From: Schmidtea nova
Taxonomy: Eukaryota
Direction: 5' to 3'
Length of the DNA stretch: 64,000 bases
NCBI GenBank assembly: GCA_044892505.1
Contig: CM097884.1
Location: forward strand, 115,382,001-115,446,000
Position numbers and translations under genes: made by a program
In this document: positions 1 through 64,000 of the stretch, one piece after another
How the letters are laid out: each line of letters begins with the position of its first letter
How positions within the stretch are numbered: position 1 is the first letter of the stretch
The notes under the pieces: model-generated
The model's database searches: none
What the model was told of the DNA's origin: nothing
Seen by the model: the letters and a program-made list of their open reading frames with translations, nothing else

Positions 1-1499
1 ATTTTAATTATTATTTAATTAATTTTAAAATATTTTAATAAGCGGGCGCGACAAATATAATGAATTGATTTTACGACTTTTATTCGTTTGTATTGAGAAG
101 AAATTACATTTAGTTTTGTGCTTCAAGAATAAATTTAATTATAATTAGAAATTTTAGATTTCTAGGGTGTGAAACAAACAGTAACAAATATGAACCGAAA
201 GATGGCTCGCTTTGAAAAACGAAACGAAGCTGAAATTAAAGAAATGAGCAGCTGAAACAAAGGCTTGGCAAGGTTATTCAACGGTTAAGACGCATGAATA
301 CAACGTGGTTTTTCACCTAGAAAATGAAAGTAGCACAAAATGGGCTTCAGAGGATGCAGAAGCAAAGTGATTAAAAATCATTAAAGCGTCGAATGGCGCA
401 GATTTCCATCAAAGAAAAGAGAAATAATCGGGAAATAAACTAACTCCGTGTCGAGCATAGTTTAGCGACAGACGCTCATACATCACCTTTCACTAATCTC
501 ACAGAAATGTGTCTGCCCGAAGCAGAGGATTATAAAGTAAAGAGACACAAGCCAAACAAAACTGAAAAAGTTCGCAACAAATGGTGACGCGATGCTTGAA
601 TATTAGAAATTTTTTCTTCTTTATTAGTACACCAATTTAATTTGACCTTAGAGTGATTTTCTTAGAAAATTCTGTACAGCTTAAGTTTTTGTTTTTTTGG
701 ATTGCTTATGAATGAATTAATTATTATTATATTTTTATATGAATTTAACATTTATTTATATTGATTTCTTAGTTAACCAGTTAGGAAGTAATTAGATGGT
801 GTCAGCAAGAGAGAAACTGGAATATTCTAAAATTTTTAAAGTTATTGGTTACAAAATATTGAAAAAGTGCAATTAAAAATTTAGAAAAGATTTTAAAATT
901 AAAAGTTAAAATTAAAAATTATTTCAAATTGCAAATAAAAAATGAATTTGGTAAATTTGTTTGAATATCATAACAAATTAAAACCAGTTAAGTTTTTTTA
1001 ATAATTGTGTATAAATAAATTTTATGGACTTATTTAGTGACTCAATTAATTGCCAATTTTCAAAGGATGAAAATCCTAATAATCAGTAAAAGGTTTATTA
1101 ACAATTATTTAAGCAATATAGTATTAAGGAAATATTCGAATAAACGTACTCTCAGCAAACATAGAAAATGATTTAGTAATTAAAGATGAAAGGATAATAA
1201 AATGAAGTGAGCATAAATCTTCTATCGACAAGCTATTGAACTCATTGAGATACTCGGTCAATTATAGTTCTGAAACAGCTCTCACTTTTTACGAGTATCC
1301 ATCGATTAGTAACATTACCAACGTTGATTTGTCACGGGTAACTAGTAAAATAAACGATTTTGTATAAAAAGTAATTAGCTAAATGTTGTATACTTAAGTT
1401 TGTTAAATGAACGAAACGATTTTTTAAAGAAGAAAAATTATTTATAATTAATTATAATATTCATGCACTAAACGAAGCGAATGCATTTATAAAATACGA

Positions 1500-1872
1500 T
1501 GCAGTTGCAGGTAGGCCAAGTGTTAAAGTTATTATTAATGGCCTACAAAGGAGATGTTTATTGGATATATGAGTTAAGATTAATGTTCTTGATCAGTCTA
1601 ATTAATGAAAATCAGTTCAATTAAAATGTTCTAATTACAGCTCTCTCAATATTGTCGAAACTATAATATTAAATGTTAAAATTCATGGAATGACTGAAAA
1701 TAAAGACATTCAGCTTTTGATTGCAGAAGAAATACCACCAAAAAGTATTGGTGGAATGAATATGTCAGAAAGATTTGCAATTCATTTGATTATAAATGAT
1801 ATCAAACGAACAAACGTTGTCACTCAATTACAAATACCAGATATAACTATAAATAGTATGGCAAAAAAATAA
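1500..1872 (+). pseudogene. Decayed Gypsy aspartic protease region (left part of the older element)
   Basis: Reads GRPSVKVIINGLQRRCLLDI*VKINVL, a degenerate LLDTGA protease motif, with stops. Confidence 0.5.
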
Positions 1873-2022
1873 CGGAAGGAATATTCGAGAATTAAGTAAT
1901 TAATAAATTGGCTATTATTAAATCTTCTAAACATGGGATCATTACATTTGTTGAGGATACCTAAATAATAAATAATATTATAGATAATTTAAATAACTTA
2001 GGGAAAATCGATAGATTGATTG

Positions 2023-5000
2023 TGGTGGGTTGTTGACCGTCAATATGACCTTGACGTTTCTATGGCTCTCATCAACAACCCAACACATAAAATGTTGAAA
2101 TTACCACCTTGTTACCCGTCACTATGTAACGTTGGTACTGTAACAAGTGGGTGGGTATTCGCAATCAGTGAGCGTCGTCAATACGAAACTATGATTGACC
2201 GAATATCTCCTGGGTCCAAGGGCTACCGATAGAAGGTTTCTTGCCCATTTTGTCCCTTCTTCGACGATTTATCTATAAGCTTTCAATAAAAATTTTCATC
2301 GGAAATTCAACATAAACACTCTGCATAACTATAAATTCATTAATACATCCAAATAAATTATTCCGAGCATCAAAACACTAATATAACCCTATATTTTACC
2401 AATATTGCATTTTATGATAATTAATACATAAAATTTTATATTTTTATAGAAAAATTTTGATCTGCAATTGAAATTTAAGAAAAATTTTTAATTATTACCG
2501 TAATTTAATCCAGTTTAGAAATAATAAAAATAAAATTTCCGTTTGTTTAAAATTGCTAATTTAATCAAAAGGACAAATTTACTCAATTTAAAAGTTATAT
2601 TAATTTTAAAGGTAATTTTATGAATTTTTCGCTAAATTGATAAATTAACTATTTCTCTAGTGCAGATCTACAAGAAATGGACCTTTCCAGAAACTACGAA
2701 GCCAGAGGAAAATTCTCCCACCCCAAACGGGTCAATCCGATTAGAACTCGAGCTCCTATGAAGCAAAATAGCCCGCTCTACCAACCAAGTAAAATTTTGA
2801 TTATTTCAGAATTATAATTTATTTTGATCAATTTTAGAAAATTTCTTGAAGAGAATATGTGGGAAATGGCCCTTCAAGTACTACAAACCAAAAAAATTCT
2901 TGCCGGGGACTCTTATCCCTCAAACTGAATTTTTATTAATAAATCTTTAAAAAAAAAAAATCTTTTCGTTTTTACTCTTTTTCGTTTGAGTTTTTATTAT
3001 TTTTATTAAAAATAAACTGTAATGTAAATGGCCTATTTGGCTGGGTATATACAATTTTATATGGTAGGTTTGAATAATAGAAATTTTTGTATGGTTTTTC
3101 TGGATGTATGTTGCCGACTAACATAACTGTGTAGAATTTTCAGTATTGTTTGCTTGTGTGTATATAACTATTGAATGCTAATAAATGATACGGTGTATGT
3201 GTGTATATTGTATTTTAAGTATACGTTGCTTGTGTATTAGCATGGGAAATGTTATTGAATGAAATGGATGTAATTTTTTGCAAATAGGGATGCATTATGA
3301 TTTTTGAGATATCGTGGGGGTATTTATAATATATATATATATAAATTATATAAAATATTTTTTTCAAAATTAAAATAATAATAATAATTTTTATATTAAA
3401 ATAATAATAATAATTTTTATAATACTTTTATAAATTTTAGATTTATAATTTTACGAAAATAATACCATAATAAAATTTCCAATTTTTATATTATAAATTT
3501 TTATAATACTTTTTATAAATTTTACATTTATAATTTTGTAAAAATATAATAATAAACTTTCTAATTTTTACAATACACATTTTCCTAATACTTTTTATAA
3601 ATTTTAGATTTATAATTTTATGAAAATAATATAATAATAAAATTTCTAATTTTTATAATACATATTTTTATAATACTTTTTATAAAAATTTTTTAATTTA
3701 TAATTTTATGAAAGTAATATAATAATAAAATTTCAATCTATAAATTTTATGGGGTTTAATATAAATTTTGATTTTTCAAATTCTCGGGAATTTTATGAAA
3801 TGATAAAATCTTTTATATATTAATAATATTAGGAACCAAATTTGGTTTACAATTTTTTCCATATAAAATCTTTTCAACATAATAAAAAGCAAATTTTTAC
3901 TTCTGATCCAAATGAAATGATAATAAATTTTTATCCATAAGTTCCGAAATCTAAATAAGCATTTAATCAAAAAAAAATTTTTATAGGCTAAATAAAGATA
4001 AAATAAAAATAAGTTATAAATTTTTCAACGAATGTTTTTAATATCAAGTAAAGTAAATTTCGGTTTTGTTGAGCATGAATTTCCCAATCAAAGTGTACGC
4101 GAATTTTTCGGGACACTTCACTTAGAAATTTCAGGCTCTCGAAAAACAAGATTCACAGGAAAACTTATTTAGACCATAATGAGCTTTAATTCAGATTAAA
4201 TCAATACTTGTTTCACAATTTATTTCACTTCATGAGCATTATTCTAGACTTGAGCATTATTTCGAACAATTTTCTTTTCATCATCAGCATCCATTTTTCT
4301 TGCATTTTCTTATGAGATGAACGTTGTTGAGAGTGTGAAGGTGAAGGTGAGTACGAGTCGATTTTTTAATCAATAATATTTCCTATTTTAGATTTCAAGA
4401 CATGAGGTAGAAATTATTATGTTGTATTACGAAATTGCTTATGTAGATAATAAAAATATGATACTCTATTATAATACAAATCATTAGTATAACAAAACCT
4501 TGCTCTTGGCCAAACCGCGGTTCCCCAGTTGGGATGACGCGAATTTGGATGTATGAGCCTCACCTTAAAGTGGAAATATGGGCTGGCCGATTACCAATCA
4601 GACAACGATCCACCCAGGCTACTAACAGATCCGCACAACTAAGGCTGGACGGATCGTCAGAAGATATGGGAGATAAAAAAAAAATTTTTATTCATTTTTC
4701 TAATTTTATTTAATTTGCTACTTGAAATAAAAACTTTTTGAGTGTATTGGGAATTTGTAACAAACAAAAGTTTTTCAAGAAAAATTGAGAATAAACTAAT
4801 CATTAAATATTTTAATAACATTATAATAAAAATACATGATCAATAAAATAATAAATAACATATTAAATAAAGGAGAGGAATGGGATGATCGTCAGGCATG
4901 ATAGACGACCATTCCAATCCCCAATGAGAATAACCAAAATCAAACAAATCCTTACGTTCCAAGCTCGAATTTTCTCAGATTTGTAACAATACGGCTTCCA

Positions 5001-5900
5001 GACGTTCGTAAAGGATTCGTAGTGTCTCCAAAAATCTTCCCGAATCAAATTGGCAAAATTATTAAATTTGAAATTCTTTCCCACAAACTCTTGTAGCAAA
5101 ATCTTTCAAAAAGAATTCTAAATTCTTGGCAGCAAAATTTTTCAAAAGAGTTCTAAATTCTTGGCAGCAAAATCTTTCAAAAGGATTCTTTTCTTTTCGG
5201 AAAAATTTTCACAAATTTTCACCAGATTCTGAGTTAGCAAAATAAAAGAAATAAGAATTTTTCCACACCAATCTGAGATCTGCCATTTTGATGGCGGTAT
5301 ATATACCATCAAATTTTCTCTATCTCCGGTAGTGCAATAAAACAAATTGTTCTAGAATTTTCTCTTAATTTTTTCTAAATTAATTCTAATGATTTTCCGA
5401 AAATTAATTCCATATTTTTGTATAATAATTTTTTATAAACTCTAAATAATTTATTTTAATTAAAAATTTTTATGTTTGAATCGAAATTTGTTCGATTTGA
5501 TTTAATTTATGATTTTCGATCCATATTAATTCTTTCTATTGTTAAATGTGAAATTTTGTGATAAATTCACAATTTTCTTCTAAAATTTTGTTAATTTTTC
5601 TGCACTGAAGATTTTATGACAAAATTCTGTTCCTTATGGGCACTCTCCATGGGTTTTTTGCCTATTCTAGCTTCCAAACATTCTGCTTTTAATTTTTCTC
5701 GCGATTTCAGTGAAAATATTTATAAATTCGCAGTTAGCGCGCATTCTACCGGTTGATGTGTTTTGATTTATCTTCACCTTTTGGTGTTTTCCACTTAATT
5801 GTTGGATTTTCAATGGAAGCTAAGGTTAAAATGGAATCTTGCGCGTTCTCTACCTATGGGGTTATCGCTTTATTAAAACACATTGCGTTTTGGCCCAACA
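2023..5900 (-). repeat. 3' LTR (3,878 bp)
   Basis: Copy of 22250-26127; duplicated ORF-track entries (3776/24003, 4863/25090, 5142/25369) share offset 20227; one substitution noticed by eye (2657 C vs 22884 A). Confidence 0.92.
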
Positions 5901-6639
5901 TAAAATACTCGGGGGCCCGCAAAAATTGCGTCCCGCAATTTCTCAGAGGGGTTAAGAACCAAGACTAATCAAAGGTCAAAAGGTTGTACATTATACACGA
6001 GCTACTTGGTCGTGATCATGCCGTTCGCGACAATAAAAATAAAAAGTTTAAAAAAAAAATTAATAAAATTATACATATACACAAATATGAGTCTACATCG
6101 ACTCGTAAGCAAAAAAATTAAATGTAATATATGTGCCTACAGCGGCTAATCAAAGTTCAATATGAGTCTACAACGACTCGGATAAAAGTTTTACCAAGTT
6201 TATTAAGTTTGTTGAATTATCAAATTCATTATTGAATTGGTTGGATCTTCGACTGGAATAGTTTGAATGACTCGGTATTGATCAATGGTTTCTTGTCATC
6301 TTCTCTTCGGGATTTCAAATGATTCTTTATTACATTGTTGATTTGGGTTTAATTGGCCTGATTTCTGGGTTTCTTTGAGATGACAATAAATTGTTGTGAT
6401 CATGGTGATTAGAAAAACTTCTCGGTACGATTTCATTGTTGATTTTTGTGTTTCCAATAGAAGAAAATTGAATAATGACGATAAATAATTTTTGCTATTT
6501 ACACGGGCGTTACGATTTTTTAAGCAGGGTTATGATTCAATGATGATGAAATATTGTTCAAGATGAGAATACAAATAAATAGATAGATTAAATGAATGGA
6601 AGAAAATACATGAATTGTCAAAAAGGGGATCGAATCGTA

Positions 6640-7464
6640 TTATTGTTTATAGAAGTAATTCATCTGCACCGAGGTTGTAGCTGTCTCAGGATTAGGCTGT
6701 TCTGGAACTGGATCTTCAAATATTGATCTTAGAAAATTCTCTGACGGGTTGTTGTCTTCATGGGTGATTCGCTTGATGGTATTCAGCTGGATTTTTGCTT
6801 TCTCTAATTTCATTTTTTCTAATCCGATTGATACAACAATGCTAAGGATCATTATGACCGCGAAAAGACTGATGCCTTGTAGAACGACTGTGATGGCTGC
6901 TTCTCGGTCCCTGACGTCTTCGTTTGTTGATCCTTGTTTAGGGATAATCTCCTTTTGCTTTTCGGGTAATATCAATTGTTTCATAATTCTCTCGGTCTGA
7001 TGAAGTTGACTTTTCAGTTTTTGATTTAACTCTTCTGTAAAACTTGATCTTTCCTCATTAACTTCATCTTTATTATTTAGAGATTTTTCTATTAACTTGC
7101 TCAATTTCTTTAGTTCGGTCGTTAACTGTTTGAAGGATGATTGGTTTTCGAGCTGTTTCTTTAGTTGAAGATTGTTTCTTTTGGTTAAGGAGATTTGTAA
7201 TTGGATTAATTGTTGAGTTTCATTTCTCAATTGTTTAAGGATGGTGATTGAATCTTCTCTGAGTTTAGGACATTGTTGACATTGTAATTGTATCTGTTGA
7301 CACTCCTCATTTCTGGTGCTACAAATTCCTTGATAGCTTACGCAAATGCTATCGGATCTTCTAAATGGATGGCTTGCTTGACATTGACTCAATGCTTCTT
7401 CGCTTCGGCAGTTTGTAATTATAAATATCATGATGGTTGTCGTGATCTTCATTAGATTGCTCAT
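6640..7464 (-). CDS. 274-aa predicted type I membrane protein (env position)
   Basis: N-terminal hydrophobic leader, Cys cluster, long coiled coil, TM-like ITVVLQGISLFAVIMILSIVVSIGL, ~55-aa tail; last ORF before the 3' LTR. Confidence 0.75.
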   Translation of the reverse strand: MSNLMKITTTIMIFIITNCRSEEALSQCQASHPFRRSDSICVSYQGICSTRNEECQQIQLQCQQCPKLREDSITILKQLRNETQQLIQLQISLTKRNNLQLKKQLENQSSFKQLTTELKKLSKLIEKSLNNKDEVNEERSSFTEELNQKLKSQLHQTERIMKQLILPEKQKEIIPKQGSTNEDVRDREAAITVVLQGISLFAVIMILSIVVSIGLEKMKLEKAKIQLNTIKRITHEDNNPSENFLRSIFEDPVPEQPNPETATTSVQMNYFYKQ

Positions 7465-7559
7465 TTTCTATAGATTTATAGATTCAAATTGGTTTAATGA
7501 TTTTTCAAATTTTCTCTTTTATATCTTTACAGGGATATTTACATGAGTTTATATATATT

Positions 7560-8135
7560 TTATTCTTTCCTCTCTTCATTTAGCTTTAACGGACTTTCTG
7601 GCTTCCAGTTTCCCATTCTTGCAATCTCGTCTGCTTCTTTTCGCCTTTGTTCTTTGAGGACGTAATTTTCTGCCGTTTTGATTTCTACAACTTTCTTTGC
7701 TTTGAATGTATCAAATTTTGCTTCTATGATTTCACTTTTCAACTTTATTATCTGTTTTTCTCTTTTGATAATCTTCTTCTGTTTGCTCTTCAATGATCGT
7801 TGTAATGACTCGATCTTAATTCTCCTTTTATTATCAGTGTTCTGTTCACTGCTTATTTCCCTTTTGAGTCTGTCAATCTCTTGCTTCTGTCTGTCGCAAT
7901 ATTTTTGAGTGAGACCATTTTGTTGGCGAAATAGATAATTTTCTCGCTTGATTATTTCCATCGTCTCGCACTCTTGCTCCATTTGTGCGATATATTTTCT
8001 ATCTTTGCTCACTACTTCCTTCAATTGGTCTATTTGGTCTTGATAATATTGCTCTGTTGCTCTTTTCCATTTTTTGAATCTTTCTTTTGATATCGTTTGT
8101 TGTTCTGGTTCTGATCTTTGCTTCAATAGTCTCAT
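7560..8135 (-). CDS. 191-aa basic coiled-coil orphan protein
   Basis: Intact ORF with the same cassette layout as its neighbours. Confidence 0.72.
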   Translation of the reverse strand: MRLLKQRSEPEQQTISKERFKKWKRATEQYYQDQIDQLKEVVSKDRKYIAQMEQECETMEIIKRENYLFRQQNGLTQKYCDRQKQEIDRLKREISSEQNTDNKRRIKIESLQRSLKSKQKKIIKREKQIIKLKSEIIEAKFDTFKAKKVVEIKTAENYVLKEQRRKEADEIARMGNWKPESPLKLNEERKE

Positions 8136-8397
8136 TTTCTATAATTTGAATTTTCATAACTCTTTTCTACAGTTTTATTAATTTTGTTTTTGTTTTTATC
8201 ATTTTTATCATTTTTATCATTTTCTAATTTTTATTTGTTTTTCATTTTTTCTAATTTTGATTGAATTTTTATTTTTTCTGCTTTTTATTTAATTTTTTGG
8301 ATATATTTTACAACTTTTCTTTTTACATTTCTTTACAACGTTTTCTTTTTACACTACATTTCAATTTCTTTTTACACTTTACATTCACTTTTATTAT

Positions 8398-9945
8398 TTA
8401 TACAAACGTCTCTTCAATTTCTCCGAACCCTTCGTCTTCGATTTGAGGATTTTCTTGCTCCAAATGTACAGGTTGTATTGGTGTTGGATATAGTGGCCAT
8501 AGAATTATTGGAGGTTGATTTTGTAGGCTCTGAACTCTTTCTCGCAAAGTTCTTGAGATTTCCATCTCTTCATCTAGCAAATATGTCATATAATCGAGTT
8601 CTTCACACAGCTGTTCCTTTTCTATCTCGAGCTCTCTCGTATTTTCCATATTTTTCAACCTTTCAATTTCTCTTTCATAGTTTTGGCGATTTTCTTCCAA
8701 ACTTTGGATAGCCATTTCAATCTCATACTGCGATTGCTGGATCGCTTTCTCACATTCGGCCTTTGTTTCTTCTATCTGCCGTCGCTGGTGTTGAATGACA
8801 ATGTCTTTATGCGTATTTGTTCCTCGATATCCGTTGACTTCACGGTTTGCAATAGTCAATTCGATTGTCAATTCTTCAATACTTCTATCATCCATATTCT
8901 TCTGTTGATCATATTGCCTATTTTCAAATTCCAGATATTTGATACGAGCTTCTTGATTCCTGGTGAATTTCATTCTCCTTTGATTCCATTCAGTTTTTAA
9001 TTGAACTTGCCTTCTTAATTCTTTGTTTTCTATCTCTTGCTTTTCTGCATTTTCCCACAATTCTGCTTCATTTATTGACATCAGCTTCTTTGGGAATTCT
9101 CGTAGTTCGTCTCGAGTTCTTTTCCAGGTCTTTTTCCATGTTCTGGCTTGTTCTATTAGCCACTTTATTTGATGCTTTGTGCTTCTTTCTCTGAACTGTC
9201 CGCTCGTTTTCAACTGGAATATTTCTTTTCTGAGTTTCTCCGTTTCCTCATGACGTATGTCTGCATACCAATGACATTCCTCTTTCAGAGCCTCGATTTG
9301 AACGTCTCTCCGTCTTAGTAATTCTTCGTGTAGCATTTTTCTGTGTCGAGCCATTTCCAATAAATCTTGGTGTTCTTGTTTCCATTTCCTAGCCTCTGCT
9401 TTAACCTTTCTAATGATCTTTTCTTGTTCGCTTTCAGGCTGGATTTCTCTCGTTCTCGTTTTAGGTTTCTTTTGAGGTTGTCCTCTCAAGGCAAATGCTT
9501 CATCTCGACACTTTTCCCATTTCTTTTTCATGGCTTCATATCTATTTCTTTCACTTTCTAGTTGCTGCTGATAGAATCTTATGGAGTTGTCATACCTTGT
9601 TTCGGTATCTCTTTTATAGGTTTCGAGCTCATCTTTTCTCAATCTTGCTTGATTTTTCAACGGTACCGACTTTCGTTGTTCGTGCTCGAGTTTTCTCTCC
9701 ATTTCTCTGTACTCTCGTTTATAATTGTCTAGTTCAGCTTCGATATGTGCCTTGTCGTTTATTAGCTTTCGCAATTCCTCGTTTTCCTCTTTTATTTTGT
9801 TGATCTCTTGGGTTCGTTTTTCAATCAATTTAACGTTCTCTTGGATGGCTTCCATTCTTTGTTCATAGCTTCTCATTTGATTTAGTTGTTCTTGTCTTTT
9901 GGCCATCTCCTGATCTAGGATGTCTATCAATTGTTGTATATTCAT
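8398..9945 (-). CDS. 515-aa long coiled-coil orphan protein
   Basis: Uninterrupted E/K/R/Q-rich heptad-like ORF with a Pro-rich acidic tail. Confidence 0.8.
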   Translation of the reverse strand: MNIQQLIDILDQEMAKRQEQLNQMRSYEQRMEAIQENVKLIEKRTQEINKIKEENEELRKLINDKAHIEAELDNYKREYREMERKLEHEQRKSVPLKNQARLRKDELETYKRDTETRYDNSIRFYQQQLESERNRYEAMKKKWEKCRDEAFALRGQPQKKPKTRTREIQPESEQEKIIRKVKAEARKWKQEHQDLLEMARHRKMLHEELLRRRDVQIEALKEECHWYADIRHEETEKLRKEIFQLKTSGQFRERSTKHQIKWLIEQARTWKKTWKRTRDELREFPKKLMSINEAELWENAEKQEIENKELRRQVQLKTEWNQRRMKFTRNQEARIKYLEFENRQYDQQKNMDDRSIEELTIELTIANREVNGYRGTNTHKDIVIQHQRRQIEETKAECEKAIQQSQYEIEMAIQSLEENRQNYEREIERLKNMENTRELEIEKEQLCEELDYMTYLLDEEMEISRTLRERVQSLQNQPPIILWPLYPTPIQPVHLEQENPQIEDEGFGEIEETFV

Positions 9946-10079
9946 TCTGAAATAATAATAACATGGGTAATTTCCTTTTGTTTATACATTTTTTGTTGCT
10001 CATGCTTATAAAATAATACTTGTATACATCGATTGAAATTAAAATCTTTACAATTTATTTACAAAGTTGTTTGATTGGA

Positions 10080-11249
10080 TTATTGGTCGGCATAACGGAA
10101 TCCCTTGATCCGTTTGTCGACCGGTTTCCTGCACATTGAGCACAATCTCAATTTATTGCTACAATTTCCACAAGCTAACAGATGTCCACACGGTAAATGA
10201 ATAACTTCTACTTTCTTTATCCAACAGATTGAACAGGGGTGTTTATTTAATATAACTTTCTTGATACATGATTCTGGGTTGACAACTTGGGATTTCCTGG
10301 TGAACTGTATTATAGCTTTGAAAAATTCTAGGGTTGATCCAAATGTTTCTCCATTTCTTCTCAATCTCTCTCTGATAACTTCTTTCACAAATATTTCGCT
10401 TTTGCCGGTACGTTCCATTGCCTTTTGAGTTCGTGGTTCGTCTAATATCTTATCTACTAATAATTCATTAACAGGCATCTCTGGGTTTTTATAATTGATC
10501 GGTTCTTCGTCTTCATATAATTCTTCTCCATATTTACAATATTCGTTGTGTTTCAGGTATTCTCCTTCTTCTTTTGGTAATTGATATTGTATTCCACACT
10601 CTGAACATTCAGCGGTTGATTCATTTATTGCATAAAAACCTTCTATTGCTAATCTGATACCCATCTTTTTATCTGCAAAGGTGTCAGTTCTCCCATTAAT
10701 CGTATATTTTGGATCAATTTCTATAAATCGTATCTTTGCTGGGCCTGTTGAAGTTATCGTTACTATTTTGGGTTTTTCTTCTTCATAATTGTTCATTGTT
10801 GCTGGTTTTCTTGGTTTTTCGCATGCCTTTAACACAAACTGGCACGTGGGTGAAAGTTTTCTATGTTCTGTTAGTGGATCATCGTTAATTCTCCAAGGTT
10901 CTATTTCAATTCTGCAAAATACACAAGTTACTTTATCGGGTTTCTCGATTGTCCCTGCAAAATACAAACCATCTTTGGCGAATTTTCTGTATTGCTTTTC
11001 ATAGAAATTGTCTTGTTGTAAAAAGGTTATATATCTTCGGTTCTCATTTTTCAACGTTTCATCGATAGTTTTGAATTTGCCATAATTTCTTTCCTTGGGA
11101 ACATTCGATATTGTTCGTGTAAATTGACAATAAATCAATTCTGAGGTAATTGGTTTTGACATCTTTTCTTTACCTCTTTTCATTAATTCGCATAAACTTT
11201 TGAATGATCTGTCATCTTCTCGTACTTTCACGATCTTCCTTTCAGTCAT
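10080..11249 (-). CDS. Inhibitor of apoptosis (BIR, degenerate BIR, UBA-like, RING)
   Basis: Canonical BIR DKVTCVFC...W...DDPLTEHRKLSPTCQFV; second BIR-like RTDTF...GFY...CSEC; C-terminal RING CSIC...LPCGHLLACGNC...CSMC. Confidence 0.93.
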   Translation of the reverse strand: MTERKIVKVREDDRSFKSLCELMKRGKEKMSKPITSELIYCQFTRTISNVPKERNYGKFKTIDETLKNENRRYITFLQQDNFYEKQYRKFAKDGLYFAGTIEKPDKVTCVFCRIEIEPWRINDDPLTEHRKLSPTCQFVLKACEKPRKPATMNNYEEEKPKIVTITSTGPAKIRFIEIDPKYTINGRTDTFADKKMGIRLAIEGFYAINESTAECSECGIQYQLPKEEGEYLKHNEYCKYGEELYEDEEPINYKNPEMPVNELLVDKILDEPRTQKAMERTGKSEIFVKEVIRERLRRNGETFGSTLEFFKAIIQFTRKSQVVNPESCIKKVILNKHPCSICWIKKVEVIHLPCGHLLACGNCSNKLRLCSMCRKPVDKRIKGFRYADQ

Positions 11250-11473
11250 TGTATCTACAATATTTTCTCCGTTATATTTTCACAATTTTTGTTTTCTATA
11301 TTTACAAAATTTTGATTTTTCTCATTTTTATATTTGATTTTTCGGTTTTTTCTCATTTTTATATTTCTTTTTGATTTTTATATTTTTTTGTGATTTTCTA
11401 ATTTTATTTTGTACATTATTATACAGATACTTTATTATAATACAGACATATTTACACTTTCTTTTCATCTTCA

Positions 11474-12877
11474 CTACGGCTTTCTTACTTCGATAATCAG
11501 ATACAGGATATTATTTACCAAATATAATGATTGTTCTGTGGTTAAATAATGTAATGCAATAAAACGTGGATTTCCTACAGCTACGTTGTAGTCTTCGATC
11601 GGCTTCCTATAAGCTGCTTCTACCTTCTTCAAGTTTGGTCTGAATACTTCCCGAACGTTGTTTTCCTTTGTTCCGATCATCATAGTTATATCGCAATCGT
11701 AGGGCCATTCTAACCAATCGTCATAATCTCCTTTACATATTTGAAAATATACAGATAAATGAGTTCCGGCTCCTAGTCCGTCTCCCGTTAGATATACTTT
11801 GAATCTAAGCTTGTAACCATGTTTCCAACTGTGACAAGGTGGACTTGTCCATACACGTTGACCTCCTTCTCTTGCTAGTCTCAATTTCTCTGTAAATTCT
11901 GTGATTTTCCAATAGTAGGGTGTGACGGGTAGTTCTTCCATTGTTGGCAATATGCTTTCCAATCTTTGTTGGATTGTTGATATTTCTGCTATTTTCTGGT
12001 CTAATAGTATCATTTTTTGGATCATTTGTTCTCTTATTCTTTCAAAATTTCCTCTCGTATCCAAAATCTCTTGTATCATGATTTTGTGAGATTTTATTTC
12101 TGTGTTGGCTTCTCCAATTACCAGTGCGGTTGCTCCAATAGCTTCCACAACGGTTCTCAAATGATTTACACTATTTTCATCTACATGCTTTTGTATTTCC
12201 TCTTTTGGTAATCTCACTTTGCAATTGAATAATTTTAGTGGACATGCAGTAGGCTTCTTTTCGCATATTTCCCAATGTTCTTTTAGCTTCACGTTTTCTG
12301 CCATTCCACATTGATTACAATTACCTTCATACTCGTCACATACTTGCCCTTCTTCTATATTCCAATGCTCATCTTTTAACACTATCCAAGCGTCTGTTTC
12401 GTTGCAAAACTCACATATTTCCTGTCGTTGTTCACACATTTCCTCATGACTGTCTTTGACTTTCTTCAACATTTCTTCTTCACACCACTTGCATTTGGCT
12501 TTCGTATCATCACAATTATAAAGGTGTTTGGCGATCCATTTTATTGGCCCACTCCATACACATGGTTTATTTGGACAGGTTGTTGCTGCGTTCATTATTT
12601 CCCGATTCATTGCGATATCTGGTCTGGTTTGGTCAAATTGGTCTATTATTGCTTCACCACATTCAGGACATAGCTTCTGTTTTGTTCGTATTATTTTCAT
12701 CACGCAATTAGTGCATATTCGACATCCACATTCAGTTTGTCTGGGTTCTATCAATAAATTTCTACATACTTTACATTTAAATCTTTCTTGAAATTCTGTT
12801 GGTTCTATCCGTTGTCTCTGTAGTATCTGATATAGTTCGATCAATTCCTCTTGTTTCTGCTGATTCTCGGTCTGCAT
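11474..12877 (-). CDS. TNF receptor-associated factor (TRAF2/3/5-like): RING, TRAF zinc fingers, coiled coil, MATH
   Basis: RING CKVC...ECGCRICTNC...CPEC; several Zn fingers; MATH signature GYKLRFKVYLTGDGLGAGTHLSVYFQICKGDYDDWLEWP. The ORF is open from 12937; probable ATG 12877. Confidence 0.95.
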   Translation of the reverse strand: MQTENQQKQEELIELYQILQRQRIEPTEFQERFKCKVCRNLLIEPRQTECGCRICTNCVMKIIRTKQKLCPECGEAIIDQFDQTRPDIAMNREIMNAATTCPNKPCVWSGPIKWIAKHLYNCDDTKAKCKWCEEEMLKKVKDSHEEMCEQRQEICEFCNETDAWIVLKDEHWNIEEGQVCDEYEGNCNQCGMAENVKLKEHWEICEKKPTACPLKLFNCKVRLPKEEIQKHVDENSVNHLRTVVEAIGATALVIGEANTEIKSHKIMIQEILDTRGNFERIREQMIQKMILLDQKIAEISTIQQRLESILPTMEELPVTPYYWKITEFTEKLRLAREGGQRVWTSPPCHSWKHGYKLRFKVYLTGDGLGAGTHLSVYFQICKGDYDDWLEWPYDCDITMMIGTKENNVREVFRPNLKKVEAAYRKPIEDYNVAVGNPRFIALHYLTTEQSLYLVNNILYLIIEVRKP

Positions 12878-12971
12878 TCTAAAATAATTTATAATTTTTT
12901 CGTTTTGCTTTTTATACCAAGTTTTATTCATATTCACATTTTTACATTTTATTTACACTGGTTTTAAATTT

Positions 12972-13607
12972 TTATAATAGTTCATCCCTTCCCGTCGAGT
13001 CAGGTTCTCGAACCGATTCTGGAAAATTGTCTAACCAGTTATACCATGCTCTGACTTCTTCTCGCGTCTCATTCAATCTTCTAATTTCGTTTGTTTGCCA
13101 CTCCGTATGTCTTGTTAACCATTCAATTCTCTGGTCCTTTTGGATTATCATTTGTTGTTGTTCTTCCATTTTAGCAAGATATAATAAATTTCTGTTTACA
13201 CTTTCTGTTAACAAAGCTTGTTCGTTTTTCCATTGTGCATAGGCTTGATTCAACATCCTGCTTATTAATTCACATTGCGTTTTCCATGATAACTCTTGCG
13301 TCATTGTCTGCTGATAAACCATCGGAGCTGATATTGATTGAGTCTGGCTATTTGTTGGTTGTTGATTTAATACGAATGTCGTTTGAATTGGGTTCATGGT
13401 TTCATCAAATAGTGGAATTTCGACTTGGTATATCAGGTTTCTATCATCAATTGTTGGATTTTGCGTTTCATTTTCGATTACTGGGGTTTGCAGTGACCCT
13501 TCTCTTTCTCGTATATTGGTATCTTCTGGAAACTGAGTTTGATTTGATGGTTCATTGAACGTTGGAACTGATGTTTGATAACTTTGATTCTCGTTGTTCG
13601 AATTCAT
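12972..13607 (-). CDS. ~211-aa orphan: N/Q/T-rich N-terminus plus C-terminal coiled coil
   Basis: Intact ORF co-oriented with the other cargo genes and with similar A-rich composition; no family recognised. Confidence 0.7.
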   Translation of the reverse strand: MNSNNENQSYQTSVPTFNEPSNQTQFPEDTNIREREGSLQTPVIENETQNPTIDDRNLIYQVEIPLFDETMNPIQTTFVLNQQPTNSQTQSISAPMVYQQTMTQELSWKTQCELISRMLNQAYAQWKNEQALLTESVNRNLLYLAKMEEQQQMIIQKDQRIEWLTRHTEWQTNEIRRLNETREEVRAWYNWLDNFPESVREPDSTGRDELL

Positions 13608-13758
13608 TTCTGTCAATAATTACACAATATTATCATTTGTTTTTCCCAGTTTTGAGGTATTCATTTTTTTGGATTTTTAAATTTTTATTATACTAATATA
13701 TTCTACTTTTATAATACAATATAATTTTATACACTATATACACTGTTCCTTCCACTGG

Positions 13759-16700
13759 TTACTCTGACAACTTGCGTTTCGACGACATCCTGATGTTCTC
13801 ATCTGGCTCGTCGGTTAATATGACTTTTATGTCTTCTTGGGTGACTTTTGAACCATTATGTGCTACTATCTGGCATACGAGTGTTCTAAACATTTCTTGT
13901 GATGCTTTCTTTTTGTAAACACAGATTTTATATTTTGTTTCTCGTTTTAATCCATTTATTCGGATTTCTCCTCCTTCTGCTCGTTGACATTTGACTGGAT
14001 TATCTCCTTTAATTTGCAATTTGCCTCTACTCCAACATGCTTCTTCATTATCTGCTCCTTGTATTAATATTTGTACTGGTTTTCTTTTGTCATCAGCTTC
14101 CGTTCCTTTCAATGCTGACAGCATCAATATCAGTAATATTATGTCTTTTATTCGAGTTTTATGTAGACATGCTGTTCGATTTTCATAATTTGAAGTTTCT
14201 TGCTTGGGTTCATCACTTTTGTTCCCAATTTCATCGTTATTGCTGTTTCCATCATCTTTCTCGTCTTTGTCATTGTTTCTGTTGATACTTTCATTGTCAT
14301 CTTTCTTTGTTTTGTTGTTATTATTCTCTTCATCTTCATCGTCAGGCTCATTGTGATCATCAGAACCACCCTCGGTTCCGATTAAAATGTCGTCCTCGAC
14401 ATTTATTAATTTTATTATTTCCTCATATCTTTTAGCTATTTCGTCTGCTTCGGCTTTTATATTTGCTCTCTTGGTTATTTCATCTTTGACGTTGTTCCAG
14501 CTTCGGTGAATTCTGCTTTCTTTTATATTTTCTTTCCATATGATAACTTGCTGATATAATTCCTGTCTTTTAGCTCCAATTCTTTCTTTTTCTTTTTTGT
14601 TGTTCGTAAACCTGAAATCAGGTCTTTGCAGCAATGCTTTAATCGTTTTATACATTTTCCATTTTCTTTTCATGGCTCTTTTCATTATCATATTTTCACC
14701 GTCTTCAAATCTGTCATTGACATTTATCACTCCTTCGTGCGTAACTGGATGTAACCATTTAATCATTTTTGCTGTTGTTTCGTCGGCATCTTTGTTCACT
14801 GCATTTACTAATGGATTTGGATCTGAACTGAGTACTTCAATATCTTCCTCTGTGGCATTTGACATAATATATTTGATTATTTGATGGTTATTTGCTTGCA
14901 CTGCATAAGATAACACCGTTTCATTTTTATCATCTCTTTCTTTAAAACTTGATCCGGTTCTCATCAGTTCTGCTATGAGTTTCTTGGATCCTCCTTTTTC
15001 AATTGCTACCATCAAGGGTGTTTGATCTTTCCAGTTTTTCGTGTTGGTATGTTGTTTACACTTTTCCATGAGTTTTATGATTTCAAACATTCTCTGTTCA
15101 TTCCCACTTTTTATTGCGTGGTATAATGGTATCTCATCTTTAAAACTGGCAATTGTAAGTAATATTGGTAATCTTTCTTTTATGGTATTCATCGCTTCTG
15201 TCGTTTCATTTCCTTTGGCATATTCCTCAACCATTAAGCTTACTCCTCCCAATATTTCAAATAGATTTTTACTTTTTGACCATTCTGGCATAATTTCTTT
15301 GGTAATCTCAATGATCAATTCCATCTTTTTGCGGTGCTCCATTTTTACATCGTCAACTACCTTAGGTTGTTCAGATATTGTTGTTGGCTGATTTACTTTT
15401 CTGCTCGTAGTTAATATACGATGTAGCCAATCGTCATTTTTATTCTCTCGAAACATATATACTTGTCCTTTTCTGGTTGTTTCTGGATTTGATTGTTCTA
15501 TCATTGTTTCTCTTGTGCAATTCTCTTCAATTTGGTGTTTCAACTTCATCGTATTCAAATCAATTACAGATCCTTTTAACAGTTTTGGTATTAAGTCTGT
15601 TCCAATAATGCATGAGGTACCCAGTTGTTTTATTACTGTCAAATAAGTTGATATTTTTATTTTCCTGTATTCGATGTTCGTCCATATTTTTCCAACGATA
15701 TTGACAGATTCTTTGCTGCATGTTATTACGTCTACTGATGTTTTCTCGATGCATAACCGTAACAATTCTGGTATCATATCGATATCTATTGCTGATATAT
15801 TTGCGCCAGTATCTATCATCGCGTCTACTTTTACGCCATTAACTTCGATGTTAATTGTAAGTGTTGGTCCAGCTGGAGTTTTCATCATTGCAATTATCGT
15901 TGTTTCGGGATTATCTTCACCTCTCGCTTTTCTGGTCAACTCGCTTCCTGCAATTTTATCAATAGTTAATTTATTACTTGTTTCGATTTGTATCGGGGCT
16001 ACACCGATTTCTATATCATCATCCAGCGATTCTCCATCATATTTCAAGTGAAATGGTAAATTGAATGGTAATCTCTCTTTTATCTCTTTGATCTTTGTTG
16101 TTAATGATACATTCATCTTTATTTCTTCTAGACTCGGAAACTGAATTTTCAATCTGCACATCTGTGGATCATCGTTTGTTTGTTCCAGTTGTTTCCATTT
16201 TCTCATGATGTCATCAAATTGTGTTGAATACCAAGGGCATAAACGTCTGCATTTCTCGATTTCTCTCACTATCAATCTCATGTTTGATATATTTGCACTA
16301 TTTTTTATAACCCATTTTAGTAATTCAGTTGTTGTTTCATATTGTTTTCCTGCACTCTTGCTTAGGTTACTGATTAATCGTTCGGTCTTTGACGTTTCCG
16401 TTTGTCTTGATCTCTCGAGCTTCGCTGATTTCCTCTTTTCCTCCGACTTCTGATTCATTTTCGTCATTTCTTCTATGGTAATGGTTAACAATCTTTGTGC
16501 CACTTCTTCTAATTTGATTGTCGTAGATTCATTCCATTTCTCGTCCATGCTACATGTGTCATCATCGCTTCTTCTTTCTCTTCTTTTTCGGTTATATTTC
16601 TCCACAAACTTCTTCTTTTCTTCTCCCTCCATATCTTTTACTGAAAATTCATATACATTTCCCTTTCTTTCAATTTCAACGTCTGGTAATTCGGCTATCA

Positions 16701-16869
16701 TTTCATTTACTTTTTCTTCGATATTCTGTTGTAGTTGCATTTTCATTGTTATTACTTCTTTTTCTTCTTCCTGCAAATTATCTTCTACATTTGAACTGGT
16801 TATTTTCTGCTCTTCTTTTAATAAATTATCTTCTGAGTTTGTACTGGTAACTTTCTGATTTTCCTCCAT
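13759..16869 (-). CDS. ~1,036-aa polyprotein: charged N-terminus, ubiquitin-like segment, retropepsin (DTG), ankyrin repeats, acidic linker, internal hydrophobic signal-like stretch
   Basis: VNGVKVDAMIDTGANISAI (DTG at 15805-15813) and IIGTDL flap/C-terminal motif; ankyrin-like PLYHAIKSGN, QTPLMVAIEKG, ETVLSYAVQANN; IILLILMLSAL near 14100-14146. The ORF track starts at TTG 16881; the first ATG is 16869. Confidence 0.8.
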   Translation of the reverse strand: MEENQKVTSTNSEDNLLKEEQKITSSNVEDNLQEEEKEVITMKMQLQQNIEEKVNEMIAELPDVEIERKGNVYEFSVKDMEGEEKKKFVEKYNRKRRERRSDDDTCSMDEKWNESTTIKLEEVAQRLLTITIEEMTKMNQKSEEKRKSAKLERSRQTETSKTERLISNLSKSAGKQYETTTELLKWVIKNSANISNMRLIVREIEKCRRLCPWYSTQFDDIMRKWKQLEQTNDDPQMCRLKIQFPSLEEIKMNVSLTTKIKEIKERLPFNLPFHLKYDGESLDDDIEIGVAPIQIETSNKLTIDKIAGSELTRKARGEDNPETTIIAMMKTPAGPTLTINIEVNGVKVDAMIDTGANISAIDIDMIPELLRLCIEKTSVDVITCSKESVNIVGKIWTNIEYRKIKISTYLTVIKQLGTSCIIGTDLIPKLLKGSVIDLNTMKLKHQIEENCTRETMIEQSNPETTRKGQVYMFRENKNDDWLHRILTTSRKVNQPTTISEQPKVVDDVKMEHRKKMELIIEITKEIMPEWSKSKNLFEILGGVSLMVEEYAKGNETTEAMNTIKERLPILLTIASFKDEIPLYHAIKSGNEQRMFEIIKLMEKCKQHTNTKNWKDQTPLMVAIEKGGSKKLIAELMRTGSSFKERDDKNETVLSYAVQANNHQIIKYIMSNATEEDIEVLSSDPNPLVNAVNKDADETTAKMIKWLHPVTHEGVINVNDRFEDGENMIMKRAMKRKWKMYKTIKALLQRPDFRFTNNKKEKERIGAKRQELYQQVIIWKENIKESRIHRSWNNVKDEITKRANIKAEADEIAKRYEEIIKLINVEDDILIGTEGGSDDHNEPDDEDEENNNNKTKKDDNESINRNNDKDEKDDGNSNNDEIGNKSDEPKQETSNYENRTACLHKTRIKDIILLILMLSALKGTEADDKRKPVQILIQGADNEEACWSRGKLQIKGDNPVKCQRAEGGEIRINGLKRETKYKICVYKKKASQEMFRTLVCQIVAHNGSKVTQEDIKVILTDEPDENIRMSSKRKLSE

Positions 16870-17637
16870 TTCTTTCTGCAAATCGGCTACAAACTTTCTA
16901 ATATTGTGGATTTTACTTCTTTATTTATCAGCTTTATTTCTTTTTAATTTCCTTTCGTCGTTTTTAATAGATTTGACTCTTTATCTTTCGACTTTACGAA
17001 CTTGGTTGGTTTGGTAATATTGTCAATTTGTGTTTAATATCGATTGCTGATCTTTCTTTTATCTTCAATTGGATCTTCTTTGATTTATTTTCTTTTACTT
17101 CTTTCCTTTTCAATTAGACTTCTTTTCTTCTTTTCTTCTATATATACCTCTTCAATAACTGATTGATTCGACTATCTCTTGGCTTGGCTTTGATCTGTTG
17201 GACAATCTAAATAAAAATATCGCTTCTTCATCGACGCCATTTACCCCCCTTTTATTCTGAGCTCAGATTTTAAATTATCTATATCTCGTAATAATTATCT
17301 ATATGGTCGTATCAGTTATCTATACCCTGATAATAATAATAATAATAGTAACAATAATAATAATATTACTAATACTATAATAACAGTATGATCATACTCA
17401 TCTCGGCATTTGAGGAAAAAATGTCTTGTTCGTTATCTATTCATGGCCATTATTTTATTTCCTAAGTATTTCTCGATGTCTTTTATCTGCTCTTATTAAC
17501 GGTTTGTATTACTACACCTTAAGTATTCGCGTTCAATGTTTTTCTCTGTCATAACAAAATTTTTTCTGCGCAGTTTTATTTAATTCTATCTCTCAAACGT
17601 TTTTCCTAAATTTCTCAACAATATCCATAAACATTGG

Positions 17638-18132
17638 ACTCTCAAAGTCTCTCACATACATGAACTCTCAAAGTTTCTCAATTATCTGGACTCTCAAAGT
17701 CTCTCATACATGAACTCTCAAAGTTTCTCAATTATCTGGACTCTCAAAGTCTCTCATACATGAACTCTCAAAGTTTCTCAATTATCTGGACTCTCAAAGT
17801 CTCTCAATTATCTGGACTCTCAAAGTCTCTCCCAGAGCGCTCAATTATCTGGACTCTCAAAGTCTCTAAATTACCTGGACTCTCAAAGTCTCTCAATTAT
17901 CTGGACTCTCAAAGTCTCTCAATTATCTGGACTCTCAAAGTCTCTCAATTATCTGGACTCTCAAAGTCTCTCAATTATCTGGACTCTCAAAGTCTCTCAC
18001 ATACATGAACTCTCAAAGTTTCTCAATTATCTGGACTCTCAAAGTCTCTCACATACATGAACTCTCAAAGTTTCTCAATTATCTGGACTCTCAAAGTCTC
18101 TCACATACATGAACTCTCAAAGTTTCTCAATT
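17638..18132. repeat. Tandem array of about 19 units of ~26 bp (ACTCTCAAAGTYTCTCA...)
   Basis: Units end in either ATTATCTGG or (CA)TACATGA and alternate A/B over part of the array; there are no unique spacers. Confidence 0.95.
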
Positions 18133-19192
18133 TTTCTCGGCCGTCTTCGATTATTCTCTTTATACTATTTAATCACTCGCTTTCCTATTCTCGATTTTTA
18201 ATTTTTCACAAATAAATTCGCTGTTACTGACTGGTTTTCTCAAATTGTTCTACTACTTCTCAATTACGAATCAATTCCCTAACTACCATGGTAGAATCTT
18301 TTCTTATTATACTATCATCTACTATAATCATCGAAATTCACTTTTTACTCTTTCGACTTTCTAAAATCTGCATCTGATTTTCTCAGCAACTTTCTCTTTA
18401 CTCATGTTACTGCCTTCTACCTCAGTGTACCAATCATGCCTTGGCAAACTGGTGTATAAGACGAACATTACGGGTTTAGCCCTTTCACCTAATTCAAAAT
18501 CGTAAAATAATCGCGTCAACTTGTTTCGCAATTTGTGATGATCAGTCACAAACGAAATTTATCGACATTTGCGATGGTTAACCTATTCTACTTTTTTCTC
18601 TTCAGGATAATCAAGTTTTTCCCATTTATTACAAACTATCTTTTGTCACAAAAAAAATTGGCGTACTATCTTTTGATAGCTCTATTAAAATTTGGCGTAC
18701 TATCTTTTGATAGCTCAGTTATGAATTTGTGGATTATTTTCTCGTTTCTACTCAGACACTCATTTCTCACTGTATTTCGGAAGGTTTCCTTATAAAATCA
18801 ACTCCTATAACGCTACTTATTGCTCGTCCTAATACATACATATTCATATATATAATGATCAGTATAATAATGATAATCAATATAATAATGGTAATAAGGA
18901 AGATTTATAGTAATAAAATTCGGATCATTATAATACTGATGATGAGGAAGATTTATAATAATAATAATAATAAAGGAAATTCAAAAAGAAAAGAAAAGTA
19001 ACTTTGTCACAAATTCCCATTTTCCTAATGTTTGATTTTTCGGCATTAGCCGTTACTTGTTATGTTTTTTACACGACTCTCAATCATTAATTACCTAGTG
19101 TTCTGTGTTTATTTAATTTTTACGACGATTTGGAGTACTGGATGATCGACGATGTTCAACACGACTAAAACATTTATTTCGAACGACATTCT

Positions 19193-19675
19193 TCACGAAC
19201 AAAATACCATGATTTTGTCATCAATTGTCTGTTTGCAGATTACGCATCTCTTTATTTCTCTAGAACACGGCTGGCAATAACACAAATGTCCGCATGGCAT
19301 GAATAAAATGTTCGCTTCTTTTTGTCGACAAATATAACATCTTTCGAACGAATCGATCTGTTGATTTATCGATTTCTCTAGCTTGTCCATGATTTTATCG
19401 ATTTTACCAATCCATTCTTGTATTTTCAGATTAAAATTCGGATTATTCAGTCGCAATCGTTGTAATTCGTAAATTGTTTCTAACGAAATATCGTTTGTTG
19501 TTCCTACAACTCCTGCAATCACTATTAGATTCTCAGGTTGTGGTCTAGGATTCAACAATAATTCATCTTTTATTCCATTTACTCGTTCGAGTTTCTCGCT
19601 CAACACCTGCAATGGGTCATCTTTAAAATCGAAAAACAACTCGATTCGTAGTAAAATATGCTCAATCGATTCCAT
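19193..19675 (-). CDS. 160-aa protein with C-terminal C3HC4 RING finger (IAP/MYLIP-like E3 ligase type)
   Basis: CYIC...PCGHLCYCQPC...CVIC motif near the C-terminus; intact ORF with TTTTAG directly before the ATG. Confidence 0.85.
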   Translation of the reverse strand: MESIEHILLRIELFFDFKDDPLQVLSEKLERVNGIKDELLLNPRPQPENLIVIAGVVGTTNDISLETIYELQRLRLNNPNFNLKIQEWIGKIDKIMDKLEKSINQQIDSFERCYICRQKEANILFMPCGHLCYCQPCSREIKRCVICKQTIDDKIMVFCS

Positions 19676-19781
19676 CTAAAATATTCATGATGACTGGTGT
19701 TTATAACTTTTTGAATTAACCATGCCTTATAATTTGAACGAAAAATAAAAACTTCAACAGCTATTTACACGAATTTTTATA

Positions 19782-19825
<44 letters not shown>

Positions 19826-20847
19826 TATTTTTGTATTTTTTCAAAACTACTATTAACAGAATAATCAGCCATTTTTATACATATTTTTTATATTTTTTTT
19901 TTATTTTTTATATTTTTATATTTTTAACTAACAGAATATTCAGCCATTTTTATACATATATTTTTATATTTTTATATTTTTATATTTTTATATTTTTATA
20001 ATTTTCTCCATTCGTCCATATTCGATATTTTTCGAATAAAATATTACAATAATCAGCCATTATGTACATAATTTTTATGATTTTTTTTTTTTTTATATTT
20101 TTATATTTTTTTGAATATACTAATATTTTCTATATAAAAAATAATTAAACATTTATTTACACAATTTTTTCATGATTTTTACACTTTTTATCAATTTTAA
20201 GATAATTATATTTTTATTTACTGTACTCGCAATTTTTCGGTAATTTTCCGCTTACTGAAATCAAATTTTGCGTATTCGAATATTTATTCTCTAAGTGATT
20301 CGCGTGAACTCCATCCCATATCTTATGGTCATATAACATCTCCTTTTACTAGGGTCCTAATTTTGTGCATCTCAAAATTTTCATATTTGCGTTAAGTCTC
20401 ACGTTTTCTTGTTTGATTCTGTATCATTATATTTGTTTTTAAGTCGTTGATAAATATTATTTTATGATTTCATAAGATTTTAGAGTTATTCCCGATTTCG
20501 ATTCCCGAATTGAGTCGCGATCAACATTCCAATATCACCATGCATCATTCTGACTTCAACAATCTATCTTTTTCAACATTCAAACTTCAAACTCATTAGA
20601 TTATATCATTCATTCTCTACTTTTATTATTATATTAATTAAAACAAACAATTTACGCATTGCTCCATTTTCGCCGTTATTTCTTTTAGACCCGATACTTT
20701 CCATGTCCTTCTTTGCCAACAAAAATAAAATTACAGGGGTCATACCTCAGTCATTCTCAATCAAATAACATAACATCGATATCGTTAGTAATAATAATGA
20801 CATCTACAGTAACACTCATGATAATAACAATAATAATAATAATATTG

Positions 20848-20882
<35 letters not shown>

Positions 20883-22221
20883 AATTATACTAAGATGCTT
20901 ATAGTACTACTAGTAATAATAACTAAATTGATAATAATAATAGTAATAATAATAATTATAATGATAATAATAATAATGCGCGTTATACGGCAATTCACCC
21001 AATATATTTCTTATATATTATTACGTAATAATTATAATAAAAATATAATAAATCCGTCTTATTTTTATATTATTTGACCAAATTGCTGTTTCTACTGTTA
21101 AAATGACAATAATACTAATCCTGATACCTATATTATCATTATTACTCGGTGTTACTACTTTCCTGGGTCAAAATTCCGTAATTTCTTCAATCTTTTAAAT
21201 TTCTTAGCGGCGATTTTCTACACTTTTTGCGGATTCCGGTGTCATATTCTATCTTTCGAGGTATTTTCCACTTGCCGGTGTTGCACACTCACTTTCTACG
21301 CTCCATGGACGTTATTTGAACAATTTTACTATTATTGGTTGTTCGTGGGATTCATTTGTCGCGGTTTGGTGTTTTTACTATTTTACCCGTGATTTTCTTA
21401 GACTTTTGGCCCATTCCGGCTCAACTTTTTATCCTATGCTATGTTTGATGTTTATTTGTATTAAAGACACTTATTCTACGCTCTGTTGTTATTATTCATT
21501 CTCAATTTCAATCGTTGGCGGTTCGTGGGGCTTAAAGATCGTTTTTTCGGCTTAACTTTTATTCGCTTTCGCGGTAATTTTGATTCGGAACTCTCTATTT
21601 TCCAAATTTTTGCCAAATCTTAATTCAAAATGGTACTTAAACAATATTCTCTACNNNNNNNNNNNNNNNNNNNNNNNNNNNNNNNNNNNNNNNNNNNNNN
21701 NNNNNNNNNNNNNNNNNNNNNNNNNNNNNNNNNNNNNNNNNNNNNNNNNNNNNNNNNNNNNNNNNNNNNNNNNNNNNNNNNNNNNNNNNNNNNNNNNNNN
21801 NNNNNNNNNNNNNNNNNNNNNNNNNNNNNNNNNNNNNNNNNNNNNNNNNNNNNNNNNNNNNNNNNNNNNNNNNNNNNNNNNNNNNNNNNNNNNNNNNNNN
21901 NNNNNNNNNNNNNNNNNNNNNNNNNNNNNNNNNNNNNNNNNNNNNNNNNNNNNNNNNNNNNNNNNNNNNNNNNNNTAATACTTATAATGGTATAAACGTA
22001 AAAATAATAATAGCAATATAAATAATATTAATAATCAAACATAAATTTTTCCCATTTTCGTCGAAAATACTCAAATGATTATTGATTTTTATAAAACTTT
22101 CACCAAATCTCGTTTTTCTTTAAAATACTTTTATCTTTCCAACGCAAAAACATTAACAAACTCCCACGTAAAGTCATTTCCATTGATTATCGCTTCAAAC
22201 AAAACAAACTAGATGAGATGA

Positions 22222-22239
22222 ATCCCGGCTGAGCCCCCA
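22222..22239 (-). promoter_or_regulatory. Primer-binding site, tRNA-Pro type
   Basis: Minus strand reads TGGGGGCTCAGCCGGGAT, 16/18 identical to the MLV tRNA-Pro PBS TGGGGGCTCGTCCGGGAT; 10 nt inside the 5' LTR. Confidence 0.88.
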
Positions 22240-22249
22240 AATTTTTATA

Positions 22250-25200
22250 TGGTGGGTTGTTGACCGTCAATATGACCTTGACGTTTCTATGGCTCTCATC
22301 AACAACCCAACACATAAAATGTTGAAATTACCACCTTGTTACCCGTCACTATGTAACGTTGGTACTGTAACAAGTGGGTGGGTATTCGCAATCAGTGAGC
22401 GTCGTCAATACGAAACTATGATTGACCGAATATCTCCTGGGTCCAAGGGCTACCGATAGAAGGTTTCTTGCCCATTTTGTCCCTTCTTCGACGATTTATC
22501 TATAAGCTTTCAATAAAAATTTTCATCGGAAATTCAACATAAACACTCTGCATAACTATAAATTCATTAATACATCCAAATAAATTATTCCGAGCATCAA
22601 AACACTAATATAACCCTATATTTTACCAATATTGCATTTTATGATAATTAATACATAAAATTTTATATTTTTATAGAAAAATTTTGATCTGCAATTGAAA
22701 TTTAAGAAAAATTTTTAATTATTACCGTAATTTAATCCAGTTTAGAAATAATAAAAATAAAATTTCCGTTTGTTTAAAATTGCTAATTTAATCAAAAGGA
22801 CAAATTTACTCAATTTAAAAGTTATATTAATTTTAAAGGTAATTTTATGAATTTTTCGCTAAATTGATAAATTAACTATTTCTATAGTGCAGATCTACAA
22901 GAAATGGACCTTTCCAGAAACTACGAAGCCAGAGGAAAATTCTCCCACCCCAAACGGGTCAATCCGATTAGAACTCGAGCTCCTATGAAGCAAAATAGCC
23001 CGCTCTACCAACCAAGTAAAATTTTGATTATTTCAGAATTATAATTTATTTTGATCAATTTTAGAAAATTTCTTGAAGAGAATATGTGGGAAATGGCCCT
23101 TCAAGTACTACAAACCAAAAAAATTCTTGCCGGGGACTCTTATCCCTCAAACTGAATTTTTATTAATAAATCTTTAAAAAAAAAAAATCTTTTCGTTTTT
23201 ACTCTTTTTCGTTTGAGTTTTTATTATTTTTATTAAAAATAAACTGTAATGTAAATGGCCTATTTGGCTGGGTATATACAATTTTATATGGTAGGTTTGA
23301 ATAATAGAAATTTTTGTATGGTTTTTCTGGATGTATGTTGCCGACTAACATAACTGTGTAGAATTTTCAGTATTGTTTGCTTGTGTGTATATAACTATTG
23401 AATGCTAATAAATGATACGGTGTATGTGTGTATATTGTATTTTAAGTATACGTTGCTTGTGTATTAGCATGGGAAATGTTATTGAATGAAATGGATGTAA
23501 TTTTTTGCAAATAGGGATGCATTATGATTTTTGAGATATCGTGGGGGTATTTATAATATATATATATATAAATTATATAAAATATTTTTTTCAAAATTAA
23601 AATAATAATAATAATTTTTATATTAAAATAATAATAATAATTTTTATAATACTTTTATAAATTTTAGATTTATAATTTTACGAAAATAATACCATAATAA
23701 AATTTCCAATTTTTATATTATAAATTTTTATAATACTTTTTATAAATTTTACATTTATAATTTTGTAAAAATATAATAATAAACTTTCTAATTTTTACAA
23801 TACACATTTTCCTAATACTTTTTATAAATTTTAGATTTATAATTTTATGAAAATAATATAATAATAAAATTTCTAATTTTTATAATACATATTTTTATAA
23901 TACTTTTTATAAAAATTTTTTAATTTATAATTTTATGAAAGTAATATAATAATAAAATTTCAATCTATAAATTTTATGGGGTTTAATATAAATTTTGATT
24001 TTTCAAATTCTCGGGAATTTTATGAAATGATAAAATCTTTTATATATTAATAATATTAGGAACCAAATTTGGTTTACAATTTTTTCCATATAAAATCTTT
24101 TCAACATAATAAAAAGCAAATTTTTACTTCTGATCCAAATGAAATGATAATAAATTTTTATCCATAAGTTCCGAAATCTAAATAAGCATTTAATCAAAAA
24201 AAAATTTTTATAGGCTAAATAAAGATAAAATAAAAATAAGTTATAAATTTTTCAACGAATGTTTTTAATATCAAGTAAAGTAAATTTCGGTTTTGTTGAG
24301 CATGAATTTCCCAATCAAAGTGTACGCGAATTTTTCGGGACACTTCACTTAGAAATTTCAGGCTCTCGAAAAACAAGATTCACAGGAAAACTTATTTAGA
24401 CCATAATGAGCTTTAATTCAGATTAAATCAATACTTGTTTCACAATTTATTTCACTTCATGAGCATTATTCTAGACTTGAGCATTATTTCGAACAATTTT
24501 CTTTTCATCATCAGCATCCATTTTTCTTGCATTTTCTTATGAGATGAACGTTGTTGAGAGTGTGAAGGTGAAGGTGAGTACGAGTCGATTTTTTAATCAA
24601 TAATATTTCCTATTTTAGATTTCAAGACATGAGGTAGAAATTATTATGTTGTATTACGAAATTGCTTATGTAGATAATAAAAATATGATACTCTATTATA
24701 ATACAAATCATTAGTATAACAAAACCTTGCTCTTGGCCAAACCGCGGTTCCCCAGTTGGGATGACGCGAATTTGGATGTATGAGCCTCACCTTAAAGTGG
24801 AAATATGGGCTGGCCGATTACCAATCAGACAACGATCCACCCAGGCTACTAACAGATCCGCACAACTAAGGCTGGACGGATCGTCAGAAGATATGGGAGA
24901 TAAAAAAAAAATTTTTATTCATTTTTCTAATTTTATTTAATTTGCTACTTGAAATAAAAACTTTTTGAGTGTATTGGGAATTTGTAACAAACAAAAGTTT
25001 TTCAAGAAAAATTGAGAATAAACTAATCATTAAATATTTTAATAACATTATAATAAAAATACATGATCAATAAAATAATAAATAACATATTAAATAAAGG
25101 AGAGGAATGGGATGATCGTCAGGCATGATAGACGACCATTCCAATCCCCAATGAGAATAACCAAAATCAAACAAATCCTTACGTTCCAAGCTCGAATTTT

Positions 25201-26127
25201 CTCAGATTTGTAACAATACGGCTTCCAGACGTTCGTAAAGGATTCGTAGTGTCTCCAAAAATCTTCCCGAATCAAATTGGCAAAATTATTAAATTTGAAA
25301 TTCTTTCCCACAAACTCTTGTAGCAAAATCTTTCAAAAAGAATTCTAAATTCTTGGCAGCAAAATTTTTCAAAAGAGTTCTAAATTCTTGGCAGCAAAAT
25401 CTTTCAAAAGGATTCTTTTCTTTTCGGAAAAATTTTCACAAATTTTCACCAGATTCTGAGTTAGCAAAATAAAAGAAATAAGAATTTTTCCACACCAATC
25501 TGAGATCTGCCATTTTGATGGCGGTATATATACCATCAAATTTTCTCTATCTCCGGTAGTGCAATAAAACAAATTGTTCTAGAATTTTCTCTTAATTTTT
25601 TCTAAATTAATTCTAATGATTTTCCGAAAATTAATTCCATATTTTTGTATAATAATTTTTTATAAACTCTAAATAATTTATTTTAATTAAAAATTTTTAT
25701 GTTTGAATCGAAATTTGTTCGATTTGATTTAATTTATGATTTTCGATCCATATTAATTCTTTCTATTGTTAAATGTGAAATTTTGTGATAAATTCACAAT
25801 TTTCTTCTAAAATTTTGTTAATTTTTCTGCACTGAAGATTTTATGACAAAATTCTGTTCCTTATGGGCACTCTCCATGGGTTTTTTGCCTATTCTAGCTT
25901 CCAAACATTCTGCTTTTAATTTTTCTCGCGATTTCAGTGAAAATATTTATAAATTCGCAGTTAGCGCGCATTCTACCGGTTGATGTGTTTTGATTTATCT
26001 TCACCTTTTGGTGTTTTCCACTTAATTGTTGGATTTTCAATGGAAGCTAAGGTTAAAATGGAATCTTGCGCGTTCTCTACCTATGGGGTTATCGCTTTAT
26101 TAAAACACATTGCGTTTTGGCCCAACA
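22250..26127 (-). repeat. 5' LTR (3,878 bp)
   Basis: Near-identical to 2023-5900; followed on the minus strand by a 10-nt spacer and the PBS; imperfect terminal inverted repeat TGTTGGG/TGGTGGG. Confidence 0.92.
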
Positions 26128-26131
26128 ATTG

Positions 26132-26944
26132 ATAGAGCATTCTAGAGTTTGGAAAAGAAAACAGAAAAATAAAAATTGATAAATGATGAAAGGGTAAAAA
26201 AAATAAAACAATAAAACAGAGAAAGGTCACTTAAAAAATAAGACCAAGAAAACAAAATTAGAATTCCAAAATTCCAAAACAAAAAACGAAAATAAAACCG
26301 ATATCTTGACAGCTGTCAAAGATAACACGGGAACTGGGGAAAACATCGGGAAAGGCCAGCGACAAAAAGGAAAAAGTAAATAGTCCTGAGTGCCGAACGG
26401 CTATGGGTAGCACGGAAGCTTAAAAATAAAATTGGAAATGCCAGTCTCAGGAATGGAAGAAAAAGAATCATCACAAGTGCCGTAGAATGACAAACTATAT
26501 AAAGGGAGATACAACAGTTTTAGATAGAAGTTTGTGGAGAAGTTTGCGGAGAAGTATTACATCGAGAATTTGTAACAGAATTTTAAGCCAAGAAATTATT
26601 GAGAAATTGATCGAGAAAAGTTTATTGAGAAATTGATTATTGAAAAATTTATATATAAAGTTTTTAAACGGATTTCAAGTCAAAGAAAGAAAAGTTGGTT
26701 ATCCATTATTAAATCTAAATTATAAGTTGGTGATAGTTAGACATAAATTATATACGAGTGCTATTCCTCACATAACTGTTGTAGTAAGCACTGCATAATT
26801 GCCTCAGATTATTGATTGAGTGTATTAGTGTAATTGTGAAACCAGTTGTGATATCCATAAAAATTCCTGTTGTAATTATTATTCTATTGATTAATAAAGC
26901 ACGCATTCAAAGTCAGAAATTTGATTGGTAATTTTTAAACTTCA
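26132..26944 (+). repeat. LTR-like non-coding segment interrupting the old Gypsy (candidate solo LTR, itself interrupted by the giant element)
   Basis: TATATAAAGGG box, AATAAA near the end, CTTCA terminus, and the last 64 bp recur at 31333-31396; no TSD found. Confidence 0.35.
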
Positions 26945-27920
26945 CCAAACACCCAATAATCCAACACATTGAATAAACCAATTGCACTCAATCCAAGGAG
27001 ACAAACGACACACTTATCAGATAAAATTGAAAACCAAATTAAAGAAATGGAAACGCATGGAATTATTAAATTATGCGAATCCCCGTGGAATACACCATTG
27101 GTGCTCATAAAAAAAACAAAGAAATGAGGATATAAAACTTTATTTAGACTTAAGAGGGTTAAATAGTATTTTGAAAGACTGATGTTCTAATTGCCAAATA
27201 TGAATAAATTATTGGATGTTCTAAGTGACTTAAAACATTTTTCGATAATTGATCTTGAAATGTACATTACGAAGTCGAATTTATATAAAGATTCTAAACT
27301 TAAAACAGCATTTTTGACGAAAAGAAAAACAATATTGTTTTAATAGGATGCGTTTAGAATTTCATCTGCACCTGCGACTTTACAAAATAATGAATCAGGT
27401 TTTGATAGAGTTGAGTTGGAAAATGATGTTTTAATTTTTTAAATCTTTAGAAGAACATTATCAGCGATAGAAAGAGTATTTATAAAAATTGAGAAAGCAA
27501 GACTTAAAATCATATCCGCCAAGATGCTATTTTAAGAAAAACGAAATAAAATTTCTTGATCACATTATCAATAAAGAAAATGTTCAAGCAGATTCTGATA
27601 AAATATAAGCAAACAAAGATTTTCAAATTTTCAAATTGTTTTAAGCAGTTAAGGAATTTCTTTGGTTTAGTAAATTATTATAGAAAATTTATTCAAAAAT
27701 ATACAAAACATGGAAAGCCGTTGGAAGGTCTTCGTGGAAGTTAACAAAAGAAATTGATATGGACTAATAAATATGAAAGAAGTTTTAAATGTTAAAGAAC
27801 AAACGGAGTTCAACACCAGTTTTTGTATATCTAAATTTCCAAAGAAACTTTATATAAGATAAAGAAGCAAGTTTAAGTAGAATTGGTGTTGTATTTTCTC
27901 AAATACAAGAAAATGGCAAA
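26945..27920 (+). pseudogene. Decayed Gypsy RT-RNase H (right part of the older element)
   Basis: PIALNPRR...QIKEMETHGIIKLCESPWNTPLVLIKK, KTAF, SSAPATLQ, LRNFFGLVNYYRKFI; many stops and frameshifts. Confidence 0.85.
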
Positions 27921-29285
27921 TAAATCTATCACACAAAACACTCTGGAGAAATTAAATAAACAAAGTTTCCGATTTAAGGAAAAGGTGGAAGCTTAAATAA
28001 AGACAATAGATAGCAAAAACGCCGCCTTCAGAAGTTCGTGCAAGATTGATTTTTTATAAACAACTTGGTTTAGCGCAGAAAAGATAAAACTCTCTTAGTT
28101 ACAAATTCAAACAATTAAAAAGCAAAGTGAGGATGACACTTTACAAGGAAGAACACTATAAATCACGATCCAGGAACGGGATTGCGAAATCAATGAATTT
28201 TGAGTAAGATAGGGGTCAACAATGGCAACCAATCTACTGAGTACAACAATTATGATCGAACTGTTTCCACCGGGAAGCAGATCATCAACAACAACAATTC
28301 AGAAGCAGTACAAACCTAGTAAAATAGAGCGGACGCTTAATTAACAAAAGCGTGAAACCAGAATACTCAGTCAAATCATAATTCTTCCTCGCCAAATCTA
28401 ACTTACAGTGGAATACAATTTTAGTTTCGGATATTGTAGTAAAATTTTCTTTTGTTTATATTTTTAAATATTAACTTGAATATATGCATGATACTTTTCT
28501 TTTGTGAAACATGTTTTGAAAATAAAATATTTATTATTTAAATAATGGTTGTAATAATAATAAAAATAATTGAAAATGATTATAAAAAATAATGATAATA
28601 AAAAAATAAAATAATTATTTATTTGCCATTATTTAATGGTGTATTTAATGGACAATTTTTCATCAGACATATTCTAGGTAATTGCATTTACAATTTATTG
28701 TTTTTCAATGAGCATAGGTCATGAATTGATATTATGAAAAGATAAAGGGACCGTAATGTTAATGAGCACAAGTTTTCTATCGACAGCTCTTTAACCCATA
28801 CAGATTCTCGGTCAATTATATTTCTGGAAACAGCGCTATTTTTTGGCGAGTTTCCACCAATGAGTTATATTACCAACATTACTTTGCGATGGATAATTAC
28901 TGGTTATACAATAGTTATATACAATAGATAATTTTGATTTGTCCAATACTTATCTAAAGATGTCTTACTTTACTAAGTTAATTTTAAGACTTTACGAATT
29001 CTGGATCCAGATAATAATTGTCTAATCAAAATTTACGCTATACATTTAATCATTTTACTTTATTTTCGTATTTCAAAATAAATAAGTAGTAAGGCTTTTA
29101 GTAAAATGTGTTTTATCATACGCTTTATGTACAATAAATCAATAAATTAAAATAAAATATTAATTTTAATTATAAAATATTATTAATTTCAGAATTTTTA
29201 AATAATTTAAATACTTTTAACCCTAGCACTTTTGTTTTAATAATGCATATATTTTAATTATTTTAGAAATTTTAAATTTATTAAA

Positions 29286-29799
29286 ATGGTTAAATATATT
29301 ATTTTCTTTTAAAATGTCAATTAATATTCCTTATTATTATTTAGTTACCTCTCAGTTTAATAAAAGCTTGTATCAATAAACCAATTGTAAGTAATTTTAA
29401 AAACTGGAACACAAATTCATCACTATTCCTTAGTTAGTTGAATTGAAAAACAATGAAACATATAATGGACATTTGGCCATTGTTGACAGTTTTATGAATA
29501 TTCAGTTGAAAAAAGCCATTTGTACATCGAAAGATGGTGACAAATTTTGGAGCATACCAGAAGTTTATATTAAAGGAAATACAATCAAATTTATTCGAAT
29601 ACCGCCAGATGTTATTGATAATGTCAATGAAGAGGTGAAACTAAAAGCACCACCACGCACAACTTCTGGCTCATCTCAGTTCCGTGGAACTGGTAGAGGT
29701 GGTTATGCAGGTAACCAACAGGGCAGAGGAGGAGGTGCGCGTGGCCGTGGATTCACCAATCGTGGTGGTCGTGGCGGTCGAGGTGGCCGTGGCATTTAA
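29286..29799 (+). CDS. LSM4: U6 snRNA-associated Sm-like protein LSm4 (3 exons: 29286-29288, 29345-29386, 29434-29799)
   Basis: Spliced product [29 protein letters not shown]...DGDKFW...YIKGNTIKFIRIP plus an RGG tail matches LSm4; GT-AG introns of 56 and 47 nt. Confidence 0.96.
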
Positions 29800-30299
29800 A
29801 TAAATGTTTTGTCTTTTTTATTTTATATTCATAATTTTATGCTTTCTCATTAAAAATATATTTAGATTAATTGAAAATATTTAATATTAAAAATGACCCT
29901 TAAATTAATTAATTATTTATCAGTTCTTTTTATAGAGTTTATATTTGATCCCAATTTTTTATCTTTATTGAATATCAAAGAACTCTTTCCAAATTCTTCT
30001 GTTAAGTTTTGATTTAAAAATAATTTATAATCTATCTTAGTTTGATTATGTAAATTTTATATTTTCAGTATTATTAATTTATTTCAAAAAGCAAGTTATC
30101 TAAAAAATTTGAAACTTACAGCAATATTTATATTTCGAGGTCATAATATTATATTAGAACAATTTATTGAAACATTTTTTAAAGATTATAGATCAATTTT
30201 TTAGACGGTACACGACTATCAGTCTCTTAAATGTGTGGTGGGTGTCTGGCCTTGAATTTCTACTTTAACGGATGTTGTTTAGCAGTTATAAGATAGGAT

Positions 30300-30790
30300 T
30301 CCCTTGACTTCATCGTTATTCAGCGAGATATTAACATGAACACGTGATTGGCGCGTTCAATTTGGTACTGTATATCCGTGGTCAATAGGTTCTATTATCG
30401 CACTTTCCGTCTACGCCTACCAATTAATTACCTGTGCCGAAAAAAAATACCTTTATGTTTCACGTTACTTTAACCCGGTTGCGTCTTTCACTAATGCACA
30501 TTTCCAATTTACTTTTCAATAGTTTACTCTGACCGTTTTTTCATTTCTTAATTATACTGTTGGTACCATAGCAGAATGCTATTTTATGGTGATCAAATAA
30601 TTGTTGATTTAACCAGTAGTTAACCGTTGCAAGCAACGTTAGTGCTGTAACTAATGTATGGAAATACTCGCAAAAAGTGAAAGTTGCGTCCAAAACTATA
30701 CATGCTCGAGTAATTTTTTCGGGTTCATAAGCTATCGATAGAAAAATTGTTCTCGATTTCGGTGTTAATCTTGGTCTAGCTAGAAATATC
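30300..30790 (-). pseudogene. Possible highly decayed BEL/Pao RT fragment
   Basis: PEKITRACIVLDAT resembles the BEL K.R.VFDAS motif; the remainder is heavily degraded. Confidence 0.3.
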
Positions 30791-31029
30791 ATATTATTAT
30801 TTTATTCTAGAATACGAATGAAAAGTCATGTTTACAAGTTCATAATTTCATTATATTATTGTTGAGAGAAATAAAAATTTGTGTGTGATTAATTGTATGT
30901 CTAGAATTTTTGATTTTTCGAAAAAGAATAAACATAATTGTAAAATGTAGCTACTGAAAGATTTCTTAAATTTATGGTTAAGGAAAATATATAGATGGTT
31001 TTCACTTTTTGGACAAGTCGAGGTTGATA

Positions 31030-31325
31030 GGGCTCATATCAACATGAAAAGGATAGCCGAAGCAAGTGAAGATTGTTCAGAATGAGCTGATGAGTGTCTC
31101 ACTTGCAGCAGCTCATCAATTTCCAAAACTTCAGACTTTATCACGAGATGTACGAAGACATCGGAAACTGGCTGGACCAAATGATCACAGAGCAACCGTC
31201 CATTCATCCGTTTCAACCGAAATAATCTGATCCTCTTTGCAGTAGACGTTGATTTAGATTTCCTTTCCAGGTGCCAACATTGGTTTGCTAATGGAACATT
31301 TCGAGTAGTCCCAAATGGATTTTGC
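31030..31325 (+). pseudogene. MULE (Mutator-like) transposase fragment
   Basis: NNLILFA...DFLSRCQHWFANGTFRVVPNGF resembles the W..DGTF..VP motif of MULE transposases. Confidence 0.6.
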
Positions 31326-32173
31326 TCATCCTATTCTATTGATTAATAAAGCTTGCTTTTGGAGTCTGAAATTTGATTGGTAATTTTTAAACTTCATATA
31401 TATATATATAAATCGCTTAGTGGGAATATTGTCCAAAACAAAAATGTTTTGTATTTTGAAATAAATTAATTACAGTAAAAATTTTTTATTTATAAAAAGC
31501 AAAAAATGTTTATAATTCTTCTTTAATTTGATTACTGAGTATATCACCGTAACTAGTGACTTGACTTGCGGTCCACAAGCTATGCATATTAATTATTTCC
31601 AGGAAAGATAAAACTCCGTTATTGTCTGCATCCGTCTCACTAAATAAATGTTTAGCTACACTTTCAGCGACATACTCAAAACCTTAAAATAAATTAAATA
31701 GATTTCCTAATCGAGATTCACAAACTAACCAGGAGTTGCAAGTCTGATTATTTCCGTTCCATTTAAAACTCCGTCAGAATTGACATCAAATTCCTTGAAA
31801 TGTTGGAGTTCCAAAGAAGTTGTTTCGTTATTTAGGAAATCTAAAAATCATAACGTATTGAATTTGATATCCTTTAAAGACCAATAAAATCTTTAATCTT
31901 GCCCACCTTTGATCTTTTTAAGATTTCGTTTAGCTTTATTTTCTCAGACAATAGATAAAAATATTTTTGTTTTGTGTTATTACCGACTTATAAAGGAAGT
32001 TTTAAAAATTAGTGTTGAATTGAAAGAGAGTAATATTTCTTGATCAATTGTCTGGAAAAGGTTGTCATCAACGAAATCAATTTAAAATAGTTATAAAAGA
32101 TTAAAATTTTTATTGAAAATAAAATATCAGTTAAATATTAGTTAGGATAAAATTTTCAAATTGAATGACTTGT

Positions 32174-33109
32174 TTACTTTTTTCGTGGGGTAATTCGTTT
32201 GTTAGATCCAGGCCAGTTGTGACTGAGTATGATTTTGAGAAACGAAATAATTAATGCGATTATCGGATTCCATAATTTTCTGTGATTTTCCGGTTTCAAA
32301 ACCTTATCGGCAACATTAAGATAGTGCAAATATTCCAACGCCAACACGATCTTACCTGCATAGAACCAAACGGTGCTATCTAAGACACACAAATGATTCA
32401 TCAACTGGTAATCGGCAACGACCTTTTTCTTATTCAAAAGTTTAATAGACAATAACTTAATTAAAATATTTCCCTCTTTAGTTTATATTGCTGCTCCTAT
32501 ATCAATTAAAAAGTTTCTTTTTAATTTATCAACAGATTTAGCTGAAATAGTATCAATTAAAGATGAAAAACAAAAGGGAAATAAAATAAATAAAATATTA
32601 ACTGAATTGACCAATAGCCAACAACTACCAAATTATTTGATAAGGTCTAGAATAAAATACGAAAACTGTGATTTTGTTCTACTGGATCTGACAAACCCAG
32701 ATATTAAATCTCCTGGAAATATGGAGTCATTGATGATTAATGCTAGTGAAGTTTCTAGAACTCAAACTGTTAAGTTGTATTCAGCGTTTCCTTCTATCAA
32801 AGAAACTTGTTTTGTTGAGAATTCTGTTACAAAATCATCGTCTATCTCGTTCGACACATGATTCGCTAGATAAACCTTTGCAAAAACTCCTTTGCTAAAA
32901 CATTGATAAAGAGTGAAATATTTGATTGATAAGGATTTCGTTGTTGGTGATTCATTTGAATTGAAGGAATTCCCATGGTATCTACGAATGAAACTTGCGG
33001 TGGCTTTTTTCATATACTCTTCAACGTTGAACTCTAACGAATTACTGTCACAATCCGTCCTGAAATCAGTTTCATTTGATGACTCGTTTCCCATTGAACC
33101 ATAAAACAT
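32174..33109 (-). pseudogene. Degenerate AGC-family Ser/Thr kinase
   Basis: FSKGVFAKVYL (degenerate Gly-loop) and WFYAGKIVLALEYLHYLNVADKVLKPEN (HRDLKPEN lost); broken into several frames. Confidence 0.7.
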
Positions 33110-33784
33110 TCAAAATTCAGCAATTCTCACAAAATTCAAAACTTAAAAAAAAATCCTTCCAAACATAAAACCAATATGATTTATTTAAACGCACGTTTCG
33201 AATAAAAAAATTAAACACAATTAAAACTTTAAATTAAATTAAATTCTCATTCAGAAATCATCACGTTATTATTAGATAGATAAAACACAATTCAGTGAAA
33301 AATTCTGTCAAAAACTTGAAAGGAAGCTCATTATAGGGTGGTTACTTTTTAGAAAAAGGATGTAATGCAGATAAAGTTGTACCACAAAAGGGCCAGTTTA
33401 AGGATATAGCTTGATAAATTAAATTTCTAACTTACAAGAAACCAAATCAACTGATTCGATTCCAATGTAACAACAGTTGGGCAGGAATGCAATTGTCCCT
33501 AAATGGGAAATGTACTTTCAACACCCTGGGTCGTTTTTCTACTGCAATGGGAGTGAATTACACCTTAGTTCTGCCTTCTGTTACGTAGATGAAGAAGCAA
33601 AACCAAATAATTCAAAAGTAAAATTAGCAGTTTCCTTAATTTTGAAATCCTTTTTTTCTATTAAATGTTATTCTAAAGAGAAAGGTCATTCACTATTTAC
33701 CAAATAAACAAAATTACTGTAAATAAGCTTAATTATTAACGCATATTATACACATCATTCATTTTCACATAACAAAAAATTTAC

Positions 33785-35081
33785 CGTGTGCTAAAAATTC
33801 CTTGAAATCAATCATTCCATCTCTATTATTATCGAAGTCTTCTATAAATTTTTCTGTTTCTGTCGGTGCCATTTCTACATAATTTTGAGGAAATAAAAAC
33901 AATTTCAATTCATTTAATGCAAGTTTCTCATTGTGGTCACGATCAGCTAACAAAAAACTTTTCTTTTCCTAAAACAAATTGTTAGGAAAGCAGCTCAAGT
34001 ATAAAAAATACATAAATAAAATTATATTTTTCTTCTTTGTTTCTCTTTGTTTCTTCCTTTAAGTCCATTCCATAGGTTGCCTGAATAAATTCTCTCCAGG
34101 AAACACTTCCATCTTTATCTTTGTCGATTTCTTTAAGTTTTAACCGGGAATTTTCTAAATCCTGTTTCCTACACATTAAGTCAAATTAAATTCATATTTT
34201 GAGACAATTTCTGATCTACGAAAAATGTTCAAAAGAAAAAATGATTGTTATTTGAACCTTCCTAATGGTGAAGAACCGACAGACACAAGACTTACTCACA
34301 AAGGTAGTAAAATGATTAATATAAAGTAAGAGGTAATTGCTAAAATAGAAAGGACTAAGAAAGAGTTTCAGTAAAACATTTTTGCAAATACGTTTTCTCT
34401 TGTCCTAAAAAGAGACCATTCTAACAAGCTACGTTTTATTCTTTATTCTGGAAGTCTGGTAGCCAGATCACCGAAGAAAAGAAAATATTGGTGGCATATG
34501 AAAAATTGTTATAAATATCATCATAAATAAATCCAAGTCCAATCTCGTCCTTAAGGTCTGCTTCCAATTAAAATTAAAATCTCCAAAAAATATTAAATCT
34601 TTAAAAACTTAAGAAAAATGATTCTTTAAGAATACTCTTTAAATGACTTACACATAATATCGCCACCATTTTTTTCAGAAGACTAAAATGCAAAGGTATT
34701 GTTTGTTCATTCTAAATCACAATTCTAAAAGACAATCAATATGTCTTGAAAATTTCATAAAAATGGAATTAGTAAATTTTTTCGGACTTTTTTTTAGAAA
34801 AAACATAGCCAAACTTCGAATGAAAGAGTAAATAAACTTCACCTTAAAACTTCACCAATCCATTGAATTAATTCTTTCTTGTCGATTAATGCATCTTGAT
34901 TCCTATCTATTGTCTTGATTAAGATTCCAAGTCGTTTCACAGAGTCATCGGGGTCTATCTCGTGAAAAGGATCAACTAGAAGATTACCATAATTGGTTTG
35001 ATTGACGACAAAAGGATCACTGTCAGCAAAAACACTTGAAACAATCAGAAAAAGAATTTGAACACTTTCTATAACCCCCAT
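33785..35081 (-). CDS. CREC-family (calumenin/reticulocalbin-like) secreted EF-hand protein, first three exons
   Basis: Signal-like N-terminus; EF-hands DRNQDALIDKKE, DKDKDGSVSWRE, DRDHNEKLALNE, DNNRDGMIDFKE; phase-compatible GT-AG introns, including a 42-nt one. The 3' exons were not resolved. Confidence 0.85.
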
Positions 35082-35683
35082 AACAAACAAAGTTGGAAAG
35101 ATAAAATTTCAATAAATTTACATTTTTATATGCTGATGACTGTCAAAAAAATTACATAAATCATATTTTTTCTGTATACAATGTGATTTAACTGCTTCGC
35201 ATAAAATATTAATTGTGGATTTAATTCGGTTCTTTTCGGATTTTGTGTCAGTAATGTTATTCATATTTTATGTATTTATTTAGGTAAATTATTCAGAACA
35301 AAATATGGGCAAAGATTTTGTAACAATATAATTAAATTAAAAATTTAATTTTTAAAATAATTTTTAATATTTATCTAGGATTATAAATTAAAAAAAATAA
35401 AGGAACATGAAAACGAAATTCTCAACAATATAAAGAAATAAATGCTGTTTTGTTGAAAAATAGAATTTCTTGTTGGGGTTAAACATAATCGTACAAAATT
35501 AAATAGAAATGGAAAATGTGCAAAATTAATTAAACATTAATTAAAATTGCAAAAAGGGTAAAAATCAACATTTTCTAGGGGAAAGTGGTAGTCGATGGTA
35601 AATTATAAGTTGAAAACGAAAGAAAATAATTTTAAATTAATTGGGAGTTCCTGGAATTGATTGATCTGTTTAATCATCTTAGT

Positions 35684-38361
35684 CAGCGGTTCCCAAACTG
35701 TCGTGTGCGAACCAGTGGTGTTACGCAAACAGGTGATAGGTGATTCACCAAAACATTTTAGAATTCTTTAATTTAAATCTTTTTTTATTTACCAAATTAG
35801 CATTTAATAGGATTTTTATCGATTGAAAAAGAGAAAGCCTTGTAATAAAATGTAATTTAATTTTTAATTAACTAATTTAATTCAAATAATCAGATATTTT
35901 CAAAATTTCAAGCAAACATTTGTTTTGCGTTAGTATTGTTGTATCTACTCTGCTGTGAAGTTCATCATCAATTAAAAAATCCTCAGCCATTTAACACAAA
36001 CAAAACTAAAAATGGAGAAATGAATAATTTCGAGCTCTTTGAAAAGGAAGAAATGTGATTCTGAAGATATTGAAGGTGATTTAGGACTTAAAGATCATGA
36101 TGATATCAATTGCAATGAAAGAATAAAAAAGATACTACTACAAAAAGGTACTATGAAGACTATTTATCACTAGGATTCATTGTGTGTGAAGACCAAACCA
36201 AACCCCAATGTGTTATTTGTTATGAAAAGTTAGCAAACAGCTCATTAAAACCTTCTCTTCTTAGACGTCATTTGGAAACTTGACATGGTCATTTAAAAGA
36301 TAAACCAATTAGATTTTTCCAAAGAAGGAAATGTGATATGAAAACTGAAGTTAAATCAGTGATGTCTTTTACAGGAATTAATGTAAGATTATTATAAGCT
36401 TCATATGTTGCAAGTTTAAGAATAGCTCAAACTGGAAAATCTTACAGAATTGTCAAAAAATTGATACTCCCAGCTGCTAAAAAATGGTTTCATGTATTCT
36501 TGGAGAAGAAGCAGCCAAAAACCGAATGTTATTTCTTTATTAAACAACATAGTCTGTCGACGAATTCAAGAAATGACAGAACAGATTAAAGAGACACTTG
36601 TGAACAATGTCAAAAAGAGAAAATTCATTTCACTTCAATTAGATGAGAGCACAAATGTGACCAATTTCGCTTAGCATATGACTTATATTAGGTATGAAGT
36701 TGAAGAATCAATTGAGGAAGAGTTCCTGTTCTGTGAACCACTCTTAAGTCCACAACAAATGAAATATTTAAAAAATAGATGATTTTGTGGTTACTAATGA
36801 CATCAATTGGAAAAATTGTGTTGGTGTTTGTGCTGATGGTGCTTTGACAATGACAGGATGACAAAGTGGTGTCACCACAAAGATGCAAGAAATGACACCT
36901 GAAGTAAAATTCACACATTGCAATAAACACCATGAAGCATTAGCTGCAAAATTAATGCCCCTCAATTTCAAAACAGTGGTCAATTTTATAATATCAAGAG
37001 CTCTGAAATCCCGAATGCTTACAATTTTGTGCAATGAAATGGGTAGTGAACACAATAAGCTCTTTTTACACAGTTCGTTGATTGTCACGTTGAAAGGTGT
37101 TAGCCCGACCTTTTGAGTTGTGCTCAGATGTTCAGATATTTCTCTCAGACTCAAAATATAAACACTCTAATTGTTTTCTGAAAGAATTGTTGCTAGAAAA
37201 GTTGGCATATTTAGATGATATTTTTGGACGCCTTAAAGACTTAAATTCCAGCTTACAGGCATCAAACATAACTCCTTTTGTAGTTATGGACAAAGTGAAT
37301 GCTATAGCAAAGAAATAAAAATTCATTTTGAAAGATTTGGAACAAAACAGAACTGATGCATTTCCATCTCTATAAAGAGTTTTTGTCAGAGAAGAATTTG
37401 TTATTACAATCTGATTTGATTTCAGATATAAAGCAACACTGATTCAGAATTTTAAAAAATACTTTCCAGAAAACTTCTCAAGTAAAAGCTGGACCAGAAA
37501 CCCATTTTCAACTGAAGAAATTGACTATTTGTCAACTGACAGAAAAGGAAGAATATTTTGAATTGTCATGTGACGGGGGACTCCAAAATGAATTCAAGAA
37601 AGAAAAGTTAAGCAATTTTTGGCTCAAAATAAGAAATGATTATGTGTTAACCTATACAGGACCATAAAAAAACACTTTCAAGATATCATTAGTTCAGCCC
37701 GCTAATGTTTTGGTTTTGATGCAATAAAGTTTGACAGATCTTTTTTTTATTCGTTCAGAAACACATTTGCCGCCTTGGACATACGTTTTATTTTGACATT
37801 CAGTAAATAAATATCGATTCAATAATAATTCAACAATCGATAACGATTTTTGAAAAAGGGAAAATATTTCCCTTCTACAAAAATCTTTGAAAAATCTTTG
37901 AAAGTTTTGATGCCTTTCAGTATATCATACTGCGTACATCACTTGCGTGAAACTGGATTCTTTGCAATGTTGAACATCAAAAACAAATACCGAACTAAAC
38001 TTGAACTTGAGTCTAATCTACGCCTTAAAATAAGCAAATTTTACCAAATGTAAAAACATTGTGTGCATTGAAACAAGCACATCCATCCCACTAACAACAA
38101 TTTTATATTCCAATCATTGTTTCTGTCATTTTCAAATTTTCAAATTTTAAATACAGCTCTATTTAAAAAATGCTTTTTTCTGCTTTTAGTTTAAAAAATT
38201 AAGCTTTTATTGCAAAGGTTGCCTTGTATGACATTTAAGTACACAGATGAACAATTCACATCTTTTACAACGAACTTTTAGGCAAAGAAAAAATAGATGG
38301 TTCGACAATTTTTCTTTGGTCATTAGATGGTACGTGAGCAAAAAAAGATTAAGAAACCCTG
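35684..38361 (+). mobile_element. Decayed hAT transposon, Charlie/Buster type
   Basis: TIR-like CAGCGGTTCCCAAAC / CAGGGTTTCTTAATC; flanks ATCTTAGT / ATCTAATT; transposase fragments PQCVIC...LKPSLLRRHLET, SLQLDEST, HCNKHHEALAAK, KLAYLDDIF, KNKYR. Confidence 0.88.
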
Positions 38362-38987
38362 ATCTAATTATTCTTATCGATCACTGTGAAAGGATTGTCA
38401 GTTGTCAGATTGGACACGACGAGAAATTGCTTGTCGAAACGAAAGAAAATGAAAATGAATGTGGAAAATGAAAAATGAAAAATGGGTGTTAGAAAATAAA
38501 TAATTTGCCCAGTTTTCTTATTACTTCCACAGTGATTTGATGGGAGTCATTTTAGTATGTAAAATTAACTGATTTCAATCAAATTCGCCAGTTGGTCGAA
38601 GATAGCAATGAACTAAACGAGTTTTATATATGTGTAGCTTAATCGTCAATCAGATTTTGCTATATCAAGTGGATTATCTACCCTGCATGAAAATTTGAAT
38701 CAAAACTATGAATAGAATTTGTTACTTGTCAGATAAAGTTTTAATTTGATGGGTCTATGTTATTATCTAAAGGATACAAGGAGTCAGAACCAAATCGATT
38801 CCTACCGAAACTCCATTAAACTAAACTTTCTATGTTAAATTGCAAATACATTTTTAAATGATGAATTTTTTTATATTCTTGTACATGTGATGTAAAGTGT
38901 GATATTAACAGTAAGTTGAATTTAGGAAAGAATGAATGTATATAACATAGTCTTGTCTGTACAATCTCAAAAATGTTTCATCTAACG

Positions 38988-39332
38988 CAGCGTTTCCCAA
39001 AGTGTGTTCCGCGGAACCCTGGGGTTCTGTGGACTGATAGCAGGGATTCCGCGAACTTTTTGTAAATAAATAACTTATAAAAAAAGATTTATAAATAAAG
39101 ATTAATAAATAATTCTCGATTTTATTCGATCCAATTTAAAATTCTTTTTCAATTTTATTGATATTGCCTTCAAAAATGCATTTCCATTCTATTTCATATG
39201 TGCCAATTCCATTTCATTCACTATATAAAAACTAGATCTGGCAACATTTGCATTTGATTTTTGTAAATAGGGTTCCGTCAAAAATTTGAAATCAAAAAGG
39301 GTGCCGCGGTGAAAAAAACTTGGAAAACGCTG
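38988..39332. mobile_element. 345-bp hAT MITE (Charlie/Buster TIRs)
   Basis: TIRs CAGCGTTTCCCAA / CAGCGTTTTCCAA; perfect 8-bp TSD ATCTAACG at 38980-38987 and 39333-39340. Confidence 0.93.
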
Positions 39333-40899
39333 ATCTAACGGCATTGTTTGTGAGAAAACTTTGAATCACGCACTTAAGTGCAGCAGTAGTCAGCAAGTAA
39401 TATAGGTGAAGATTTTTTTACATAACTATTTTCTATCTTACTAATTTCTTTTTTTGAAATCCCTCATCATATACATCACACATATTTTCAAGGAAAGAAT
39501 TAAAGTAAGAACTCATGAAGTTTGAGTGACACATTGCAACGTAGGATTTCTTAATTTTTAGCATATTCTTGATCAGAGATTAAAAACTTTCAGTTTTATG
39601 CAGTTCACGAAAACAATTTCAAACCTTTCGAAAAGACAGCTATGCTACTTTTTAAACTGGAGTCAGAGTATATTCAAAATACAAATTGAGAAGCAACTTC
39701 CTCAACTGTAGTCCGACAAGTATAATTTTGACTTAAAAGCGTTCAGTGCAACAAGTTGTTGAGTTTATTTTATAAAATGTTTGGTAGAAAGCTTTTTTTC
39801 TGATTCCATATGCTCTTTAATAATCAGTTAAATCCTATGCTAATGGAAGAAAGTCATTATCCTTATGTACAATGCATAGGTCAACATGTGCCTTTAGCGT
39901 CTGTGTCTAATTCTTCAAGGATGTAATCAGGTTTCTTTGGTACTGGAATTTAATCTGAGTGTGGTATTGGACGAGAAACAAATTGAATATTTGAATATAA
40001 TATATTTCCTGTTCAAATAGTAGTAGAAGAAAGATTAACGCAACAAAGAATTAAAAAATGAATAAACTAATTAAAAGTTAATTGGCTAATGGAAAACCAG
40101 AGTAGCGTGGGAAGCCCGCATGATCAGCGAGACAGTGTAATTATCTCCGGGAAATTGAATTCAAACGAAACCCAAAAAACACAATTGATGGAAAAGCAAT
40201 AAACAGTTTTATTATAATGAATTAGATTAAGAAGTAGTCAACTTGAGAGGCACCCGCCAGACAACATAATCAGATAAGAAAAATAATAAAAAATATTTTG
40301 CAGCAAAGGATTATTTTTTATCTATTTATTTATTTAATACTTAATGCTGCTACCAAGGAATTACCATTTTATAAAAGTCTTAAAAGTTACATTTTAAGTT
40401 ATTTTTCCTTATCCTAGAAGATATTTTTCAAAATTTTAGTAAGTAGTGACGGACATGATGTGCAGCGACACTTGGGCGACATTAGACAACGAGTTGTTGA
40501 AGATTCAGAAGAATCTGGTGGGGTTTGTGAAAAATCAAATGATGTTAAATAAAAAATATTGTTTAAAAAATATTGTGAATTTTGGAATAAAAATAAATTT
40601 TGAAAACGTATTATTTATGTAAATATTTTTTTGCTATTAGTCGATTGATGTTTGTTATATTTTGTATTCATCTGAATTTATAACTAATTTTACACAAATA
40701 TTTATTCACAGGTAAACAATTTATCAATTAATTTTTTGTGAAAAAGAAAAATATTAGCAAAGGAAATGCGACAAGACAACCTCGAAATTTGTATTATATT
40801 TTACACAGTTCAATAAAACAAATAAATCATAAAAATCTTCATATTAATAGATATTCAAACGAAAATAAAAATATTTACACTTGCAAAATATGAGGTCAA

Positions 40900-41327
40900 T
40901 TAAACGGACGTTTCTGAATTGAATTTTATGAGAAATTTCTGAGATTCATGATCGATGGTGTCCTCACTTAGTGAAAACATTGGCACATGGTGAACTGTGC
41001 ACATCAATGATACACTTTCCCGTTTTAGCATGAATGTCAGCTTATTAGTCAGGCCCCTACAAAGAGAGACTCTGCAATATATCGTCCAATTTTGTCCGTT
41101 AATGTTTTCAGCAGTCTCTAACACCTTCGGAGTTGAAATAAAACTTTCAAGGAATGCTTGTGCAGACATTCCATATTGGAGACACTTGACCAAATGGTTG
41201 TGGATCCTCGATTTGGGAAACTGAATTTGCAATCTAGCTAATCTTAGATATTTTTGAAAAGGTTTCGCTAGCTGCGCTAAGACGTTTTGAGCTGCTTCAA
41301 CATTTGTCAAAACTTTAATTGAAGCGT
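40900..41327 (-). CDS. VANGL: Vang/Strabismus-like planar cell polarity protein, last exon
   Basis: EAAQNVL...QKYLR...AFLE...FLIKFNSETSV* matches the Vangl C-terminus with its ETSV PDZ-binding motif. Confidence 0.93.
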
Positions 41328-41328
41328 C

Positions 41329-41377
<49 letters not shown>

Positions 41378-42855
41378 CAAAATATATTACTACTATTATA
41401 TGTACGTCCGTAAATTTTATATTTTATTATTTTTCAGCTTTTTCTATGCTGTATTAAAATATAATCTACTGATTATTTATAATTAGTAAATTTTATAAAA
41501 ATAAATGTTTATTATTAATTTTTTTTAAATATAACAACATTTACAATTACCCTTGTACGTACTTCCTTACGTCTATGATTTTTGTATTTTATTATTTTTA
41601 AGATAAAATAAAAGAGATATTTTGATTAAATTTTTATGATCTATGAGAGATATAAAATTTAAATTGTGTCAGAAAATCACGTTATTTTTCAACGGTTGCG
41701 TCTAATAATAATTCTAAATAAATATAAATAAGACCAATTTTAGTCACAATTACATTCAAAATTTTTGCCATTTTATTAAAAATTATATAATAATAATTAG
41801 TGTGAGGTGTTAATATAAAAATTTGATAAAATATGTCTAATAAATATTGATTTAAAAATAAGATTATAAAATTTGATTAAATCCTATTAATTGACAATGC
41901 GTTGTTTTCAATCATATTGATATTTATGAATATGAGAGTGTGAGAATTTTGAGTGCGCGTGTTTACTTGAATTTTTTCTATTTAAGTAAATGAACTGATT
42001 TGATTGTTGACGATTTTTATTTTCTTCTTTTGATATTTATTCTATACTCGTTTAATTTTTCAAATGTCATGGCGAAATGCGACATACTTTGTAGAAGACT
42101 GACCGTATTTTCTGTACTCGAGTGTTAGAGAATTTTCAATTGATAATTATGAACTTCGTTTTCAATCATATTTTTGTTTATAAATATGGGAATATTTTTA
42201 AAGATTCTTTAAAATAATATTTTTTTAAAAAAAGAGAATCTTATTTTTTAAGATTAATTTATTTAAATTAAAAATAATTTTATCGTTTACAATTTTTGGC
42301 TATTATAAAAAATTCCTAATATACATTTTATTTAAAAATTATGATTAATTTGTTTGAAAATCTATTTATTTGATTTAAATTCGAATGGAAGATTGAAAAG
42401 CATCTGATGATGAGAATAAAGTTCTCTAAATATATTGTACAAAATATATATTTGGATTGTCGTTTGTTGTTAATTATTTTAGTGTCATGTTTGTTATCAG
42501 AGGTTTCAAATATTTTTAAGATGGCATACCTGTTAGCAGATCATGATACGTTGGCATACAATAGGCAAATAAAGATGGTAAAACGAGTCCCAAAGAAAAT
42601 TTCATAAATTCTTAAGTAATGAACTTTGTCTCGTCACTTGTACCTATAAACCGATTATTATTTTGAGTTTACTGCGTTTAATGCTCAACACTCAGATTAT
42701 TCAGCTAACACTTGATTTATTGATATATATATACATATAAGCATTATTTTAGACAATATTGCTTTTGTAAGAAGTGGAAAACGTCATAATAATTATTATT
42801 CAAAACAGTTCATTTATTACAAATATTTGGTGAAGAAATTAAAGAAGAATTACGA

Positions 42856-43062
42856 TTTCGAATTTCCGATCTCCAATTTCGGATTTCAAATTTCCAATTC
42901 CCAACTTCCAATTCTTAATTTAGCAATTTGCAGTTTATAATTTCCAACCCACAATGTTGCAATTTACAATTTCAAATTTCTAATCCCCAATTTCGCAATT
43001 TGCAGTCTACAATTTCCGACTTCCCATTTTTGCAATTTGCAATTGTCAATTTGCAATTTCCC
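42856..43062. repeat. Degenerate ~7-bp period repeat (CAATTTC/G-like)
   Basis: Recurrent AATTTCC/AATTTGC units. Confidence 0.7.
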
Positions 43063-43605
43063 CCTATATTGCTAAAAGAAATTTTACTAAGGCTATTTTT
43101 CTAAAAGAAAAGAAGTCTCGTCCGAATTGATAAACATTACCACCTATATTACAAAATAAATTTTTCGTGGTTTTTTTGTTTAGATTTGAATAATTAAAAA
43201 AAAATAAAACTTTTGTAATAGCATAGTTAGTTCTGTTATTTTATAGTTATTATTTTATTGTTATTACGCACTCACACCAATACACAGCAAGCACCCCGAG
43301 TGTCCCAACTTAAATCGAAGACTCTCTCGGGCCCTTCAAATATTCTTCTCTTGAACATAAAATTACATAATAAATAACATTTTCTTCAAACATTAACAAA
43401 CATTAACAAATGTTAACAACATTACATAAAGTTAACAACATACACACTCGCCGTTTTTTCTCAACCGTTAACGCCTTCAGTATACCTATTATAGAGGTAT
43501 AAGGATTAACGTCACTTTTAGCCGAACACAGTAGGCTATATCCTTCAGTCAATCTCATTTTTTTCACATAAAAAGCAACAGAACAAACAACAACAATACA
43601 ATTAA

Positions 43606-46600
43606 ATGGCATCGAACCAAGCAAACCCAAACACTTCACAAACACCCACGGAGAACGAAAATGCACAATCCCAACACCAAAACAACAATTATTATTACAA
43701 CCCCGAAAACACACACACCATAAACTCTGTAATTAACCCGAAACCTAACCTACCAAACTACTTTACCGATGAAAACGGCACTCCACAAAAATGGCTGGAA
43801 TTTGCCAAATTAGCACTAACGCTTTCCGGAGTTAAATCAACAAAGTCCCTATGCTCTAACATCATAGCAGCACTCCTTAGCAACAAATTAAACGAAATCG
43901 CGGATTAAATTGAAAAAATTTCTAAGGATGACGACCCCTTTAACAAACTGTGCAACATCCTTAAGAACAAAAATAAAATAAACAGACGGCAAATGCTTGA
44001 ATCTTGCCTCAACAACACCCAGTTAGGGGAAAACAAACCCACTGATTTCCTCAGGCAATTAAAGCAAAAATGAGAATATCTCCAACCTAAGATCACAAAT
44101 TCAGGCTCCAACGAACTAGTAAAAAATCTTTCTTGCGAGCAATGCCACCAGAAATCACTGTCCTCATTCTGGCAGCCAGCAATAACGCCGACGTTGAAAC
44201 ACTTGCCGATATAGCGGATAAGATCAACGAAGAAATTTATCCGACTATATGCAGCACCCAAAACTACAACAAAAACAAAACTAACTACAATAATCAACCA
44301 AACAACAAATATAACGAAACAAATGACAACATGAAACAACTACTAAACACCCTTATCGGCGAATTCAACGAAATCATAGTCGAAAACAAACAAATAAAAA
44401 CTGAACTAGCCGAAATAAAAGAACGATGTAACAAAAAAATTTTTAACTCAAACCAATCAAACGATAGTTACTACAGATACAACTACAACAGAGACCACCC
44501 ATCAGACGGTTAAAACAGACAAAGCTACAATCAACCTCCAGAATACAACAGACAAAACTACAGCCGCAGTCAATCACCAAACAACAATTACAGAAATCGG
44601 TCAAACTCCCCAAATCGAGGCAACAATTACCGAAACAAAAGCCCAGAAAGAGATCCAAGAAATAATTACTTAAACAAAAACCTCTGCTATTTTCACAACA
44701 AATTCGGGATAAAGCATTCAAATGCGTACAACCCTGCGAAATAATTAAAACAGAGCAAGGAAACCAATAAGGTCACCAATGATAGCACCTACATCAGGTG
44801 ACAAAAATAACACATTTTAAGTGCACACAAACAACATAGATTTTTTAATAGACACCGGCTCGGTGATTTCATTACTGCCCAATTCCATGTATAAAAGTGC
44901 CAACAAAACAGAAAAACCAATAACAGCAGCTAACGGCACAAACATAAAACTTTCGGGCAACAAACAATAAATTTAAACATAAATAAAAAAAAACTACAAC
45001 TGGACATTCACCATAGCTGAGGTCCAACAAGCAATAATAGAAGCAGACTTCTTAACAAATTACAACCTCCTAGTGGATTGTAAAAACAAACAAATAATAG
45101 AAAATACTAATACTACAACACCACAGCACAACACTAGCAATGGAGGAAAACAAAAAATAGACATTGGTGTTATACAGATGGATCCAATAAACTACAAATC
45201 AAAACAAAAACTGAATCATGAACCAGAAATAAATAAACTACTGGGAAAATTCGAAAAACTCATCGAACCAGTAACCTTCGACAAAAACGCGGATCACTCA
45301 ACCGAACATGCAATTTTAACAAACGGAAACCCAGTGCATAAAAAGGTGAGACAACTAGATCCACAAAAATCAAAAATTACAAACAAAATTTTCAAGGAGT
45401 TACTAGAAAACAAAATAGTAACTCACTCCAACTCCGATTGGTCCTCCTCACTCGTGCTCAAACAAAAGACAAAGAGGAATGGAGAGCTTGTGGTGACTAC
45501 CGAATGCTCAACAAAATCACAGAACCAGACAACTACCCACTGCCTATCATCAGAGACATAATAAACAGACTAAAAGGTGCAAGACTATTCTCAAAAATAG
45601 ATTTACAGAAGGCTTATCATCAAATACCCACCTGGAACGAAGACATTAAAAAAACAGCAATCGTAACACCTATCGGCATGTTCGAATACAACAGAATACC
45701 ATTTGGCTTGTGAAACGCAGCTGCAACATTTCAACGATTTATGGACAAGACGCTGAAAAATAACCAGAACACTATAGCTTATTTGGACGACATCCTCATA
45801 GCAAGTCCAAACAAAACCATTCATTTAAAAGACATCGAAAAGTTGTTTGAAACGCTGAACTCAGCAAATCTCAAAATAAACATTCAAAAATGCGAATTCT
45901 TGAAAAAGGAAATTAATTTTCTTGGACACACACTAGATGAAAAAGGCACAAAGCCAATAGACAAGAAAATAAGTACAATACAAGAGTTTAAATTGCCAAA
46001 CACAAACAGAGAGTTAAGACGATTTTTGGGAATGGTAAACTTTTACCATGCTTACATCCCAAACTGCAGCGAACTGTTAGCTCCATTAAACGACCTGATC
46101 AAAACAAGAAGAAATATTAAAATAAACTGGACCGAACAAACAACCAAACAGTTTGAAAAAGCAAAAACAAGCTTATCTCAAGCAACACTACTCGGATATC
46201 CAAATCCAGAACTAGACTACAACCTAGCAACAGACTGCTCTGGATATGCAATGGGCGCAACCTTATATCAAGATAACGAATACGGCAAACAACCAATCGG
46301 GTTTTTCTCAAAAAAACTAAAAATACATCAAACACGGTACTCAACTTTCGATCGAGAACTACTCGTGATACATGAAGCCATCAAACACTTCCAGCACCTA
46401 CTGGAAGCAAGAAACTTCAAAATCTATACGGACCACAAACCGTTAACAAACGCGATACAAATGAAAAACCCATCACCACGGCAAATAAGACAATTAAATT
46501 ATATATCAAAATTTAATTGCACAATTAATTATATAGCCGGAGTCGCAAAGATTGCAGCAGATACCCTTTCAAGAATAGGAACAGATATAAATGCACTCGA

Positions 46601-48300
46601 ATTTGACGAGCTGATTGAAAATGAACAAATCAAAAACAAACAATCAGAAACCTTAAAAGAGCTACCAATAAAATACAGTCTGTAACTAGAGAAAAGAAGT
46701 GACCTCTGGTACGATGTCAGCAACGAAACTACACCAAGAATTCTTTTACCAAAAAAGTTTAGAAAAATGTGTATGTCAAAAATACATGATATCAGTCATC
46801 CAGGAAGTAGAGCCTCCTATGAAATAATCCACAACAAATTCATATGGCCAAACATGAGGAAAGAAATCAAAGATTTCGTCAAAACATGCAAAAAGTGTCA
46901 AATCAGCAAAATATCAAAAAAACCAAAAGAACAAAAAGTAAACCTTCCAAGCAGTCATCCTTTCGAGATGATTCACATCGACATAGTAGGACCGTTGCCA
47001 CCGAACAACGGGTACAACTACTTATTAACAATCATCGACAGAATGACAAACTGGTTCGAAATTGTCCCATTATAAGAAATATCCGCACAGAATATATGTA
47101 ACAACACCGAGCTAAATTGGATAGCTCGCTACGGGCAACCCAAAATACTAATAACAGATCAAGGGAGACAATTCGAATCAGAAATATTCAGCGCACTATG
47201 TAAAAAATATGAAATTAAATGGAATAGAACAACAGCCTACAACCCACAAGCAAATGGAAAAGTCGAAAGACTGCATAGAACGCTTAAACAAAGCATCCGA
47301 ACCAGAGTAAACGACAAAAATTGGTTGTCCGAACTACCGACAATTTTACTAGGATTAAGAAACACACCAAACTCGATCGACATATGAGAGTCCTTCGTAC
47401 AAAGTCTTCGGCAGAGAAGCAAATCTCCCAACTCTTAAAAACAATACAGCAGAAAACGCAGAAACAAACAAACAGCCAACCAACTCAAACAACGAAAAAG
47501 TAGAAAAGAAATTAAAAGGAATCCTAAAAAAGAGAACGAACTCTGAAATGGACGGAAAAGCAGTCCTAACATCGGACTAAGTCTTAATTAAAAAGCCCTT
47601 CACTAAAGGTTTCGAACCAAAATACGAAGGCCCATTCAAACTGCTAGAAATTCCCAAAAATGTGGCAAAAATAATAAAAGACAACATCAAAATAAGAATC
47701 AATCTAAGACGAATAAAACCGTATCACAACAATCAAAACATCTCAAACCACCCCACAAAAGAAAAAGCACCGACACAAACAAAACACAACCAAACCACAA
47801 ACACATCTCATTCAACTCCAAAAACTCAATAAAACTGTTCGACAAGAACACAATAATCACACCCCTATACAAAAAACGATATAGCGAATGCCTCAAGTAA
47901 AAAAGCACAAACATACACAAGCAAAACACAGGCACAACATAGCTAATTGTACAGTTTTTATTTTTCTATGTAAATATGCAACTTTTTGAGTTAAATTGTA
48001 ATTAAACAAAACATAACAAAAACAAAACAAAACAAAACAGAAAAAAAGGTTTCAAGTTACTGTTATCGTTAAAATGTAAATTCTGTGTGACCTGTTAGTG
48101 TGATTCTGTGAGTGTTTTTCTTTTTCGTTCCTATGTTAACGTCAGGTTTTAAAGGGGGAAGTTGTGTGGTGAACCCAACTGCTAGGTATGACGATTTGTT
48201 TTTATTATTAGTGTTTTTATTATCGATGGAACTGAGCCCTGTTGTCGTAATTCGGTTGAATTTATTATTATTATTATTGCTAAATAAGGATACGGTTTCC
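43606..48300 (+). mobile_element. Decayed Ty3/Gypsy element, CsRn1-like (gag, PR, RT, RNase H, IN) in the Vangl intron
   Basis: Gag CHCC-type knuckle LCYFHNKFG..AFKCVQPC; FLIDTGS; RT YLDDILI; RNase H TDCS...FFSKKL...YSTFDRELL; IN IHIDIVGPLP; PPT-like AAAGGGGGAAG at 48151-48161. Stops and frameshifts are present; no 5' LTR was found. Confidence 0.9.
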
Positions 48301-48854
48301 ATTCAATTAAAATAGAATTAGATTGACAACGTATATTTTGTTTTCTAAACTTTATTTCTTCTTATTGATTTTCTAAATTTGTCAATTTGGCTTACTATAG
48401 CATTTGCTATAGTAAGCCAAATTCGAATTTCAAAATTGAAAATTTTAAAATTAATTTTAACATTAAACGAAAATAATAATTAAAAATAAAAACACCAATG
48501 AAATTGCCCTTATTATACAGGGATGGGGGGGATCCAAACTATATATAGTTTATCTATAAAACGATTAAACACCAATATCTCGTTTTACGACCTAGTTACG
48601 GTCCTAGAAAATTTACTGTAAAGCGAATTGCCGTAAAAACAAAGCAATGAAAACAACATATTGGTTGTTTTTCATTTGTTCATAAGTATTTGGTTTGTTT
48701 AATTATTTGTCTTTTGATGGCAATATATCGCACATTTTTGTGCTGTAAATAAAATCTGAGAGGCCCTATAACAAGGTATGAGTATATCAAACTTCTTAAA
48801 CTCTCATTCTCTCTTTAAAAACCCAAACTATTTAAAAACTGTGCTTTCTCTAAC

Positions 48855-49242
48855 CATTTTTATTCCAATTTCTTTGATCCTCAAATTCGTCAAATCGTTT
48901 GAGTCGAATAAAGGAGTCTTCAGTTGAAGCCATTAAACGAAGTCGGCGTTTTTTAAGTCGTTTCTCATGCTCAATTTCTTTATATAATTTTTCACGCAAA
49001 CTTATCGATCCGATTTCGTATTGTGTTACGGATCTAGGAAATTTATCTCCTTTACTTGATCGAGGAGACTGACGCGGAGATTTCACTGACCGCCGAACAG
49101 GTGACTGACTTTCTCTCTCTCTGTTTTTCGACTCGCTCTGAATATCGTGGGTATCCTTCTTGTTTTTCGATGAACATAAGTCTGTGTTGCTGTCTCGAGA
49201 AATCGAGGACCTGCAAGTCGAACGAGCGTACACATTGTACAT
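48855..49242 (-). CDS. VANGL: Vang/Strabismus-like protein, penultimate exon
   Basis: EIEHEKRLKKRRLRLMASTEDSFIRLKR matches Vangl EAEHERRVRKRRARL..AVEEAF.HIKR; the phase-1 donor at 48854 joins in frame to the acceptor at 41328. Upstream TM exons were not found and may lie in the N gaps. Confidence 0.88.
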
Positions 49243-51819
49243 CTAAAACAAGAATTTACAAATAATAAAATCAACTTTAATAATTGAGTAAAATTTGCAT
49301 GTAAAACGACAAAAAATTTTACGACTTAATAATTTTTATGTTTTTACAATGGATTTTTATATCGCTATATATCCTTTAGATCAGAGTTTCTCAACANNNN
49401 NNNNNNNNNNNNNNNNNNNNNNNNNNNNNNNNNNNNNNNNNNNNNNNNNNNNNNNNNNNNNNNNNNNNNNNNNNNNNNNNNNNNNNNNNNNNNNNNNNNN
49501 NNNNNNNNNNNNNNNNNNNNNNNNNNNNNNNNNNNNNNNNNNNNNNNNNNNNNNNNNNNNNNNNNNNNNNNNNNNNNNNNNNNNNNNNNNNNNNNNNNNN
49601 NNNNNNNNNNNNNNNNNNNNNNNNNNNNNNNNNNNNNNNNNNNNNNNNNNNNNNNNNNNNNNNNNNNNNNNNNNNNNNNNNNNNNNNNNNNNNNNNNNNN
49701 NNNNNNNNNNNNNNNNNNNNNNNNNNNNNNNNNNNNNNNNNNNNNNNNNNNNNNNNNNNNNNNNNNNNNNNNNNNNNNNAGGCTGTGCCGAAATATTGTG
49801 TTATTGTTTATATAAAAAAAAATTTTGATCTATAGTCATTATGAGAANNNNNNNNNNNNNNNNNNNNNNNNNNNNNNNNNNNNNNNNNNNNNNNNNNNNN
49901 NNNNNNNNNNNNNNNNNNNNNNNNNNNNNNNNNNNNNNNNNNNNNNNNNNNNNNNNNNNNNNNNNNNNNNNNNNNNNNNNNNNNNNNNNNNNNNNNNNNN
50001 NNNNNNNNNNNNNNNNNNNNNNNNNNNNNNNNNNNNNNNNNNNNNNNNNNNNNNNNNNNNNNNNNNNNNNNNNNNNNNNNNNNNNTATTTGTCTGATAAA
50101 AGAAGTTGAAATTTTATTCCAGACAAAAGTGTAAAATCAATATGCTAAACTTATCGATGTATTTCACTGCAATTTGAAGGTAGTATTGCCTCGACACACC
50201 AACAATATCGGCCAGCACACTTCAAAATATTGGATTACTGCGCTATGTTGAGTCAAAAAACTCTGTGACTGCCGCTGCTGCTGCTTCTACTGACATTTTA
50301 ATATAATTGGAATTGTTTTGTCATTATAATCAATTCAATGGCAGCAGCCAATCGGAGAAATTCGTGAACGGAAATCTATAAATAACTGAAAAAATGTCAT
50401 CAGAACTGTAATTATCAATAATTACTTAATTATTTTTTTCAAAATTAATTCAAATTAAATAGACGATTTTTAATTTAGTCGATTATTTAATTGGCTCAAG
50501 GGAAGAGAATTCATGTGACCAGCGGAATAAATTAAATGAAACCAAGGGCAAATGTGAACCAACTAGGCGCCATGAGAATGCCAACTGGTAATAAGTCAAA
50601 GTAAAAAAAATTTAAATCTTAATTATAAAACATCATAAATTTTCAACGGAAATCTCTGGCATCATGAAATTTGCACAGTTTTCCTTTCTGCAATTTCTAG
50701 GTCAACGAAACTATTTTCAGCTTCCAAAGTCATTTCCACCATGAGCTAAATATCTTTGAAATATCCATTCCCAAAGAAGTCAGGTTGTTTGTTTTAACAT
50801 ATTGGCAATCAATGAGTTTGCCGTTGAATTATATTTTGTCAACGATGCGGAAACATAAATAATAAATGTGTGGAAGCAAGTGATGAAGTAATTAGACTGA
50901 ATAAATAATGGGGGTACACATTAAAATTTTGTTGGGTATTTGTTGTTTAGTCGGAGTTGTTAGTCTAACTCCTCGGTGTTCTTTAAATTTGATTCAATGA
51001 AATAACCCAACACAGAAGAATTTATTTGCAACGATCACAATTTTCTAACACAACAAGTCTCTATTCAAAATTTAACAATAACTTTTATTGACTGCTTCTC
51101 CGACTTCGCGTAGGGATAAGTCTCCCAAAAGAAGATAACCCTTTCTGGTACGCTTGAAAAATGAATTTAACTTCTAACTTTTTAATTACCGCTCCTAACT
51201 CTGTAATAGGTTCTCTCGTTCTGACTTCACTTACTTTTTGCTTCGACCATTTTGGCAAAATTTTATGTTTGTCTTTCCTTTTTATACTGCTCTTGTTGAT
51301 GGATTTTCCACTCTGCTGAAGCTGTCTGATGGTAGTTTCCGAATTGACATTTTAATTTTCTATCTGTCGGTTACGCTCTCCGGGTCTCCTCTAAAGTTAA
51401 TTTTCTCAGGAATTATTACCTGTCATATTGCTCGTCCAGGTTTCCAACACTCTTCGGGTTTCCCATTAGCTCGGGTTTCCCATTAGCCAATTAATTCTTA
51501 ATTAATTTGTTAATTTGTTAATTCTTTTCTTCTGGGGACCCTCCATTAATTTAATTTTTTTTATTTTTGGATTCGTTTCAATATTCGACATCTACCCATA
51601 CCAATTTCCCCCTCTAAATCTTTATTTTTGAATTTTAAAAATTTTTAATTAACCTTTGCATTTTAATTATTATTTTTCCAATTTTCGTATTTTATCGATT
51701 TGCACATAGTTTTTGTGCTTTTTAATTTTAATTATCTGTTTATTTAACAACCCTAACAATATGTTAATTAACGCCAGATATTTAATTTTTTAATAGGTGA
51801 TTTGCACGCCAGATAAATA

Positions 51820-53085
51820 CCCGGAATGAAGTAGAAAAGAACATGATACATGAATAATTTATTTAACCAACATTGGTTGGTATGTGTAGGTAGTTATTAT
51901 TCAATAAAGGACCCATCATTCTGTACACACCTTTTCCAGCGTCTTACCAGCTCCAAAAAAGCATTTTCGTCGAAAATGGATGGTTGATTCTCCAGGAATT
52001 CTTGCACCACCTCTTTTAATTCTTCTTTTGAAGGGAAATGTCTACCTCGAACGTGTTTCTTGAAATGGAGGAACAAATAAAAATCACTGGAGTTAGGTAC
52101 GGTGAATAGGGAGGGTGTGGGAAGCTGTAGAAACTTACCTTCTCGATTTCGCTTGTAGAGAATGCACTTGTGTGTATTAAAGTATTATTGTGTATTATCT
52201 TGAAGAAAATAAAGATTGCATTTGCGGGATTTTCGTCCGGACTTCCTGGCTTTCTGGACTTGCTCGACATAGTAACAGGAGTTAATTTTCACATCATTGT
52301 CAGCAAAATCTATTGAAACCATGACATGGAAATCCCAAAAAACCGTTAGCAGGAGAGATTTCCGGTGGAAAGTTGATGCTTTTAGCTTCTTTGCTCGTTT
52401 CATCTGGGAATTTCCACTCCTTAGACTCCTGTTTAGTGTCCGGTAGACAGAGAAAGAGCGGGGTTTCATCAAATGTCACAATGTTTAGCAGGAAAAAATC
52501 TCCAACTTGTTCCAATGTCATGAGATTGGCCTGGCACGAACTGAGTCTGTTTTCACACATTTCACTTGTTAGGAAGCGTGGAACGAACCGCGAAGAAAGT
52601 TTTCTCAGACCCATAGACTTTATTAAGGAATCAAACTTTCTTTGCTCACATTCAGACTGTCACAGAGCATTCTTGTTGTGATGCGCCTGTTAAATTTGAC
52701 AATATTCTTTAATTTCTTTTAATGTTTTCGCCAATTTACAAAGGTCTTCCGACACTTTTCTTATCAAAAACACTCTGTCTACCATGCTTAAACTGTGCAA
52801 TCCAGTCATAAATAGTAGTTTTGGATGGGCTTCCATCATGGTATACATTCCTCAACTCCTCATTAATTTCCTTCGCCGGAAACTTCTTCAAAACAAGAAA
52901 CTTTATTACACTACAAAATTCCACGGGAGAATACATAAATATGACGAAAAATTGAATGTCCGCGAAAATTAGACAACATGCAGACGTTACAGTAAAACAA
53001 TTTCTTTTTCAGTTACCTATAATACTTAAGGAATATATCACAAAACATCATTTAAATTGATATTTTATTAGACCTTCATTTCGGG
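51820..53085 (-). mobile_element. Mariner transposon, frameshifted
   Basis: ~1.27 kb, TA-flanked, TIR start CCCG(G/A)AATGAAG; motifs FVPRFL (WVPREL-like), IVTFDET, FLQDN, HPPYSPYLTP (YSPDLAP-like). Confidence 0.9.
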
Positions 53086-54284
53086 TATATAATGAGCGCA
53101 CCGCGTATTATTCATTTGAAGGTTGTCTCAGCTTGGTAAATGTTATCAATGGGACACAACAGTAAAAAGGCTATATATATATATATATATAAGATAAGAA
53201 TACAGTTTATAATTACATATTACCAATAAATAATTTATTATATTTATTATTTAAGTTTATTAGTATGAAACAAATACCAGTTAAATATGTTATTGTTATT
53301 AATTAATGACTTCCTTGAGCTTGTTTCTCATTGCAAAGTTTTTGAAATGAAGGAGTGATACCATATATGGATACCCTAAGTTCTTTTTCTATATTTAGCT
53401 GTGATCTGTATTTTGATAAATAACACGTAAAAAACGCAAATTGTTATCATTAGAATTAAACGTGGTTAACAATTTGCGTATTTTACGCGTGGTTTATCTT
53501 ACAATTTATTAATTAATTAAATTTTGTTATTTATTTACTATTCAACAAGGATTAATTGTAAATAAAAATTGTTAAATATTTCTATTTTTATTCTATAATT
53601 ATTCGTTATTATTTTCATATACGAATTAAATGGCATGATAAATATATTTTTTGTACTTACAGTACGTATTGGTACGAACCACGTGACACAAACATGCTAC
53701 CGTATGTCTCGCTCTTCTATCATACATATCGCTGGCTTGGAGTTATAGGGTTCTATGTTCTATATGCTTTGAAATATGCTGAAATATGCTGATAATATGT
53801 AAGCAGTGGTTCCGTGCGTTAACAGCGATGGTCACATTCCACGCAGCCACATTCGCGAGCGCGAGACGACCGATAACGTATTGCGGCGGTGCGGTAACAT
53901 CTGTCAAACGTTTATGATTCTAATCGCCAGGCGGCGCTAGTTGCCCACATACTGCACACACATACAATGACAACCTCCCGAAACTCATATGCATTCGGAA
54001 TTAGCAGACGGGACAATACCCCAACCTCCCACTACTTGTGTTAGGCCTGTGTTTTAGTAGGCGTTGGTATAAAGGGTAGGGATAGACGTATACATTACTG
54101 TGCATTTATAACAAACAGTCGCATTTTACCAATAAAATTAAATGCACGAATATCGGACCGTTTTCATTATGACACTATAATTTCGATAGATCAAAAAATA
54201 AGGGGGGTGCGAGAATATTTACGTTGGTAAACTGGGTCGCAATAACAGAAAGATTGAGAAGCGCTGCCTTAGACGTTTGGATTT

Positions 54285-54700
54285 ATGAAATTCTCTGAAT
54301 GGTTAATAGTTCTATGAATAACAAGGGTATTGTCAATTTTCTTGTAGGTCTTCCTTTCATCTGATGTAATAATACTATCTGTACAAATTTTCTAGTTGCT
54401 AATATCAACAAGAGTTTTGGATGTTCTATCCAAAAAAGCAACAAAGAAACTTTTTTTCGTTTCATGACAATAATCACTAAGTTGTTGATGAAGAACACAA
54501 CTTACTTCATCTTTCTTCTTGATTAATAAACTTTCATCAACTTGTATCGTTAACCTTTTACCTTCAATTTTATGATTATGAAAGAGTTAGTTACTTGAAT
54601 TTAGCAAAACGTTATCTGCAATTTCTAACTCTTTCTGATAGAATTTAACTCGAGCGAGTTCTTCAAAAATAAAAAAAATTAATAAATAAAATTATCTTCC
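54285..54700 (-). pseudogene. Merlin/IS1016-like (ISXO2-type) transposase remnant
   Basis: IQVDESLLIKKK, DRTSKTLVDI, IITSDE, HRTINHSENFINP resemble EIDES, DRSA.TL, I.SD, H.TVNHS.NFVDP. Confidence 0.6.
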
Positions 54701-56650
54701 TCAAAGATAATAGAAATCCAGTAAGGCGAGAATTTACACAAATACCATACTCAGACCTGCAGCACGAGTTTTAATAATACCATATAGTTTTAGTATGAAT
54801 ACAATTCAATATAAACCTATGTCAGTGCATGTTAGTGTGTCTCATAAAATGCAACTGCATGCCAAAAGGCTACATGCAATTAAAAATGATTTTGAGTCAA
54901 ACGCTAAATTGTCATAACAAAATTAGAGGAGTAATAAAATTTTCGAAGGTCAGTTGCAGTCTATAAAGCAAAAGATCCAAAATTCCTTTGTTACAACTCA
55001 TTACAATTAATTTTAAAAATTAAATTGAAAATAATAAAATCCTATATAATAACATAGTCGAAGTCTCTGGACATTTTGACAACTTGACTACGAGTGAAAA
55101 TTTTCTTAATTTTTCTATTTGAATCTCACCCCAGTTTCAATGTATAGCATGTCAGTTTACTTACAATAAGCAAACGACGGTTTTCAAAACCAAAGAGGTG
55201 GGAACTAAAGTTTCTTTTTGTTAGTTCCCAAGTTAACATTAATATTTATACATTATTATAACAGGAAATGATAATGTTTTATATTTTATTATTGGTAGGA
55301 AAGTTTATTTATAGGCAATTATTAGAAAATTTAAAAATTGTCTTTTCACAAAAAAAATTTTTATGCCTTCATAAATAAAATTTTGGTTGCATCTCCGATT
55401 AACTGCTAACAAAATTACACACCCACTTCAAAAAGCGTAATCTCATTGGTTTAAAAAAGGTTTATTAAAATCGTGTGATATTGGATGTTCGGTGCGCTTT
55501 AAATGCGGTGAAATGGAAATATTTAAACAAAAAGTGTAACATTCCATACTTATTTGAAAAACAATAATTAAATGAATAATTCACATTAAAAATCAATTAA
55601 TCTTTTATGCACTTGACATGCAACAATATAGTTTCATTGAAAAAATTGACAAGAGAAAAAAGGCCATTCAGTTCGAAATTGGTCATCATATTAGTCTGAT
55701 TAAATGCGGAATTATNNNNNNNNNNNNNNNNNNNNNNNNNNNNNNNNNNNNNNNNNNNNNNNNNNNNNNNNNNNNNNNNNNNNNNNNNNNNNNNNNNNNN
55801 NNNNNNNNNNNNNNNNNNNNNNNNNNNNNNNNNNNNNNNNNNNNNNNNNNNNNNNNNNNNGATTCGTAAATGTGAAGTATGTTGAAGGCACTTGTTTACT
55901 AATTTCTAATGCGCATATATTTGCATAAAAACACCCCAGTTGCGACCACTACACCTGTCATCATAAAATTGCACTTGCAAATGTGGCCTAGATTCTCGGA
56001 GCAAAAAGAAAATGCAAACGTTTCTAAAAATGACAGAAATTACACGGTTTCCTCTGGCATTAGTAAAACGTGAAATCAAATTAATCACCTGGCCAAAACG
56101 ATAGCATAAATTGTGACTGTAAGTAAGAAACGGCAAAATATATACATATCCAATTATAATGATGATTATGCTACTCCTCATTTATCATCGACTTGCATCC
56201 ATTACTGACACTGAAAACATATTCTTACACCAGATTTTACATAATTATTATCGATATTTAATAAAAATATGGATTTCTTTAAATTGTTCTTATGATTTTT
56301 AATAATTTTATGATTATGATAATAATAATTTTATAATAATAATTTTATAATAATAATAATAATAATAATAAAAATAATAATACACACTTGATAAAGGCTG
56401 TTGCCGAAATATTGTGTTATTGTTTATAAAAAAATTTTGATCTATNNNNNNNNNNNNNNNNNNNNNNNNNNNNNNNNNNNNNNNNNNNNNNNNNNNNNNN
56501 NNNNNNNNNNNNNNNNNNNNNNNNNNNNNNNNNNNNNNNNNNNNNNNNNNNNNNNNNNNNNNNNNNNNNNNNNNNNNNNNNNNNNNNNNNNNNNNNNNNN
56601 NNNNNNNNNNNNNNNNNNNNNNNNNNNNNNTTTTCACCTTTGATCTTTTT

Positions 56651-56861
56651 TTATTATTATTATTATCAATAATTCTCATAATGACTATAGATCAAAATTT
56701 TTTTTTTTTATAAACAATAACACAATATTTCGGCACAGCCTTTATCAAGTGTGTATTTCACATTTGATAATACACACTTGATAAAGGCTGTGCCGAAATA
56801 TTGTGTTATTGTTTATAAAAAAAAAATTTTTTTTGATCTATAGTCATTATGAGAATTATTG

Positions 56862-56880
<19 letters not shown>
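56651..56880. repeat. Near-perfect ~230-bp palindrome flanked by (TTA)n/(TAA)n
   Basis: Arms 56667-56757 and 56769-56861 are reverse complements apart from homopolymer length; arm copies also occur at 49780-49847 and 56380-56446. Confidence 0.85.
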
Positions 56881-56926
<46 letters not shown>

Positions 56927-57564
56927 TATTATTATAAAAATAATAAAATTTTAACAACAATAAACAATTAATTGATAAATAAATAAATAAATTCTACATT
57001 AGTGATATTATATTAAACAGCAAAATGTTTGGGAAAATATGAATAAAAGTAATAAAATTCTTGATAGGATCCGGTTCACTGAACAAGTTGATACGAAGTG
57101 TTTTAAAATATCAAAAGAAACCGCTCGTGATAAAAATTAATATTTCTCATTTAATAAATAGAAAATAAAACCCGGGATTTTAAAACTTGATTTGAATCAA
57201 CCGCATTAAACTGGTTTTACTCCTGAGAGTTTTAACTTTACAAGGAGAATACTATAAAATAAATAAAATTTCCTAAGACTTATCTCACTGTTAATAAAAT
57301 CTGAAATATTATTCATTTTAGGCTGATCGGAAAATCCGACAAACAATTTGAATAAATTGAATGAATATTTATCAGCAATTTCCTTCTATTGAAATAAGAA
57401 TGTAAAATATGGTATTTNNNNNNNNNNNNNNNNNNNNNNNNNNNNNNNNNNNNNNNNNNNNNNNNNNNNNNNNNNNNNNNNNNNNNNNNNNNNNNNNNNN
57501 NNNNNNNNNNNNNNNNNNNNNNNNNNNNNNNNNNNNNNNNNNNNNNNNNNNNNNNNNNNNNNNN

Positions 57565-60500
57565 ACTAATGGTACTTTAGTACGGGGCCTACTCTCAAAA
57601 TGAGTCAAAGTAGGGGCCTAAATTTAGAAAAAAATATTAGAGAATTAGGTGGAATATTTCATTTTTCAAAGTTATCTCCAAATCTTAAAATTATATTTGG
57701 TTTTAAAAAACAAAATAATGTACTATTAAAGTATTAGATGTAGACTGCGTTTGTGTAAGCATCAATAGAAGCTGTGACTCTTGTTGTTGGAATCAGTTGC
57801 TGCAGCTGCAGAAGCTTCACACCATCTTTGTAAATATAACACCCTACTAAAGCTGCCGGACTCAAACTTCCGGATCTGGATCTTATGGAGTGTTCGATTT
57901 CATGTATTACTAATACTAAACTAGTTCACTGGCTTAAGATGCATTGTTATACTGTGATGTGAACATGTGATATCTAGCCTCCGCAGTCAGCTTATAATAA
58001 TTCGTAAAAGTATTATATTTGCTTTAGAGACAGTATTATTAGACTGCAGAATGTATGTGCATGATCTACCAGTTTATCTATATAATCTATATTGGGAAGA
58101 GATTACAAATTAGAAAAGAAAATTTTCTAAATTTTCTAAATTTTGATAAATTATCAGTATTTGAAATAAAAATTATATCGTTTTACAACTTTAATTAATT
58201 AAATTTTTATAGATTTAAAAATATATAGTAAAAGTTTCAAATATCAAAATGAGTAAAAAATTTGAATCTGGTGCTCAGAAACATTTTAAAAAACGTCTTT
58301 TTGAAAAAGCGGCGCAACAACAACGTGGAGCTATTGAACAGTTTGCAACAAAGCACTACTACTACCATATTGCAACTCAAATGGATATATCTGGGAGTAC
58401 TGAACTTCAGATCACAGTCCCTTAAAAAGATGCAGCTCTGTGGTCTGTCGATGCCAATTTGGTAAATTACTGGCTTCGAATGAGAACGGAACAGTGTCGT
58501 TATCGTGACGGTCTCTATGCAAAGTCAGTACGCCAATATCCAGATCAAAAAAGACAACTTAAAGACGCTGCCTTTTTTACGGAATCTCCAAATGGTGAAA
58601 AAAATGAGCGACACTGGCTTTTGTACTCGCCATCAACTAGACGCATTATTTGTTTTCTGTGCAAGTTATTTTTTTTCTAGTAATGCTGCTTTAGCAAGTC
58701 AAGGTTTCGATTCCTTGACCAATATTAACAGACTTAGAGAACATGAACGATCAGAAGATCACAGGAGATTTCTTTCAAAGTATGTTACTCGCTTGTCTAG
58801 TATTCATACACTAGACAAAACCTTTGTTGAAGAATTTGAAAAGGAGAAAAGCTACTGGAGTGAGGTTTTATGAAGAGTTGTATCTAATATCAAATTTATA
58901 TCTTCACGTGGATTGGCATTTAGAGGTTCAGCAGAAGAGTTTGATAATTTTGATAATAGCAACTATTTGGGGTTGCTAGAATATTTATCAGAATATGATT
59001 TTTTTCTTAAGGAGCATATAAAAAGTGCGGAAATTCTGAACGTGGTAAAACTTCATACTTGTCATACACCATTTGCGAAGAATTTATAAATTTAATCGCT
59101 AAAAAATTTATTCAAACAATTACGGAGGAGGTTCGGAAATCAAAATATTATTTTAATAGTGTGGATTTGACTCCGGACATTACGCATACAGATCAAATAA
59201 CCTTTACAATTCGATACGTTAAAACTGAAGATTGCCATGTTGTTGAACGATTTTTAAAATTTGTTCCCATCTCGTCACATACAGGAAAATATCTTTTTGA
59301 CTGCATATTACAGACCTTTTTGAATATTGGAGTTAACATAGATGATTGTAGATGTCAAACATATGATAACGTAAGTAATATGTCTGAGAAATATGCTGAT
59401 TTACAGGCTCGTATAGTGGAGATAAATAAAGCAGCGACTTACATTCCCTGCATGGCACACTCGTTAAACTTATCTGGTATTGCTGCTGCAGAGTCCTGCG
59501 TTGATGCAATTTCATTTTTTGGACTTATACAAAGACTATACGTATTTTCTCTGCCTCAATATACATAAGGGCAGCTGTTGAAATTACTGTAAAAACAGGC
59601 ACAAGAAAAAGACACAATGGTCTGCTCGTGCAAATGCACCGCGTAGTTTGTTTAATTACTAAAAAACGTACCAACCAGTTTTGAATAAATTTGGCAATGA
59701 CAAGGAACAAAAATCAGATATGCGAGTAGAAGCAATGTCTTTTTCAAAAAAATGGATAAAAAAATTGCATATCTAACTGTTTTTGGAACAACATTTTGAA
59801 CCTTGTAAACGAAACCAGTAATTTGCTTCAATCCATTACTATTTATCGCTGTACCGCAATTGCACTTCTGAAATCACAACTTTCACTATTTTCGTCAATC
59901 TTCACAAAAACTGTGCAAAGAAGCATTTGAAGATAAACGTGCCCATCGGCCAAAACAAAGAGCTGATGACAGCAATGCAGCAGCTGTTGTTTTAACAAGA
60001 AAAGAGAAATTGAAAATTGAAACTTTCAATGTTATTGGATGCAATTTTAACAAATCTAAATAGCAGAATTCAAACATACTCGGAAGTTGATAAAAGGTGC
60101 CATATTTGCTATGCTGAAGAAAATAGTACCGCATTTACAGATTCTTTTAGAAAATTTGCTGATTTTTATTCTGATGACCTCACTGATGAATTATATGATG
60201 ATTGTACTCAATGGCAAGCTCTGCTACGTCAATTTCCTTCAGCATCAAGAAAACATACACCGCTACAAATGCTGGAAATATTGAAAAACTTTAACATTTC
60301 GGAATATATACATTGCGTTACGCATTTATCTCACTTTGCCTGTGTCTAACTGAAGCGATAAAAGATCCTTTAGTCATTTGAAACGAATGAAATGCATTGA
60401 GGTCGATGATTGGGCAACAGAAATTATCTGATCTAATGCTTATGAATATTGTATGCGCAATTGTTCACCAGCTAGATTTCCAAAATATTGTTGATAGATT

Positions 60501-60745
60501 TTCAACACTAAAGGCTCGCCGCAAAGATCTTTAAATAAATTGTCTGCCATACTATCAAATTCATGCAGCGGGAGGTGAGATAAAAAATTTCTGGTATGTA
60601 TTATATTAAAAATTATAATTATGTTAGGCATCAATGAACCATAAAACTATCATTTATTTATCCTATTAATTTTAACATAAATAATTATTGAACAAAGGGG
60701 CCTACTTAAGAAAATTAGTACCGGGCCTCCAAATTGGTAATCCGG

Positions 60746-60750
<5 letters not shown>
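57565..60750 (+). mobile_element. Decayed hAT transposon, Tip100/ZMYM1-like transposase
   Basis: WLLYSPS...CFLCKLF, HERSEDH, GLAFRGS, SVDLTPDITHTDQ, QTYDN.SNM, YIPCMAHSLNL; right end GGTAATCCGGCCCTA; left end falls in an N gap. Confidence 0.85.

Positions 60751-60814
<64 letters not shown>
60749..60814. repeat. (TA)n microsatellite
   Basis: Direct read. Confidence 0.95.
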
Positions 60815-60817
<3 letters not shown>

Positions 60818-60914
60818 TTATACTTAATAGCTATTGCTAGTGTATTAATAAAAAAAATAAAATTGTCGGACAATGACTATTTCGAAAAACTGACCCCTGT
60901 TACATTAATAAAAC

Positions 60915-62560
60915 TAGGGATTGCAATAATTCCGTAGAATATTCCACCACGGGGTATCCCAGGATTTCGGGATTTAGACAGAACTGCCTTTAATATTGCT
61001 TTTTAGAGAATTGCATCGTGTTTCTATAAATCTTCGATGAAAAAAACTAATTTCTTCCAATAAGCAATCATGATAAGTGATATTTTTTTTAAAAATAGTA
61101 AAACGAAATTTAACACAATCATGTCTTCCTTTCAAGAAAATTATTTCAAAAAAATATGTCGTTGATTTCCTAACTTTAGTACAAAGAATAGCGGCTGCGA
61201 CAAAGGCACGTTCTGATTCAACAGCGGTAGGCTTTCTGGTCACAAAATACGTATGTAATGTTTTAAATAGGATCCACGGAAACCCACCATTTCAAATAAG
61301 CTCATTTCCTTTTGAATTTTGTATGCAATTGTTTCTTCAGTGAGTTATAGCTTAGGTGGCCAATTCATTCCTTTACGTAAGACATCATCCAATTGCACAG
61401 TTATTGATTTTCTACCCTCCGATGAGCTAGAATAATCTACGTCCTGATGAAGGTTGGACAATACTCTGAAGGAAGTTGCATAGAGGTTTTGAAGAAGCTC
61501 TACCATCATATTTTTGCATTTGGCTTGTGATAAGGAAACTCAAAGTTCTGATTGATGATTATATTTGGCACTAAGCAATATACCAATCAACCTGCTAATA
61601 TATGTTCTATATACTTTGATTCGTTTGTTCAGGGTTATATACGGTTATTGGCTCTAAGGATTATTTTGTGCTACTAGATTTGAAGTCATGAAAGACAGAT
61701 GTTACCAAGTTAGAATTCTCACGACAAAAAGCTTCTACTTCTGCATTTATTAGTCCTAGAGCATTGATCTCCCTAATATAATACCATATTCACATTTTGA
61801 CAACTGCAAGGAATTTCTGTGCTTAGTTTTAAAATCTAAAAGAGCCTTCTGTACAAATTTTTCTGAGTAAAGAGTCCAAGATTTAAGAAAAGACTGTTCC
61901 ACCAAGTTCCGCAGTATTTTAAAAAATTTATTTCTTTGTCGAATTCTATTTTGAAATATTTCGGGAAATTGTAATCGTTTTTTGTTGGGAAATATTTAAA
62001 TAGTAAGACAATATTTTTCACTTTATTTATAATAGAATCAATTTTTGCATGTTTTACTCTCATTTCTTGATGGAAGCTTTCCAACTTATTTTCAGAACTG
62101 CTTTCGTTATCATTATCTGTATTGGTGTCACTTTCAGAGTCAGAATCAGAACAATTTTCATTCTTTTCATCTGTAATACGTATTTGTCCTTCAATCTGTG
62201 ACTTTTTATATATAACATCAATAAAAGCCAGTTAGCTAGCATGAGCCAAGCAACGTTGTTGATTTAGTGATGTTAGGTTTCCCATTTTCTTCATAACATT
62301 GACCTTGTCAGTAACTATGACTACAATGCCAGAATGTAAGTCAATTTCATGTTGATAGGTACACAATATTTCGGAACTGCCTTTTTATAATTTACAGAAC
62401 ATATCGTGTGCCAAAATATCGTGTACATAGCAATCAAAAAAATTTTGATCAATAGTTTGACAAAAAATTAATAAGCACGATCTTCTCATCAAAATTAGGT
62501 TCCTCGTCTTCAACAGCCCATCCAGTTGTTGCGATATCTCCTTTGGAACTTTTACTTATG
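60915..62560 (-). mobile_element. Truncated, decayed hAT transposase (Ac-like)
   Basis: AVESERAFVAAAILCTKVR (dimerisation region), KVKNIVLLFK...TKND...TWWNSL; TAGGGATTGC terminus at 60915. Confidence 0.7.
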
Positions 62561-62617
62561 CTTAGCGCATAGATTCGGTTTAAAGTTGAAACGTTCACAT
62601 TTGCCTCAGGATTTAAT

Positions 62618-63740
62618 TAAGCATGGCTCTCGGCAATACCCTTGCGTTGCGTTGGAGTGAGTGGATAGAGAATTGTGTGGTGAGGATGGACAGATGGAAA
62701 CCGTTTTTATTCCAATTGTTCTTGAATGATAGTGACGAGTTTCTCCATTCGTGTATCATAATACGCCCAATCACGAACTATTTGAAGACAATGAGTAAGA
62801 TTACAAAACTCTTCCGGATAATTTGGCTTGATTTTCAGTGCTGTGATATACGACCCAATTGCTTCATTGATATTACTCGAATCTTTGTAGACACTTGCCA
62901 AATTTGAATGAGCATCGGCAAAAGTTGGCTTGATTTGAATAGCGCATTGAAAACATTGTACAGCATTCGGTAAATCTTGTAATTCCTTGAAAATGTTACC
63001 CATATTTAAGTATGCATCGGCAGTTTAGTGATATTTTAATGGCTTCTTGGTAATTATTTAGGGCGCTTTATAAATGGTCTTGCAATTGCAACATACTAGC
63101 CAGATTGGAATGGGCAACGGCAAATTATGAATAAATTTTCAATGCCTTTTTATAAAGATTCATTGCCCCTTCATTGAGATCTTATTCACGTTTAATAATG
63201 ACCAAATTGTTTAGTGAATCTGAGTGGTTTGGATTCAATCTCAGAGCCGTATTACAGCACTTTTCTGCTTCAAGCACATTACTTTTCTCTTTCAATGCAT
63301 TGGCTAGATTGCAATACGCGTCGAGAAAATAAGGCTGCAATTCAATAGCTTTGCGATAGCTGACAATAGCAAGGTCATACAGACCCTGTTCGTAATAGAC
63401 ACAAGCAAGATTCTCGTACAAAATAGGATTATCAGAATCCAAAGTTAATGCTTTGGTATAAGTGGCAACGGCACGATCGAATATCTTTGCATCTTTAAAG
63501 ATATGACCAAGATTAACATGGGCATCTAAAAAATTCGGATAGAGAGTCACGGCCTTTTCTAAGTGATGAATTGTGAGTCGAATGTCACCTTGTGCACGAA
63601 AAATGCATCCCATATAACTCCAAGCTATTGAAAATGTAGGATAAGTTTACATTGCTTTCAAATAGAATGACTTTGATTTTTCTAGTTTACCCAGAGCTTC
63701 AAATAAATTCCCAAGATTTGAATAAACTTCAGCTTTCTGA
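62618..63740 (-). pseudogene. OGT: O-GlcNAc transferase (OGT) TPR-region pseudogene
   Basis: [13 protein letters not shown]...IFDRAVA...[10 protein letters not shown]...[12 protein letters not shown]...[12 protein letters not shown]...CLQIVRDW...PSVHPHH align to OGT; several in-frame stops and a frameshift. Confidence 0.9.
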
Positions 63741-64000
63741 AATTCTGACACCATTTTAGTAATTAACCTTTTCCAATTGACTGGGGAATAAGTATATACT
63801 TCCCAAATAATAAGATTCGAAGTTATTTAAGATCGAATTTACAATAAATGTTAAAAAAATATAACAACCACTAATTTTTTTTTTCGAAAAATTCTCACCT
63901 AAATCAAACACAAAAAAAACTGATTATTTAAACAATCCTAAATAAAAGAATCAAATTAAATGATATTTCTATACATAATATAAATTTCTTTTTAACACAA

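Follow-up and report, generated by a model that had tools for sequence, protein, structure and literature searches.

The stretch of Schmidtea nova DNA analysed here (the window; 64,000 nucleotides of contig CM097884.1) holds a 24.1-kb LTR element on the minus strand (positions 2023-26127) that encodes a protease and no other recognizable part of a retroviral machinery, which raises the question of what such an element is, how it moves and what keeps its genes open. We consider it probable that the element is a very young member of an abundant family that lacks pol and Gag and derives from a Burro1-like giant Gypsy element. Its packaging, reverse transcription and integration are likely carried out by the complete elements of this genome, with which it shares its ends and likely swaps them by recombination, and its eight genes, under purifying selection, are predicted to promote its spread through survival of the host cell.

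The features of the element are collected in Table 1. The two LTRs differ by one mismatch and, read on the minus strand, have the ends TGTTGGG...CCCACCA. The primer binding site, TGGGGGCTCAGCCGGGAT (22239-22222), pairs with CCA and 15 nt of a tRNA from the host, assigned to Pro-TGG by ARAGORN. The internal region of 16,349 bp contains eight frames that open with ATG, encode 160-1,036 aa and all read on the minus strand. A preliminary description made from the window had listed paired LTRs, a 4-bp target-site duplication (TSD), a tRNA-Pro primer binding site and a 16.3-kb interior with eight open-reading frames, all of which were confirmed, as was its statement that a protease is present without RT, RNase H, integrase or Gag: Pfam matched the retroviral protease and gave no match in the element for Gag, RT, RH, IN or Env, and none of these five domains from the polyprotein of a complete relative matched the element at E ≤ 0.01. 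No purine tract precedes the 3′ LTR; this absence, the 10-nt offset of the primer binding site and a ninth gene, truncated here by a 584-bp deletion at 6311-6314, had been missed by that description. Rfam gave no match in window positions 1-27000, and no empty allele was seen among the loose ends listed in four contig sets. Reads from a sequencing run that bears the label of another organism cover the element to a depth of ~30-50 and show the family's common letters, an observation that carry-over within the study explains equally well as a second host.

Table 1 Features of the element, in window coordinates
Feature	Position	Strand	Remarks
Target-site duplication ATTG (left)	2019..2022	.	4 bp, plus-strand reading
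3′ LTR	2023..5900	-	3,878 bp
3′ cis end	5901..5960	-	Hairpin, GC-rich palindrome, 10-nt spacer replacing purine tract
Ninth-gene remnant	6311..6440	-	Signal peptide-coiled coil-membrane protein, ~264 aa in other copies
274-aa predicted membrane protein	6640..7464	-	Signal peptide, six-cysteine patch, coiled coil, one membrane helix
191-aa basic coiled-coil protein	7560..8135	-	No family above cut-off
515-aa coiled-coil protein	8398..9945	-	No family
IAP-like gene, 389 aa	10080..11249	-	BIR and C-terminal RING
Full-length TRAF gene, 485 aa, intronless	11474..12931	-	RING-zinc finger-coiled coil-MATH
211-aa Q/N/T-rich protein	12972..13607	-	C-terminal coiled coil, no family
1,036-aa mini-polyprotein	13759..16869	-	Post-Gag piece, SUMO-like piece, aspartic protease (intact DTG), ankyrin region
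41-nt GT..AG intron	16876..16916	-	Ends 6 nt before mini-polyprotein start
Tandem repeat array in leader	17635..18132	-	Common to element and helper
160-aa IAP-type RING protein, in leader	19193..19675	-	Pfam
Primer binding site, tRNA-Pro	22222..22239	-	10 nt beyond 5′ LTR
5′ LTR	22250..26127	-	3,878 bp
Target-site duplication ATTG (right)	26128..26131	.	4 bp, plus-strand reading

The window contains a run of Ns at 21655-21975 (360 positions with its 39 flanking bases), and this run, together with the near identity of the LTR pair, could be taken to mean that gag-pol is hidden in the gap or that the LTRs are a scaffolding duplication. The several kilobases of gag-pol that the preliminary description had named as a refuting outcome are absent from the corresponding place of other copies: both anchors were located in 17 loci besides that of the window, and the stretch corresponding to the N run and its flanks is there 232-556 nt of 90-95% AT DNA. 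In addition, four further complete copies carry their own TSDs, and the deletion junction, where the SUMO-like piece meets the protease, is present 1,895 times in the genome. Hidden pol and scaffolding duplication are ruled out by these three results, and the chance of an assembly artefact is negligible.

The 1,895 sites of the SUMO-protease junction put the pol-less family at ~1,900 copies, about nine for every complete element, against a total of 2,218 exact LTR-end/primer binding site junctions. A sample of 20 junction loci, drawn at intervals of five from the first 100 listed, comprised 11 pol-less elements, three complete ones, one deleted helper and five unassigned loci. Six copies were fetched whole, chosen as the best protease matches and hence favouring intact ones, and four of them were complete, with LTR pairs 99.8-100% identical; their distinct TSDs answer the preliminary description's proposal to look for further full-length insertions and, with the junction sites, argue that the family has itself multiplied in the pol-less state. 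We estimate that it amounts to up to ~40 Mb, or ~3% of the genome, provided that most copies approach full length. The IAP-like gene is part of an optional module, occurring at 1,157 sites compared to 1,895 for the junction, and the module of IAP and TRAF genes is dispensable, being absent from two of the four complete copies. More than 1,100 IAP-like genes with linked TRAF genes in one animal genome bear on counts of gene families in such animals.

The RT-RH-IN partner predicted by the preliminary description was also found. The RT motif of this helper occurs at 206 genome sites, indicating ~200 complete Burro1-like elements with the same ends and primer binding site. Three helpers measure 27.6-30.2 kb, have their own 4-bp TSDs and LTR pairs 99.8-100% identical, and encode one frame of ~4,990 codons in the order Gag-MATH-Env-PR-RT-RH-IN-Ank, with matches to Gag, CCHC, MATH, a fusion glycoprotein (Env), PR, RT, RH, IN, Ank and FN3. 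The helper itself has MATH and ankyrin domains, so the cargo of the pol-less element need not fill a gap. Helper and pol-less element have in common the LTR ends, primer binding site, leader, 3′ cis end and TSD length, and the 30 nt of the cis end that adjoin the 3′ LTR are identical in all three complete helpers. The mini-polyprotein consists of four colinear in-frame pieces of the helper polyprotein (46, 52, 60 and 42% identical, E 1e-18 to 7e-110). A probe for Gag remnants listed 44 places, 16 of which were fetched; six have a longer Gag, ten a shorter one, and none has an RT or Env match. The colinear pieces and the Gag remnants in older copies argue that the mini-polyprotein descends from a helper-type polyprotein, and the older copies with longer Gag indicate a stepwise loss of Gag, the stages of which are still in the genome.

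The ends of the pol-less elements are 90-95% identical to those of the helper, with the window's 3′ end nearest to a helper at 98%, and in two of three trees of the ends helper and pol-less rows intermix; in the first (leader 18330-19510), the four helpers cluster together with weak support (83/71), nested among pol-less rows. The trees rest on small samples with three to four helpers, and the third has no starred branch. Proteins only 42-60% alike, next to ends that reach 90-98% and mix in the trees, make it likely that the pol-less lineage is old and has continued to swap ends with its likely helper. This pattern is difficult to reconcile with a recent origin by deletion from the present helper, in which the genes would be passengers, intact only through a young burst. 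Such an origin would account for the near-identical LTRs, the ends common to the helper and the variation of cargo modules between copies, and one locus does hold a recently deleted derivative of the helper, but it would predict near-identical protein. Older Gag-bearing stages also exist, and silent changes exceed a mutation-matched null in all eight genes. The protein identity and the selection counts largely refute this origin, which we regard as very improbable.

The same protein divergence would be expected if the true helper and parent were a rarer Burro lineage with the same protease, ankyrin region and cargo plus pol, the ~200 complete copies being end-sharing cousins. The full TRAF, the IAP and four other genes have no close match in the helper found, LTR ends diverged to 77-83% lie near several fetched loci, and the Burro review ascribes BIR and related motifs to the published Burro-2, -3 and -4 (PMC6431247). 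Against this, in searches returning the best 40-144 matches each, none of the frames holding the best 144 protease matches exceeds 1,180 codons, and a closer autonomous parent was found neither with the Gag-remnant probe (no pol in the 16 copies fetched of 44 places listed) nor in six stretches beside diverged LTR ends. Within the first 53 Mb, the 20 kb downstream of each of 12 helper RT sites held no exact IAP motif, and the ends intermix with those of the helper found. We therefore consider a rarer parent unlikely and infer, from the shared ends, the copy structure and the recombination, that the elements found probably mobilise the family in trans.

The cargo supports descent from Burro. 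The preliminary description had proposed a virus-like cargo vehicle moved in trans; the element is indeed mobile and pol-less with an autonomous partner in the genome, but it is a Burro derivative rather than an unrelated vehicle because its cargo domains (MATH/TRAF, BIR, RING, ankyrin, coiled coil and SUMO-like) had already been described for Burro (PMC6431247). Accessory MATH/TRAF, BIR, ankyrin, coiled-coil and SUMO-like domains are all present in the element, the last as a weak match (PF11976, E 0.022). The best solved relative of the IAP-like protein is cIAP1 and those of the TRAF protein are TRAF1/5/2, and the MATH domain of this TRAF is only 37% identical to the helper MATH. The 160-aa RING protein has a 96% identical copy in one helper and is partly deleted in others. 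For the 274-aa protein, which has no Pfam and no PDB match, an Atlas score of 0.80 to Grindelwald (TNF-receptor) clusters is a weak lead only; no canonical TRAF motif was found in its tail, and a single-sequence fold (mean pLDDT 50.7, under 50 over residues 1-49) was uninformative on a TNF-receptor fold. Public protein searches with the IAP-like and 274-aa proteins gave no match among near-length candidates, and the best 150 matches of the 1,036-aa protein to representative proteins were only generic ankyrin-repeat proteins.

Selection on the cargo was assessed by comparing counts of nonsynonymous and silent variants (N/S) with a mutation-matched null. Variants common to at least two copies gave adjusted N/S ratios of 0.17-0.42 (p ≤ 0.001) in all eight genes, with the count for the IAP-like gene drawn from six loci, while single-copy variants gave 0.33-1.05. 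These counts indicate that all eight genes are under purifying selection. The preliminary description had reached selection from the intactness of the frames; its conclusion stands and its reasoning does not, as near-identical LTRs and intact frames in one copy imply youth, and selection follows from the excess of silent changes across copies. This selection could in principle come from the host, if the cassette were a domesticated or host-favoured set of anti-death genes, as might be suggested by the single-copy ratios below 1 in seven of eight genes and by the expanded, well-expressed MATH/TRAF set that one study reports in planarians (PMC6109357). The copies are, however, dispersed, young, TSD-flanked insertions, stops and frameshifts build up after insertion (the protease-ankyrin frame is open in 15 of 23 loci), and the stronger constraint on shared than on single-copy variants is the pattern expected from selection during replication. 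We give service to the host only a slim chance, and favour selection during spread of the element.

The arrangement of the genes suggests how they may be expressed. Two genomic copies, and public contigs as well, lack exactly the 41-nt sequence ahead of the mini-polyprotein, a loss that shows it to be an intron; in a scan for intron-like deletions it was the only one among nine listed events, with none before other genes. A YAG lies within 10 nt of the first ATG in seven of eight genes, compared to 17 of 121 non-coding ATGs, and these sites thus appear splice-acceptor-like. Spacers between the stacked genes measure 40-262 nt, and a flatworm study gives an operon spacing of ~100 bp (PMC8629364). 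Sites and spacers would fit an operon resolved by spliced-leader trans-splicing.

In the mechanism that we propose, RNA from the 5′ LTR would be co-packaged into the particles of the helper, with tRNA-Pro as the primer and a 4-bp TSD formed on integration, and template switching in mixed particles would keep the ends alike while the proteins diverged by 40-58%. A long RNA would be divided into the stacked genes, each with its own 3′ end, by splicing to the acceptor that precedes every start, through either alternative cis-splicing or spliced-leader trans-splicing. The IAP, TRAF and RING proteins may attenuate cell death or TNF/TRAF signalling in cells that express the element, and the retained protease may cut its own mini-polyprotein and perhaps the helper's as well. 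A bolder version, speculative and with a minority chance of being right, is a division of labour in which the helper gives particle, envelope and enzymes and the ~9-fold commoner satellite gives an operon-like, spliced receptor-TRAF-cIAP-RING signalling kit that protects the stem or germ cells expressing it from death, the 274-aa protein acting as a TNF-receptor mimic. In this version, families of this kind would also explain much of the TRAF expansion reported in planarians.

Burro1/GYPSM1 is described as a planarian giant Gypsy-like element with multi-kb LTRs, thousands of copies, accessory ORFs and a single giant frame of 4,873 aa with Gag, in-frame Env and pol (PMC6431247). The complete partner has this giant frame (~4,990 codons), and the pol-less element is like Burro1 in its multi-kb LTRs, copy abundance, accessory ORFs, protease and ankyrin, MATH/TRAF, BIR, RING, coiled-coil and SUMO-like domains; its LTRs of 3.9 kb and total of 24.1 kb compare with a Burro length near or above 30 kb. 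It differs in having no Gag, Env, RT, RH or IN, in a 1,036-aa patchwork frame that replaces the giant polyprotein, and in seven to nine separate stacked genes carried at ~9:1 over the complete element. Public protein searches returned none of the published GYPSM1/Burro1-4 sequences. The available text of the review describes no pol-less family, and proposes that Burro interferes with host apoptosis and ubiquitination (PMC6431247), which cargo in separate frames makes testable gene by gene with RNAi. Literature searches, judged by the titles and abstract beginnings of the papers listed, found no precedent for a coding, high-copy Burro satellite, and none in animals for such a non-autonomous coding partner. 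The giant size and cargo domains of Burro and the non-autonomous partners of plants are thus already known, and the coding, high-copy, pol-less Burro satellite appears new.

LARD elements are large and non-autonomous, with long LTRs and a non-coding interior; the present element is alike in the first three respects and differs in an interior that is protein-coding and conserved. Replication-defective, helper-dependent retroviruses carry captured host genes, and viral mimics of IAP, ankyrin and TNF-receptor proteins exist. The element resembles such viruses in its lost gag-pol-env, retained ends and cell-regulatory genes, and differs as a stable genomic family of ~1,900 copies, known from genome sequence, with many cargo genes and long-term selection. 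In soybean, SARE is the name used in the SARE/SNRE pair. Soybean SNRE, with LTR swapping, and rice RIRE2/Dasheng are plant LTR partners of autonomous and non-autonomous type (PMC6894440, PMC3701649). These pairs likewise combine a high-copy, enzyme-less element with an autonomous partner with which it shares and exchanges ends, whereas here the host is an animal, the helper bears env, and the element has retained a protease together with many regulatory genes of host type on which purifying selection acts. The usual view of non-autonomous LTR elements is that they are coding-dead parasites, while in this one selection has maintained the protease and seven further genes since a distant loss of pol, and the family has overtaken its likely helper by ~9:1.

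Comparison of the window with itself recovered the LTRs as direct repeats of 3,878 bp with one mismatch, and ATTG stands at both ends of the element, which is read on the minus strand, bearing out the paired LTRs and 4-bp target-site duplication (TSD) of the preliminary description. The tRNA-Pro primer-binding site (PBS) also held, as TGGGGGCTCAGCCGGGAT starts 10 bases past the 5′ LTR and is complementary to CCA plus the final 15 bases of a host tRNA, called tRNA-Pro(TGG) by ARAGORN for four of five genes of one array. Genes for tRNA-Pro form a tandem array of 308-bp period near 459.6 Mb of G000:C1 (L035), and the tRNA 3′ motif has 1,106 genome matches, an unusually large supply of primer tRNA. 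A purine tract before the 3′ LTR is absent from the element; the putative helpers, the complete Burro1-like giant Gypsy elements of the same genome, share both this lack and the 10-nt spacers. The minus strand holds eight ATG frames of 160–1,036 aa, the number of intact frames first described, and for a ninth gene 584 bp is missing from the window copy. The closest solved structures are TRAF1/5/2 for the 485-aa TRAF and cIAP1 for the 389-aa IAP, and no Pfam family above cut-off was found for the 211-, 515-, 191- and 274-aa frames. Since the counterpart of the N run in 17 other loci is only 232–556 nt of 90–95% AT, pol concealed in this gap was ruled out, and the element stands as pol-less.

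In the 1.25-Gb genome, a motif search found the LTR-end/PBS junction 2,218 times as an exact match, the pol-less SUMO-protease junction at 1,895 sites (at most one mismatch) and an IAP motif at 1,157 sites, with no matches for reversed-motif controls. The best 144 of 7,202 candidate protease matches were 96–100% identical, and none was in a frame longer than 1,180 codons. Six copies, chosen as top protease matches rather than at random, were fetched with flanks; two were interrupted or rearranged and four were complete and colinear, with LTR pairs 99.8–100% identical and TSDs of CACG, CTTC, ATTT and GTTT, supplying the further full-length copies with distinct TSDs that had been anticipated. 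Two of these four lack the IAP, TRAF and part of the 211-aa gene. Exact LTR starts number 3,225 against the 2,218 PBS junctions (exact motifs, variants left out), which suggests few solo LTRs, as a recent burst would give. Of the 11 pol-less copies sampled, three (L040, L041, L046) have an optional 482-aa gene after the mini-polyprotein (~8540–9990 from the PBS); its product has a signal peptide, a cysteine cluster EGF-like by eye and a membrane helix, with no Pfam family found above cut-off.

Every fifth of the first 100 PBS junctions listed was sampled (20 sites, 10 kb each), of which 11 were pol-less like the window, three began a giant frame, one was a deleted form of the giant element and five were unclassed. 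The likely partner encoding RT, RNase H and integrase, as postulated, is represented in the same genome by three complete elements of 27.6–30.2 kb, with 4-bp TSDs (TTAA, GTAA, GAAT), LTR pairs 99.8–100% identical and a frame of ~4,990 codons for Gag, zinc knuckles, MATH, viral fusion glycoprotein, protease, RT (YIDD), RNase H, integrase, ankyrin and FN3. Its RT motif occurs at 206 sites, so that the pol-less form outnumbers it ~9:1 by motif sites (1,895 vs 206). Exact motifs at the expected distance from the first 100 junctions gave 52 with the pol-less junction or IAP, nine with RT and 39 with neither, and no exact IAP motif lay within 20 kb downstream of 12 RT sites. The layout of the partner frame matches that of the 4,873-aa Burro1/GYPSM1 polyprotein in the relevant section of a review (PMC6431247), which names BIR, RING, coiled-coil, SUMO-like, BCL2 and dUTPase motifs for Burro; Pfam found neither BCL2 nor dUTPase in the elements here. 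Given the shared layout, the host is likely a planarian.

The 1,036-aa protein consists of four colinear pieces of the partner polyprotein fused in frame, with Gag, MATH, Env and RT-RH-IN missing, while the LTR termini, PBS region and 3′ end share 90–95% identity with a helper. Trees were built from natural copies for three regions. Helper and pol-less rows are mixed in the leader at 21000–21600 (starred branches force three changes; best cross pair 99.7%) and in the 3′ end (window closest to a helper row, 98%; no starred branches), and at 18330–19510 of the leader the four helper-type rows group together with weak support, and this cluster lies within the pol-less rows. Because the protein is only 42–60% identical against 90–95% for the ends, and the trees are mixed, the pol-less lineage is, judged by this divergence, old, and recombination with the helper has likely renewed its ends. 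A Gag/zinc-knuckle remnant survives in one sampled copy, which has at least 40 relatives, 92–96% alike. Neither RT nor Env was found in any of 16 Gag-remnant copies fetched, most of which have stops or frameshifts, and their Gag pieces differ in length (six longer, ten shorter); Pol and Env were thus likely lost first and Gag stepwise after. L076–L091 and L056 belong to older pol-less subfamilies with such remnants, and L084 has a 1,316-codon open frame.

Selection was assessed by scoring each difference from the window copy once against a random placement of identical base changes. For variants in at least two copies, the adjusted N/S ratio was 0.42 for RING, 0.40 for protease-ankyrin, 0.36 for TRAF, 0.29 for IAP (six loci) and 0.28, 0.17, 0.17 and 0.29 for the remaining four genes (p ≤ 0.001 for each of the eight), confirming the suspected selection on the cargo. 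Single-copy variants gave 0.33–1.05, and inserted copies gather stops and frameshifts, the long frame being open in 15 of 23 loci. As read from these substitutions, the pattern is that of selection at work during copy replication.

A YAG lies within 10 nt upstream of the first ATG in seven of eight genes, compared to 17 of 121 non-coding ATGs; in the eighth, TRAF, it precedes Met19 instead, a site chosen afterwards. The long frame is preceded by a 41-nt GT..AG intron that has been cleanly lost from L033, L038 and public contigs, as copying-back of spliced RNA would give. Spacers between genes measure 40–262 nt, and AATAAA follows within 150 nt for six of eight genes, a weak sign in AT-rich DNA. 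In the spacers of 6440–13758, TGTANATA occurs eight times on the sense strand in 1,399 nt and never antisense (null mean 0.6; none of 2,000 draws reached 8); it would fit a Pumilio element or UGUA polyadenylation enhancer. These features would fit one long RNA divided by alternative cis-splicing or leader trans-splicing. The spacers of flatworm operons are about 100 bp long (PMC8629364).

IAP, TRAF and RING proteins have roles in cell death and TNF-receptor signalling, and the cargo proteins would keep a cell that expresses them from dying before helper-driven copying can take place. The IAP+TRAF module would help at most, because it is optional among copies. For the 274-aa membrane protein, the match to Grindelwald-type TNF-receptor clusters (score 0.80) had low recognition and counts as no more than a lead, to which Pfam, PDB search and a low-confidence fold added nothing. 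An expanded TRAF set is reported for planarians (PMC6109357).

The insertion site is an old decayed Gypsy copy. A separate fragmented Gypsy in the window was rejected as the partner, being just 32% identical to the helper and unrelated.

Features of the element, its long frame and its surroundings (window coordinates unless a fetched locus or residues are named)
Feature	Position	Strand	Remark
3′ LTR	2023-5900	-	
5′ LTR	22250-26127	-	
10-nt spacers	5901-5910; 22240-22249		part LTRs from internal signals; resemble inverted copies (CA-TA(T)AAAA...GGGGGC)
Possible small two-exon frame	2677 to ~2950	+	by eye; antisense to element; GT..AG gap 2789-2837; twin in other LTR
Stretch missing from two copies	10099-13177		
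1,036-aa frame	13759-16869	-	protease, ankyrin, weak SUMO-like match (Pfam)
Piece 1	residues 45-144		46% identical to partner polyprotein
Piece 2	residues 156-314		52% identical
Piece 3	residues 311-460		60% identical, DTG intact
Piece 4	residues 469-986		42% identical
160-aa frame		-	RING (Pfam)
485-aa frame		-	TRAF with RING, zinc finger, MATH (Pfam)
389-aa frame		-	BIR, RING (Pfam)
N run	21655-21975		assembly gap
Decayed Gypsy, left	~1500-1870		protease-like letters, by eye
Decayed Gypsy, right	26978-27920		RT/RH remnants
Host gene exon	29494-29799	+	LSm domain, RGG tail; LSm4-like
Separate Gypsy	43606-47375	+	RT, RH, integrase pieces
Host gene exon	48850-49242	-	Strabismus-like
Host gene exon	63182-63613	-	TPR repeats
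Second Gypsy	L073:4117-9756		fusion glycoprotein in frame ahead of protease; beside or inside a copy
1,220-aa frame	L019:1677-5336		weak endonuclease VII match; beside or inside a copy
RT element of two frames	L032:2574-9941		beside or inside a copy

The element is real, and is neither an autonomous Burro nor a LARD. No pol-less, coding Burro family was found in the literature searched, which comprised works other than the primary Burro description, and such a family may already exist among Burro-2 to -4 or the entries of repeat libraries. In its predicted way of working, the pol-less element resembles plant non-autonomous partners with LTR swapping and helper-dependent retroviruses with captured genes.

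Follow-up and report, generated by a model that had tools for sequence, protein, structure and literature searches.

Splice acceptors at cargo start codons and a predicted AUG-free LTR leader in a Burro-like element of Schmidtea nova

The giant Ty3/gypsy elements Burro and GYPSM1 of planarians possess LTRs of several kilobases, reach very high copy numbers and encode a retroviral protease together with RING, MATH/TRAF, BIR, ankyrin, SUMO-like and coiled-coil cargo (PMC6431247). The accessible part of their description covers the accessory ORFs without a splicing scheme (PMC6431247), and the IAP of Burro1 (B-IAP) was reported, in the available portion of another source, to protect planarian stem cells (PMC13465017). 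Burro RNA reportedly increases upon smedwi-2/PIWI knock-down (PMC8532177). In the literature search, no title or opening abstract was found that describes such a splicing scheme in Burro. Elements of this type carry anti-apoptotic cargo, and the expression of many separate ORFs behind one LTR is without description in the literature examined. HIV-1 and the adenovirus major late unit use an AUG-free leader, an optional small leader exon and many alternative acceptors that closely precede start codons. Among the Metaviridae, the Drosophila errantiviruses gypsy and ZAM form a spliced subgenomic env RNA from an upstream exon and the downstream gene; as far as the accessible text goes, they use one env acceptor, whereas the element analysed here has eight or nine acceptors and a predicted leader that is non-coding and lies within the LTR (PMC12992720).

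Structure and relatives of the element

The eight cargo ORFs in the window (the whole analysed stretch of 64,000 nucleotides) are carried by a Burro-like LTR element of 24.1 kb on the minus strand, which is flanked by the 4-bp target-site duplication CAAT (Table 1). It shares with Burro/GYPSM1 the features listed above. According to the available excerpts, those elements exceed 30 kb and encode one Gag-PR-RT-RNase H-IN polyprotein of ~5,000 aa (4,873 aa), in contrast to the eight or nine separate ORFs found here. Inspection of the ORF translations and Pfam searches detected neither RT, RNase H nor integrase in the element, nor a recognisable Gag, the protease being the sole such domain among the eight ORFs. 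The element is classed as Burro-like and non-autonomous and not as Burro1. The SUMO-like match in ORF2 is weak (Pfam, E 0.022). Six of the seven inter-ORF gaps are A-rich and measure 94-262 nt. The ninth ORF is whole (264 aa) in other copies, with a YAG 17 nt upstream of its ATG (6436), beyond the 0-6 nt rule applied below.

At first look, ~1,855 candidate copies were obtained, the best 40 at 98-100%. The four sequencing runs look like DNA; in X3 and X4, the LTR end is joined to ~130 different flanking sequences. Values of pN/pS ranged from 0.16 to 0.29 across all eight ORFs, and all eight are therefore under purifying selection. An exact look-up of the element's proteins matched 0/9, a homologue search with the IAP 0/828 candidates, and Rfam and ARAGORN gave 0 matches each; a search with the TRAF recovered only relatives of ~26-40% identity. 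One relative (L188), diverged, decayed and RT-bearing, shares similarity in TRAF (46% identical) and ORF6 as well as the sequence before the 3' LTR. At one clear junction it is arranged in the same way, and one ORF of this decayed copy has no YAG before its ATG. The 18-mer inside the LTR end resembles a primer-binding site and may correspond to tRNA-Pro.

Table 1. Coordinates of the element's features and of GT..AG deletions in sister copies (positions in the window)
Feature	Position	Strand	Remarks
5' LTR	22250..26127	-	3878 bp; TG..CA ends; single mismatch vs 3' LTR
Predicted core promoter	25497..25532	-	TATA 25532-25525, CCGCCAT, initiator-like TCAGA; start probably near 25501
Predicted common leader exon	25183..25501	-	319 nt, ATG-free; followed by donor GTAAGG (25182); putative exon
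Possible second leader exon	24791..24871	-	81 nt; no ATG; preceded by CAG; donor GTGAGG at 24790
Primer-binding-site-like 18-mer	22222..22239	-	10 nt inside LTR end; both LTR donors lie upstream
ORF1	19193..19675	-	160 aa with RING finger; AG resembling an acceptor ends at 19676
ORF2	13759..16869	-	1036 aa; SUMO-like (weak), retroviral-type protease, ankyrin repeats
ORF3	12972..13607	-	211 aa; no Pfam match; acceptor 13610
ORF4	11474..12877	-	TRAF: RING, zf-TRAF, MATH; acceptor 12879
ORF5	10080..11249	-	IAP: BIR and RING; acceptor-like AG ends at 11255
ORF6	8398..9945	-	515 aa; no Pfam match; charged, coiled-coil-like; acceptor 9947
ORF7	7560..8135	-	191 aa; acceptor 8139
ORF8	6640..7464	-	274 aa; hydrophobic at the N-terminus and in a C-terminal stretch; acceptor 7468
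Ninth ORF remnant	6296..6436	-	shortened by internal deletion; without acceptor-like site here
3' LTR	2023..5900	-	
Deletion at ORF2	16916-16876	-	41-nt GT..AG segment (16876..16916) ending at ORF2 acceptor
Deletion at ORF3	13732-13610	-	ends at ORF3 acceptor; copy L165
Deletion at ORF4	12917-12879	-	ends at TRAF acceptor; copies L010-L012
Deletions at ORF6	10062-9947, 9987-9947, 15660-9947	-	end at ORF6 acceptor
Deletion at ORF7	15660-8139	-	ends at ORF7 acceptor; copy L013
Deletions at ORF8	7542-7468, 11578-7468	-	end at ORF8 acceptor

Acceptors before the cargo start codons

The first-pass annotation had reported a YAG 0-6 nt before an ATG in all eight ORFs, and this was confirmed at 8/8 sites, the offsets between AG and ATG being 0, 6, 2, 1, 5, 1, 3 and 3 nt from ORF1 to ORF8. 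The start assigned to the TRAF had been described as the third in-frame ATG; the ATG at 12877 is in fact the second. Comparison with internal ATGs and shuffled sequence demonstrated enrichment over a background of 11-18%: a YAG lies within this distance upstream of 45/255 internal ATGs in coding sequence, 14/123 non-coding internal ATGs, 14/98 LTR ATGs and 85/601 ATGs outside the element. When the 60 nt upstream of each ATG were shuffled, P was ~5e-7 for 8/8 (3e-6 without the TRAF); 7/8 sites at p=0.18 correspond to P 4e-5. Among these young copies, conservation of the AGs did not clearly exceed that of adjacent bases (minor alleles 0.96% vs 1.7%). The ORF8 offset is 4 in 81/93 and 5 in 1/93 matches from other copies, vs 3 in the window, and the reading frame is therefore free, as expected of a non-coding leader.

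Sister copies carry nine different GT..AG deletions whose precise ends fall on six of the eight ATG-proximal AGs (Table 1), and at these six the AG serves as a splice acceptor in RNA of the element. These deletions define exact, testable splice junctions, spliced RNAs leaving datable genomic fossils. In the acceptor-anchored searches, which detect events at chosen AGs only, 9/11 distinct deletions were GT..AG, vs 3/26 other deletions of at least 25 nt; all three of the latter occurred in elements also deleted up to an ATG-proximal AG. Apart from this comparison with the 26 other deletions, the position-unbiased test was a search anchored at the donor at 15660, a cryptic site within ORF2, which returned 10 matches. 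Five of the seven junctions from this donor use an internal AG 64 nt away; its long-range junctions reach 9947 (5.7 kb) and 8139 (7.5 kb), both ATG-proximal AGs, a class that makes up 6/247 YAGs downstream of 15660. Since the 15660-8139 junction spans four spacers, the precursor was uncut across them. The observed junctions all have cryptic or local donors, and splicing also made use of cryptic acceptors within coding sequence (19640-19607, 11752-11710 and 6418-6373 are lost in copies).

The 41-nt segment is absent from most of 160 pattern matches, and ~160 copies persist despite loss of the ORF2 acceptor; co-loss of the segment in copies with other junctions was observed in 1/16 scorable rows (two rows representing the same element), showing no enrichment. 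The search at the ORF1 RING acceptor gave one match with a 1-nt indel and no spliced copy, the filter used being one that would miss donor 21292. That at the ORF5 IAP acceptor, with filters that miss some donors, gave one imprecise match (L003) ending 2 nt short. The first ORF3 search, whose query was a minority variant, gave none. Two candidates were not counted: a deletion that ends at the ORF8 AG and begins with AT in the window (L126), and a copy without the ninth-ORF spacer that is 1 nt off the canonical form (L050).

The LTR leader and the route of expression

The promoter predicted in the LTR contains a YY1-like CCGCCAT. A GTRAG donor was found 46-355 nt after the initiator-like site in 42 LTR copies and the window, and 40/43 LTR copies have no ATG before the donor. 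Across 26 leader types, no trinucleotide was as depleted as ATG, with 2 occurrences against 85.7 expected (the next-lowest ratio was 0.36, and that of CAT 0.46). The types are related, so that the deficit cannot be counted as 26 separate tests, and selection of the LTRs relied on their TATA motif. After the LTR donor there are 3-10 ATGs per 300 nt, and in unspliced RNA 89-401 ATGs lie ahead of the cargo starts. The 81-nt segment is missing from some LTR types and could be a hairpin rather than a second leader exon.

Judging from the sequence, we consider it likely that an AUG-free leader from the 5' LTR is cis-spliced to a chosen AG, so that every gene would have a separate mRNA in which it is the leading ORF. 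Transcription would start in the 5' LTR near 25501, and the host spliceosome would join the leader exon, presumably from donor 25182 and optionally together with the second exon of 81 nt, to one ATG-proximal acceptor; each mRNA would then be translated by scanning. Unspliced RNA would retain the primer site and be copied, presumably by the enzymes of an autonomous relative, and leader-spliced RNA would lose this site. No leader-to-acceptor junction was found in the DNA of sister copies, which would be expected because RNAs lacking the primer site leave no copies. No junction was detected at donor 24790 (37 LTR copies) or before the 81-nt exon (36 LTR copies) either. The use of six acceptors, the long-range choice on an uncut precursor, the purifying selection and the AUG depletion before the LTR donor all support the common leader. 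Of the earlier proposal of an LTR-driven precursor spliced at the AGs, either onto a common leader or by spliced-leader (SL) trans-splicing, the use of the AGs was thus borne out at six of eight acceptors by the GT..AG deletions, and the leader variant was favoured by the AUG-free LTR exon with its donor and by the long-range acceptor choice.

What speaks for the trans-splicing variant is the acceptor consensus and the short spacers. It posits an operon whose precursor is cut by polyadenylation and trans-spliced at each AG, the LTR donor serving the first intron only, and appears unlikely. Six of the eight sites read TTNYAG and six of the seven gaps measure 94-262 nt; flatworm SL operons, in the portions of the sources available, likewise consist of same-strand gene rows with UUNYAG acceptors and gaps of ~100-300 nt (PMC12582326, PMC8629364), the limit for operon gaps being set at ≤300 bp, and their acceptors are often common to cis- and trans-splicing, so that a mixed mode is possible (PMC12582326). 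However, the flatworm spliced leader ends in AUG, according to the same excerpt (PMC12582326); this AUG would be out of frame at 4/8 sites and open frames of 27-33 codons over the ORF6 and TRAF starts. The AUG-free first exon with its strong upstream donor, which sets the element apart from flatworm SL operons, is needless for SL processing, and the 15660-8139 precursor was uncut. Moreover, an SL acceptor lies behind an outron, with no competing donor upstream, whereas donors are present upstream of the cargo at 25182, 24790 and 21292.

Splicing from a common leader would resemble the complex-retrovirus and adenovirus type in its functional acceptors just before the starts (6/8 used in sister copies), in its AUG-free leader with a strong donor after the promoter (40/43 LTR copies, the start being predicted) and in the connection of one donor with the distant acceptors 9947 and 8139, that donor being the cryptic site at 15660 and not the leader's. 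Unlike HIV-1 and adenovirus, the element is non-autonomous and gypsy-type, and its two strong donors both precede the primer site. Eight or nine acceptors, far more than the one used for env in gypsy elements, suggest that a retrotransposon attained the gene regulation of a complex virus, and a large share of the TRAF and IAP transcripts in the host animal may be transposon-derived.

The TGTAHATA motif and the spacers

A 3' UTR motif, in some cases accompanied by AATAAA, had also been annotated. The motif was recovered, with TGTAAATA starting at 12957, 11456, 10063 and 7543 and TGTATATA at 13742 belonging to the same series; the resulting TGTAHATA sites are located 15-18 nt downstream of the stops that end ORF2, ORF3, ORF4, ORF5 and ORF7 (7536..13742, minus strand). 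The A(A/T)TAAA hexamers occur in the spacers at chance level (0.6-0.89 expected per tight spacer) and give no support to the polyadenylation within each spacer that had been postulated.

If TGTAAATA acted as a donor after the stop, the spacers would be short introns whose removal places stop and start ~18-28 nt apart on a polycistronic mRNA translated by re-initiation. GTAAAT at 10062 and 7542 did serve as a donor, in 4 and 7 copies respectively (an eighth has one mismatch), but ORF3 and TRAF used other donors despite TGTAHATA, copies without spacers are a handful among ~1,855 candidates, and the conserved letters (the T before GT and the TGTATATA variant) would be more in keeping with the site of an RNA-binding protein than with a donor. 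We regard such introns as very improbable. Marginally less credible still is an internal promoter for each gene, with the AGs ending small 5'-UTR introns or being remnants: the 41-nt GT..AG intron in the ORF2 5' region lies behind a 2.3-kb non-coding stretch able to hold a promoter, but the six A-rich spacers of 94-262 nt would also have to contain 3' UTRs, and the AUG-free LTR exon would be left unexplained. Least plausible of all is that start-codon context incidentally produces the YAG-ATG link and that the deletions stem only from cryptic splicing in a long, AT-rich transcript, a reading that fits the loss of cryptic short introns within coding sequence and the restriction of acceptor-anchored searches to chosen AGs, but is opposed by the improbability of the pattern (P ~3e-6 to 4e-5), by the arrival of both long-range junctions of the donor-anchored search at ATG-proximal AGs and by the ATG deficit in the LTR.

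PTBP1 bound beside retroviral stop codons shields RNAs from nonsense-mediated decay, according to the accessible part of the report (PMC4764554). By analogy, we tentatively suggest, with considerable doubt, that virus-style splicing of nine LTR-driven genes might provide IAP, TRAF and RING with their own mRNAs, all ending in the 3' LTR, and that a protein of the Pumilio type might bind TGTAHATA and protect these long-tailed mRNAs against this decay. A reading of the motif as a CFIm UGUA site was set aside, CFIm being reportedly absent in planarians in the excerpt available (PMC5068929). TGTAHATA recurs in a diverged relative.

The element and its copies

The eight cargo ORFs share one strand of an LTR element (see table) whose LTRs end in TG..CA and whose termini show a 4-bp duplication (CAAT). 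An 18-mer resembling a primer site, which we take to be tRNA-like, lies on the internal side of the 5' LTR, 10 nt from its end. The ORFs encode a RING protein, a protease with ankyrin (containing a weak SUMO-like match), ORF3, a TRAF protein, an IAP and three last products without a family above the cut-off; RT and integrase are absent from the element. In its own genome (1.25 Gb), 1,855 first-look candidate copies were found, the best 40 of which were at 98-100%, and pN/pS was 0.16-0.29 for all eight ORFs (3 to 65 copies fetched per ORF). The same domain set occurs in Burro/GYPSM1 of planarians (PMC6431247), a match that makes the host probably a planarian. The element is Burro-like rather than Burro1, because two defining features of Burro, size and polyprotein, fail here.

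Tandem arrays are suggested by copies at 20-22 kb spacing with a 41-nt loss in common (G000:C1:384831498-384875338, C1:449974109-450015311). Deletion variants of ~3.1-3.4 kb (10076-13379 / 10099-13177; not GT..AG) take out TRAF and IAP in several copies, including L005, L007 and L200, and appear in two sequencing runs too.

Features of the window, with positions as given for the forward strand
Feature	Position	Strand	Remarks
LTR element	2023-26127	minus	two 3878-bp LTRs, one mismatch between them
LTR TATA	25532		initiator-like TCAGA ~31 nt on
LTR donor GTAAGG	25182		
Second ATG-free block	24871-24791		CAG before, GTGAGG after
Long non-coding stretches	17600-18180, 19780-20200		26-nt tandem array and A-rich repeats; variable among copies
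Ninth ORF remnant	6296-6436	minus	264 aa in other copies (L045, L050, L200)
GC-rich block	5901-5940		just before 3' LTR; no plain purine tract
Broken gypsy-type element	43600-47900	plus	fragments of RT, RNase H and integrase, lying in separate frames
Long inverted repeat	56648-56880		64-nt arms, 97%; MITE-like
47-nt piece	49780		related to the long inverted repeat

Splice-type junctions at the cargo starts

As the first-pass annotation had noted, a YAG lies 0-6 nt upstream of all eight cargo ATGs (distances 0, 6, 2, 1, 5, 1, 3 and 3 nt). A YAG was present at the same distance in 11-18% of other ATG classes, and shuffling gave P 5e-7 for all eight or 3e-6 without TRAF, which was dropped from the second figure because its start had been chosen post hoc. 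This start, described as the third in-frame ATG, is actually the second. Of 27 copies, 21 have an open frame upstream of it, so that the copies do not decide the start; sequence comparison favours 12877, because the best full-length TRAF homologues align from residues 16-30 of a query starting there to their own residues 9-26.

Since the element is copied through RNA, intron-less copies can arise from spliced RNA. The own genome (G000) was searched with the bases 3' of each acceptor, preceded by anything except the usual upstream letters; such searches can find events at the chosen AGs only. The proposed role of the AGs as splice acceptors was corroborated by precise GT..AG deletions at six of the eight, the searches of G000 for RING and IAP yielding no precise junction. 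At ORF2, contigs from two sequencing runs carried a 41-nt junction at 16876 whose ends are of splice type; the search returned 160 matches (junction form in 99 of the 100 listed), and 16916-16876 was missing from 29 of 30 aligned copies. Copies lacking it are dispersed over the tree of the adjoining kilobase, a distribution that recombination could also produce, and some carriers are tandem. The other acceptors gave one match for ORF3 (deletion 13732-13610), three for TRAF (all 12917-12879, probably one event), six for ORF6, all junctions (donors 10062 in four, 9987 in one and 15660 in one), one for ORF7 (donor 15660) and 93 for ORF8 (donor 7542 in seven and, with a mismatch, in one further, donor 11578 in one, 82 A-run variants and two others). 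In total, nine distinct GT..AG junctions were obtained, and two more deletions from these searches (L003, L126) were not canonical. Other distinct deletions of at least 25 nt in the loci fetched were GT..AG in 3 of 26 cases, all three in elements where a further deletion runs up to an ATG-proximal AG.

As a counter-check to the acceptor-anchored bias, a donor-anchored search was run at 15660, which sits in the protease region and is not the physiological leader. Its 10 matches comprised five junctions onto an internal AG at a distance of 64 nt, two long-range junctions, two 1-nt insertions and one break joining unrelated DNA. Both long-range junctions end at ATG-proximal AGs, which constitute 6 of the 247 downstream YAGs (chance ~6e-4, or ~0.008 counting the 57 TNYAG sites only), and acceptor choice at long range rests on these two events. 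The search shows that cryptic splicing within the CDS occurs, that the precursor can pass uncut through four spacers and that ATG-proximal AGs win at long range.

The predicted LTR leader and its alternatives

Across the window and 42 LTR copies chosen by TATA motif, a GTRAG donor lies within 46-355 nt downstream of the initiator-like site, preceded by an ATG-free stretch in 40 of 43 LTRs (in seven of the 40, the sole ATG is one that takes in the G of the donor itself). In the 26 leader types, which are mutually related, ATG is the most depleted trinucleotide (2 observed vs 84-86 expected); 3' of the donor, 3-10 ATGs occur per 300 nt. The second ATG-free block, present in 36 copies and absent from nine LTRs examined, may be a hairpin. 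The predicted leader spans 46 to 355 nt over at least 26 types (LTR copies L034-L195) while the coding region keeps 95-99% identity, which suggests that LTR parts change fast or are exchanged. As the primer site lies 3' of both LTR donors, RNA spliced from the leader would lose it and could not be copied; missing leader fossils are therefore expected and provide no test of the leader model. Unspliced RNA would confront the ribosome with 89-401 ATGs ahead of the cargo starts. The ORF8 AG-ATG distance is 4 or 5 nt instead of 3 in 82 copies, so there is no in-frame reading across the junction.

Spliced-leader (SL) trans-splicing at the cargo AGs, possibly in mixed use, agrees with the acceptor consensus and spacing in the available portions of PMC12582326 and PMC8629364, but the AUG-free donor exon does not fit and the SL AUG would fall out of frame at four sites; we consider it improbable. 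Spacer introns combined with re-initiation are less probable again. Internal promoters rank slightly lower, and a YAG pattern arising as a by-product is, next to the shuffling result, the least credible. Splicing of a leader onto many acceptors, the preferred reading, is familiar from complex retroviruses and adenovirus, and we regard the feature as real. A spliced subgenomic RNA is already known for gypsy env (available portion of PMC12992720). No description of such a scheme for Burro emerged from a literature search covering titles, opening abstracts and parts of PMC8532177, PMC11410931 and PMC13465017.

3' ends, the ninth ORF and a diverged relative

Of the 3' UTR signals reported initially, the motif stood, with TGTAHATA 15-18 nt past five of eight stops (chance ~0.001-0.002 each, for a distance range picked after data inspection), whereas poly(A) hexamers in the spacers were only at chance level; per-gene polyadenylation is therefore unproven. 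Two of the motifs acted as splice donors in copies. TGTAHATA matches the Pumilio element, and its distance from the stop would place it just outside the terminating ribosome. The UGUA/CFIm signal is reportedly lacking in planarians (PMC5068929, in the part available). On a bolder reading, nested mRNAs would end in the LTR and carry a stop-proximal shield against decay, for which PTBP1 offers a precedent (PMC4764554).

In other copies, the ninth ORF is hydrophobic at its N-terminus and has no Pfam match that passes the cut-off. It is truncated in the window's sub-lineage and lacks its acceptor-like site, which is missing from 7 of 29 scored copies; two of the three copies scored as truncated at this position belong to these seven.

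In L188, a diverged RT-bearing relative, TGTAHATA follows two stops (at +15/+16 and +18) and TTTATAG lies two bases upstream of one ATG; the next ORF has no YAG before its ATG. The GC-rich block is common to this relative (L188 7370-7400) and is possibly a shared replication signal.

Follow-up and report, generated by a model that had tools for sequence, protein, structure and literature searches.

A fresh, high-copy Burro-type LTR element without pol carries conserved TRAF and IAP genes in the planarian Schmidtea nova

Why a complete TRAF gene and an IAP gene should lie side by side in a planarian genome, and what keeps them intact there, is the question raised by a 64,000-nucleotide stretch of Schmidtea nova DNA (the window; contig CM097884.1, positions 115,382,001 to 115,446,000). 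An initial annotation of this stretch had proposed that an LTR element carries intact, intronless TRAF, IAP and RING genes which, together with ankyrin repeats, form a coherent module against apoptosis or innate signalling. The structural half of this proposal is borne out, as the minus strand at 2023-26127 holds a 24.1-kb LTR element that hosts all three genes, each as a single open frame. The features are as follows, in window coordinates; family A is an autonomous element family of the same genome.

2019..2022, unstranded: target-site duplication ATTG, left flank
2023..5900, minus strand: 3' LTR, 3878 nt, TG...CA, 99.97% identical to 22250-26127
6310..6440, minus strand: truncated last accessory ORF with a signal-peptide-like start
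6640..7464, minus strand: 274-aa accessory ORF with a hydrophobic N-terminus plus a single hydrophobic segment, no Pfam family
7560..8135, minus strand: 191-aa coiled-coil accessory ORF, sub-cutoff matches only
8398..9945, minus strand: 515-aa coiled-coil accessory ORF
10080..11249, minus strand: IAP, 389 aa, with BIR, degenerate BIR-like domain, UBA-like helices (weak) and RING
about 10104-10247, minus strand: C-terminal RING of the IAP (Pfam E 2e-10)
about 10290-10478, minus strand: UBA-like helices, weak
about 10524-10703, minus strand: degenerate BIR-like domain, below all thresholds
about 10824-11069, minus strand: canonical BIR (BIR1), aa 80-139 (Pfam E 3.5e-16)
11474..12931, minus strand: full-length TRAF, 485 aa, with RING, zinc fingers, coiled coil and MATH
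12972..13607, minus strand: 211-aa accessory ORF, family unassigned
13759..16869, minus strand: 1036-aa shortened polyprotein with weak SUMO-like domain, aspartic protease and ankyrin repeats (Pfam)
17599..18177, unstranded: 26-bp tandem repeat in the leader, common to family A
19193..19675, minus strand: 160-aa upstream ORF with C-terminal IAP-type RING, no BIR
22222..22239, minus strand: primer-binding-site-like motif (PBS), set 10 nt inward of the 5' LTR, with the same sequence in family A
22250..26127, minus strand: 5' LTR, 3878 nt, pair of 2023-5900
26128..26131, unstranded: target-site duplication ATTG, right flank

The two LTRs differ at one nucleotide in 3878 (position 2657; 99.97% identity) and a 4-bp target-site duplication stands on either side of the element, which is a very young, fresh insertion. 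The primer-binding-site-like motif is presumably of the tRNA-Pro type, and a search for tRNA genes within the window found none. Neither the ORFs nor a Pfam search revealed gag, env, RT, RNase H or integrase in the 24.1-kb element, a lack that the initial annotation missed, and a BCL2-like domain was likewise without a Pfam match. The window copy is short of about 580 nt near 6311 that other copies have. An ordinary host gene cluster or an assembly artefact might be considered, given that single-exon TRAFs do exist among the host genes (six loci with frames of 448-486 aa), and the intronless state of the TRAF proves nothing about its origin for the same reason. Against such a reading, however, stand the LTRs, the target-site duplication, nearly identical copies scattered over each of the three large contigs, and the presence of the element in four public runs from one study (90-99% identity), so that we assign it next to no probability. 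Each of the 88 TRAF matches that were scored is intact, lies at a dispersed site and has 99-100% identity, and LTR-PBS junctions number 1831 genome-wide.

The closest known relatives are the giant gypsy elements Burro1/GYPSM1 of Schmidtea mediterranea, which have multi-kb LTRs, tandem repeats and thousands of copies, and for Burro elements MATH_TRAF_C, BIR, ankyrin, Smc and SUMO-like domains have been listed (PMC6431247, section 7). The window element has the multi-kb TG...CA LTRs, PBS and target-site duplication of this group and a matching cargo of TRAF/MATH, BIR, ankyrin, coiled-coil and SUMO-like domains (the last at E 0.022), but the giant gag-env-pol polyprotein is absent from the window family and present in autonomous families A and B of the same genome. 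It is a derivative of the Burro/GYPSM1 elements and not a full member, a kinship measured as homology to family A, with S. mediterranea Burro1 compared by description. The 4706-aa frame of family A encodes gag, MATH, a fusion glycoprotein, protease, RT, RNase H, integrase and ankyrins, and this order (gag-MATH-env-PR-RT-RH-IN-ANK) is that of Burro1/GYPSM1 as described. Burro1/GYPSM1 encode a MATH domain within the polyprotein, whereas the window has a complete TRAF as a gene of its own, downstream of a polyprotein that is shortened; its family is also devoid of gag, env, RT, RNase H and integrase, and a BIR-RING gene lies in the 3' cassette. In a Burro-like element of Dugesia tigrina, too, an accessory ORF separate from the polyprotein encodes a TRAF domain (PMC6431247); there the domain, of unstated completeness, lies upstream in an autonomous element, whereas here the TRAF is downstream, full-length and beside an IAP. 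The earlier view that a TRAF within an LTR element was undescribed is thus largely wrong. TRAF, BIR, ankyrin and SUMO-like cargo was already known in Burro elements, and what may be new is the probably helper-dependent, high-copy form. Neither such a form nor an element-borne full TRAF was found in the literature, the nearest sources being PMC6431247 and the accessible part of PMC13465017; Jurka 2007, Grohme 2018 and Dev Cell 2026 may describe one.

The 1036-aa ORF aligns with the family A polyprotein in four in-frame blocks (43-60% identical) and retains the protease DTG at aa 353 in 39/39 rows together with the weak SUMO-like domain, and Pfam finds in it no gag, MATH, env, RT, RNase H or integrase. 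Its ankyrin repeats (Ank_2 E 4e-10, aa 582-672; about 14854-15126) sit behind the aspartic protease, and ankyrins hold the equal position, the polyprotein tail, in families A and B. The ankyrins noted initially are present, but as an inherited polyprotein remnant and not as a separate gene. Viral IkB-like ankyrins are exemplified by polydnavirus vankyrins, free-standing ankyrin-only genes closest to IkB. The proposed IkB mimicry finds no support: the window ankyrins are fused behind a protease, no IkB is found among the 60 of 83 PDB matches listed, the best of which are generic, and the accessible part of PMC13563047 leaves it unclear which planarian proteins correspond to NF-kB. A word-index protein search with the whole ORF returned one generic ankyrin protein. 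The separate RING protein was read correctly; its 160-aa ORF has counterparts in family A (73%) and family B (23-25%), and in none of the three families does it contain a BIR. The 211-aa ORF is 37% identical over 108 aa to the family B ORF preceding TRAF, and the 515-aa coiled-coil ORF is 29% identical to the one right after it. The 274-aa product is likely a membrane protein.

How does an element without replication genes reach such numbers? LARD- and TRIM-like elements, which have intact LTRs and a PBS, lack pol and likely move with the help of a partner that shares their cis sequences, offer a precedent, and such derivatives are mostly non-coding; the window element, by contrast, keeps eight ORFs, and all five tested are under purifying selection. 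In a non-random sample of LTR-PBS junctions (the first 60 on one contig, with 10 kb read at each), 46 belonged to the pol-less family of the window, a recently amplified non-autonomous family by this reading, and 30 of these carried TRAF and IAP; eight belonged to family A with the same LTR end and PBS, and gag-pol together with TRAF-IAP occurred in none. Five further copies selected by their TRAF are colinear over the cargo region without pol there, two of them traced from LTR to LTR, and the LTR pairs of the window and two other full copies are 99.8-99.97% identical. Family A has an LTR end and PBS identical to those of the window, LTRs about 86% and a leader 85-90% identical, and a young LTR pair of its own (99.7%). 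As an autonomous partner with matching cis sequences, it is likely the helper that copies the pol-less family in trans. In family B, TRAF is followed directly by a coiled-coil ORF with no BIR at both undisrupted loci (2/2), and a BIR profile built from three sequences, which also misses degenerate BIRs such as the second one of the window IAP, found none among 2703 frames taken from 28 loci of families A and B.

Two shared deletions, found in 10 and 6 copies, have removed TRAF and IAP together from 16 of the 46 pol-less copies, and none of the 46 has lost either gene singly. The deletion copies are ~3% diverged among themselves, about as much as from full copies, and six of the ten first-deletion copies have another gene, of 1.6 kb, instead. 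Because deletion copies have still spread and diverged like full ones, spread does not require the cargo in cis.

The TRAF lies directly upstream of the IAP, whose ORF starts 224 nt past the TRAF stop, and is complete from RING to MATH. It has the RING, TRAF zinc fingers, coiled coil and MATH (Pfam E 5e-23) of its family, an AlphaFold2 model with pLDDT 92 from 43 aligned sequences, and TRAF1/2/3/5 as top Foldseek matches. In a careful tree (LG+G4; 13/38 rows omitted, including long branches and the family A MATH), it forms with family B TRAF and the unnamed entry P0003 a single clade (support 100/100) separate from six host TRAFs; compositional bias was flagged for 3/4 element rows, and long-branch or composition effects may play a part. 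Quicker trees gave weaker support for the element clade, at SH-aLRT 93 for MATH (74 rows) and 89 for the full-length protein (38 rows), where a long-branch outsider fell within the clade. L199, one entry of the 74-row tree, is a host gene. These trees place the window TRAF in an old element-specific clade, which answers, for the TRAF, the phylogenetic check suggested earlier. A recent retrocopy of a host TRAF was rejected, identity being 25-30% to host TRAFs versus 35-41% to element TRAFs. Word-index protein searches with the TRAF or the IAP found no relatives.

The IAP is assigned to its family by a BIR of the form C-x2-C-x16-H-x6-C and a C-terminal RING, and neither the zinc ligands of this BIR nor the RING varies among element copies. 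The BIR-BIR-UBA-RING order first proposed stands for one canonical BIR and the RING. The second BIR is sub-threshold at every cut-off tried, yet retains R-x-x-T-F and G-F-Y-like motifs as well as C215, C218, H234 and C238 at shortened spacing (conserved in 29-30/30 rows; omega 0.32), and by these motifs it is a degenerate BIR-like domain. A UBA has weak support: the protein aligns below threshold with the UBA region of cIAP1 (3t6p), a helical bundle is the only confident part of an otherwise poor single-sequence model (pLDDT 34), and language-model leads are <0.9. Omega of the UBA-like part is 0.54 (p 0.09). Possible host sources of the BIR are an exon that we take to be Bruce-like and a single-copy BIR-plus-helical exon; tblastn over 30 kb around the latter gave no match to the window IAP, and no donor was identified among the host BIR exons found.

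Both genes are under purifying selection, with spectrum-corrected omega of 0.23 for TRAF (69 N, 102 S; p 2e-21) and 0.36 for IAP (94 N, 92 S; p 4e-12), far from the neutral value that would have undermined the original proposal. Omega is 0.15 in the IAP RING, 0.26 in BIR1 and 0.35 in the TRAF coiled coil. It is lower for variants common to several copies, and it stays <1 for shared variants among copies whose silent sites differ by up to 5-8%, which points to repeated replication rounds under constraint. TRAF is intact in 20/30 sampled copies and IAP in 25/29. One might argue that the signal dates back to a handful of source copies, or to an autonomous parent that escaped notice, and that the majority of copies are passive passengers without present effect. 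One third of the TRAF copies are indeed broken, and an autonomous IAP-bearing family could have been missed when 150 of 1295 BIR and 150 of 2419 MATH candidates were scored; the constraint on shared variants and the lack of gag-pol beside TRAF-IAP at all 60 junctions (10 kb read) nevertheless make this very unlikely. Since the element encodes no replication proteins, the cargo is not kept by a direct role in the element's own copying, and purifying selection on TRAF and IAP in such an element suggests that cells, hosts or helpers are the units on which it acts. All five ORFs tested, some without known function, are under similar selection, which therefore does not single out a role in apoptosis.

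In vertebrates, cIAP1/2 and TRAF2 form a complex of a TRAF with a coiled coil and a BIR-(UBA)-RING IAP. The window likewise encodes a coiled-coil TRAF and a BIR-RING IAP, but compared with that complex (PDB 3m0a) its IAP has one canonical BIR and no Pfam match to a CARD. A similar complex, joined by IkB-like ankyrins and the RING protein into one toolkit that blocks TNF/NF-kB signalling, would fit the adjacency of the genes, their joint loss in 16/16 deletion copies, the selected coiled coil and the match of BIR1 to cIAP1/2 BIR1 (E 3-5e-8). Yet DIAP1, survivin and livin match BIR1 equally well or better, the joint losses come down to two events across adjacent genes, family B pairs its TRAF with a BIR-less coiled-coil ORF, the ankyrins are a polyprotein tail with generic best matches, and planarian RHD factors are highly divergent according to the accessible part of PMC13563047. 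A Rel-homology search of the genome found no match, but neither did its controls, and it carries no weight here. We regard this toolkit as quite unlikely, and an obligate TRAF-IAP module as doubtful. TRAF and IAP are adjacent cargo genes whose products may work in parallel, a putative physical complex between them being possible.

Alternatively, the cargo may serve the element, its E3 ligases and adaptors protecting or trafficking helper particles or countering silencing, with selection acting through copies co-expressed with the helper. The coiled-coil (515-aa ORF, omega 0.24), protease and ankyrin parts are under equally strong selection, cargo has been swapped in the first-deletion sublineage, and the upstream RING lacks a BIR throughout; the invariance of the BIR zinc ligands and RING tells against it, and we consider this option unlikely.

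The explanation that we favour, and hold to be probable, is a fresh, high-copy, pol-less Burro-type element, probably copied by a helper, whose conserved TRAF and IAP likely aid apoptosis resistance. Observed are its anatomy, the family resembling a helper, the copy numbers, the purifying selection and a TRAF clade specific to elements. The shared cis sequences suggest that LTR-driven RNA of the window element would be packaged and reverse-transcribed by family A proteins. Cargo ORFs may be expressed from subgenomic RNAs, because an acceptor-like YAG lies immediately 5' of the start codon in 7/8 ORFs versus 16% of 377 other ATGs (p 2e-5). In the accessible part of PMC13465017, Burro1 B-IAP reportedly shields stem cells against apoptosis and binds and ubiquitinates caspases or their antagonists; by analogy the BIR-RING protein may do the same, the two being likened by description and the window IAP differing in its non-autonomous carrier. 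The TRAF may act on stress or survival signalling, and knock-down of a planarian host TRAF leads to more cell death (PMC7586133, accessible part). Better survival of cargo-expressing cells or animals would then keep the cargo under selection. On this explanation the TRAF arrived with a family-B-like 3' cassette, inside which the IAP is located. A bolder and rather doubtful version would make this satellite without gag, env or pol the genome's main carrier of BIR-RING IAP and full TRAF (about 900 copies), which borrows the particles of BIR-less helpers and pays with a stem-cell survival cassette, possibly a TRAF-IAP complex, while deletion sublineages cheat.

On the favoured explanation, the host-transposon mutualism reported for Burro1 would extend to a non-autonomous family, for which the genome provides natural controls in the form of full copies, two deletion sublineages and one cargo-swapped sublineage. 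Counts behind the planarian TRAF expansion reported in the accessible part of PMC6109357 may be inflated by element-borne TRAFs. Element-borne BIR-RING genes likewise bear on the reported loss of RING-containing IAPs in flatworms, an account that leaves planarians unmentioned in its accessible part (PMC13159474).

Self-comparison of the window revealed a direct repeat of 3878 nt (2023-5900 and 22250-26127) with one mismatch and TG...CA ends, flanked on both outer sides by ATTG, which forms the LTR pair of a 24.1-kb element. A PBS-like motif, presumably of the tRNA-Pro type, lies 10 nt inside the 5' LTR. The stretch beside the 3' LTR (5901-5950, minus strand) is without a purine tract and is instead GC-rich and partly self-complementary, and the last 300 nt are shared with family A, an autonomous relative and likely helper. 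The ORFs listed as intact in the initial annotation do each form one open frame, all on the minus strand, and no gag, env, RT, RNase H or integrase was found in the interior.

ORFs in the interior of the window element, in 5' to 3' order
ORF 1, minus strand, 160-aa RING protein
ORF 2, minus strand, 1036 aa with a weak SUMO-like domain, a protease and ankyrins
ORF 3, minus strand, 211 aa
ORF 4, minus strand, TRAF of 485 aa
ORF 5, minus strand, IAP of 389 aa
ORFs 6-7, minus strand, two coiled-coil ORFs
ORF 8, minus strand, probable membrane protein
Last ORF, minus strand, truncated

Other features of the window
29494-29799, plus strand, probable host exon, LSM domain with a Gly-rich tail
43606-47075, plus strand, separate conventional gypsy element, fragmented, with RT, RNase H and integrase pieces
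48850-49242, minus strand, probable host exon, weak Strabismus match
56648-56880, inverted repeat with 64-nt arms, related to 49780-49847
63182-63613, minus strand, probable host exon, TPR repeats

Pfam, PDB, AlphaFold2 and Foldseek all show the TRAF to be complete, as had been claimed, and its named near relatives are from Dendrocoelum and Dugesia. The BIR-BIR-UBA-RING architecture proposed for the IAP holds for the RING and one canonical BIR; neither the UBA nor the second BIR reaches threshold, although the four putative zinc ligands of this BIR are retained in 29-30 of 30 rows. An element-borne TRAF domain is not new, since Burro/GYPSM1 bears MATH_TRAF_C, BIR, ankyrin, Smc, BCL2-like and SUMO-like domains and an accessory ORF of a Dugesia element encodes a TRAF domain (PMC6431247). 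The general idea of anti-apoptotic cargo fits the data and is largely published already: Burro has been suggested to interfere with host apoptosis and ubiquitination (PMC6431247), and B-IAP, the Burro1 IAP of Schmidtea mediterranea, is reported to protect stem cells (PMC13465017). A pol-less Burro family bearing TRAF and IAP was not described in the literature searched, which excluded key primary papers and supplements.

Searching the 1.25-Gb genome with the window TRAF gave 3018 candidates, and all 88 that were scored, a set picked by score, are 99-100% identical and intact; a BIR family search gave 1295 candidates, with the window IAP at 28 of the best 30 loci. There are 1831 exact matches to the 38-nt LTR-end/PBS pattern genome-wide (control, 0). 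As a sample independent of coding sequence, 10 kb of interior was examined at the first 60 listed junctions, which lie on one contig within its first 31 Mb: 46 belong to the pol-less family of the window element, 8 to family A, and 6 are interrupted or unrelated. Both TRAF and IAP are present in 30 of the 46 pol-less copies (one IAP being only 68% covered) and neither in 16, so that scaling this sample to 1831 would place the pair in roughly 900 copies (about 700-1150). Tandem and head-to-head arrangements of the element were seen at L035-L038 and L043-L046.

A MATH search of the genome uncovered two autonomous families. Family A encodes a 4706-aa frame (gag-MATH-fusion glycoprotein-PR-RT-RH-IN-ankyrin); its LTR end and PBS are exactly those of the window element, its LTRs are 86% identical, and the leader, tandem repeat and RING ORF are common to both. 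The 1036-aa ORF consists of four in-frame blocks of the family A polyprotein at only 43-60% identity, and therefore goes back to an older relative. Family B (G000:C1:148.65-148.68 Mb, L085-L088; 128 exact LTR-PBS junctions) brings a gag-env-pol of its own. Its 3' end bears several small accessory ORFs and a cassette in which an ORF resembling the 211-aa one is followed by a full-length TRAF (35%) and then, without an intervening IAP, by a coiled-coil ORF (29%). No BIR was detected in 28 family A and B loci by a search insensitive to degenerate BIRs. Given its A-type cis sequences, shortened polyprotein and B-type cassette, the window family looks like a chimera to which an IAP was added.

Two of the analyses proposed in the initial annotation, dN/dS across copies and a TRAF phylogeny against host paralogs, were run. 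Averaged over pairs of copies, pN/pS is 0.13 (TRAF) and 0.20 (IAP); with a mutation spectrum from four-fold sites, omega is 0.23 and 0.36, or 0.15 and 0.26 for variants present in at least two copies, and the remaining three ORFs tested are likewise constrained (0.24-0.54). The associated p-values are optimistic because copies are related and may recombine. Intact frames were found in 20/30 copies for TRAF, 25/29 for IAP, 26/38 for the 1036-aa ORF, 30/43 for the coiled coil and 29/30 for the 211-aa ORF. In a full-length TRAF tree of 25 rows, which omitted 13 of 38, the window TRAF, the family B TRAF and an unnamed row (P0003) form a 100/100 clade with six host TRAFs outside, other trees giving weaker support. 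Since element TRAFs stand apart in this clade, the window TRAF is, judging from sequence, old element cargo. Its lack of introns says nothing of the capture route, because host TRAFs can be single-exon, and a search for a host donor of the IAP found none. A large host MATH/TRAF cluster with several single-exon genes lies at G000:C2:405-455 Mb (L051-L080, L194-L197), and a single-copy BIR exon (L107) is inside it.

It had been proposed that TRAF, IAP, the separate RING protein and ankyrins form a coherent module, a TNF/NF-kB toolkit. The results argue against a tight module and do not support this toolkit; a TRAF-IAP complex is at most possible. Copies without TRAF and IAP carry one of two shared deletions, the first covering 10100-13176 (10 copies) and the second beginning at 13989 (6 copies, with its end at 10084 in 4), yet divergence within each group is about 3%, as among full copies, and these copies therefore kept spreading. 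Moreover, 6 of the 10 copies with the first deletion (L140, L143, L145, L162, L163, L164) carry a different gene in a 1.6-kb insert. In both translated cases (L140:3894-5345, plus strand, and L163) the product has 481 aa, begins with a signal-peptide-like sequence, is rich in cysteine in the middle, contains a single hydrophobic segment and ends in what looks like a PDZ-type tail; a Pfam search with it gave nothing above cut-off. The window BIR shows no greater likeness to the BIR1 of cIAP than to DIAP1, survivin or livin. The ankyrins occupy the position that they have in autonomous polyproteins and match generic ankyrins, and according to PMC13563047 the RHD factors of S. mediterranea, seven in number, are highly divergent and include no clear NF-kB.

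A YAG lies within 6 nt of the start in 7 of the 8 ORFs, compared with 16% of 377 other ATGs, and is retained in 40/40, 40/40, 30/30 and 43/43 copies for four of them. TRAF, which starts 40 nt past the 211-aa ORF (intervening window 12932-12971, minus strand), is the only one without this acceptor-like motif (0/30); the family B TRAF has one. To the observed anatomy, abundance, shared cis sequences and constraint of the window family may be added a tentative account of its mode of life. Family A would mobilise it in trans, and the position of the YAGs suggests that the cargo ORFs may be expressed from subgenomic RNAs. By analogy with B-IAP, the BIR-RING protein might act against caspases, and the TRAF could have a survival role like that suggested by host TRAF knock-downs (PMC7586133). 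The window TRAF and IAP are genuine cargo that looks functional, carried by an element of a known kind. What is new is their setting, a dominant non-autonomous family in which selection maintains a full TRAF and a BIR-RING IAP, while no BIR turned up in the helper loci examined.

Follow-up and report, generated by a model that had tools for sequence, protein, structure and literature searches.

An abundant LTR element of Schmidtea nova with a deleted Burro-type ORF1, no Gag, Env, RT or integrase, and probable mobilisation by a complete partner

Non-autonomous LTR elements are expected to retain merely their ends or Gag. In the Ddi1/DDI2 architecture, a ubiquitin-like domain (UBL) lies N-terminal to a D[ST]G retropepsin, an order that the ORF studied here shares. 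The closest described relatives of its element are the giant Gypsy elements Burro1/GYPSM1. Their ORF1 is given in print as 4,873 and 5,140 aa, with a SUMO-like domain (PF11976) after MATH (PMC6431247, available part). Going by that published build, Burro1/GYPSM1 resembles our element and its complete partner in its 4-kb LTRs, in a partner ORF1 of ~5,000 aa with Gag-CCHC, MATH and SUMO-like PF11976, in an Env in frame ahead of PR, RT-RH-IN and ankyrins, and in BIR, RING and coiled-coil accessory parts (PMC6431247). The B-IAP of Burro1, a BIR-RING protein, is reported to guard stem cells against death mediated by caspases (Lee et al. 2026, summarised in the available part of PMC13465017); by domain build, it compares with a BIR and RING gene within the element described here. 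The wheat pair RLG_Cereba/RLG_Quinta offers a second likeness, with an old non-autonomous derivative, a shared primer-binding site (PBS) and LTR termini, and an intact ORF; a contribution of Quinta to the partnership with Cereba has been proposed (PMC11302176, available part). Quinta retains Gag, whereas our element drops Gag and retains a protease and host-directed accessory genes.

We analysed a 64,000-nucleotide stretch of the AT-rich, 1.25-Gb genome of Schmidtea nova (hereafter the window). A 1,036-aa ORF lies there in a 24.1-kb LTR element (2023-26127), which has the length above 20 kb and the long LTRs of Burro-type giant Gypsy elements. The element is laid out as follows.

26128..26131 and 2019-2022, no strand: 4-bp target-site duplication, ATTG
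22250..26127, minus strand: 5' LTR, 3,878 bp, TG...CA, single mismatch against the 3' LTR
22223..22239, minus strand: primer-binding site, pairs with host tRNA-Pro(TGG), 10 nt past the LTR, identical in the partner
19193..19675, minus strand: leader ORF, 160 aa, IAP-type RING without BIR, common to the partner (96% aa, one copy)
17635..18132, no strand: 26/52-bp tandem array in the leader, length differing from copy to copy
16876..16916, minus strand: 41-nt GT...AG mini-intron, ending 6 nt ahead of the ATG, precisely missing in 5/37 copies
13759..16869, minus strand: deleted Burro-type ORF1, 1,036 aa from the first ATG, open (ORF scan, Pfam, partner alignment)
12972..13607, minus strand: cargo ORF, 211 aa, no family (ORF scan, Pfam)
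11474..12877, minus strand: intronless full TRAF with RING, zinc fingers and MATH (Pfam)
10080..11249, minus strand: intronless IAP with BIR and RING (Pfam)
8398..9945, minus strand: cargo ORF, 515 aa, coiled-coil-like by composition, no Pfam family
7560..8135, minus strand: cargo ORF, 191 aa, coiled-coil-like, Pfam matches weak
6640..7464, minus strand: cargo ORF, 274 aa, one membrane helix
2023..5900, minus strand: 3' LTR, 3,878 bp

The insertion is young, with one mismatch between its LTRs. Pfam and an ORF scan found no Gag, Env, RT or integrase inside the 24.1 kb, and the BIR, RING, MATH, SUMO-like and ankyrin domains that characterise Burro elements as accessories are all present. The element is covered by three contig sets, all from one study. 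The tRNA-Pro(TGG) genes of the host form a 308-bp tandem array (L192:1501-2496), with 1,185 genome-wide matches at one mismatch. Outside the element, the plus strand holds a broken, unrelated Gypsy RT/RNase H (44983-47387).

The 1,036-aa ORF is divided as follows.

16735..16736, minus strand: point at which Gag and three CCHC knuckles are missing; a remnant is kept here in copy L218
15928..16164, minus strand: ubiquitin/SUMO-like domain, aa 236-314, 65% identical to the partner's post-MATH UBL
15535..15894, minus strand: retropepsin, aa 326-445, DTG at 15805-15813
14590..15370, minus strand: ankyrin region with its Pfam core at 14854-15126; homolog of the tail that follows integrase in the partner
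14095..14184, minus strand: internal signal-peptide-like segment, hydrophobic core 14110-14142; its homolog precedes the partner's FN3-TM protein
13870..14082, minus strand: one FN3-like repeat, lacking the membrane anchor and further repeats seen in the partner

The preliminary description had named a UBL, an intact DTG protease and ankyrins in this order, followed by a signal-like segment and an FN3-like tail, and this observation stands. Pfam places a retroviral protease (RVP) at aa 339-430 (E 3.6e-5) and Ank_2 at aa 582-672 (E 4.4e-10), both above cut-off, and the DTG and GTDL of the protease are retained in 20/20 copies. The Rad60-SLD/SUMO-like match at aa 239-286 is below cut-off (E 0.022; E 5.9e-4 with the domain alone). 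A model of aa 232-316, built exclusively from 15 element-derived rows (mean pLDDT 58), bears out the proposed UBL fold: compared with VIA, it matched ubiquitin/SUMO folds in 50/50 rows listed (best Z 9.1, rmsd 1.9 over 70 residues), and with Foldseek such folds were again in the list, none with E <0.001. Conjugatable ubiquitin-like modifiers end in a C-terminal Gly-Gly after the fold; here Ala-Gly or Ser-Gly follows in 15/15 rows and Gly-Gly is absent. The ankyrin assignment leans on Pfam and homology because the single-sequence model of the whole protein has a pLDDT of 37. The hydrophobic stretch IILLILMLSAL (aa 910-920) proved signal-like, as proposed; its core of 11 residues is short of a 19-residue helix and is therefore predicted not to span the membrane, and it is broken in 2/19 copies. 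The FN3-like tail has no match of its own to Pfam fn3 but shows 30% identity to the partner's first repeat (E 2e-5), a later repeat of the partner matching fn3 slightly below cut-off.

A complete relative explains how this ORF arose. In a neighbouring relative, the integrase continues in frame into the same ankyrin block as in the window ORF, and a genome search with it gave 131 rows, 39 of them in frames of 4,986-5,006 codons. The ORF1 in these long frames, that of the complete partner, runs from Gag and CCHC through MATH to an Env-like fusion protein, with PR, RT, RNase H, IN, ANK and FN3 behind it. It has the build published for the single ~5,000-aa ORF1 of Burro-type giant Gypsy elements, the SUMO-like PF11976 past MATH included; the window element lacks such an ORF1. 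The window ORF consists of four blocks colinear with it at 42-60% identity (aa 45-143, 45%; aa 105-314, 44%; aa 311-460, 60%; aa 469-986, 42%). Compared with the partner, the ORF has lost Gag-NC, ~770 residues as far as MATH, ~1,150 residues that include Env and ~1,030 residues that include RT-RH-IN, along with the membrane anchor and the later FN3 repeats. The ORF had been described as a chimeric polyprotein; the colinearity of all four blocks speaks against a chimera of captured parts. In the complete partner, the UBL and the protease are ~1,150 residues apart, so the Ddi1-like adjacency results from the loss of the Env region. Likewise, the ankyrins, which had been placed "where RT should be", are the native tail behind the integrase and did not replace RT. 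The losses were stepwise, since the satellite copy L218 (2084-3355) retains a Gag remnant with three CCHC knuckles, 37% identical to the partner, exactly at 16735/16736; a smaller piece is kept in L216. By its sequence, the window element is a non-autonomous derivative of the Burro type rather than a complete member. With a probability of roughly 0.78, we read the ORF as an ORF1 with internal deletions, carried in high copy number by an LTR element (the satellite) without Gag, Env, RT or integrase that is likely mobilised by the complete Burro-type partner; the protease retained in the satellite ORF likely cuts the UBL, ankyrin and signal/FN3 modules apart. Two further observations concern these families. 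The partner holds a second ubiquitin-like-looking segment ahead of MATH (L116:3865-4179; weak Pfam matches), which the satellite has lost. In a second deletion family (L099:5763-9812), the leader is joined to the integrase end, followed by ankyrin, FN3 repeats and the membrane anchor, with a frame of ~1,350 codons in many rows.

The satellite is the commoner of the two families. A 30-mer of its protease occurs 1,754 times in the genome and a 30-mer of the partner RT 251 times (each at ≤1 mismatch), or ~1,750 satellites against ~250 partners, ~7 per partner. A degenerate protease motif covering both families gave 2,104 matches, and the 100 of these that were listed fell into two letter classes with minor variants. 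Among the first 20 exact protease 30-mer matches by position (the position-ordered sample), RT/IN was absent from the 10-kb stretch in 20/20, the ORF was whole and open in 10/20, and TRAF and IAP were present in 14/20. A further 20 sites, picked out of the 100 listed motif matches for their absence from earlier lists, comprised 15 RT-less satellites and five partners, all five with Env-PR-RT-IN-ANK. RT was thus absent from 35/35 satellites sampled. A rare complete relative nearer to the satellite may exist, as 20 sites were opened among the 100 listed of 2,104 matches. In partners, the 3' LTR was reached 1.0-1.5 kb past ORF1 in 19/20 and the cargo row, TRAF and IAP included, was present in 0/20, so that it was seen on satellites exclusively. 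The family therefore differs from Burro1/GYPSM1 in lacking Gag, Env, RT and IN, in outnumbering the complete form and in its BIR-RING and full TRAF genes, absent from the sampled complete copies; its IAP, unlike B-IAP, was found on the enzyme-less family only. As a further difference, dUTPase-like and BCL2-like parts were not confirmed for the partner by Pfam. A one-off deletion join had been named as the finding that would undo the preliminary description; the joins do stem from deletion, yet they are old and amplified to ~1,750 copies.

Other elements surfaced in these searches. A giant family (L085-L087) encodes CCHC, BCL2-like, Env-like, PR, RT and IN parts in ~3,070 aa. This BCL2-bearing family was rejected as the helper: its proteins do not match the ORFs of the window, and 15 stretches from 3 copies gave no DNA match to either the 5' LTR or the internal part of the element. 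A dUTPase search of the genome found no copy of the element, and other elements took up the results of the searches for the integrase and SUMO-like families. Many rows of the SUMO-like search resemble L236, where long, variable frames join a near-canonical ubiquitin to HSP70-like and other fragments (names by eye).

Several features link the satellite to the partner. The PBS, the LTR termini and the word ahead of the 3' LTR are the same in both; this word is GC-rich, and the corresponding stretch of the window (5901-5925) holds no purine-rich tract. With the same PBS and termini and no RT or IN, the satellite has the marks of a non-autonomous LTR partner by which Cereba and Quinta are paired (PMC11302176). 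Among eight elements, the 4-bp target-site duplication is exact in 5/5 satellites and 2/3 partners, the third partner having one mismatch, and the LTR pairs of four satellites and three partners are 99.8-100% alike over their aligned parts. At the DNA level, satellite and partner are 58-74% alike in coding parts and ~85-97% alike in LTR and leader. In a tree of the PBS-proximal part, satellites and partners are mixed: the family label needs 4 changes, and satellite L038 is sister to partner L175 (100/99, 0.4% apart). Partners form one group at the RING ORF and the 3' leader, so the exchange is limited to the PBS-proximal part. The likeness of the ends and the mixing of the leader would fit co-packaging with template switching. 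Satellite RNA would be co-packaged with partner RNA and mobilised in trans by the partner's enzymes, and template switching would keep the ends alike while the coding parts drift (dS 1.1-2.0).

The intron-less copies, together with an acceptor-like AG before all 8 ATGs, make it likely that spliced RNAs serve to express the ORFs. The loss of the mini-intron from 5/37 genomic copies is a record of spliced RNA that was reverse transcribed, and the five may share one event. A pyrimidine-AG stands ≤6 nt ahead of the ATG in 8/8 ORFs of window 6640-19675, against 67/385 in the background (p 8e-7). The six spacers of this part hold 26 TGTA words, against 4.2 in shuffles, and each has A[AT]TAAA. Window 6640-19675 is thus likely an operon-like row, resolved by splicing and internal polyadenylation, with ORFs expressed from spliced or separately processed RNAs. 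For the protein, the word [IV]-x-[MAV]-[MLFI] marks domain borders in the N-half of the partner (6 against 1.2 and 8 against 2.3 in shuffles), with no significant excess in the C-half; the word was defined after seeing the sequence, and in the window its shuffle P is 0.04 with one pattern and 0.40 with the other. Such cleavage-like words are retained where the protease begins and where it meets the ankyrin part, the second position corresponding to the integrase/ankyrin site of the partner, and the module release proposed earlier is therefore plausible. Self-cleavage would yield four products: a piece with helix and UBL, the protease, an ankyrin protein and a small FN3 piece that is either secreted or vestigial.

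The ancestry of the protease bears on the suggestion that the ORF is a Ddi1-like enzyme, in which UBL and retropepsin act on ubiquitinated host proteins. The order of the two domains is that of Ddi1, although the UBL is internal here, their join is retained in every sampled copy, and the PDB sequences that match the protease best, though weakly (E 0.019), are Ddi1 domains. However, the protease shares 67% identity with the Gypsy protease of the partner (E 1e-62) and 21% with host Ddi1 (E 0.005), a family with one gene passing E 1e-9 (148 bits) among 150 scored candidates in the host. Its match to the Pfam Ddi1 family PF09668 reaches 23.8 bits, below the cut-off of 26. The phylogeny against Gypsy and Ddi1 proteases that the preliminary description had called for places it as sister to the partner (87/99), and a clade with Ddi1 is just rejected (p-AU 0.0475; 19 rows, long branches). 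The protease is, as its sequence indicates, the element lineage's own Gypsy protease, embedded in a polyprotein and brought next to the UBL by deletion. Furthermore, a cleavage-like word sits between UBL and protease, so the two would likely be separated. Kinship to Ddi1 is not borne out, and a Ddi1-like function is very improbable.

Selection bears on the two other alternatives to our reading of a retained, deleted ORF1. If the satellite were a pure parasite that needs its ends alone, its ORFs would be leftovers whose conservation is only apparent, most insertions stemming from a small number of young source copies. Of the sampled ORFs, half are indeed broken or partial, the 6/20 copies without TRAF and IAP spread anyway, and, in the position-ordered sample, constraint is not significant for the UBL (pN/pS 0.67, p 0.3) and the signal/FN3 tail (0.60, p 0.06). 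Against this, variants common to at least 2 RT-less copies of that sample show a synonymous excess, with shifted-frame controls of at least 0.9: pN/pS is 0.09 for ankyrin (9N/32S; p 1e-12), 0.19 for TRAF, 0.28 for IAP, 0.14 (long coil, p 7e-28), 0.12 and 0.17 for three further cargo ORFs, and 0.34 for the protease, a value biased low because the copies were found by an exact protease 30-mer. A set of 25 copies gave lower UBL and protease values; this sample is biased, having been chosen for open frames and protein likeness. In addition, dN/dS between satellite and partner is 0.14-0.41 at dS 1.1-2.0, and no complete donor was seen among the sites sampled. The ankyrin, protease, TRAF, IAP and coiled-coil ORFs are under purifying selection, and pure parasitism is improbable. 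Copies still making the accessory proteins would spread better, most likely via survival of the expressing cell or damped defences. A benefit one level up, with the family kept and tolerated as its IAP and TRAF protect host stem cells, is compatible with this explanation and differs in the level of selection. The reported protection by B-IAP favours it (PMC13465017, available part). So do the 1,295 first-look BIR candidates genome-wide, near the expected count of IAP-bearing satellites; of the 150 listed, most share the satellite's frame length of 399 codons. Against it, constraint is equally strong on the ankyrin and coil parts, for which no host role is known, and we regard host-level mutualism as possible but doubtful.

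No named relative, and no named Burro sequence, came from the protein searches. They returned one weak ankyrin match and generic Gypsy polyproteins, the IAP search nothing at E 1e-12, and the helix+UBL search five matches, one polyubiquitin-like and four unrelated bacterial repeat proteins; Atlas matches were all below 0.9. In the literature covered, we found no account of a Burro family without Gag, Env and Pol; Grohme 2018, Lee 2026 and the supplements lay outside this scope and may describe deleted Burro families. Burro itself and all domain classes found here but FN3 are already known (PMC6431247, available part). New is an old, selected and dominant satellite family that holds anti-apoptotic cargo.

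Together, the two families might, tentatively, form a two-part retroelement with a division of labour like that of a segmented virus. The rarer part would give capsid, envelope, RT and integrase, and the seven-fold commoner part nearly all BIR-RING, full TRAF and much ankyrin, self-processed and from an operon-like row; host anti-apoptotic protection would then ride on the enzyme-less satellite. The satellite family makes up ~3% of the genome (a rough product of 1,750 copies and ~22 kb), and a non-autonomous LTR element here retains a protease and host-directed genes under selection. Given the reported protection of planarian stem cells by a Burro IAP, and with that gene found on the dependent partner only, a helper-satellite-host arrangement becomes testable.
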